From NCBI GenBank assembly GCA_012515515.1, contig JAAYYE010000009.1, forward strand, positions 1 through 33,817: a stretch of DNA of 33,817 nt. Reading direction: 5' to 3'. Positions 1 through 33,817 of the stretch are shown here, one piece after another. The stretch is from Minisyncoccota bacterium. Its GTDB lineage: Bacteria > Patescibacteriota > Microgenomatia > UBA1400 > PJMF01. The position numbers and the translations under genes were made by a program. The notes below the pieces were generated by a model that worked only from the letters and a program-made list of their open reading frames with translations, ran no database searches and was not told where the DNA came from. Each line of letters starts with the position of its first letter. The first letter of the stretch is position 1.

Positions 1-92
1 TATTAAATCTAATAAAATGCTGAAATATCAATCTAAAATATTATTAAATCTAATAAAATGCTGAAATATCAATCTAAAATATTATTAAATCT
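1..92. repeat. Perfect 41-bp tandem repeat (2 full copies plus 10 bp) overlapping the start codon of the first CDS
   Basis: Bases 1-41 and 42-82 are identical (tattaaatctaataaaatgctgaaatatcaatctaaaatat), and 83-92 repeat tattaaatct. It may extend beyond the window edge. Confidence 0.95.
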
Positions 93-1044
93 TTTTATTT
101 TACTGTGTTTTTTAGCAATTGGTATAAAAGATGTTCGGGCAAGTAATGAGGTCCTGGGCATGCACATTTTGCAGCCAGAAGAACTCAAGCATGTGCGCAT
201 GATTTTTGAGGATGATGAGTGGCGCTATACCACTATTCCTCTAGCCACTAGCGATACGCAAAACTGGCAGCGTTGGCAAAAATTTTTTGATGAAGCTTAT
301 CGACTTAAATTGATTCCGATTATTCGTTTAGCAACCAGCTATGATAGCGAGCAACAGCATTGGACAATCCCCACGCGCAAGGAAATTGTTAATTTGGTTG
401 CTTTTTTATCAAGTTTAAATTGGCATCAAAAGGAAAAACTGGTAGTTGTTTTTAATGAAGTTAATCACGCTCAAGAATGGGGTGGTAGAATTGATCCGCT
501 AGCTTACACGCAGGTTTTAAAATTTACTAGTAATTGGTTGCGCAGCGAGGGTTTAAATTATAAGGTTTTGCCAGCAGCACTTGATTTAGCCACAGCTAAT
601 ATTTTTCCAACTATGGAAGCTTTTAGTTATTTAGAAACAATGCTCCGCGTTGATCCAGAGATTTTTACTTATATTGATTATTGGAATTCTCACTCTTATC
701 CAAATCCAAACTTTTCAGCTTCACCCAAGACTAATGGGCAAAATTCTTTAAGAGGTTTTATTTATGAATTAAATTTTTTAAAAAACAAAACGGGTTTAGA
801 TTTTCAAACATTTATTACTGAAACTGGCTGGAAATCAAGCTATATGATTAATTTTTATTTAAGCGATTATTATGCCTATGCGCTCAAAAATATTTGGAGT
901 GATGAACGAGTTGTGGCAGTTACCCCTTTTGTGTTAAAAGGCGATCCAGGACCTTTTGCCCAGTTTGGTTTTGTGGATGCTAGTGATTTACCCACTATTC
1001 AAGCTAGTGCACTAAAAAAAGCTTTAAAAAAAATATCGCCTTGA
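58..1044 (+). CDS. Secreted or membrane-anchored glycoside hydrolase, clan GH-A (TIM barrel); family unresolved
   Basis: N-terminal hydrophobic signal; FNEVNH (acid/base NE motif), SHSYP and FITETGW (nucleophile) in the order typical of clan GH-A enzymes. Confidence 0.7.
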   Translation: MLKYQSKILLNLFILLCFLAIGIKDVRASNEVLGMHILQPEELKHVRMIFEDDEWRYTTIPLATSDTQNWQRWQKFFDEAYRLKLIPIIRLATSYDSEQQHWTIPTRKEIVNLVAFLSSLNWHQKEKLVVVFNEVNHAQEWGGRIDPLAYTQVLKFTSNWLRSEGLNYKVLPAALDLATANIFPTMEAFSYLETMLRVDPEIFTYIDYWNSHSYPNPNFSASPKTNGQNSLRGFIYELNFLKNKTGLDFQTFITETGWKSSYMINFYLSDYYAYALKNIWSDERVVAVTPFVLKGDPGPFAQFGFVDASDLPTIQASALKKALKKISP

Positions 1045-1078
1045 TTTGCCATGACAATCATTTAAAATGTTAACTAAG

Positions 1079-1113
1079 TTTGCTAAGCAGTAATTTGCTA
1101 AGTGGTAAATTGC
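1079..1113. repeat. Imperfect 15-bp tandem repeat upstream of tRNA-Gly
   Basis: tttgctaagcagtaa / tttgctaagtggtaa / attgc. Confidence 0.7.
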
Positions 1114-1126
1114 GCATTGGGCAAGC

Positions 1127-1197
1127 GCGGGTGTAGTACATCGGTAGTATATCTCCCTTCCAAGGAGAAGAGGCCAGTTCGATTCTGGTCACCCGCT
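1127..1197 (+). tRNA. tRNA-Gly (anticodon TCC), CCA not encoded
   Basis: Acceptor GCGGGTG/CACCCGC, anticodon arm TCTCC-CTTCCAA-GGAGA, T-loop GTTCGATT, discriminator T. Confidence 0.95.
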
Positions 1198-1229
1198 CAC
1201 TTTCTTCCCTTCTCACCCGCTCATTTTCT
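1189..1229. repeat. Direct repeat (24-bp period) of the tRNA-Gly 3' end
   Basis: tcacccgctcactttct (1189-1205) vs tcacccgctcattttct (1213-1229), 16/17 identical. Confidence 0.85.
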
Positions 1230-1267
1230 CTTGATTACTAATAGGGTTTTCTGCTTTAATGTAAGCA

Positions 1268-2233
1268 ATGTCTAATTTTGCGCTATTTTTTATTGCTTTG
1301 TTTTTATTGTGGCTGGGGGCAGAACTAGTCACGCGGGCAGCCATCAAAATTGCCAAGTCGCTAGCCATGTCAGAGGGTTTTATTGGTCTCACTATCGTGG
1401 CAATTGGGACAAGTTTTCCAGAAATTATTATTGCGGTCACTGGGGCAATTCGCCAATTAAATGGCATCGATTCTAGTCAAATCGTGATAGGTAATGTCAT
1501 TGGTTCCAGTATGGCTAATTTAGCCTTAATTTTAGGCATTGTGGGTTTGTTAAAAGTGATTAAGCTGCAAAAAACCGAATTATTATTGGATATGTTGATG
1601 TTGGTTATGTCGACTACAATCTTTTATTTTCTTGGTCAGGATGGCATCATCAATCAACAAGACGGCATATTATTAATTCTTTTTTATCTTGTTTATTTGC
1701 TCTTTTTAAATCGACAAAACTTAAAAAAACAGAGTTTACTTTGCAAAAAAAATAAAAAAATAAAGACAAAGAAAATTCAAAAAATTAATTATTTAAGTTT
1801 TTTCCAATTAATTTTAGGTTTAGTAATTTTATTTAAAGCCTCGCAAATGGTTTTAAGTCACGGGGTGTTAATCGCTGAAGTGTTGGGAGTTAATGAAATG
1901 CTGGTGGGTATTCTCTTGGTTGGTTTGGGTAGCAGCTTGCCGGAACTAATGGTGTCAATTACGGCCATGAGGAAGGGATCAACCGCCCTGTCTTTGAATA
2001 ATCTAATTGGCAGTAATATCTTGAATGTTTTCTTAGCCTTGGGGCTAAGTGGCACTATTACTAGTTGGGAAATTAATAGGCAATTGGTGCTGTTTGATGT
2101 GCCCTACTTGCTATTTACGACGATTATAGCGGTGCTCTTTTTATTGAGCAAAAACAAATTTGAGCGCAAAGAATCAATATTAATGGTTGCTCTCTATGCA
2201 ATATATATCATCTTAAAGCTCTCTGGCTTTTAA
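1268..2233 (+). CDS. Calcium/sodium antiporter (CaCA superfamily, YrbG-like)
   Basis: About 10 hydrophobic segments in two halves, with alpha-repeat motifs GTSFPE and GSSLPE...NLIGSNILN. Confidence 0.92.
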   Translation: MSNFALFFIALFLLWLGAELVTRAAIKIAKSLAMSEGFIGLTIVAIGTSFPEIIIAVTGAIRQLNGIDSSQIVIGNVIGSSMANLALILGIVGLLKVIKLQKTELLLDMLMLVMSTTIFYFLGQDGIINQQDGILLILFYLVYLLFLNRQNLKKQSLLCKKNKKIKTKKIQKINYLSFFQLILGLVILFKASQMVLSHGVLIAEVLGVNEMLVGILLVGLGSSLPELMVSITAMRKGSTALSLNNLIGSNILNVFLALGLSGTITSWEINRQLVLFDVPYLLFTTIIAVLFLLSKNKFERKESILMVALYAIYIILKLSGF

Positions 2234-2265
2234 TAATTGGCCTAATGGTACTATAATATCCGCTT

Positions 2266-3372
2266 GTGAAAAAAAATATGGAAAAAAATTGGCAAAGAAT
2301 GCGTCATGATGAGTTTTTTGCTCAACGCTTATTGTTGCGTGAACAAGTCATTAAAGCCATCAGAAAATTTTTTGATCAGCAGCAGTTTCTTGAAGTGGAA
2401 ACACCGCTCTTGGTTAAAGCACCTGGTTCAGAGCCTTATTTAGAAGTCTTTAGAACGGAATTAAAAGACGAACACGATCATAGTCAGCCCGCTTATTTAC
2501 TCACTAGCCCAGAATATAGTATGAAAAAACTATTAACTGCTGGTCTAGATAAAATTTATCAGATTTGCAAAAGTTTTCGTAATCAAGAAAGTTTTGGGCA
2601 GAATCATAATCCCGAATTTACCATCTTAGAATGGTATCGGGCTTCAGCCGACTATCAAGATATTATGTTGGATCTTGCGCAACTCATACTTTTTATTCAT
2701 GAAGAATTAAAAAAATATTACAGCACAAAAACAGACGATTTTGCACAAAGCATGCTGGCAAGATTGGGAGATAAGCAACTTGAATATTTGGGTAAAAATT
2801 ATAATTTACAATTACCCTATCAAAGGCTAACTGTGGCAGAAGTTTTTGCCAAATATTTAAATATTCAAGAAGAAGAATTGCTGAATAGAGACGCTCTTTA
2901 TCAAGTGGCAAAGAAGTTAAATTATCAATTAGCTAGCGATGCGAGCTGGGACGATTTGTTTTATCAACTATTTTTAAATGAAATTGAGCCACAATTGGCT
3001 CAATTAGATCATCCGGTAATTATTTGTGACTATCCTCTATCTCAAGCTGCTTTGGCTAAAAGAAAAACCAGCAATCCTCAATTTGCTGAGCGCTTTGAGC
3101 TTTATTTAGCTGGCTTAGAATTGGGCAACGCTTTTAGTGAATTGACAGATCATCAAGAACAAGAACAGCGCATTAAATCCGAGTTGTCATTGAGAAAAGA
3201 ATTAAATAAAATTGCTTATGAGCTAGATCAAGATTTTATTAAAGCCCTGGAAGTAGGCATGCCAGAATCTGGAGGAATTGCGGTGGGTGTTGATAGAATT
3301 ATTATGTTGTTTGCTGGAGTGAGCGACATCAATGATATTTTATTTTTTCCAGCTAGTGAGCTGTTTGCTTAA
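2266..3372 (+). CDS. epmA: EF-P lysine aminoacylase EpmA (GenX/PoxA)
   Basis: Class II LysRS-like catalytic domain without the anticodon-binding domain: EVETP, YLLTSPEYSMKKLL, HNPEFTILEWY, ERFELY..GLELGNAFSEL, GIAVGVDR; directly upstream of efp. Start is GTG 2266 or ATG 2278. Confidence 0.93.
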   Translation: MKKNMEKNWQRMRHDEFFAQRLLLREQVIKAIRKFFDQQQFLEVETPLLVKAPGSEPYLEVFRTELKDEHDHSQPAYLLTSPEYSMKKLLTAGLDKIYQICKSFRNQESFGQNHNPEFTILEWYRASADYQDIMLDLAQLILFIHEELKKYYSTKTDDFAQSMLARLGDKQLEYLGKNYNLQLPYQRLTVAEVFAKYLNIQEEELLNRDALYQVAKKLNYQLASDASWDDLFYQLFLNEIEPQLAQLDHPVIICDYPLSQAALAKRKTSNPQFAERFELYLAGLELGNAFSELTDHQEQEQRIKSELSLRKELNKIAYELDQDFIKALEVGMPESGGIAVGVDRIIMLFAGVSDINDILFFPASELFA

Positions 3373-3392
3373 AGGCTGTTTGATAAATTAAC

Positions 3393-3421
3393 TTGACTAG
3401 GCAAACAAATTAAGTTTTAAT
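3393..3421 (+). promoter_or_regulatory. Putative sigma70 promoter for efp
   Basis: TTGACT (3393-3398), 17-bp spacer, TTTAAT (3416-3421). Confidence 0.5.
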
Positions 3422-3440
3422 AAGCCTTGAATATTAACTT

Positions 3441-4007
3441 ATGTCAATAATTAAAGCAGGTAACATCAAAAAAGGCAGTTATATTCTGTATCGGAATGCA
3501 CCTCATTATGTGTCCTATGTGAAATTTGTCTCTCCTGGCAAGGGTTCAGCTTTTTCTCGAGTGAAAATGCGTGATATGCGTTCTGGAGCCAATGTTGAGT
3601 TTACTTTTAAATCTCACGACAATGTTGAAGAGCTAGATGTATCGAGCAAAGAAATGCAATTTTTATATAAAGCTGATGATGAGGTTATTTTTATGGATCC
3701 AGTGAGCTACGAACAAATACCTGTTCCTGCTAAACTACTTGAAGGCCAAGTGGAAATGTTAACCGCTGATATTAAAGTCTATGTGCTTTTTTATGAAGAG
3801 AAAGCTTTGGGAGTGAGTTTGCCTCCAAAAGTTAAACTGAAAGTGGCTAAGGCAGACAATGCTGTGACTGGTGATCGGCAAACTGCTGGAAAAAAACCAG
3901 TGATTATGGAAACGGGTTTAGTTGTTCAAGCACCCTTGTTTATTAAGGAGGGCGATGTATTATCAATTGATACTACTACTGGTGATTATGTTTCTAGGGT
4001 CAATTAA
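3441..4007 (+). CDS. efp: Elongation factor P
   Basis: PGKG loop (FVSPGKGSAF), MQFLY, ETGLVVQAPLFI, DTTTGDYVSR. Confidence 0.97.
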   Translation: MSIIKAGNIKKGSYILYRNAPHYVSYVKFVSPGKGSAFSRVKMRDMRSGANVEFTFKSHDNVEELDVSSKEMQFLYKADDEVIFMDPVSYEQIPVPAKLLEGQVEMLTADIKVYVLFYEEKALGVSLPPKVKLKVAKADNAVTGDRQTAGKKPVIMETGLVVQAPLFIKEGDVLSIDTTTGDYVSRVN

Positions 4008-4052
4008 TTTTTTTTAGTATATAATAAACGATTGTTCTTTAAGCAAAAACAT

Positions 4053-4126
4053 GGGTCCGTAGCTCAGTCGGTTAGAGCGACAGCCTTTTAAGCTGTGCGT
4101 CCCGGGTTCGAGTCCCGGCGGACTCA
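4053..4126 (+). tRNA. tRNA-Lys (anticodon TTT), CCA not encoded
   Basis: Acceptor GGGTCCG/CGGACTC, D-arm AGCTCAGTCGGTTAGAGC, anticodon arm ACAGC-CTTTTAA-GCTGT, GTTCGAGT. Confidence 0.96.
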
Positions 4127-4236
4127 CAAAAACACAGGGTCCATCCACCCATCTTAAATTTTTCACTAATAGTTTGGTGATGGTCGAAATAACTCGATTC
4201 TTGTTGGCTGATTATTAAAAAACAGTATAATTGCTG

Positions 4237-4902
4237 ATGATGCATAAAACGGCTGCAAAATACTATCTTTCCTCAATTCTAACAACTCTTAACAATTTTA
4301 ATTGGTATGGCTTTCCTTTGCTTTTTATTAAAAAAGAAATTGTCATCAAAATTAAAAATAAATCTAGTTTTTATGTCAGTAATTTCATGGATATATGGAC
4401 CTTAAAGGAAGTAATTGTAGATGATCAATATAGAACTAAGAAAATGATTAATAAAAAAGATGTGGTGATTGATATTGGGGCAGCAATTGGAGATTTTTCA
4501 ATACTGGCAGCTCAGAAAGCAAAAAAAGTCATTGCTTACGAATGCAACGCTGAAAGAGTGCGGTTGATGAAAAAAAATCTAAAAATAAATAAAGTCATAA
4601 ATGTGCTTTTAAAAGATACGAAAGCCAAGTCATTGGCTCAAATTTTAAAAGGTATTGAGCGCTGCAATTTTTTAAAAATTGATTGTGAAGGATGTGAATA
4701 CGATATTTTTAATAACGCGAGTGCTAGGGATTTAGATAAGATTGAATTTATTGCCATGGAGGCCCATCAATTTAATCAGAAAATGAAAAAGCAGTATCAA
4801 GATTTATTGACTGTTTTAAAAAAACACAAGTTTGAAATAGAGATAGTCCCCAATCAAGTACACGACTATATTTGTTTTGTTTTCGCCAGTAAACAAAAAT
4901 AG
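4237..4902 (+). CDS. FkbM-family SAM-dependent methyltransferase
   Basis: VVIDIGAAIGDFS (SAM motif I), AYE, FLKIDCEGCEYDI (FkbM signature). Start moved to ATG 4237 (or 4240), just after TATAAT. Confidence 0.85.
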   Translation: MMHKTAAKYYLSSILTTLNNFNWYGFPLLFIKKEIVIKIKNKSSFYVSNFMDIWTLKEVIVDDQYRTKKMINKKDVVIDIGAAIGDFSILAAQKAKKVIAYECNAERVRLMKKNLKINKVINVLLKDTKAKSLAQILKGIERCNFLKIDCEGCEYDIFNNASARDLDKIEFIAMEAHQFNQKMKKQYQDLLTVLKKHKFEIEIVPNQVHDYICFVFASKQK

Positions 4903-4967
4903 TAAAGCCTAGTGAGAGTTTTGTTTGACGCGTAAATTTCTTAAAAGTTTTCATTTTTATTTTTTTC

Positions 4968-4996
4968 TTGCACTCTAGGTGCTTTATCGTTATAAT
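4968..4996 (+). promoter_or_regulatory. Near-consensus sigma70 promoter implying a leaderless mRNA
   Basis: TTGCAC (4968-4973), 17-bp spacer, TATAAT (4991-4996), 6 bp, ATG 5003. Confidence 0.7.
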
Positions 4997-5002
4997 TTAG
5001 AT

Positions 5003-6886
5003 ATGCCCACAGAAACACGTCTTCTCTATATTCTTAGCGATTTAGCTTATATTGCTAAGTTAAATCCTACAAAAAAAGCCCATGAGTTTGTTATTAGCGA
5101 TTTTCACCAGTTAAATGGTCAATTCTTAGATGAAAATAGTTTGATTGAAAAAAACATTAAGAAGTTGGTTGATAAACTCGAACCTGGGACATATCAATTA
5201 ATTTTACCCGATTTCCTTTTTACCAATACCATGGTGAATGTGAAGGTAAAGACTGAGGAAGAAGTTAAAGATTATTTAAATGACCATCTATTAGTTGATT
5301 TAAAAATTGATAAAGAAGACTTTTATTTACACACGACTGTCTTAAGTAATTATGGCGGATCATTTAAGGTGCAGCTAACTGCTTTAGAAAAAGGCATTGT
5401 TTTGCCATTGGTGAAAGCTCTCAAAAATAATAAAGACCTCAAAATCACTGCGATTGCTCCGCTGAGCTTTAGTGTTAAGTCCCTAGTCAGTTTAGAGCCC
5501 TCAGTTTCAATTTTGCAAATTAACCGAGAATTATATTTGGCTCAACACTACATCGGTGTTGACCAATGTTTTAACACCTCAATAGATCATGCTAATGACT
5601 TTGCTGACACTGTCAAAACACTCAAAGGTGTTGAGCCAAGCATCCAAACCCTATATCTTTTGTCTGACGCTTTAGTCGATCAAAAAATTAAAGAAGCTCT
5701 GAGTGATACTCTCCCTGTTCAGCAACTAGCTGAACCAACCCCGGAGGGAGAAAAAATACCTTCTTATATCAAAAAAATTATTGAAGCGGGAGCAAAAACT
5801 TTTTCTATTCCTGATTATTTATTGCCACAGTTTGAAATTGATAAAAACTATGATAAAGAATTAGACACTAAACAATTAGAAGAAGCTGATGCAGAAGACG
5901 AAACAAGTGCGGCTGCAATTAGCAAGCCAGCAGTAATTGGCGAAGAAAATATTGTGCAAGAAAGTGACGATCAAGCGTCTGAAAGTAGTGAAGAAACAGA
6001 TGCAGAAAAAGAGCCAGGCGAGCAGGAGCCAGCAGTAGATGCAGTTTTGCCAAAAGATTTAGAAAGTGAAACGCTACCTGCTCCCAAAAAGCTTGATTTA
6101 CAGGAAATTAATCAGGTTGAGACTCAGAAAGATTTGGGGCAGGAGACAAAACCTGAACCAGAGGCAAAAGAGCTTAATCAAGAAATAAAAGAAGAAACTC
6201 AAAAAGAGTCGCCTAAAAATGTCAAAAATAAGCAGGAAGCGAGTGGGTCTACCGCTGGTGAAATTGATTTGGCACAGTTTGCCAATTTAGCTATTGATCC
6301 ATCTGTCTTGAATAAAAAAGATGCACAAAAATTCAATAAGGAGCCAAGTATGTCAGACAGCAAACCGGTCATTAAGAATACTACTACTGAAGGAAAAAGC
6401 GTGCTCAAAATGATTGGCATTGCTTTTTTTAGCCTCGTTTTAACTGCTGCTATTGGCATTGGTCTTGGTTATGGGATTTTACAATTAACTAATAAGCAGC
6501 CAGCAGATGTCAAACCTAGTGATGAAACCAGCAACCCAATAGAAGAAGTAACGCCAACGCCTGAACCAGAAAAGGTCACAATTAATAAAGAAGACTATAA
6601 ACTATTAGTGGTCAATGCGACTACTAAGGCAGGCTACGCTGGTGAGATAGCCAATGCCCTAGAAGAAGCAGGTTTTCCAGATGTAGCAGCCAAAAATGCT
6701 CGTGGCAAATATGAAGAGGGCAATTATTTATTGTTCAGTGATTTAAACGAAGCAACAGAGGCCACTCATCAGGCGCTACTCAAAGAAGTCAGCGAGCTGA
6801 CTAAGCTTGACTGGGAACTATCAGATAAAATTGCTGGAGAAGACAGCGAAGGTGCTTTTCAAGCTGTCTTAGTTTTAGCCAAGTAG
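5003..6886 (+). CDS. Bitopic membrane protein: PilM-like N-terminal domain, acidic linker, one TM helix, LytR_C-like C-terminal domain
   Basis: C-terminal LLVVNATTKAGYAGEIANALEEAGF..KNA..AVLVLAK matches the LytR_C pattern; TM IGIAFFSLVLTAAIGIGLGYGIL; Glu/Pro-rich linker. The PilM-like call is by eye only. Confidence 0.65.
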   Translation: MPTETRLLYILSDLAYIAKLNPTKKAHEFVISDFHQLNGQFLDENSLIEKNIKKLVDKLEPGTYQLILPDFLFTNTMVNVKVKTEEEVKDYLNDHLLVDLKIDKEDFYLHTTVLSNYGGSFKVQLTALEKGIVLPLVKALKNNKDLKITAIAPLSFSVKSLVSLEPSVSILQINRELYLAQHYIGVDQCFNTSIDHANDFADTVKTLKGVEPSIQTLYLLSDALVDQKIKEALSDTLPVQQLAEPTPEGEKIPSYIKKIIEAGAKTFSIPDYLLPQFEIDKNYDKELDTKQLEEADAEDETSAAAISKPAVIGEENIVQESDDQASESSEETDAEKEPGEQEPAVDAVLPKDLESETLPAPKKLDLQEINQVETQKDLGQETKPEPEAKELNQEIKEETQKESPKNVKNKQEASGSTAGEIDLAQFANLAIDPSVLNKKDAQKFNKEPSMSDSKPVIKNTTTEGKSVLKMIGIAFFSLVLTAAIGIGLGYGILQLTNKQPADVKPSDETSNPIEEVTPTPEPEKVTINKEDYKLLVVNATTKAGYAGEIANALEEAGFPDVAAKNARGKYEEGNYLLFSDLNEATEATHQALLKEVSELTKLDWELSDKIAGEDSEGAFQAVLVLAK

Positions 6887-6951
6887 AACGACTTCAAAAT
6901 ACGTTTAGGGACTTGCAAAGAAGAAAAAAATCTTTATACTTATCGCCTGTT

Positions 6952-7437
6952 ATGTCGAAACAAATCAAAGATAAAAACGATCAAATTATTTTAACCGAAG
7001 ATGGTCTGGCTGATTTGACAACTGAACTTAAAGATCTTAAAGAAGTGAAGATGCCAAAAGCAGTGGCCAGAATTGCCAATGCTCGTGACCAGGGTGATTT
7101 GAGCGAAAATTCTGATTATCATTCAGCTCTAGATGAGCAAGCGATGCTTAATGCCCGAATAGATCAAATTGAAGATATTATTGATCGAGCTAAAGTGGTC
7201 AAGGAACAATCTGGTCATTTAGTGGCTTTGGGTTCAAAAGTAAAAGTCCATTTAATCAATACTAATCAAGAATTAAGCTATTCGCTGGTTGGTCAATATG
7301 CATCTAGCCTTGAAGAAGGTAAAATTTCCATAGAATCTCCAGTGGGTAAATCCCTTTTAAATAAACAAAAGGGCGATCGGGTTGTAGTTGAAACGCCGGC
7401 CGGGAAAATGGAATATTTAATTATCAGCGTAAGTTAA
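6952..7437 (+). CDS. greA: Transcription elongation factor GreA
   Basis: LTEDG, ARDQGDLSENSDYHSA, GKISIESPVGKSLL, VETPAG. ATG 6952 preferred over TTG 6913. Confidence 0.96.
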   Translation: MSKQIKDKNDQIILTEDGLADLTTELKDLKEVKMPKAVARIANARDQGDLSENSDYHSALDEQAMLNARIDQIEDIIDRAKVVKEQSGHLVALGSKVKVHLINTNQELSYSLVGQYASSLEEGKISIESPVGKSLLNKQKGDRVVVETPAGKMEYLIISVS

Positions 7438-7456
7438 AAAAATAATTAAGCATGTC

Positions 7457-7480
7457 AGCCCCGCCAAGTGCGGGGTTTTT
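7457..7480 (+). terminator. Rho-independent terminator after greA
   Basis: Stem GCCCCGC/GCGGGGT with loop CAAGT, followed by a T run. Confidence 0.8.
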
Positions 7481-7524
7481 AGTCTAGATAAAGCCAGATA
7501 TTCAAGCTAAAATATAAAGGATTT

Positions 7525-9228
7525 ATGAATAAAAAGAAGCCCATTGAGCAGTCAGCTCATAGTTTAGATACCTTAGTTGAAGAAATTTTACTTTGGCAAA
7601 AAAAACAAGCTATTCAAGACTTGCATGTTGATGATATGAAAACTCCATCTGGGAGAGTGCACACGGGTGCTTTGCGAGGGGTCTTGTTACACGATGTCAT
7701 TGCTAAAATCATTCAAGAACATTTGGACAAGGAGTCTCAAGAAAATCGCGCTCAAAAAGTGCTCAGCACTTATGTCTTTAATGATATGGATCCGATGGAC
7801 GGTTTACCTCTCTATTTAAATAAAGAGGAATATCTTCAACATATGGGTAAACCTTTATATTTAATCCCTCCTCCAGCTTTGGATAAATCTGGAATTGATT
7901 TCTCTCAAATCAATGAACAAGAAAGAATGGAGCTAGAGGCTGCCAAAAATTTTGCAGAATTTTATGCCACTGATTTCATTCATACTTTTCGCGCCCTAGG
8001 TTGTAGTCAAGAAATAGTGTGGAGTCATCACTTGTATGAGAGTGGCCAAATGGATGAAGTCATTCGCTTTTCATTAGATCATGTCGATTTATTCAAGAAA
8101 ATTTATAAAGAGGTGGCTGATTATGATTTGCCAGAAAACTGGTATCCATTTCAAGTTATTTGCCCAGTTTGTGGCAAAATTGGCACTACTTTAGTGACTG
8201 ATTGGGATGGCCAAGAAGTTGGTTTTGTTTGTCAAGAACACGCGGTTAAATGGGCTGAGGGTTGCGGTCATCAGGGCAAAATTAGCCCCTTTTCAGGCAA
8301 TGGTAAGTTGCTGTGGAAAGTTGATTGGCCAGCTCATTGGAGAACTTTAGGTGTGAATATTGAGGGTGCCGGCAAAGACCACACTAGTGCTGGTGGATCA
8401 AGAGACATGGCTAATGCCATTTGTCGAGAAGTTTTTAAAACTCAAGTGCCCTTTGACATCCCTTACGAGTGGATACTGTTGCGAGGGAGTAAAATGAGTT
8501 CTAGTAAAGGAGTTGGCACTTCAGCTCGTGAATTTACTGCTCTTTTTCCTCCAAGTGTTGGACGTTTTTTATTTGTTAACAAAGATCACAATCAGGTGAT
8601 AGATTTTGATCCGGCCAGCATGGCAATTCCTGATTTATTTGACGATTATGATCGAGCTGCGCGAATTTATTGGGGACAAGAAGAAGGAGATCAGCGTTTA
8701 GCGCGTGCTTTTGTTTTGTCACAGCCAGATAATATAATTCCCCAAGCTCATTTTTTAACTCGTTTTCGTGATTTAGCTCAGTGGATGCAATATCCTGAAA
8801 AAGATGTATTTGTGGAAGCTAGTAAAGTTAAAGGGGCTGAATTAACTGCTTTAGAAAAAGAAGTCATCACTGAGCGACTACATTATGCTGAATTATGGAT
8901 TAGCAAGTATGCTCCTGAAGAATATCAGTGGCGAGCTAAAAAAACCATGCCTCCGCAAGCTCAAGAACTGAGCGAAGAACAAATAATGTTTTTAGAAGAA
9001 ATAAGTAAAATGATCGCTGGTCAATCTTGGCAGGCCCAAGAATTGCAACAGGCTATTTTTGATTTGGCTAAGCAAGGTCTTGGCACCGGGCCTGCTTTTA
9101 AATCAATCTATCTGGCTTTTTTAGGTAAAAAATCTGGTCCAAGAGCGGCGTGGTTTTTATTAAACATTGATCAACAATTACTTCAGGATAGAATAAAAGA
9201 ACTAAAAGACTTACATAAAAAAAATTAA
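7525..9228 (+). CDS. lysS: Lysine--tRNA ligase, class I
   Basis: TPSGRVHTGALRG (HIGH-like), CPVCGK Zn motif, GKLLWKVDWPAHW, EGAGKDH, KMSSSKG, C-terminal GPR. Confidence 0.95.
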   Translation: MNKKKPIEQSAHSLDTLVEEILLWQKKQAIQDLHVDDMKTPSGRVHTGALRGVLLHDVIAKIIQEHLDKESQENRAQKVLSTYVFNDMDPMDGLPLYLNKEEYLQHMGKPLYLIPPPALDKSGIDFSQINEQERMELEAAKNFAEFYATDFIHTFRALGCSQEIVWSHHLYESGQMDEVIRFSLDHVDLFKKIYKEVADYDLPENWYPFQVICPVCGKIGTTLVTDWDGQEVGFVCQEHAVKWAEGCGHQGKISPFSGNGKLLWKVDWPAHWRTLGVNIEGAGKDHTSAGGSRDMANAICREVFKTQVPFDIPYEWILLRGSKMSSSKGVGTSAREFTALFPPSVGRFLFVNKDHNQVIDFDPASMAIPDLFDDYDRAARIYWGQEEGDQRLARAFVLSQPDNIIPQAHFLTRFRDLAQWMQYPEKDVFVEASKVKGAELTALEKEVITERLHYAELWISKYAPEEYQWRAKKTMPPQAQELSEEQIMFLEEISKMIAGQSWQAQELQQAIFDLAKQGLGTGPAFKSIYLAFLGKKSGPRAAWFLLNIDQQLLQDRIKELKDLHKKN

Positions 9229-9237
9229 TAAGGAATT

Positions 9238-10491
9238 ATGCTTGACATTAATTTTATTCGTCAACATGCGCAAGAAGTTAAAGAAGCCTGTATCAATAAA
9301 CAGCTGGATAGCTCAATAGTTGATCAACTATTGGTAGTTGATGAAGAAAGACGAAAATTACAGCTCACAGTAGATGATTGGCGAAAACAAAGTAACGAAA
9401 ATGCTGGTCTTATTAAACAAGAGCTTGCTCAAGGCAAACAGGTTAGTCAAGAACTGGTCAATCGAGGAAAATCAATCAAAGATGAATTAAAAAAAATCGA
9501 ACCAGAGCTTGCTGCTAATGAGGCGCGCTTTACAGAATTAATGTTGGCTATTCCTAACGTTCCAACCGCCGACACTCCGATTGGTAGTGACGAAAGTTTT
9601 AATCAAGTGCTAAGAGAAGAGGGAAAAATTCCTCAATTTAATTTTCCTGTTCTAGACCATCAAACCTTAATGGAAAAATTAGATTGGCTAGATACTAAGC
9701 GCGCAGTCAAAATTGCTGGTTTTAGAGCTTTTTTTCTGAAAAACGAGGCTTTACTCCTTGAGAGAGCATTATTAAATTTTGCTCTAGATTCAATGCGTGA
9801 GCAAGGCTTTACACTCTTATCTGTGCCAACTTTAGTAAAAGCAGAAGCAATGTTGGGCACTGGTTATTTTCCTTGGGGACAAGACGACCATTATTACACT
9901 CAAGATAAACAGATTTTAGCAGGCACAGCAGAAGTGGCTTTAACCGCCTATCATCAAAATGAACTGTTGAGGGAAAAAGATTTACCCATTAAACTTTGTG
10001 GAATTTCGCCTTGTTATCGCCGAGAAATAGGTGCTCACGGCAAAGACACTCGAGGAATTATTCGAGTTCATCAATTTAATAAGGTTGAGCAAGTAGTTTT
10101 AACCATCGCTGACGAAGATGAAACGCGACGCTGGCATGAACTAATGTTGAGTTTTGCTGAAGAATTATTAAAACAATTGGGTCTGCCCTATCGAGTGATG
10201 GCTATGTGCACTGGTGATTTGGGAGCAGGACAGCGTAAAAAATATGATATTGAAACTTGGTTCCCCAGTCAGAATACTTATCGAGAAACTCATAGTGCTA
10301 GTTATTTTAATGACTTTCAGTCTAGGCGTTTGAACATTCGCTACCAGGCTAAAGACGGAAGCATTAAATATGTTTATACGCTAAATAATACAGTTGTTGC
10401 TTCACCTCGTTTACTGGCGGCCATAATTGAGAATTATCAGAAAAAAGATGCTACAATTGAGATTCCGCAAGTGCTAAAAAAATATTTTTAA
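9238..10491 (+). CDS. serS: Serine--tRNA ligase
   Basis: MLDINFIR start, N-terminal coiled coil, GTAEV, CYRREIG, GIIRVHQFNKVEQ, KKYDIETW, TLNNT. Confidence 0.97.
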   Translation: MLDINFIRQHAQEVKEACINKQLDSSIVDQLLVVDEERRKLQLTVDDWRKQSNENAGLIKQELAQGKQVSQELVNRGKSIKDELKKIEPELAANEARFTELMLAIPNVPTADTPIGSDESFNQVLREEGKIPQFNFPVLDHQTLMEKLDWLDTKRAVKIAGFRAFFLKNEALLLERALLNFALDSMREQGFTLLSVPTLVKAEAMLGTGYFPWGQDDHYYTQDKQILAGTAEVALTAYHQNELLREKDLPIKLCGISPCYRREIGAHGKDTRGIIRVHQFNKVEQVVLTIADEDETRRWHELMLSFAEELLKQLGLPYRVMAMCTGDLGAGQRKKYDIETWFPSQNTYRETHSASYFNDFQSRRLNIRYQAKDGSIKYVYTLNNTVVASPRLLAAIIENYQKKDATIEIPQVLKKYF

Positions 10492-10520
10492 TATAGTAAT
10501 TTTTTAAGATTGTAGAAAAT

Positions 10521-13500
10521 ATGTTTAAATTTCTTAAAAGCCTTTTCGATGAGGAACAAAAAAAGCTCAAGAAGTATCAGGTATTAGTTGATCAAATCAA
10601 CGCTTTTGAGCCGGAAATGGAGGCTAAAAACAATAAAGATTTAGCCTTGCAGACCAAGAAGTTTAAAGAAATTATTGAACAACATCGACAAAAAATTGAT
10701 CCAGCTCTCGAAGCTAACTCTCCAGCTTATCAAGATGCTTTAAAGAAGATAGACCAAGAGACTCTGGAGTTAATTTTGCCTGAAGCTTATGCTACGGTTC
10801 GTGAAGTATCGCGTCGTCTCATTGGTGTGCGACATTTTGATGTGCAGATGTTGGCTGGTGTCGCTCTTCATCGAGGCAATATTACTGAACAAAAAACTGG
10901 TGAGGGTAAAACTTTAACCGTCACCTGCCCTCTTTATCTTAATGCTTTATTGGGGCATGGAGCCCACTTGGTGACAGTCAATGATTACCTTTCTGAAATT
11001 GGTGTAGGTTGGATGGGCCCAATTTATCATTTTTTAGGTTTGAAAACAGCGGTTATTGTTCATGACCACGCCCGTTTGTATGATCCAAATGTGGATAGCG
11101 AAGAACGAGGTGATGAGCGCCTTGAGCATTTTGTGGAAATTAGTCGACAAGAGGCTTATTTAGCTGATATCACTTACGGCACCAATAACGAGTTTGGTTT
11201 CGATTATTTGCGCGATAACATGGTGCAAAATTTACAGCAAATGGTGCAAAGGCAAAGTCATCCTCATCATTTTGCAATCGTTGATGAAGCCGATTCGATT
11301 TTAATTGATGAAGCGCGGACGCCTTTAATTATTTCTGCTCCTGATACTGAACCAACTAATAAATATTATCAATTTGCCGACATGGTGCGTTCCCTAAGCA
11401 AAGAGCAAGATTATAAACTTGATGAAAAGTCGAAAAGCGCCACCCTCACTGATTTAGGTGTTAAGCGTTTAGAAGCAAAACTAGGTGTTAGCAATCTTTA
11501 TGAAGAAAACTTTGATACTATTCACCATATTGAAAAAGCACTCCAAGCGCAATCTCTTTACCACAAAGACAAAGAGTACATTATTAAGGATAATCAAATA
11601 ATTATTGTTGATGAGCACACGGGTCGTTTAATGTTTGGTCGACGCTACAGTGATGGTCTACATCAGGCTATTGAAGCCAAGGAAGGAGTGGCTATTCAAC
11701 AAGAATCTCGAACCTTAGCTACTATTTCTTTGCAAAATTATTTTAGAATGTACCAAAAATTGTCTGGTATGACTGGTACAGCCTTAACTGAGTCAGAAGA
11801 ATTTAATCAAATTTATCACACCGATGTTTTAGCTATTCCCACCAACGAAGAGGTGATTCGTCAAGATCGTCCCGATCAAATTTATAAAAACACGGCCGCT
11901 AAATATTCGGCGATTGTTAAAGAGGTGGAGCGACTTCATGAAACTGGTCAACCAATTTTGTTAGGCACTCGGTCGATTGAACATAATCAAATAATTTCAA
12001 ATTTTTTGCGCCGTAAAAAAATCGATCATCAGCTTTTAAATGCCAAGAATCATGAAAGAGAAGCTTTTATTATTGCCGATGCTGGTAAAAAAGGAGCCAT
12101 TACTGTTGCTACTAATATCGCAGGTCGAGGAGTTGATATTGTTTTGGGTGGAGCAAAACCGGAATTAAAAAATTACCGCAAAGCGCAATTAAGCAAGAAA
12201 AAAAGCAAAATTCCAGCAGCTTATAAAGACCTAGATTTACCAAGTCTAATTAATCCAGCTAATTATAAATTGAAAGAATATGCCCAGGCCATGCAAGATT
12301 GGCAAGAGGCGCATCAAGAGGTGGTTGAGGTAGGCGGTTTGGCAATTATTGGTACAGAACGCCATGAATCAAGACGTATTGACAATCAATTGCGCGGTCG
12401 ATCAGGTAGACAAGGAGATCCAGGTAGTTCTCAATTTTTTGTCTCACTGGACGATGAAATCATGCGCATTTTTGGTGGCGAGCAAATTGCTAAATTAATG
12501 AATTTATTGCAAATCGACGAGCAACAAGTAATTGAAAATAAAATGGTTAGTAAAGCCATTGAGTCAGCGCAAACAAAAGTAGAAACCTTCTTTTTTGATC
12601 AACGCAAACGCTTGGTAGATTTTGATGATGTGATGAACAAGCATCGTGAAATAATTTATAAGCGTCGTCGTCGTTTACTTGAAGTGGCAACTATAAGTAT
12701 TAAGCAGGCACAGAGTGATGATCGTTTGGCCAATGTTATTGTGGATGAGCAAGGCCAAGAAACCACTTTAAAGGCACAAATTTTGGATTATATTCAGCAG
12801 GAAGTGACTTTGCTGGTTAATAATCGATTGAGCTTAGAAAACACCGATGCAGAAAGCGAAGCTGAGGCATATCAATTAATCGTCAAAGATTTTACTAAAA
12901 TAATTCCTTTCGATGAAGCTTCTCAACAAAAAATAGCTAAAAAATTGGCTAAAGAAAAAGATCCATCAGCATTAATTGATGAATTAATGAAAGTGGTTGA
13001 GCAAGCCTACGAGTCACGAGAAGCTAAAGTTGGTGAAGCACTGATGCGTGAGTTGGAAAAATTCGTCATTCTGTCAACGATTGATGAAAAATGGATGGAT
13101 CATCTTGATATGATCGATGATTTGCGTCAGGGTATTTGGCTGCGTGGTGATAAAAATACTGTTTTATCAGAATACAAAAGAGAAGCCTTTAAAATGTTTG
13201 AAGAACTTATCAACAATATTCAAAGCAACATTGCTACAAGAATTTTTAGAATCCAGCCCTTGGTGCAACAACAATCTGTCATACCCAAAAACATGCAATT
13301 AGATAAAGCTGATGTTGCTGACAGCTTATTACAAGCAGTCGCAGCAGATCCGAGGCGAGCTGGGCAAACTCCCTCTCAAGCAACTGGAAAAACAGCTAAC
13401 ACTAGTGATTTGGCTAAACTTTTAGCTAATGCTAATAATAATCAGCCAAGCGCTACGAGCACTAATCGCAGCGACTCGTCTGCTCCCACAACGGGGTCGG

Positions 13501-13592
13501 AAAAAATTGGGCGCAACGATCCTTGCCCTTGCGGATCGGGGTTAAAATATAAAAAGTGCGGATTAATTGGGGCCAAAGAACATCGACCCTAA
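10521..13592 (+). CDS. secA: Preprotein translocase subunit SecA
   Basis: EQKTGEGKTL (Walker A), HLVTVNDYL, IVDEADSILIDEARTPLIIS, ATNIAGRGVDI, QLRGRSGRQGDPG, C-terminal SEC-C GRNDPCPCGSGLKYKKC. Confidence 0.98.
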   Translation: MFKFLKSLFDEEQKKLKKYQVLVDQINAFEPEMEAKNNKDLALQTKKFKEIIEQHRQKIDPALEANSPAYQDALKKIDQETLELILPEAYATVREVSRRLIGVRHFDVQMLAGVALHRGNITEQKTGEGKTLTVTCPLYLNALLGHGAHLVTVNDYLSEIGVGWMGPIYHFLGLKTAVIVHDHARLYDPNVDSEERGDERLEHFVEISRQEAYLADITYGTNNEFGFDYLRDNMVQNLQQMVQRQSHPHHFAIVDEADSILIDEARTPLIISAPDTEPTNKYYQFADMVRSLSKEQDYKLDEKSKSATLTDLGVKRLEAKLGVSNLYEENFDTIHHIEKALQAQSLYHKDKEYIIKDNQIIIVDEHTGRLMFGRRYSDGLHQAIEAKEGVAIQQESRTLATISLQNYFRMYQKLSGMTGTALTESEEFNQIYHTDVLAIPTNEEVIRQDRPDQIYKNTAAKYSAIVKEVERLHETGQPILLGTRSIEHNQIISNFLRRKKIDHQLLNAKNHEREAFIIADAGKKGAITVATNIAGRGVDIVLGGAKPELKNYRKAQLSKKKSKIPAAYKDLDLPSLINPANYKLKEYAQAMQDWQEAHQEVVEVGGLAIIGTERHESRRIDNQLRGRSGRQGDPGSSQFFVSLDDEIMRIFGGEQIAKLMNLLQIDEQQVIENKMVSKAIESAQTKVETFFFDQRKRLVDFDDVMNKHREIIYKRRRRLLEVATISIKQAQSDDRLANVIVDEQGQETTLKAQILDYIQQEVTLLVNNRLSLENTDAESEAEAYQLIVKDFTKIIPFDEASQQKIAKKLAKEKDPSALIDELMKVVEQAYESREAKVGEALMRELEKFVILSTIDEKWMDHLDMIDDLRQGIWLRGDKNTVLSEYKREAFKMFEELINNIQSNIATRIFRIQPLVQQQSVIPKNMQLDKADVADSLLQAVAADPRRAGQTPSQATGKTANTSDLAKLLANANNNQPSATSTNRSDSSAPTTGSEKIGRNDPCPCGSGLKYKKCGLIGAKEHRP

Positions 13593-13597
13593 ACAAT

Positions 13598-14476
13598 ATG
13601 CCAGAATTACCTGAAGTTGAATCGCTAAGAAAAAATTTAGCTCCAGTCTTGTTAGAAAAAAGGATTAGAGACATTCACCTATTGAGAGAAAAAAGCTTTC
13701 CCAATTTTGCAGAAAATAAGAGTTTATTAATTGGTCAGCAATTTATTGATGTCAGGCGTCGGGCAAAAATACTCGACCTGGTGTTAAGTAATAGTCAACA
13801 TTTATTGATTCATTTAAAAATGACTGGACAATTAATTTTTCTTGATAAAGATGGTCAACGCGCAGGTGGCGGTCATCCGACTGCTGATTGGCTTAATGAT
13901 TTGCCCAGTAAACATACCCGAGTAATTTTTGATTTAGAAGATCGAAAACAAAGAAACAGTCAACTCTTTTTTAATGACATGCGAGTTTTTGGTTGGCTCA
14001 GACTCAAAGCACAAGATCAACTTTCACAAGAATTTGTTCACTATGGCTTAGATGTTAACGATCCCAACTTAAATATCAAATATTTATTAGAGAAAGCTAA
14101 AAATCGGCAGATTAGCATTAAGCAATTTATTATGGATAATCAGGTTTTAGCTGGAGTTGGTAATATTTATGCGAGTGAAGCGCTGTTTAGAGCGAAAATT
14201 TCCCCTCTTAGGAGAGCTAATAGCTTGAGTAAAATTGAAATGACTCGCTTATTATTAGAAATGCAGCAAATAATTGAGACAGCTATTCTTTCTGGTGGCA
14301 CTACTTTTGACGGTCATTATGTTGGAGTTGATGGTTTGGCTGGTTCCTATCAAGATCAATTGCTGGTTTACGGTCAAGAAAATGCTATTTGTCCAGATTG
14401 TGGCCGGGATTTTAAAATCAAAAGAGTTAAGCTGGGCGGAAGAAGCAGTTTTTATTGCGAACGTTGTCAGCGCTAA
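13598..14476 (+). CDS. mutM: Formamidopyrimidine-DNA glycosylase (Fpg/MutM)
   Basis: MPELPEVE N-terminus fixes the start at 13598; HLKMTG, GVGNIYASE (H2TH), C-terminal CPDC...CERCQ zinc finger. Confidence 0.96.
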   Translation: MPELPEVESLRKNLAPVLLEKRIRDIHLLREKSFPNFAENKSLLIGQQFIDVRRRAKILDLVLSNSQHLLIHLKMTGQLIFLDKDGQRAGGGHPTADWLNDLPSKHTRVIFDLEDRKQRNSQLFFNDMRVFGWLRLKAQDQLSQEFVHYGLDVNDPNLNIKYLLEKAKNRQISIKQFIMDNQVLAGVGNIYASEALFRAKISPLRRANSLSKIEMTRLLLEMQQIIETAILSGGTTFDGHYVGVDGLAGSYQDQLLVYGQENAICPDCGRDFKIKRVKLGGRSSFYCERCQR

Positions 14477-14525
14477 ATACTTAGTTGCCGGCGTTAAATA
14501 CTTAGTTGCCGGCGCTAAATACTCA
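14463..14525. repeat. Three tandem 21-bp copies spanning the stop codons of convergent mutM and the transketolase C-terminal subunit gene
   Basis: gttgtcagcgctaaatactta / gttgccggcgttaaatactta / gttgccggcgctaaatactca. Confidence 0.93.
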
Positions 14526-15522
14526 ATAATTTTCTCTTTTTTTTCAACAAGAGCAGGGTTTTATTTAAAATTGCTTGGCTGTCTAAGTGATATTTGCTTA
14601 ATAATTGTTGGGCAGTTCCCGATTCACCAAAGGTATTGTTGACGGCAACAAACTCAGTTAGCAAGGGTTTACTATTTTTTTCTCCTAAATTATTGAGGAG
14701 TTGTTGAGCTAAATAAGCATTAAAACCACTGCCCAATTGTTCTTCACTAATAATCAATAGGGCTTGGGTTTTTTGGCAACTCAGTAAAATAGATTCGAGA
14801 TCGAGGGGTTTTAGTGAAATTAGATTAATTAATTCAGCCCTAATCCCGAGTTGCTGTAATTCAAAACAGGCTTGAACAGCTTGATGAGCAATAGTTCCCG
14901 ACACAACAATAGTTAAATCTTTGCCAGAAGTTAGAACTTGGGCTTTATCTAGAGAAAATTTGTTTGAGTCTTCTCGCTTGTTAATTAAATTTTTTAAGGA
15001 AAGTTCTAAATCCGCCACAGCCAAGCGACTTAAGCGCAAATAACTTGGACCAAGATCTTTAGCCAGAGCAAGAGTGGCTAGCTTGGCTTGCTTGGCATCA
15101 GCTGGAGAAACAAGTCGCATATTTGGCAAGCTGATCATGAGGCTTAGGTCTTCTAAAGCTTGATGAATCGCTCCATCTTCGCCAGTAACCAGACCCGCAT
15201 GTCCCCCAACAATTTTCAGGTTAAGATTTGAATAGGCTATATTTCTTATTTGATCAAAATTGCGAGCTGGATTAAAAGAAGCAAAACTAGTGGCAAAAGG
15301 TATTTTACCAAGCAAGCTTAAGCCAGCGGCTACACCAATCATATTTTGTTCTGCCACGCCACATTCAACATATTGACTAGGAAATTGCTTTTTAAAGTCT
15401 GCCAGCTTCAAAGAATCACTTAAATCTGCAGATAAAGCCATTATGTTTGGATTAACTTGTGCGGCTTTTACTAAGCCGGCAGCAAAACCATCTCTAGTGG
15501 CAAGTAGTTGGTTTTCACTCAT
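14515..15522 (-). CDS. Transketolase, C-terminal (pyrimidine-binding) subunit
   Basis: ATRDGF, LSADL, ECGVAEQNMIG, GEDGAIHQALED, YLRLSR, LKPLD, FGESG. Confidence 0.93.
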   Translation of the reverse strand: MSENQLLATRDGFAAGLVKAAQVNPNIMALSADLSDSLKLADFKKQFPSQYVECGVAEQNMIGVAAGLSLLGKIPFATSFASFNPARNFDQIRNIAYSNLNLKIVGGHAGLVTGEDGAIHQALEDLSLMISLPNMRLVSPADAKQAKLATLALAKDLGPSYLRLSRLAVADLELSLKNLINKREDSNKFSLDKAQVLTSGKDLTIVVSGTIAHQAVQACFELQQLGIRAELINLISLKPLDLESILLSCQKTQALLIISEEQLGSGFNAYLAQQLLNNLGEKNSKPLLTEFVAVNNTFGESGTAQQLLSKYHLDSQAILNKTLLLLKKKRKLLSI

Positions 15523-16387
15523 GATCGTTTTGTCTTTTAATTCTTAACTCATGCATGGCACTTTCAAATTCCCTTTTATTGGGAGCTTTGCCGTGCCAGC
15601 GATAATCATCCTCCATAAATGATACGCCTTTTCCTGGAATGCTGTGGGCAATTAAGGCTACTGGCTGCTTTTTATTATTTTTAGCTTGGGTGAGTTTGTC
15701 TTGCAGATCCTCAAAATCATGAGCATCAACTTCAAGAACATGGAGACCAAAAGCAATCAATTTTAATTTTAAATCTCCTAGAGAGAGAATTTCCCTAGTT
15801 TTACCAGAGATTTGTATTTGATTGTAATCGATGATGAAAGTTAAATTGCGCAGTTGATAATGAGCGGCAAACATATAGGCTTCCCAACTTTGTCCCTCTT
15901 GCTGTTCTCCATCGCTTAATAAACAAAAAACGTGATTTTTTCTTTCAGCTAATTGCAGACCATAGGCTAAACCAGCCGCTTGAGATCCTCCCTGCCCCAA
16001 AGAGCCAGCTGTAATTTCAATACCGGGCAAAGTTTTTGGATCGATATTTTCCCCAGCCATGAGTAGGTGCGGATGACCCTGTAAGCGACTATTAATCAGG
16101 CGAAAACTCGCCAACTCTTCTCTGGCAAAATATTTTTGTTGAGCTAGAACAGCGTAGAGAGCGGGACAGATATGTCCATTGGACAGCAAAAAATAATCAC
16201 GCTTTTCCCAAGTAGGTCGTTGGGGATCATGACGCAAAATACCAGTGGCGTATAAACATAAGATTAAATCAATCATGCCCAAGCTGCCCGCAGGATGTCC
16301 GCTTTGGGCTTGATAAATCATGGATAGAATATCTTGTCTAAGTTTAAAAGCGGTGTTTCGTAGCTGGGCAGGCTTGGTAATTTTCAT
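15515..16387 (-). CDS. Transketolase, N-terminal (TPP-binding) subunit
   Basis: SGHPAGSLG, RDYFLLSNGH, LQGHP, GSLGQG, SDGEQQEG...DYN, GKGVSFME..WHGKAP. Confidence 0.94.
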   Translation of the reverse strand: MKITKPAQLRNTAFKLRQDILSMIYQAQSGHPAGSLGMIDLILCLYATGILRHDPQRPTWEKRDYFLLSNGHICPALYAVLAQQKYFAREELASFRLINSRLQGHPHLLMAGENIDPKTLPGIEITAGSLGQGGSQAAGLAYGLQLAERKNHVFCLLSDGEQQEGQSWEAYMFAAHYQLRNLTFIIDYNQIQISGKTREILSLGDLKLKLIAFGLHVLEVDAHDFEDLQDKLTQAKNNKKQPVALIAHSIPGKGVSFMEDDYRWHGKAPNKREFESAMHELRIKRQNDHE

Positions 16388-16390
16388 TAT

Positions 16391-19300
16391 TTATTGCAAT
16401 AAGTTTTCAATTTCTTGTGCTAGCTTATCGTTCCAATCTACCTGATAAGGTAGATTGATTTTTTCTGCTTTTGAGCCATTAGGAATAATAATTACAACAT
16501 GGGTTTTGCCTAGATTGGCTTTTAGTAGTTCGCCTAATTCTTTGAGCGTTGTTTTACTGGTTTTTCTGGGAATAAAAATTTCTTGATAATCACTTAAATT
16601 CTCTTCATTAATTACTTCGTCTGAGGGCAAAGTGATTTTTTCGGCAATAAGTTTTAGTTCTTCATCACGATTTTGCACTTTGGCTCGAAGCAGAATAATA
16701 CTTTCTTCGGCGAGACGGCCAATCCATTTTTGATAAAGCTTGGGGAAAATTAAAAACTCAATTTTGCCGCTAGTATCTTCTAAAGTGGCAAAAGCCATTA
16801 ATCTGCCATTTTTAGTAGTAATTTCTTTAAATCTAGTAATGACTCCACCAAAAAGAAAGATTTGGTCTTGATGAATTTCTGGATCAATCTCGGCAATTTT
16901 TAAACTATTTCTTTTTTGTAAAACTTGCATGGCATCAGCCAAGGGATGGCTGGTTAAATAAATGCCCAAAAGCTCTTTTTCAAAAGATAAAATTTCTTGT
17001 TTTGGATACTCTTCTAATTCAACAAAATTATCAGTAATTTTAACAACTTGATCTTCAAGATTGGCGAATAAATTATCTTGACCATCAATTTCTGAGCTAA
17101 ATTGTTCTGCGCTTTGACGAATTTGCTCGAGGTTTTCTAACATGGACGAGCGATGAGCAAAGCGATCCATGGCACCAACTTTTATTAAACTCTCAATAGT
17201 TTTTTTATTAACCTTGCGCGTGCTGGTAGTTTTTAGGAAATGCGTGAAAGATTGAAATTCTTTTTCTGCATGTCGCACAGTGAGAATATTTTCAATGGCA
17301 GCACTGCCAACATGTTTAATTGCTCCCAAACCAAAACGAATAGCCATGCCTCCCAAGGAATCAGGATCTTTTTCAATAGTAAAATCTTTTTCGGAAAGAT
17401 TAATATCAGGCGGATAAATTTTAATATTCATTTGTCGACAATTTTCAATGGTAATAGCTATTTTTTCGTCTCGATTCATTGAGTGAGAATTAGACTCAAT
17501 ACTCATGACCGCAGTCATGTATTCCACTGGAAAATTAGCTTTAAGCCAAGCAGTTTGATAAGCAATCATGGCGTAGCTAGCAGCATGAGATTTGTTAAAA
17601 CCGTAATTAGCAAAAGCTTCAATGAAGCCCCAAACTCGCTCTGCAGTGGCTTTTTTATATCCTTTATTTACAGATTGCCTAATGAAGCGATTTTTATTGG
17701 TGTCTAGCAGTTTTTTCTTCTTTTTACCAATGGCTCTCCGTAAAATATCAGCCTCTCCCAAACTATAACCAGCCATAAAGTTGACAATTTCTAAAATCTG
17801 CTCTTGATAGACCATAATGCCGTAGGTTTCTTTTAAGAAAGGCTCAAGCGATGGATGAGGATATTCAATTGTTTCTGGATTATGCTTGCCCTCGATAAAG
17901 CGCGGGATAAGATCCATTGGTCCTGGTCGATAAAGCGCGACCATAGCTGTAATATCTGAAAATTTGTTGGGTTTTAAGCTTTTGGCAATTCGACGCATAC
18001 CAGCAGATTCAAGTTGAAAAACACCGGTGGTGTCGCCACTGGCTAATAAAGCAAAAGTTTTTTTATCTTCTAAAGAAATATTATCGATTTTAATGTCTTG
18101 TTTTTGATATTTTTTAATTAAGGCCAGCGCTTCTTGAATAATTGATAAATTTCGCAGGCCCAATAAATCAAATTTTAGCAAACCAATGGCATCATCATCT
18201 ACATTGCAATCTAGTGAATACATGTCTAATTGAGTGAGAGTTTTGCCAGACCGCGAATCTTTTTGAATAGCCGTGTAATTAGTTAATGGCTTATCAGCAA
18301 TAATGACAGCACAGGCATGCATCCCCGCTTGACGAATGGTGCCCTCTACTTTCATGGCTAAATCAAGTAATTTTCTAAATCTACTCTGTTGATAATAGTT
18401 AGCCAATTCTGGGACACTATGAATAGCTTGCTTAATCGATACGCGCCGACCAGGGTCATTGGGAATTAATTTAGCAATTTTATCAGGTTCTTCGTAAGGT
18501 AGACCCAAAACTCGGCCAATGTCGCGCACAGCGACCCGAGCCTCCATTCGCCCAAAAGTGATGACTGAGGCCACATGATCTTCACCATATTTAGTAGCGA
18601 CATATTTAAGGACATCATCACGTTTAATATCTGCAAAATCAATGTCGATGTCGGGCGGTGTTGGTCTTTCTGGATTGAGAAAGCGTTCAAAAGGCAGACC
18701 GTGTTCTAGAGGATTAAGCGTGGTAATATTTAAACAATAAGAAACCAAAGAGCCAGCAGCGCTGCCCCGTCCAGGACCCACAGCAATGCCCTGATTTTTT
18801 GCCCAATTAACAAAATCTTGAGTAATCAAAAAATAAGCAGGATAGCCTTTTTCATTAATAATTTTAATCTCATAATCAAGACGATCCTTAATTTCTTGAG
18901 TGATTTCTGGAAATTTCTGCTTAGCAGCTTGGTAAACAATTTTTTCTAAATAGCTTGCATAATTTTCGCCCTTGGGTAATTCAAAAGTGGGAAAAATTAA
19001 TTTACCAGTGGGAATCGTCAGCTCACATTGATCAGCAATTTTTTTGCTATTGCTAATTGCCTCAGGAATATCATTAAATGCTTCGATCATTTCTTGGCTA
19101 GATTTAAAATAAAAATCTGGTTGGTCAATCATTTTCATGCGCCTGTCATCACTTATCAAGCGTCGTGTTTGCACACAGAGTAAGGCGTCTTGGGCCTCAG
19201 CATCGTTTTTAGTTAGATAGTGAGAATCATTGGTCGCTACCAAGGGCAATTTTAGTTGTCGAGCAATGGCAATTAATTTTTTAGTCAGGGTATAAGTTTC

Positions 19301-19855
19301 TGGGACATGAGGATGTCTTTGGATTTCTAAGTAGAAACGATCTTTAAAGATTTTTTGATATTTTTTAAATAGTTCAATAGCCTGGTCATCTTTATCATCT
19401 AATAACAGTCGACTGGTAAGACTGCTCATACAACCACTCAGCAAGATAATACCTTCGTTATATTTTTCTAGGAGTTCATGATCAATCCGCGGTTTATAAG
19501 AAAAGCCTTCAAAATTGGCTAGGGACACTAGTTTCATGAGGTTTTGGTAGCCGGTAAAATCTTTGGCCAGCAAAGTTAGATGAAATTGGTCGGTGCCCAT
19601 TTTTAATTGTTTATCAAAACGAGAATTTTTAGCCAGATAAAGTTCTACTCCAATAATTGCTTTTAAATTGGCTTCTTTGCAAGCATTAAAAAAAACAATA
19701 TGCCCATACATATTGCCATGATCGGTGAGGGCTAGAGCTTCTTGGCCAAATTTTTTTGCTTGAGCAATTAAATCAGGAATTTTACTCAGGCCATCTAAAA
19801 TGGAATATTCGCTATGTGTGTGTAAGTGGACAAAATCATTATTTTGCAGGGCCAT
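16391..19855 (-). CDS. dnaE: DNA polymerase III alpha subunit
   Basis: PHP domain [54 protein letters not shown]-terminal OB fold; no intein-sized insertion. Confidence 0.98.
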
Positions 19856-19877
19856 ATCTAGACTTAGTATATCTCAT

Positions 19878-21206
19878 TTAACTGTTTAATTGTGCTAACA
19901 AAATCTTTTTCACTTGATTAACATCAACTTTTTTAGCAATTTTTTTCATGCTTTGGCCAATGAGAAAAGCCAGGACTTCGCTTTTGCCTGCCCGATATTT
20001 TGCCACCGCATCTAAATTTTCTTTAAGCACCTCTGTGACAAAATTAGCAATTGTTTCCAGGCTCATATCTTCAACGCTGTTTAATTGTTGATAGCGTTTG
20101 ATAAGTAATTGCGGATCATCACTTAATTGATAATCAATTTTTTTATTTAATAAAGCGTTAATGATTTTTTCCGCTTCAATATTTTCTTTTTTGGCTAATA
20201 TTAAAATATTCTCAAAAAAATGTGCTTCCGCTGAACTGCTGACTAAGCGTGTAGATAAATTTAGGTCAAGCTGATATTCTTGACTAAGTCTGAGGGCGTA
20301 GTGATCAGGAAGCTCAACTAGTTCGTTTTTAATGCGTTCAATATCGGCAGGACTAAATTCTATGGGTGGTAAATCAGGATCTGGAAAATAACGATAGTCT
20401 TGTGCTTCTTCTTTGGCTCGTTGACTAAAAGTTTTACCAGATTGAGGATTAAAACCTCTTGTTTCTTGAGTTGGAGTTTCACTTTTTTCAAGCAATTGCG
20501 CTTGACGCTCCATTTCGTAATTAATGGCTAACTCCATGAAGCGAAAGGAATTGATGTTTTTACACTCGACTTTATAATTAGGTATAAAGTCGGTTGGATC
20601 GCTTGATTTCTTTAAAGAAATATTTGCTTCCAACCTCATGCCTCCTCTTTCCATATCGCAATCTGCCACATCTAAATAGCGTAAAATTTGTCTAATTTTT
20701 TGCGCATATTCTTTGGCTTGTTGAGCATTTTTAATGTCGATGTCACTGACAATTTCCACTAAGGGTACGCCTGAGCGGTTAAAGTCAATCAGGGTGTGGT
20801 CTTTTTGGTGAATTAATTTTGCAGTATCTTCTTCAAGATGAATGCGCTGAATTTTTACTCGACCTTGGCTGGTATCTAAATAACCATCATGACAAAAAGG
20901 AATATCGTATTGGCTAATTTGATAGCCCTTTGGCAGATCGGGATAAAAATAATTTTTTCGATCAAATTTTGAAAATAAATTAATTTGACAGTTAAGAGCT
21001 AAACCAATTTTGATGGTCCAGTCAATGGCTTTGCGATTGGCCAAGGGTAAACCACCGGGCATACCTAAACAAACTGGACAAGTGTGAATGTTGGGCTTTT
21101 CAGCGTTAAATGGGTCATTTTTACAAGCACAAAACATTTTCGAGGCAGTTTTTAATTCTGCATGAATTTCTAAACCACAGACTAGTTGATAATTGTTTTC
21201 AGACAT
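19878..21206 (-). CDS. gatB: Asp-tRNA(Asn)/Glu-tRNA(Gln) amidotransferase subunit B
   Basis: GLEIHAEL, FDRKNYFYPDLPKGYQISQ, IHLEED, DFNRSGVPLVEIV, DYRYFPDPDLPP. The ATG at 21206 overlaps the gatA stop (TAATG). Confidence 0.97.
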   Translation of the reverse strand: MSENNYQLVCGLEIHAELKTASKMFCACKNDPFNAEKPNIHTCPVCLGMPGGLPLANRKAIDWTIKIGLALNCQINLFSKFDRKNYFYPDLPKGYQISQYDIPFCHDGYLDTSQGRVKIQRIHLEEDTAKLIHQKDHTLIDFNRSGVPLVEIVSDIDIKNAQQAKEYAQKIRQILRYLDVADCDMERGGMRLEANISLKKSSDPTDFIPNYKVECKNINSFRFMELAINYEMERQAQLLEKSETPTQETRGFNPQSGKTFSQRAKEEAQDYRYFPDPDLPPIEFSPADIERIKNELVELPDHYALRLSQEYQLDLNLSTRLVSSSAEAHFFENILILAKKENIEAEKIINALLNKKIDYQLSDDPQLLIKRYQQLNSVEDMSLETIANFVTEVLKENLDAVAKYRAGKSEVLAFLIGQSMKKIAKKVDVNQVKKILLAQLNS

Positions 21207-22585
21207 TAACGATTTCTCCAGGTATTCCACTTGCTATTTTTTTCAAAGGCATCTGCCACTTTTATTACCAGATCTTCTCGCCACATGGGTGCGACAAAAT
21301 TGGCTCCGAAAAATAAATTAGTTTGAGGGTCTCGATAGTAAGGTACATTGATGCCCGGCAAACCACTGACCGAACTTGCTTCGAGCAGCATATCTTCTAA
21401 TTCTCCAAACATTGCAGAATTAGCGGAAGCACCAATTTTTTTTGCAAAACCTGGTGAAGTTGGACTCACCAGAACGTCATATTTCTTAAACAATTGGGTA
21501 AAATCATTTAAATATTGCGTGCGGACTTTTTGTGCCAAATTATAATATTGATCAGCATAACCTTTCGATAAAGTATAAGTGCCGAGCATAATTCTTCTTT
21601 TAGCTTCATCGCCAAAATAGGAGCGATCTTGGCCATAGCGGATGCCATCATAGCGAGCTAAATTACTACTAACCTCGGCACGCTGAACGACGGTGTAAAC
21701 GCCAATGGCATTATGTGGGTCAAGTGCTTGGGCTTTTTCTATTTTAGCTCCGAGCTGACTTAAGATGGCTAATTCCTGGGCCAATTTTTCATTAGCTTCT
21801 TCAACGCCTTGAACGTCGTGATAAATTAAGCCAATTTTTAAACCTCTAATGTCTTGATCTAAAAATTTAGTGAAATCTGGAGCTGGCTCCTGATTACAAG
21901 TTGCATCTCGCGCATCTGGTCCAGCAATGGTGTTTAAGACGAGACAAGCGTCCTCGACTGTTTTGGATAAAACTCCTGGACTATCAGTCGACGAGGCCAT
22001 AGCCACCACGCCAAAGCGACTGACTCGCCCATAACTTGGTTTTAAGCCAACTGTTCCGCACCAAGCAGCCGGCTGTCTAATAGAACCAGCCGTTTCACTG
22101 CCGATCGCTGCTAAACACAGGTCGGCGGCTACCGCAGCAGCACTACCGCCCGATGAACCACCGGGTAGGTAATCGGGGTTGCGCGGATTGAGGCTTGGTC
22201 CAAAATCACTGGTTTCAGTAGAGGAACCATGAGCCCAAGCATCTAAATTGCTTTTTCCAATAATTACTCCGCCAGCTTTTTGTAAACGCTCGGTAACAGT
22301 TGATTCATATTGTGGAATAAAATTTTCTAAAACTTTGGAGGCTGCAGTAGTTGCTAATTTTTTACTACAAAAATTATCTTTAACAGCAATTGGCAAACCT
22401 TTTAATTGTCTGTCTTGTAGTTGTTTGGCCTCTGCTTCTGCCTGTGGATTGAGTTGCAAATAAATGTTGTAAGACTTTTGCTTTTCTATAGCATCATTTA
22501 AGTCGCGATATAAATCACTAATGTCTAATGAACCAGCCTTGAGACCAGCCAGTGCTTCTTGAAGGGTTAATTGATTTAAAGTCAT
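21206..22585 (-). CDS. gatA: Amidotransferase subunit A
   Basis: Amidase signature: AVKDN, PGGSSGGSAAAVA, GSETAGSIRQPA, GLKPSYGRVSR, SNLARYDG, RRIMLGT. Confidence 0.97.
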   Translation of the reverse strand: MTLNQLTLQEALAGLKAGSLDISDLYRDLNDAIEKQKSYNIYLQLNPQAEAEAKQLQDRQLKGLPIAVKDNFCSKKLATTAASKVLENFIPQYESTVTERLQKAGGVIIGKSNLDAWAHGSSTETSDFGPSLNPRNPDYLPGGSSGGSAAAVAADLCLAAIGSETAGSIRQPAAWCGTVGLKPSYGRVSRFGVVAMASSTDSPGVLSKTVEDACLVLNTIAGPDARDATCNQEPAPDFTKFLDQDIRGLKIGLIYHDVQGVEEANEKLAQELAILSQLGAKIEKAQALDPHNAIGVYTVVQRAEVSSNLARYDGIRYGQDRSYFGDEAKRRIMLGTYTLSKGYADQYYNLAQKVRTQYLNDFTQLFKKYDVLVSPTSPGFAKKIGASANSAMFGELEDMLLEASSVSGLPGINVPYYRDPQTNLFFGANFVAPMWREDLVIKVADAFEKNSKWNTWRNR

Positions 22586-22608
22586 TATTTTTCCGATTTA
22601 ATTGTTTT

Positions 22609-22689
22609 GCCGTTTAATGTTTATTTGTCCTCGCCGTTTAATGTTTACTTGTCCTCGCCGTTTAATATTTACTTATCTTCGCTGTTTAA
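22609..22689. repeat. About 3.4 tandem 24-bp copies of the gatC 3' end filling the gatC-gatA spacer
   Basis: Minus strand: ttaaacagcgaagataagtaaata / ttaaacggcgaggacaagtaaaca / ttaaacggcgaggacaaataaaca / ttaaacggc. Confidence 0.95.
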
Positions 22690-22992
22690 GACCTGAGGAA
22701 CAAGAAAATAACCGTCTCGTTGTTCCCTAGCGTTAGCCAGTGCTTCTTCTTGGGTAAAACTGAGGCTTTCATCGACAATGTCTTCTCTAGTAATATTTTT
22801 AAAGCCAGTGACCTGATGGGTGCCTGCTAGCTCGGCAACATCGGCTGTTTTCAATTGATCAACTACAGTTAAAGTTTGAGCAAAATCTTTAGCCAGCTGC
22901 TGACTTTCACTTTCACTAATAGGAATATTAGCTAGTTGAGCTATATGTTTAACCTGGTCTTTGCTAACAATTTTTTTTGACACAATAGGCAT
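22669..22992 (-). CDS. gatC: Amidotransferase subunit C
   Basis: VKHIAQLANI, NITRED, EALANA..DGYFLVPQV; lies upstream of gatAB. ATG 22992 preferred. Confidence 0.93.
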   Translation of the reverse strand: MPIVSKKIVSKDQVKHIAQLANIPISESESQQLAKDFAQTLTVVDQLKTADVAELAGTHQVTGFKNITREDIVDESLSFTQEEALANAREQRDGYFLVPQVLNSEDK

Positions 22993-23034
22993 TAGTTTAG
23001 CAGAATTTAGCAATTTTTTTAGAAGTAATTCAGC

Positions 23035-23955
23035 TTATTTAGTAGTGATGGCTCTGAGAGCCTGAACTCGCTCAGCCACAGGTGGATGAGTTTGAAATAA
23101 ATTTTTGAAAGTAGCAACTCCGCCGCGACTATTTTTTAGAGGGTCACTAATATATAAATGAGCGGTGGCTTTATTGGCTGCTTCTAAAGGCTCTTGATCT
23201 TGACTAATTTTAATTAAGGCCCTAGCTAGTCCCTCAGGATTCTTGGTCATGGCAGCGGCGCTAGCATCAGCTAAAAACTCATAGCGCCTGGAAAGAGCTA
23301 GTTTCATCAGTTTGCTAATAATAGGTGCCAACAAGGCCATGACTATGGCGACAAAAAACATAATCATATCTAACTGGCTGCGTTCTCCGTCTTTTTTATT
23401 ATTACTTCGCATTGGACCATACATTGAACCGCGCATGACCCAGTCACCCAACAAAGCAATTAAGCCAACCAGGACAGAAACAAGTGACATTAATAAAATG
23501 TCATAATTTTTAATATGACTAATCTCATGAGCAATGACTCCCTCAAGTTCGCTGCGGTTTAATTTAGCCAATAAACCGGTGGTGGCACAAACCACGGCGT
23601 GGCTAGGATTTCGGCCAGTAGCAAAGGCATTCATCGCGCTGTCCTCGATGACATAAAGTTTGGGCATGGGCAATCTTTGACTGTTTACAATATTTTCGGT
23701 AATAGTATAGAAGTCAAAGTGTTCCTTACGATTAGCTGCTTTGGCTCCAGAGATGGTCAGAACGATCCTATCGGAAAAAAAATATGAAAAGAAAGTGCTC
23801 ATTCCAGCAACAATAAAAGCTGTGCCAACTATAGAAAGAGGGTAATCAAAAGCACGCGCAATAACATAGCTAGCCCCAAGCACAAATAAGACAAAACCAA
23901 GCATAACTGCTACAGATCGAGCTTTATTTTTAGCAACTAACTGATAATGAGTCAT
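23035..23955 (-). CDS. htpX: Zinc metalloprotease HtpX (M48)
   Basis: NAFATGRNP, ELEGVIAHEISHI (HExxH), SRRYEFLADA, FQTHPP; TM segments. Confidence 0.95.
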   Translation of the reverse strand: MTHYQLVAKNKARSVAVMLGFVLFVLGASYVIARAFDYPLSIVGTAFIVAGMSTFFSYFFSDRIVLTISGAKAANRKEHFDFYTITENIVNSQRLPMPKLYVIEDSAMNAFATGRNPSHAVVCATTGLLAKLNRSELEGVIAHEISHIKNYDILLMSLVSVLVGLIALLGDWVMRGSMYGPMRSNNKKDGERSQLDMIMFFVAIVMALLAPIISKLMKLALSRRYEFLADASAAAMTKNPEGLARALIKISQDQEPLEAANKATAHLYISDPLKNSRGGVATFKNLFQTHPPVAERVQALRAITTK

Positions 23956-24006
23956 AAATAGACGATCCTCTTAATTGAATATTTTTTGTAATTTTATTGC
24001 TCGGAA

Positions 24007-24585
24007 TTAAAGATCCACTTTTGGAGTCTTCATTTCCTCTTCTGTAACCACAACATGTTCGCCAGTCATTGGAGTTTCTAAACCTTTTTCAGCTTTGAAT
24101 CCAAATAAATTAGCTACAATGTTTGATGGAAACACCACTAATTTTTCGTTGTAAGATTGTGATAAATCTATCACGCTTCTGCGAGCGTAACTTAATTTAT
24201 CAGCGGTGTCGGTGAGCTCATCCATAAACTTTTTAATAGCTTCATTGGCTTTTAGTTCTGGATTACTTTCAAGCACCACCTGAATTTGCGGAATAACTTT
24301 TTGAATGTCATCAATGGCTTGATTAATGTCCTTACTATTGCCACTTTGTTCAGCCTTAATTGTGGATTTACGGGCATCTGTTAACATTTGATAAATACCC
24401 TGCTCGTGTTTCAGTTGACCCTTAACCGTGCTTTCAAGGCTTGGAATTAAACCAGCTTGACGTTTCAATTGGTTACCAATTTCCTGAATACTGGCTTGAA
24501 TTTGTGTTTTAAGACGTTGCAGACCATTAAAAACGCTCATAACATAGAGAGCGATAAGGATGATGGGAATTAAGATATAAAGCAT
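24007..24585 (-). CDS. lemA: LemA family protein
   Basis: N-terminal TM, QLKRQAGLIPSL, ESNPELKAN, FPSNIVANLFGF; SD GAAAGGAA before ATG 24585; usual lemA-htpX pairing. Confidence 0.93.
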   Translation of the reverse strand: MLYILIPIILIALYVMSVFNGLQRLKTQIQASIQEIGNQLKRQAGLIPSLESTVKGQLKHEQGIYQMLTDARKSTIKAEQSGNSKDINQAIDDIQKVIPQIQVVLESNPELKANEAIKKFMDELTDTADKLSYARRSVIDLSQSYNEKLVVFPSNIVANLFGFKAEKGLETPMTGEHVVVTEEEMKTPKVDL

Positions 24586-24655
24586 TAAATTCCTTTCACT
24601 GTTAACTATTATATATTTCATTATATACGATTAATTTACTTTTTTCGCTTGTTTC

Positions 24656-24684
24656 TTGCAGTTTTGTGATTTTCCTTTTATAAT
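24656..24684 (+). promoter_or_regulatory. Sigma70 promoter for the tRNA cluster
   Basis: TTGCAG (24656-24661), 17-bp spacer, TATAAT (24679-24684). Confidence 0.7.
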
Positions 24685-24702
24685 CCAGGTGCAAATTAAA
24701 AA

Positions 24703-24779
24703 GGCCCTGTGGTGTAGTTGGTTAACATATCTCCCTGTCACGGAGAAGATCGCCGGTTCGAGCCCGGTCGGGGTCGCCA
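24703..24779 (+). tRNA. tRNA-Asp (anticodon GTC), CCA encoded
   Basis: Acceptor GGCCCTG/CGGGGTC, anticodon arm TCTCC-CTGTCAC-GGAGA, GTTCGAGC, ends GCCA. Confidence 0.96.
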
Positions 24780-24835
24780 AATAAATATAGAAATTTCACC
24801 CATCAAAATATTAAAAATGTTAAAATAAGCTAACA

Positions 24836-24906
24836 GCGACCGTAGTTCAGCGGTAGAATGCGAGCTTCCCAAGCTTGAGGTGAGGGTTCGACTCCCTTCG
24901 GTCGCT
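24836..24906 (+). tRNA. tRNA-Gly (anticodon CCC), CCA not encoded
   Basis: Acceptor GCGACCG/CGGTCGC, anticodon arm CGAGC-TTCCCAA-GCTTG, GTTCGACT. Confidence 0.95.
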
Positions 24907-24922
24907 CGCTAAAACAAGAACA

Positions 24923-24996
24923 GCCAAAGTAGCTCAGCTGGCTAGAGCAGCGGTATCGTAAACCGCAGGTCGTGGGTTCGAATCCCACCTTTGGCT
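24923..24996 (+). tRNA. tRNA-Thr (anticodon CGT), CCA not encoded
   Basis: Acceptor GCCAAAG/CTTTGGC, anticodon arm GCGGT-ATCGTAA-ACCGC, GTTCGAAT. Confidence 0.95.
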
Positions 24997-25046
24997 CATA
25001 AATCGACTTTATGATATGATTAATTTAGTTTAATTTATAATTTAAT

Positions 25047-25811
25047 ATGGCAAGTTCAAATCGATATTCTTCTGTTTATAAAACTAGTTCTCGAAGCAAT
25101 CGAGGCAATTCTCGTTTATTAAAAAAACAAGAAAAAGAGATGCGTAAACAAACCTTTTTCTTCATTTTTTTAGCGATAGTGTTGTTATTACTGTTTCTTT
25201 TTGTAATTATGCCGAATTTAATTAAATTGGTTTTTAATTTTATCGATAATGATTCTGGCACAGATATTAATAATGATTTGCCTCCACAGGCACCGGTTTT
25301 ATTTGAGGCGCCTCCAGAAGCAACTTTTAGTGCGCAATTAAAATTGCAAGGCTATGCTGACCCAGATTCAAGAGTAGTTTTTATCTTAAATGGCCAGCAG
25401 GTTGAAGAAGAACTAATTGGCGAAAAAGGAGAATTCGACAAGCAATTGCAATTAGAAAAAGGTGATAATCAATTAACCTTATATGCGGTGAATGAATTAG
25501 GCACGGAATCCTTGCAAAGCAAGACCTATCAACTTGTCTACGATGATGAGCCGCCAGTCATTACCATAACAGAGCCAAAAGCAGACAGCACTATAGAGTT
25601 AAAACGGAATCGGACCACCAGTGTAGTTGGCGAAACAGAGCCATCTTCTAGAGTTTATCTTAATGATTTGTTGATTTTGGCTGATGAAAATGGTCAGTTT
25701 ACTAGCACTTACTATCTAGAGGAAGGCGACAATCTTTTACGATTTGTGGCTGTGGATCGCGCTGGTAATCAAAGCGAATTAGAGATTAAAGTGAAATTTC
25801 TCAATAACTAA
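25047..25811 (+). CDS. Membrane-anchored protein with two bacterial Ig-like domains
   Basis: Basic N-tail, one TM, then two beta-rich repeats (G.ADPDSRV..NG...GEF...L.KGDN.L...AV..LG and GETEPSSRV.LN...GQF...L.EGDN.L...AVDRAGN). Confidence 0.75.
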   Translation: MASSNRYSSVYKTSSRSNRGNSRLLKKQEKEMRKQTFFFIFLAIVLLLLFLFVIMPNLIKLVFNFIDNDSGTDINNDLPPQAPVLFEAPPEATFSAQLKLQGYADPDSRVVFILNGQQVEEELIGEKGEFDKQLQLEKGDNQLTLYAVNELGTESLQSKTYQLVYDDEPPVITITEPKADSTIELKRNRTTSVVGETEPSSRVYLNDLLILADENGQFTSTYYLEEGDNLLRFVAVDRAGNQSELEIKVKFLNN

Positions 25812-25829
25812 AGATAAATTAAAGATAAA
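25806..25829. repeat. 11-bp tandem duplication spanning both stops at a convergent junction
   Basis: aactaaagata / aattaaagata / aa. Confidence 0.7.
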
Positions 25830-26937
25830 AAGCCCAAAAAGTTAAGCTTGTCATAGCTTGAGTCATATTATTATTGAATAAGCTGTGGACAAGCAGAGCA
25901 ATTAATAGACTGATTTGCCAATGATGTTTATGCTCCCACTCTTGTTTAAATTCTCTGATTAGTAAAAGTAAAATCAAAGAAGTACCAAAAATTCCAAAAC
26001 CGTTATATAGAAAAATTAGAAAATTATCAGCAAAGCGGGCGTGACTAATACTGCCCTCTTGATTAATTTGATATTGGGGAGAAAAAGGTCCTTGGCCAAA
26101 GAAAATAGCTGGACCCCGATTGCTGCTTAAATATTGTTGAGCACTAGTCATTCTTGCCGAAATTGAACTAACTCGTGTTAAATTTACCCCTTCTCCGCCA
26201 CTTTTTTTGGGTAAAAAGGGGATGAAAACAATGAATAAAAGTAAGGAGAAACTAATAAATAATTTAGTGATTTTTTGACTATTGATTATTAAATAGATGC
26301 CAGCCAGCAGCAAACTCAAATAACTTGCTCTTGAGTAAGTTAATGCTAGGCCGACTAAAAACAATAAGGCTAAGAAAATATTCTTTTTATCAAGATTTTT
26401 TTGCTTAAAATAATATAAACAATTAAACGCTAGAATCAATCCAGTGAAATTAGGATCAAGCAGTGTGGAAGCGAGTCGATAAAAATGATCATCATAACCT
26501 AAATGATAAAGACTAGTTAAATCTGGTAAAAGAAAATACTGCAACAAGCCCAGAATTAAAATCAAGAAGGAGGCAGACAAAAAGACATTGAGATTTTTTT
26601 TCTTAGTAAAGTTTTGCTTTAAGAGCAAAATAAATAAAAAATAGGCCACAGCTCGAGCCATATATAAAAAACTAGTCAATTGGAAGCGATTTTGATAAAT
26701 TGCGTAGCTAATTGCTAAAAAAACATTAACAATTAGTAAGAAAAGTATTTTTTTATTAATTTTATTAATTTTTTTTAACTTTTTAATAATATTTTTTAAA
26801 CTATTAAAATTAAATAATAGGTAGGCAATTAGTAAAAAATCGTGTAAATAAACAGCTATTGTTTCTGTCAGATGAATTTTACCCAACTCTCCCCCAGCAA
26901 GAAATAATAAAAGACTAATTAAGAAAATATTTTTCAT
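25819..26937 (-). CDS. O-antigen ligase / Wzy_C family membrane protein
   Basis: Polytopic; RLASTLLDPNFTG, LTYSRASYL, SISAR...IFFGQG, HSLFNN. Confidence 0.8.
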   Translation of the reverse strand: MKNIFLISLLLFLAGGELGKIHLTETIAVYLHDFLLIAYLLFNFNSLKNIIKKLKKINKINKKILFLLIVNVFLAISYAIYQNRFQLTSFLYMARAVAYFLFILLLKQNFTKKKNLNVFLSASFLILILGLLQYFLLPDLTSLYHLGYDDHFYRLASTLLDPNFTGLILAFNCLYYFKQKNLDKKNIFLALLFLVGLALTYSRASYLSLLLAGIYLIINSQKITKLFISFSLLLFIVFIPFLPKKSGGEGVNLTRVSSISARMTSAQQYLSSNRGPAIFFGQGPFSPQYQINQEGSISHARFADNFLIFLYNGFGIFGTSLILLLLIREFKQEWEHKHHWQISLLIALLVHSLFNNNMTQAMTSLTFWAFYL

Positions 26938-27703
26938 AAAGATAAATTCTAACCAGTAAAGAATGAATACTCATTAGCCAAGCATAACATAAGCCAGCAA
27001 AACCATCTAAAAAACCTAATTTTAGCCAATAATTAAGTAAAAATTTACCCATTGGATAAAATATAGCTTGTAAAATAATTTTTGTCTTTGTGTAAGGAAT
27101 GTTCTGAGCAAAACGATAATTTGCTTCAAGTTGGGCGTATTGATCAACACTCAGCAGAAAATTGGCTAAATTTTGATGAGAGAAATGCTTAATGATTAAA
27201 TTGCTCTTTTTAACTTGACCAGTAATTTGCGCGACTTCATGAACTTGACGATCATATTTAATAGCATTAACTCTAGCTAAACGCGGACTATAATAATTGC
27301 CCGTTTCGCCAAACTTCAGTTTTCGCTGGTGAAAATAGTCAATTCTTTTGAGCAGATAAGCATCCACCAGCTCATCATTAAGTAGCTCTGCCAACTGCTT
27401 CAAATTTTCTTGACTCAGAATTTCATCACTATCCAAAAACATTAACCAAGGAGTACTTACTTTTTTGATCATTTTGTTGCGAAGAGCGGCAAAATCAGTG
27501 ATGGGATTTTTTCTAAAAATTAGACGAAAGTTGAGCTGAGGGTTGAGTTTTTTTAATTTTTTTTCTAATGCTTGCCAATCATTGGCGCTTTCTTGATCTA
27601 AGACAATGATTTGCTCAGCAAAAGCAACACTCATCAAAGCTTGTTCAAAAAGTTGATCTTGCCGATCATTTAAAACAATGATGCTTAAATTTTTGATTCG
27701 CAT
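26915..27703 (-). CDS. Glycosyltransferase family 2 (WaaE/KdtX-like)
   Basis: DFAALRN, WLMFLDSDE (DxD), VHE, IKHFSH, C-terminal KLGFLDGFAGL. Confidence 0.9.
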   Translation of the reverse strand: MRIKNLSIIVLNDRQDQLFEQALMSVAFAEQIIVLDQESANDWQALEKKLKKLNPQLNFRLIFRKNPITDFAALRNKMIKKVSTPWLMFLDSDEILSQENLKQLAELLNDELVDAYLLKRIDYFHQRKLKFGETGNYYSPRLARVNAIKYDRQVHEVAQITGQVKKSNLIIKHFSHQNLANFLLSVDQYAQLEANYRFAQNIPYTKTKIILQAIFYPMGKFLLNYWLKLGFLDGFAGLCYAWLMSIHSLLVRIYLYEKYFLN

Positions 27704-28920
27704 GTACTCTTTTTCAGAGAAATTAGACTGATAGGAAAGCTAATAACCCTGGCTATTAGAATGCCCAAACAAGCACCAAATAAACCATAAGTTGGCGTCA
27801 GCAAAAAGATTGCCAGCAACATTAAGATTAAAGAAACAGTCAAATGCAAATTCATGGAGAAATATTTTTTTTGAGCAATAAGGAAGGCATAAACAATATT
27901 CACAACACTGTGTACTAGGCCCGCGAGGATTAAAACTGGCAAAACCTGACTGGCCTCTATCCATTGATCACCCAAAACCACCTTCACAAAAAATTCAGGC
28001 CAAATAATTAAAGGCAAACTAAACAACAAAGTGATCAGCAGGGTGCTAAAAACAGATTTTTTGAAAGCTTGTTTTAAACGAGCTTCTTCTTGCTCTCGAT
28101 GGAGGTTGGCAAAAACCGGCATTAAACCATGGTGAGCAGCCTTAGAAAGCTCATAATTGACTTTATGACTCAAAGAATAGGCATTATGATAAATGCCTAG
28201 TTGATGAGAATTAAGCAATTTACCAATCACAAAATCATCTGCGTTATCATTCAAATAAGAAAACAAGCTTGCCAAAGCCAAAGATTTAGCATTTTTAAAA
28301 ATATAGCGCCCGCGATTCACATGATAATGAAATCGCGGGCGCTCTTTATTCATTAGGAATGAAATAATAACTTCAAATACGGCTGCCAGAATGACACCGC
28401 CAACCAAGCCCCAGACTGTTTTTAAGATCAGCACTAAAATAATTTGTAATATAAGTTCAGCTGCTAAATGAAGAGCTTGATACAAGCCTTCCTTAGTGAA
28501 ATTAAAGTTTTTTTGCCACTGAGCCACAGCTGGATTGATAAAACCCTTAATAATTGGCACCAAGGCTGCTGCCCTGATCAGCGGTAACAATAATGCTTCT
28601 TGATAAAAATTGCTCAAAAATGAGGCTAATAGCCACATAATTAAGCCAATGATTAAGCCACGAAAAATAGCAATCACCCAAGCAGTGTCCAGAAAATAAT
28701 TAATATCTTTTTTAGATTGAACGATAGTGGTATTAATTCCAGTTTGCGTAAAACTTTCAGTTAAACCTAGGGCAATCATGACCAAAGAAAACAATCCAAA
28801 ATCACTGGGCTTGAGTAATCTAGCCAACACCACAATTTTTACAAAATTAATGACAAAAACAAAAACCTTTTGCAAACTCTGAACAGAGAAACCAATAATG
28901 GCGTGTCGCTGATAACCCAT
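27685..28920 (-). CDS. Polysaccharide flippase (Wzx/MOP family)
   Basis: VLARLLKPSDFGLF, NADDFVIGKLL...LGIYHNAY, VLGDQW; about 12 TM segments. Confidence 0.9.
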   Translation of the reverse strand: MGYQRHAIIGFSVQSLQKVFVFVINFVKIVVLARLLKPSDFGLFSLVMIALGLTESFTQTGINTTIVQSKKDINYFLDTAWVIAIFRGLIIGLIMWLLASFLSNFYQEALLLPLIRAAALVPIIKGFINPAVAQWQKNFNFTKEGLYQALHLAAELILQIILVLILKTVWGLVGGVILAAVFEVIISFLMNKERPRFHYHVNRGRYIFKNAKSLALASLFSYLNDNADDFVIGKLLNSHQLGIYHNAYSLSHKVNYELSKAAHHGLMPVFANLHREQEEARLKQAFKKSVFSTLLITLLFSLPLIIWPEFFVKVVLGDQWIEASQVLPVLILAGLVHSVVNIVYAFLIAQKKYFSMNLHLTVSLILMLLAIFLLTPTYGLFGACLGILIARVISFPISLISLKKSTCESKI

Positions 28921-28980
28921 AGCTTAATTATAAAGCAATCTTTTCCACTTGCCAGTTGCTAAGTGGCGGCGTTAAAATAG

Positions 28981-29577
28981 ATGTTTATGACAAAAGTTTT
29001 GGGAAAAATTGCTGGTGGTTTTTTAGACCTCGTAGAAACGGTGGCTATTTCCTTATCGATTTTTTTGGTAGTTTATCTAGTGATCATGCAGCCACATCAA
29101 GTAAATGGTCAATCAATGGTGCCCAATTTTCAACATGGCGAACATGTGATGACCGATAAAATATCTTATAAATTTCGGGAACCGAGACGCGGTGAAGTAG
29201 TGGTTTTTCATGCTCCGCCCGCAGCCGAGTGTGTTGAAGGCACCGGTTGTGATTTTATTAAACGAATTATTGCCCTACCAGGCGATCGGGTGGCAGTTCG
29301 AGATAATGCCATTTGGGTTAATGGTCAAAAATTAATTGAATCATACATCCCTGCTAATTTTGAAATCTCTCCAGGGAGAGCGACCCTCAATGAAGAAATT
29401 TATTTGGGTGCCGACGAATATTTTGTTTCTGGTGACAATCGTCCCCATTCTAGTGATTCCCGATCTTGGGGAGCAATTAAAAAAAGTGATATTGTTGGTC
29501 GAGTTTTCTTGCGCTATTGGCCTTTAAACGAGATTTCCTTAATTGAAAAAGTTGAATATCTGACGAATTTTAATTAA
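28981..29577 (+). CDS. lepB: Signal peptidase I
   Basis: GQSMVPNF (catalytic Ser), RGEVVVF, DFIKRIIALPGD (catalytic Lys), GDNRPHSSDSRSWG. The true start may be ATG 28987. Confidence 0.96.
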   Translation: MFMTKVLGKIAGGFLDLVETVAISLSIFLVVYLVIMQPHQVNGQSMVPNFQHGEHVMTDKISYKFREPRRGEVVVFHAPPAAECVEGTGCDFIKRIIALPGDRVAVRDNAIWVNGQKLIESYIPANFEISPGRATLNEEIYLGADEYFVSGDNRPHSSDSRSWGAIKKSDIVGRVFLRYWPLNEISLIEKVEYLTNFN

Positions 29578-29673
29578 ATTTTATTTCTTGCTCATCTTTC
29601 ATCTCATAATTGATTATAATAGTTTTATATTACCCTTGAGATTTTTCTTAAATAACAAGTACAATAGGCAGTA

Positions 29674-30660
29674 ATGACGAATAATCAAAGATTAGTAAAA
29701 GCTAAATTTCCTGATTTGGACTGGTCTTTTAATTATCCTTTAGCGGAATCAAGTTATTTTAAACTGGGGGGCTTAGCAGAAATTTATTATAAAGTTAAAG
29801 ATCAGCTACTGCTCAAAAAAATCCTAGTCTTTTGTGAGCAAGAACGGATCCCTTGGAAAATTGTCGGTGGTTTAAGTAATTTAGTCATAGCAGATGCGGG
29901 AGTGAGTGGCTTAGTTTTACAAATCGCTGTTAGAGATTTTCAAGTGCTTAGCGATCAAGAAGATGCAGTAGTTTTTAGAGCAGCAACGGGCATAAAAACC
30001 AGTCAGCTGGTTAGCAAGGCAGTTAATCTTGGCGGAACTGGTTTGGAGGGTTTTATTGGCGTTCCAGGTACTTTGGGAGGAGCTATTTACAATAATGCTC
30101 ATTATCTCAAGGCGTTGATTGGCGATTATGTAGAAAGTGTTGTTGCGTTTCACGTGAAACATAATAAAGAAATTATCTTTTCACGTGAAATGTGCAAGTT
30201 TGCTTATGAACACTCGGTGTTTCAAGAGGATCCACAGCTGGTCATTTTAGCTGCAACTTTTTCTTTACGCAAAGATCAGCCAGACGTTATTAAAGAAAAG
30301 TTACTCCAAGCTCAAGAACATCGACAACAGACGCAGCCCTTACATCTGCCCAGTTCTGGTTGTATTTTTCGCAATCCTCCCAACACCGATGAGTTGCGAC
30401 AACTTTTTCCACAGTTCGCTCAAAGGGAGTTTATTCCTGCAGGCTTCTTAATTGATCAAGCCGGGCTGAAAAATCAACAAGTGGGAGCCATTGTGGTGAG
30501 TGACAAACACGCTGCCTTTTTGGTCAATATGAGTGAAGAACTGCAATTACCCGCTAAAGCTCAGGATGTTAAAAAACTAATTGCGCAAATTCAGCTAGCA
30601 GTAAAAAAACAATTTAAAGTAGAATTAAAAGAAGAAATATTTTATCTTGGTCAAGATTAA
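29674..30660 (+). CDS. murB: UDP-N-acetylenolpyruvoylglucosamine reductase
   Basis: FKLGGLA, VGGLSNLV, GLEGFIGVPGTLGGAI.NNA, QP..PSSGCIFRNP, AGFLIDQAGLK, VSDKHAAFLVN, L.EEI. Confidence 0.93.
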   Translation: MTNNQRLVKAKFPDLDWSFNYPLAESSYFKLGGLAEIYYKVKDQLLLKKILVFCEQERIPWKIVGGLSNLVIADAGVSGLVLQIAVRDFQVLSDQEDAVVFRAATGIKTSQLVSKAVNLGGTGLEGFIGVPGTLGGAIYNNAHYLKALIGDYVESVVAFHVKHNKEIIFSREMCKFAYEHSVFQEDPQLVILAATFSLRKDQPDVIKEKLLQAQEHRQQTQPLHLPSSGCIFRNPPNTDELRQLFPQFAQREFIPAGFLIDQAGLKNQQVGAIVVSDKHAAFLVNMSEELQLPAKAQDVKKLIAQIQLAVKKQFKVELKEEIFYLGQD

Positions 30661-30702
30661 ATTAATCATGATTAAAAAATTAATAATACAAAGAAAGCAA
30701 AT

Positions 30703-32052
30703 ATGGGTGTAAATGCTAAAGCAGCTTTTTATATTCAAGGTGGGACGCCTTTGCATGGCAGCGTCAGAGTTGGCGGGGCAAAAAATGCTTCATATAAGCT
30801 GATGATTGCTTCTTTATTGGGTAGTCAGGAAAGTCGCTTATTAAATTTGCCTAATATTGCTGATGTGGAAATGGTCAAGCAAGTGATCAATGAATTGGGA
30901 GCCAGAGCTTATAACGCAGGCGAGCATAATCTGTTTATTGATCCACAAAATTTTCGTTTTAGTCGAGTGGATGGTCAATATGGTAAAAGTTCGCGAGCTT
31001 CATCCCTGTTTTTGCCGGTTTTGTTAGCCAAATTTGGCGAAGCGGCAGTGCCGCTACCCGGTGGTGATCAAATTGGCAAGCGACCATTAGAGCGCCACCT
31101 TCAAGGTCTAGAAAAGATGGGCGTGGTTTTTTCCCAAGAAGACGATATTTTATTAGCCAAAATTAAGAATAATGATCGTAAAAAAAGATTAAAGGCTTGT
31201 CATTACAAGTTTGAAAAAAATACTCATACTGGCACAGAAACGTTAATTATGGCTGCGGTTTTGGCAGAGGGAAAAACTATTCTTGAAAATGCCGCGCTCG
31301 AGCCAGAAATAGATGATCTGATTGTTTTTCTCAATGCTATGGGCGCTAAAATTCGCCGACGTTCTTTTCGCACAATTGAGATTGAGGGTGTAGAACGACT
31401 TGGTGGAGCTATTCATCGAGTGATGCCTGATCGTAATGAAGCGGTCAGTTATGCTTGTGCGGCCTTAATTACTCGAGGAGATATTGTCGTAGAAAATGCC
31501 GTGCATAAAGATTTAACGGCTTTTTTGGAAAAACTTGATGAGCTGGGAGCTGGTTACGAAATTGGCAATTATGGTATTCGCTTTTTTTATAAAGGTGCCT
31601 TGCAAGCGACTGATATCGAAACGGAAATCCATCCTGGTTTTATGACCGACTGGCAGCCTTTGTTCGCGACTCTACTCTGTTTAGCCCACGGTCAAAGTGT
31701 TATTCATGAAACCGTGATGCAGAGTCGTTTTCAATATGTTGACCACCTCAAACAAATGGGAGCAAAAATTGAATATTTTAATCCAGAAGTAAAATATCCT
31801 GAAAAAACTTATAATTTTAATTGGTCAGATAATCGTAGCAGCGATCAACACGCCATCAGAATTACTGGCCCTTGTGATTTTAAGGGAGGGACATTTGAAA
31901 TTCATGATTTGCGGGCTGGAGCAACGATTTTATTAGCAGCCATTGCGGCCAAAGGCGAAACAATCTTAACAAATATTGAACAGATTGAACGAGGCTACCA
32001 AGAAATTGATCAAAAATTGATATCAATGGGAGCCAGAATCGAAAGGAAATAA
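30703..32052 (+). CDS. murA: UDP-N-acetylglucosamine 1-carboxyvinyltransferase (Asp-type active-site loop)
   Basis: GAKNA, RASSL, LPGGDQIGKRP, TGTET, NAALEPEI, PDRNEA, HPGFMTD, DLRAG, IERGY. Confidence 0.96.
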   Translation: MGVNAKAAFYIQGGTPLHGSVRVGGAKNASYKLMIASLLGSQESRLLNLPNIADVEMVKQVINELGARAYNAGEHNLFIDPQNFRFSRVDGQYGKSSRASSLFLPVLLAKFGEAAVPLPGGDQIGKRPLERHLQGLEKMGVVFSQEDDILLAKIKNNDRKKRLKACHYKFEKNTHTGTETLIMAAVLAEGKTILENAALEPEIDDLIVFLNAMGAKIRRRSFRTIEIEGVERLGGAIHRVMPDRNEAVSYACAALITRGDIVVENAVHKDLTAFLEKLDELGAGYEIGNYGIRFFYKGALQATDIETEIHPGFMTDWQPLFATLLCLAHGQSVIHETVMQSRFQYVDHLKQMGAKIEYFNPEVKYPEKTYNFNWSDNRSSDQHAIRITGPCDFKGGTFEIHDLRAGATILLAAIAAKGETILTNIEQIERGYQEIDQKLISMGARIERK

Positions 32053-32053
32053 T

Positions 32054-33097
32054 ATGGGGTCACTTGTTTTATTTTTAGGAATTTTATTATTTTCCTTTAT
32101 TTTGACCAGCATGGTAGTAGTGCCATTTATTAATTTGCTTTATCGATTAAAATTTCGTCGTGCTCAACAAAAAACCACTGATGCTTTTGGCAAAAGGACG
32201 CCAATTTTTGATAAATTTCATCGAGGCAAAGCAGGAGTGCCAGTTGGTGGAGGCTTATTAATTATTGTTTTGGTGTCGATTTTGTTTGCTTTGATGATTC
32301 CTCTTTTGGAATATTTTGGTATTGAGATCACTTCTTTACATCAAAATAGCCAAGTTGAAGTTCAGGTTTTATTTTTTACTTTTTTATCTTTTGCTCTGCT
32401 TGGTTTGTATGATGATATTAAAAAATTTTTTGCCTTTGAAAAAAGTAAATTTTTTGGTTTAAGATTGCGCCAAAAATTATTACTGCAAATAATTTTAGCC
32501 CTCATCATCTCTTGCATGCTCTATTTTCGCTTGGGCATTTCAATTTTACATATTCCTTTCATTGGGACTTTTGAATTGTCTTGGGGCTATATTCCTTTTG
32601 CCACTTTTGTTATCGTTGCTTTTACCAACGCGGTTAATATTACAGATGGTTTAGATGGCTTGGCTTCTGGTTTATTGATGGTGGCTTTATTTGGTTTGTG
32701 GATTTTGTCTTCCAGTATTTTAGATGTGCCTTTGTCAGTATTTATTGCTTTATGGCTGGGTTCTTTAATTTCTTTTCTGTATTTCAACATCTATCCAGCT
32801 CGCTTATTTATGGGGGATGTTGGCTCACTGGCTTTTGGGGCGACACTGGCTGTGGTTGGTTTGCTATTGGGCAAAGTCTTTACCCTGATCATTATTGGTT
32901 TTATTTTTGTGCTAGAAATATTTAGTTCCTTAGTCCAACTGCTAGCGAAAAAATATTTTAAAAAGAAAATTTTGCCAGCAGCTCCTCTGCACTTAACTCT
33001 GCAAGAACGCGGTTGGGACGAGCCAAAAATTGTCCAACGAGCCTGGTTAATACAAATTATGCTAACTCTTTTTGGCTTGTGGTTGGCTTTTATTTAA
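32054..33097 (+). CDS. mraY: Phospho-N-acetylmuramoyl-pentapeptide transferase
   Basis: KAGVPVGGGL, GLYDDIKK, NAVNITDGLDGLA, PARLFMGDVGS, APLH...GWDEPKIV; lies between murA and ftsW. Confidence 0.92.
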   Translation: MGSLVLFLGILLFSFILTSMVVVPFINLLYRLKFRRAQQKTTDAFGKRTPIFDKFHRGKAGVPVGGGLLIIVLVSILFALMIPLLEYFGIEITSLHQNSQVEVQVLFFTFLSFALLGLYDDIKKFFAFEKSKFFGLRLRQKLLLQIILALIISCMLYFRLGISILHIPFIGTFELSWGYIPFATFVIVAFTNAVNITDGLDGLASGLLMVALFGLWILSSSILDVPLSVFIALWLGSLISFLYFNIYPARLFMGDVGSLAFGATLAVVGLLLGKVFTLIIIGFIFVLEIFSSLVQLLAKKYFKKKILPAAPLHLTLQERGWDEPKIVQRAWLIQIMLTLFGLWLAFI

Positions 33098-33101
33098 ATT
33101 A

Positions 33102-33817
33102 ATGTCAAAAGCAAATTGGCGCTTTACTGTTTTAGTGATGATACTAGCTTTTACTGGTTTGTTTTTTTTATTTGAAGCATCAACTGTTCAGAGCGTTAAA
33201 TTATTTGATCATCCTTATCATTTTGTGACTCAGCAGGCCAAGTGGCTGGGTTTAGCTTTTCTTTTGGCAATTTTTGCCTATTTTATTAATTTGAGAATTT
33301 TTCAGAAACTTTCATTAATCCTGTATTTTTTAGCTTTAATTTTATTAGCCTTGCCCCTAATACCAGGATTGGGCATCACTCTCAACGGAGCTAGTCGCTG
33401 GATAAATGTTTTCGGCTACACTTTTCAACCGGTAGAAATTTTTAAATTTTTTTTCATTAATTTTTATGCCAGTTTATTGGCTAAAAAAACTAACATTTTA
33501 AGTTTTTTGTTTTTTCTGATTTGGCCCAGTTTAATTTTACTATTACAGCCTGATTTTGGTTCGCTATTGGTCTTATTTTTTAGCGCGATGATCATGTTTT
33601 TTTTGTCGAATGTAGACATTAAACTGTTTATTTCAGTGCTAGCTGGATCACTAATTTTGGGTCTGGTAGCAATTTTACTAATTCCCTATCGACGAGAACG
33701 CTTATTAACCTTCATTAATCGAGATGTTAATGTGCAAAATGAGGCCTATCATAGTCACCAGGTGCTACTGGCCCTAGGGAGCGGCTCTTGGTTTGGTCGG
33801 GGTATTGGCAATTCTCA
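33102..33817 (+). CDS. ftsW: SEDS protein, FtsW-like (partial, runs off the window end; not in the ORF track)
   Basis: Open frame from ATG 33102: MSKANWRF...EAS...NGASRWI...FQPVEIFK...LLQPDFGS...PYRRERL...AYHSHQVLLALGSGSWFGRGIGNS. Confidence 0.9.
   Translation, partial: MSKANWRFTVLVMILAFTGLFFLFEASTVQSVKLFDHPYHFVTQQAKWLGLAFLLAIFAYFINLRIFQKLSLILYFLALILLALPLIPGLGITLNGASRWINVFGYTFQPVEIFKFFFINFYASLLAKKTNILSFLFFLIWPSLILLLQPDFGSLLVLFFSAMIMFFLSNVDIKLFISVLAGSLILGLVAILLIPYRRERLLTFINRDVNVQNEAYHSHQVLLALGSGSWFGRGIGNS

Follow-up and report, generated by a model that had tools for sequence, protein, structure and literature searches.

Short tandem duplications over gene ends in a compact Minisyncoccota genome

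Repeats and gene junctions in the window

The window, by which we mean the whole stretch of 33,817 nucleotides analysed here, starts at a contig end in a Minisyncoccota genome (G000) of 0.8 Mb that is 93% coding. It carries a tRNA-Gly gene together with epmA-like, serS, mutM, transketolase, gatC, gatA, htpX-like, murB and murA genes, a gene for Pol III alpha at 16391-19855 and genes for an Ig-domain protein and an O-antigen-ligase-like protein, and the gene names given in the original prediction agree with Pfam domain matches. The repeats are collected in Table 1. The genome was compared with G006, the closest relative of G000, with the further relatives G005, G001 and G017, and at the window arrays with metagenome contigs of samples X1, X2 and X4; sample X3 lies outside this array comparison, since none of its listed pieces spans an array.

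Table 1. Repeats in the window and their positions
Feature	Positions	Strand	Detail
41-bp unit, at least 2.2 copies, 100% identical	1-92	+	reaches contig end
15-bp x2.3 intergenic array, first CDS/tRNA-Gly spacer	1079-1113		score 49, borderline
tRNA-Gly(TCC) 3' repeat	1188-1235	+	last 11 nt of tRNA and 6 further nt found again 24 bp downstream
epmA-like stop, 15-bp repeat	3357-3386	+	11/15 matches, 83rd percentile among all stops
serS stop, 16-bp repeat	10481-10512	+	12/16 matches, 86th percentile among all stops
21-bp x2.9 array on mutM/transketolase stops	14463-14523		unit holds both convergent stops
17-bp x2.4 array overlapping the 24-bp gatC array	22584-22622	-	extends to gatA start
24-bp x3.4 array on gatC stop	22609-22689	-	each copy holds the last gatC codons and TAA
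htpX-like (M48 peptidase) stop, 20-bp repeat	23009-23048	-	14/20 matches, 77th percentile among all stops
11-bp x1.9 repeat on Ig-domain protein/O-antigen-ligase-like stops	25803-25829		repeat itself called at 25809-25829
In-frame 21-bp x1.9 array within O-antigen-ligase-like gene	26760-26799	-	one of 72 in-frame interior arrays
murB stop/murA start, 15-bp repeat	30646-30675	+	12/15 matches, 92nd percentile, borderline

The 41-bp unit contains the ATG of the first CDS, with a decoy ATG at 17 and the true start at 58. Because this array lies on a contig end and another contig, C18, terminates in the same 92 bp, its copy number is a lower bound; the corresponding site of G006 has a single copy with a 10-bp direct repeat on its flanks. 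The 21-bp unit holds both stops of a convergent pair, i.e., the TAA of mutM (14474-14476) and the TAG of the transketolase C-part (14515-14517, minus strand). Among same-genus genomes, this junction is a 4-bp stop overlap in three and a gap of 5-6 bp in three more, and the 38-bp spacer of G000 was made by the 21-bp array, present in three copies in G000 and four in G006, from the ancestral 4-bp overlap. The 11-bp duplication also spans convergent stops, those of the Ig-domain protein (TAA, 25809-25811) and of the O-antigen-ligase-like protein (25819-25821, minus strand). The 11 bp are missing from G006 and G005, which both show a TTAA stop overlap there, and this overlap is the ancestral state of the junction. 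Together with a third site elsewhere in G000, three convergent 4-bp stop overlaps have been opened by duplication and are retained by outgroups, and the resulting spacer measures 7-38 bp (59 bp in G006). At the gatC stop, the 24-bp array has 3.4 copies in G000, 2.4 in G006 and about one in G005, and a contig of X2 is shorter by exactly 24 bp at 22609, so that the array has one copy fewer there and is polymorphic. The bases of the borderline intergenic array at 1079-1113 are missing from G005 in the alignment.

Four of the strong cases put forward in the original prediction, at the start of the first CDS and at the mutM/transketolase, gatC and Ig-domain protein/ligase stops, were all recovered as arrays, and the relatives and other samples support those at the junctions by unduplicated states and differences in copy number. 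These 41-, 21-, 24- and 11-bp arrays are real. It had also been proposed that deletion of the extra copies at three sites restores either a 4-bp overlap of stops or a TAATG junction; the outgroups bear this out for the stop overlaps at the two window sites, while TAATG was not found and the gatC-gatA spacer of G005 is 25 nt long. The weaker cases fared differently. The epmA, serS and htpX repeats are in the range of chance, because they fall between the 77th and 86th percentile of all stop codons; the alignment with G006 contains no indel at the epmA-like and serS stops, and at the htpX-like stop it shows a length difference of 1 nt and nothing larger. The murB case is borderline, and G006 has an additional 15 bp at the murB/murA junction.

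The repeat at the 3' end of tRNA-Gly, described before as a 24-bp duplication of a gene terminus, is present, but the relatives point to an insertion site instead of a terminal slip. Its copies are just 13 nt apart in G000. In G006 they are separated by 736 bp, and next comes a 9.6-kb insert that has a direct repeat of about 45 nt at its flanks; G005 carries a different insert of 440 bp at this site. Duplication of a tRNA 3' end occurs at the attachment sites of integrative elements, and the att-like arrangement is found here as well: the repeat copies the last nucleotides of the tRNA, and in a relative inserted DNA lies between and after the copies. The differences from such elements are the close spacing of the G000 copies and the lack of an integrase-family match by Pfam among the six proteins of the G006 insert, where one AAA_5 and one protein with LRV repeats were matched. 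The repeat thus looks like an insertion-site (att-like) repeat rather than a simple slip, with an origin separate from that of the other arrays.

Array counts in the genome and its relatives

With cut-offs of period at least 9 and score at least 50, G000 contains 146 tandem arrays, and five local shuffles give 11-24. The arrays consist of head-to-tail copies of locus-unique sequence with periods of 10-42 bp and no fixed duplication length. Of 1485 pairs of units, only 24 have a 10-mer in common, including one pair formed by a single array that was seen at two contig ends; most of the remaining pairs have just 1-7 words in common, in several cases between A/T-rich units. The units are therefore mutually unrelated, as originally stated, and both a dispersed mobile repeat family and target-site duplication by transposons were rejected, given unrelated units and periods that vary. 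By place, 89 of 144 arrays lie inside genes, 32 contain a stop codon, 7 contain only a start codon and 16 are purely intergenic. The period is a multiple of three in 72 of the 89 interior arrays, and all 12 interior indels of tandem type are in frame. Among the stop arrays this holds for only 11 of 32, and in-frame back-up stops were discarded as the purpose of the duplications on this count.

The distribution was compared with a null of uniform duplications that are retained unless they lie strictly inside a gene. Stop-containing arrays exceed this expectation (32 observed vs about 11 of 55; p about 1e-7 to 1e-9), purely intergenic arrays fall below it (16 vs about 34), and starts are not enriched (7+6 vs 9.3+2.6). 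The stop and intergenic counts reject the simplest filter by selection, in which a unit is neutral unless it lies strictly within a gene. Arrays with only a stop outnumber those with only a start (26 vs 7; p=0.0013), and the stop excess persists in gaps of up to 100 bp taken alone (20+4 observed vs 8.0+2.6 expected). The enrichment of stops beyond random duplication filtered by ORF integrity, a check suggested with the original prediction, was thus found. A simulation control puts the bias of the pipeline at 1.2-fold at most. Errors in the 5' boundaries of genes were dismissed as a cause of the stop excess, which is left in place when boundaries are shifted 12-30 nt upstream; so were start miscalls, since the excess stays after a heuristic re-call that moved 174 of 718 starts; and so was the opportunity for microhomology, since the share of stops to be expected falls from 0.207 to 0.171 once placements are weighted by pre-existing direct repeats of 3-7 nt. 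The youngest arrays and the indels between G000 and G006 comprise 9 stop, 1 start and 6 intergenic cases of 16, and because they are equally biased to stops, slower decay of constrained copies is insufficient as an explanation. In a point statistic, arrays score at 18 of 701 stops and 3 of 701 starts; the comparison of stops with mid-spacer points (6 of 355; p=0.51) is not a clean one, because four of the six scoring points touch a stop and the fifth falls in the gatC array.

The stop lies in the gene-proximal copy at 31 of 38 stop boundaries, and a stop triplet is repeated one period later at 32 of 38. No fixed offset of the breakpoint from the stop codon was found, the ratio of overlap to period being spread over the unit (0.19-1.0), with a mean of 0.62 that is partly inflated by units with two stops. 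Of 11 young arrays with two copies, 8 have no more than 2 nt of microhomology at their flanks, which is little for slippage of the classical kind; at the site of the 42-bp array of contig C5 the microhomology is about 5 nt.

With respect to gene orientation, divergent junctions, which are free of stops, carry arrays in 5 of 96 cases and co-directional ones in 30 of 567. Convergent junctions are enriched 2.5-fold (13/99 vs 35/663 for all others; Fisher p=0.006), an observation that a selection filter does not predict. Arrays occur at 4-7% of junctions whose ancestral gaps range from overlapping to 100 bp and at about 13% above, so the frequency per junction is roughly flat up to 100 bp and does not scale with spacer length. 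Ancestrally overlapping junctions hold 10 arrays vs 1.0 expected, a count in which some overlaps may be start miscalls or over-subtracted copies. As 26 non-tandem indels of at least 9 bp are located in spacers, spacers tolerate changes in length. Against the proposal that intergenic DNA is generated by such duplications, arrays account for only 3.9% of the intergenic bases of G000.

The array density per 100 kb is 18.0 in G000, 16.5 in G006, 6.0 in G005 and 4.9 in G017. The burst is restricted to the species of G000 and its closest relative G006, and it is lineage-wide and not site-specific. Of the arrays comparable between these two genomes, 8 of 25 differ by exactly one period, and 14 of 15 comparable junctions are shorter in G005. 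Convergent spacers have a median length of 17 bp in G000, 11 in G006, 5.5 in G005 and 2 in G017, and 12 of 98 convergent junctions of G000 still overlap by 4 bp. A search for six families in G000, G006, G005, G001 and G017 revealed no difference in gene content that tracks the burst: all five genomes have the 5'-3' exonuclease N domain, DHHA1 and the UvrD helicase, and MutS_V, Exonuc_VII_L and RNase_T were found in none of them.

Possible origins of the stop-codon excess

We favour, with a probability of roughly 0.58, the reading that frequent slippage-type duplications of 10-42 bp are filtered by selection and persist chiefly at sites where the unit extends across the end of a functional element. 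In the lineage of G000 and G006, duplications would arise unusually often or be retained unusually well, probably through copying errors of the slippage type. Every sequence element keeps one intact copy after a tandem duplication, except where the unit lies strictly inside it, and for this reason duplications would persist only where the unit spans an element end. The stop codon would be the commonest such boundary in a genome that is 93% coding with spacers of about 20-30 bp. Duplications in gene interiors would survive only if in frame, while those in start regions, which create decoy starts, and those inside promoters, leaders and terminators are presumably purged. New spacer DNA made of copies of gene ends would be a by-product, and convergent genes with a former 4-bp stop overlap would become separated. 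The stop excess would be explained without targeting by a stricter filter, in which almost all of the spacer DNA has a function; this assumes that the majority of spacer bases belong to elements that exceed the unit in length.

The rather doubtful alternative that in this lineage the 3' ends of genes are genuine hot spots of mutation by short templated duplication, with selection merely trimming the outcome, draws on the 2-3 fold stop excess over every ORF-integrity null that we built, which the small bias of the pipeline does not cover, on the predominance of stops over starts in both the array counts and the point statistic, and on the enrichment of convergent and of ancestrally overlapping junctions. 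Stalling or backtracking of RNA polymerase after the ribosome leaves at the stop, followed by collision with the replisome, and torsional stress between convergent genes are possible causes. Against it, breakpoints are not anchored to the stop, stop-free divergent junctions are as rich in arrays as co-directional ones, and the last 60 nt of genes have about as many in-frame arrays as the first 60 nt (11 vs 9); moreover, mutM, gatC, transketolase and the ligase-like gene do not appear obviously highly expressed, and part of the apparent ancestral overlaps may stem from start miscalls or over-subtraction of copies. The terminus-focused process of the original prediction holds for the excess at stops and fails for starts, breakpoints and the comparison of divergent with co-directional junctions. 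We consider it unlikely that the stop-codon zone, above all where convergent stops overlap, is a hot spot and the chief way in which overlapping genes become separated and spacers arise in streamlined genomes, for which collisions of the replisome with RNA polymerase lacking its trailing ribosome are a possible cause. It is improbable that the duplications were selected because they part overlapping or abutting genes and relieve the constraint of shared codons, clashes of convergent transcription or forced translational coupling. The three opened overlaps, the over-representation of tight junctions against the null and the longer median convergent spacer of G000 agree with selected separation, but some convergent junctions retain the overlap, arrays also occur at wide junctions, and the rise to 3-4 copies that differ among samples looks like neutral churn with no fixed optimum.

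Two further explanations bear on the copies themselves. Allele replacement or illegitimate recombination with a relative, which would leave the old gene end beside the new one, had been offered as a source of the repeats and could account for the 5-25% difference among copies, as imported alleles might show. We regard it as very unlikely: several arrays are 100% identical, arrays attain 3-4 copies, steps of exactly one period separate G000 from G006, and in the one case examined, the 42-bp array of C5, the two G000 copies share four states that distinguish them from the single copy of G006 and differ from each other at seven positions, a pattern that agrees with a unit duplicated in place whose copies later diverged. 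Artefacts of assembly or strain mixture might be suspected from the 41-bp array, which sits on a contig break with its 92 bp on two contigs, but such an origin is extremely improbable for the arrays. A contig made by a second assembler, likely from the source run, has 0 differences over 6001-26000; contigs from X1, X2 and X4 also carry arrays, with the 21-, 24- and 11-bp arrays in both X2 and X4 and the 21-bp array there in the same copy number as in G000; G006 has diverged versions with different copy numbers; and the copies have diverged in most arrays.

Likeness to known repeat systems and meaning

Bacterial repeats of the VNTR or minisatellite type arise by local duplication and slipped-strand expansion, and their intergenic loci are used for strain typing. 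The arrays of G000 resemble them in locus-specific head-to-tail units, in copy numbers that differ among relatives and samples and in the in-frame periods inside genes; they differ in that many young loci, mostly of 2-4 copies, are gathered in 0.8 Mb and that most units hold the last codons of a gene and its stop. In Ehrlichia ruminantium, intergenic tandem repeats with actively variable copy number were reportedly described by Collins et al. in 2005, with units said to be about 150 bp long in a genome of low coding fraction. Common to both is a small genome in which one lineage has gathered many unstable intergenic repeats, whereas the units of G000 are shorter, its coding fraction is high and arrays make up a small share of its spacer DNA. 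The Borg elements of Methanoperedens, large extrachromosomal elements of archaea, have tandem direct repeats with many copies per array. They share with G000 a lineage-specific burst of perfect or nearly perfect tandem repeats that lie between genes as well as, in frame, inside them, but the arrays of G000 are on a bacterial chromosome and have 2-4 copies each. In animal mitochondrial genomes, intergenic spacers originate by tandem duplication and random loss, in which whole genes are duplicated and gene order changes. The likeness is a compact genome with spacers born as decaying copies of pieces of neighbouring genes; in G000, the units are only 10-42 bp long and gene order is unchanged.

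According to a preprint (bioRxiv 10.64898/2026.09.10.750558), CTAG, TTAA and CTAA are common short overlaps of convergent genes, and the ancestral junctions of G000 were exactly such 4-bp stop-stop overlaps. The text of the preprint does not contain the words 'duplication', 'tandem' or 'insertion', while G000 shows the loss of overlaps by duplication of the junction. Our literature search found no description of an excess of stop-straddling duplications in bacteria, which is not proof that none has been published.

The arrays are usable as strain markers, and they also cause contig breaks and misplaced calls of stops and starts in metagenome-assembled genomes. The three opened overlaps provide an outgroup-polarised picture of how a very compact genome gains spacers, in which the junction is duplicated and each gene keeps an intact end. 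As the ORF-integrity null under-predicts stop arrays 2-3 fold, either almost every base of the spacers is functional or the 3' ends of genes are fragile.

Tandem arrays of the window and their state in relatives

The strong arrays (short head-to-tail tandem repeats) of the original prediction, i.e., those at the contig start, between mutM and transketolase, at the end of gatC, and between the Ig-domain protein and the ligase, were all reported by Tandem Repeats Finder. The 21-bp unit includes the stop codons of both genes, TAA of mutM and TAG of transketolase, and the last gatC codons with their TAA are repeated in every 24-bp copy. The end of another contig of the source genome, C18 (G000:C18:23311-23402), is the same 92 bp as the start of the window contig C8, thus the two contigs abut, the assembly break is inside the 41-bp array, and its copy number is fixed only as at least 2.2.

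Coordinates of arrays and other features in the window
Feature	Position	Strand	Detail
Array, contig start	1-92		41 bp, at least 2.2 copies (contig end), 100% matches
Site downstream of tRNA-Gly	1127-1270		without the inserts of the relatives
efp and adjoining EpmA-like class II synthetase paralogue	2266-4007
Lysyl-tRNA synthetase	7525-9228		class I type (PF01921)
Array, mutM/transketolase	14463-14523		21 bp x2.9
Split transketolase, both ORFs	14515-16387	minus	8-nt overlap
Transketolase, pyrimidine-binding and C-terminal part	14515-15522	minus
Transketolase, N-terminal TPP-binding part	15515-16387	minus
Array	22584-22622		17 bp
Array, gatC	22609-22689		24 bp x3.4
Array, Ig-domain protein/ligase	25809-25829		11 bp x1.9
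murB/murA junction	30646-30700		extra 15 bp in closest relative, resembling the adjoining 15 bp

Comparison of the junctions with those of close relatives polarises the duplications. The mutM/transketolase array has 3 copies and a 38-bp spacer in the source genome and 4 copies and a 59-bp spacer in its closest relative G006 (~92% nucleotide identity); among same-genus genomes this junction is a 4-bp stop overlap in three (CTAG, TTAA, CTAA) and a 5-6 bp gap in three. The gatC array increases from ~1 copy in the same-genus genome G005 to 2.4 in G006 and 3.4 in the source genome, the 11-bp repeat is absent, with a TTAA stop overlap in its place, in both G006 and G005, and the 41-bp unit is present in G006 as a single copy flanked by a 10-bp direct repeat. 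Over 25 comparable arrays, the length in G006 was the same in 8, one period apart in 8 and different by other amounts in 9, and of 15 comparable junctions 14 were shorter in G005. In public sequencing runs, one contig of the likely source run is identical over 6001-26000, a wastewater run (X4) bridges the 21-bp, 24-bp and 11-bp arrays without gaps, and in a run from landfill (X2) the 21-bp and 11-bp arrays are likewise spanned without gaps and exactly 24 bp are missing at 22609; no array was spanned among the pieces listed for the sample X3. Because relatives carry other copy numbers and independent contigs carry the arrays, the strong arrays are genuine, arose recently and continue to change.

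The outcome was different for the weaker cases. The repeats at epmA (11/15 matches), serS (12/16) and htpX (14/20) fall within the range of chance, at the 77th-86th percentile over 701 scored stop codons, and their lengths do not differ from G006 by anything on the scale of an array, the difference at htpX being one base. The murB case is borderline, and duplication may be active at the murB/murA junction despite its weak repeat in the source genome. The TAATG junction that had been proposed was not found. The suggestion that duplication generates intergenic DNA holds at individual tight junctions, where three convergent 4-bp overlaps were seen opened by a duplication, and is not supported in general, with arrays making up 3.9% of intergenic bases in the source genome vs 0.5% in G017, a complete genome of the same family.

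Gene content and the tRNA-Gly insertion site

The source genome comprises 0.81 Mb in 26 contigs (C8 has 106,562 bp, the first 33,817 of which are the window) with ~37% G+C and a completeness score of 98%; 746 protein genes from an ORF-based caller and 45 tRNAs from ARAGORN together cover 93% of the DNA. The short contigs C2 and C13, and also C3, C15 and C22, have 42-64% G+C, may be rRNA pieces or contamination, and were left out of all counts. The predicted gene names were borne out by Pfam, which supports the EpmA-like synthetase paralogue, EF-P, SerS, SecA, MutM, the split transketolase, DnaE, GatCAB, an M48 peptidase, the Ig-domain protein, an O-antigen-ligase-like protein, MurB and MurA. 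Across the genome, a Shine-Dalgarno core could be recognised at normal spacing for only 134 of the 718 gene starts that were re-called, and translation initiation may depend little on such pairing.

The repeat at the tRNA-Gly 3' end, initially taken as one more terminus duplication, is set apart by the inserts of the relatives. In this region of G006 (G006:C4, ~9000-19500), the last 11 nt of the tRNA occur twice, 736 bp apart with an ORF in between, and a 9.6-kb insert, bounded by a ~45-nt direct repeat, comes after the second copy. The insert encodes a 655-aa AAA_5 protein, an LRV-repeat protein and two ~1000-aa proteins without Pfam hits, and none of its 6 proteins matched an integrase family in Pfam. 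G005 carries a different, unrelated 440-bp insert at the same place, and the source genome has neither. Thus, a variable insertion hot spot with att-like repeats lies downstream of tRNA-Gly(TCC).

Genome-wide burst and excess at stop codons

With a period of at least 9 and a score of at least 50, the genome holds 146 arrays vs 11-24 in five local shuffles; about one-third of arrays scoring 40-49 would be chance. The units are unrelated to one another and, as predicted, do not form a mobile repeat family. The 144 arrays on the 21 main contigs comprise 89 inside genes, 26 at a stop only, 6 at a stop and a start, 7 at a start only and 16 that are purely intergenic. The burst is also remodelling proteins by in-frame interior arrays, the period being a multiple of three in 72 of the 89 (e.g., 15 bp x9.7 at G000:C11:132462-132607), while only 11 of the 32 stop-containing arrays have an in-frame period. 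These 32 hold 38 stop boundaries, with the stop in the gene-proximal copy at 31 and a stop triplet again one period later at 32.

The same pipeline found 18.0 arrays per 100 kb in the source genome (800 kb; 51-55 outside gene interiors), 16.5 in G006 (466 kb; 28), 6.0 in G005 (300 kb; 5) and 4.9 in G017 (800 kb; 4, none at a stop), and the burst is therefore lineage-specific. None of six candidate slippage-suppressing families differed in presence or absence in a way that tracks the burst across these four genomes and the further relative G001. In these five genomes, whose completeness is 95-100%, MutS_V, Exonuc_VII_L and RNase_T (DnaQ-type exonuclease) had no match. The open frame that holds the 5'-3' exonuclease domain spans just ~316-324 aa, which suggests a stand-alone flap nuclease.

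Since a tandem duplication spares every element that does not strictly contain the unit, the ORF-integrity null was modelled on the genome with its arrays collapsed, where units as long as those observed were spread uniformly over all positions except those strictly within a gene. Out of 55, it expects 34.4 intergenic, 9.3 start, 2.6 both and 8.7 stop, vs 16, 7, 6 and 26 observed. Enrichment beyond this null was thus confirmed for stops (32 vs ~11) and not for starts. The stop excess was kept at gap cut-offs of 100, 150 and 250 bp and with a 6-nt minimum overlap (p 4e-3 to 6e-10), with gene 5' ends shifted 12-30 nt upstream, with refined start calls and under microhomology weighting. Uniform duplications put into G017 and passed through the whole pipeline were 37% stop-containing vs 32% expected, so the pipeline bias is at most ~1.2-fold. 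Indels of at least 9 bp between the source genome and G006 (n=98) point the same way, the 29 of tandem type being 13 interior, 9 stop, 6 intergenic and 1 start.

Origin of the excess

We favor, with a probability of roughly 0.6, a high input of short tandem duplications filtered by selection. The filter would have to be stricter than ORF integrity to account for stops being 2-3 fold in excess and spacers in deficit; promoters, leaders or terminators exceeding the unit in length would take up most spacer bases, and duplications in start regions would be costly. Such filtering is consistent with interior arrays being in frame and equally common near gene starts and ends, with breakpoints that are not anchored to the stop codon, with arrays per junction staying flat over ancestral gap sizes rather than scaling with spacer length, and with divergent junctions carrying arrays as often as co-directional ones. 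However, the stop bias is already there in the youngest arrays, spacers tolerate 26 non-tandem indels, arrays are enriched at convergent junctions (13/99 vs 35/663; p=0.006), and most young arrays lack flanking microhomology, all of which speak for a real mutational hot spot at gene 3' ends, an explanation we nevertheless consider unlikely. Selection for separating overlapping genes is more doubtful still. Allele replacement, raised in the original prediction, ranks low, as the copies have derived states in common in the single array studied for this, and so does an assembly artefact, as independent assemblies agree.

The arrays are VNTR-like local tandem duplications, a known kind, and resemble those of the repeat-rich lineages of Ehrlichia ruminantium and of Borg elements. 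Our literature searches turned up no paper that measures an excess at bacterial stop codons. What this lineage adds to the known kind is a quantified excess of arrays at stop codons.
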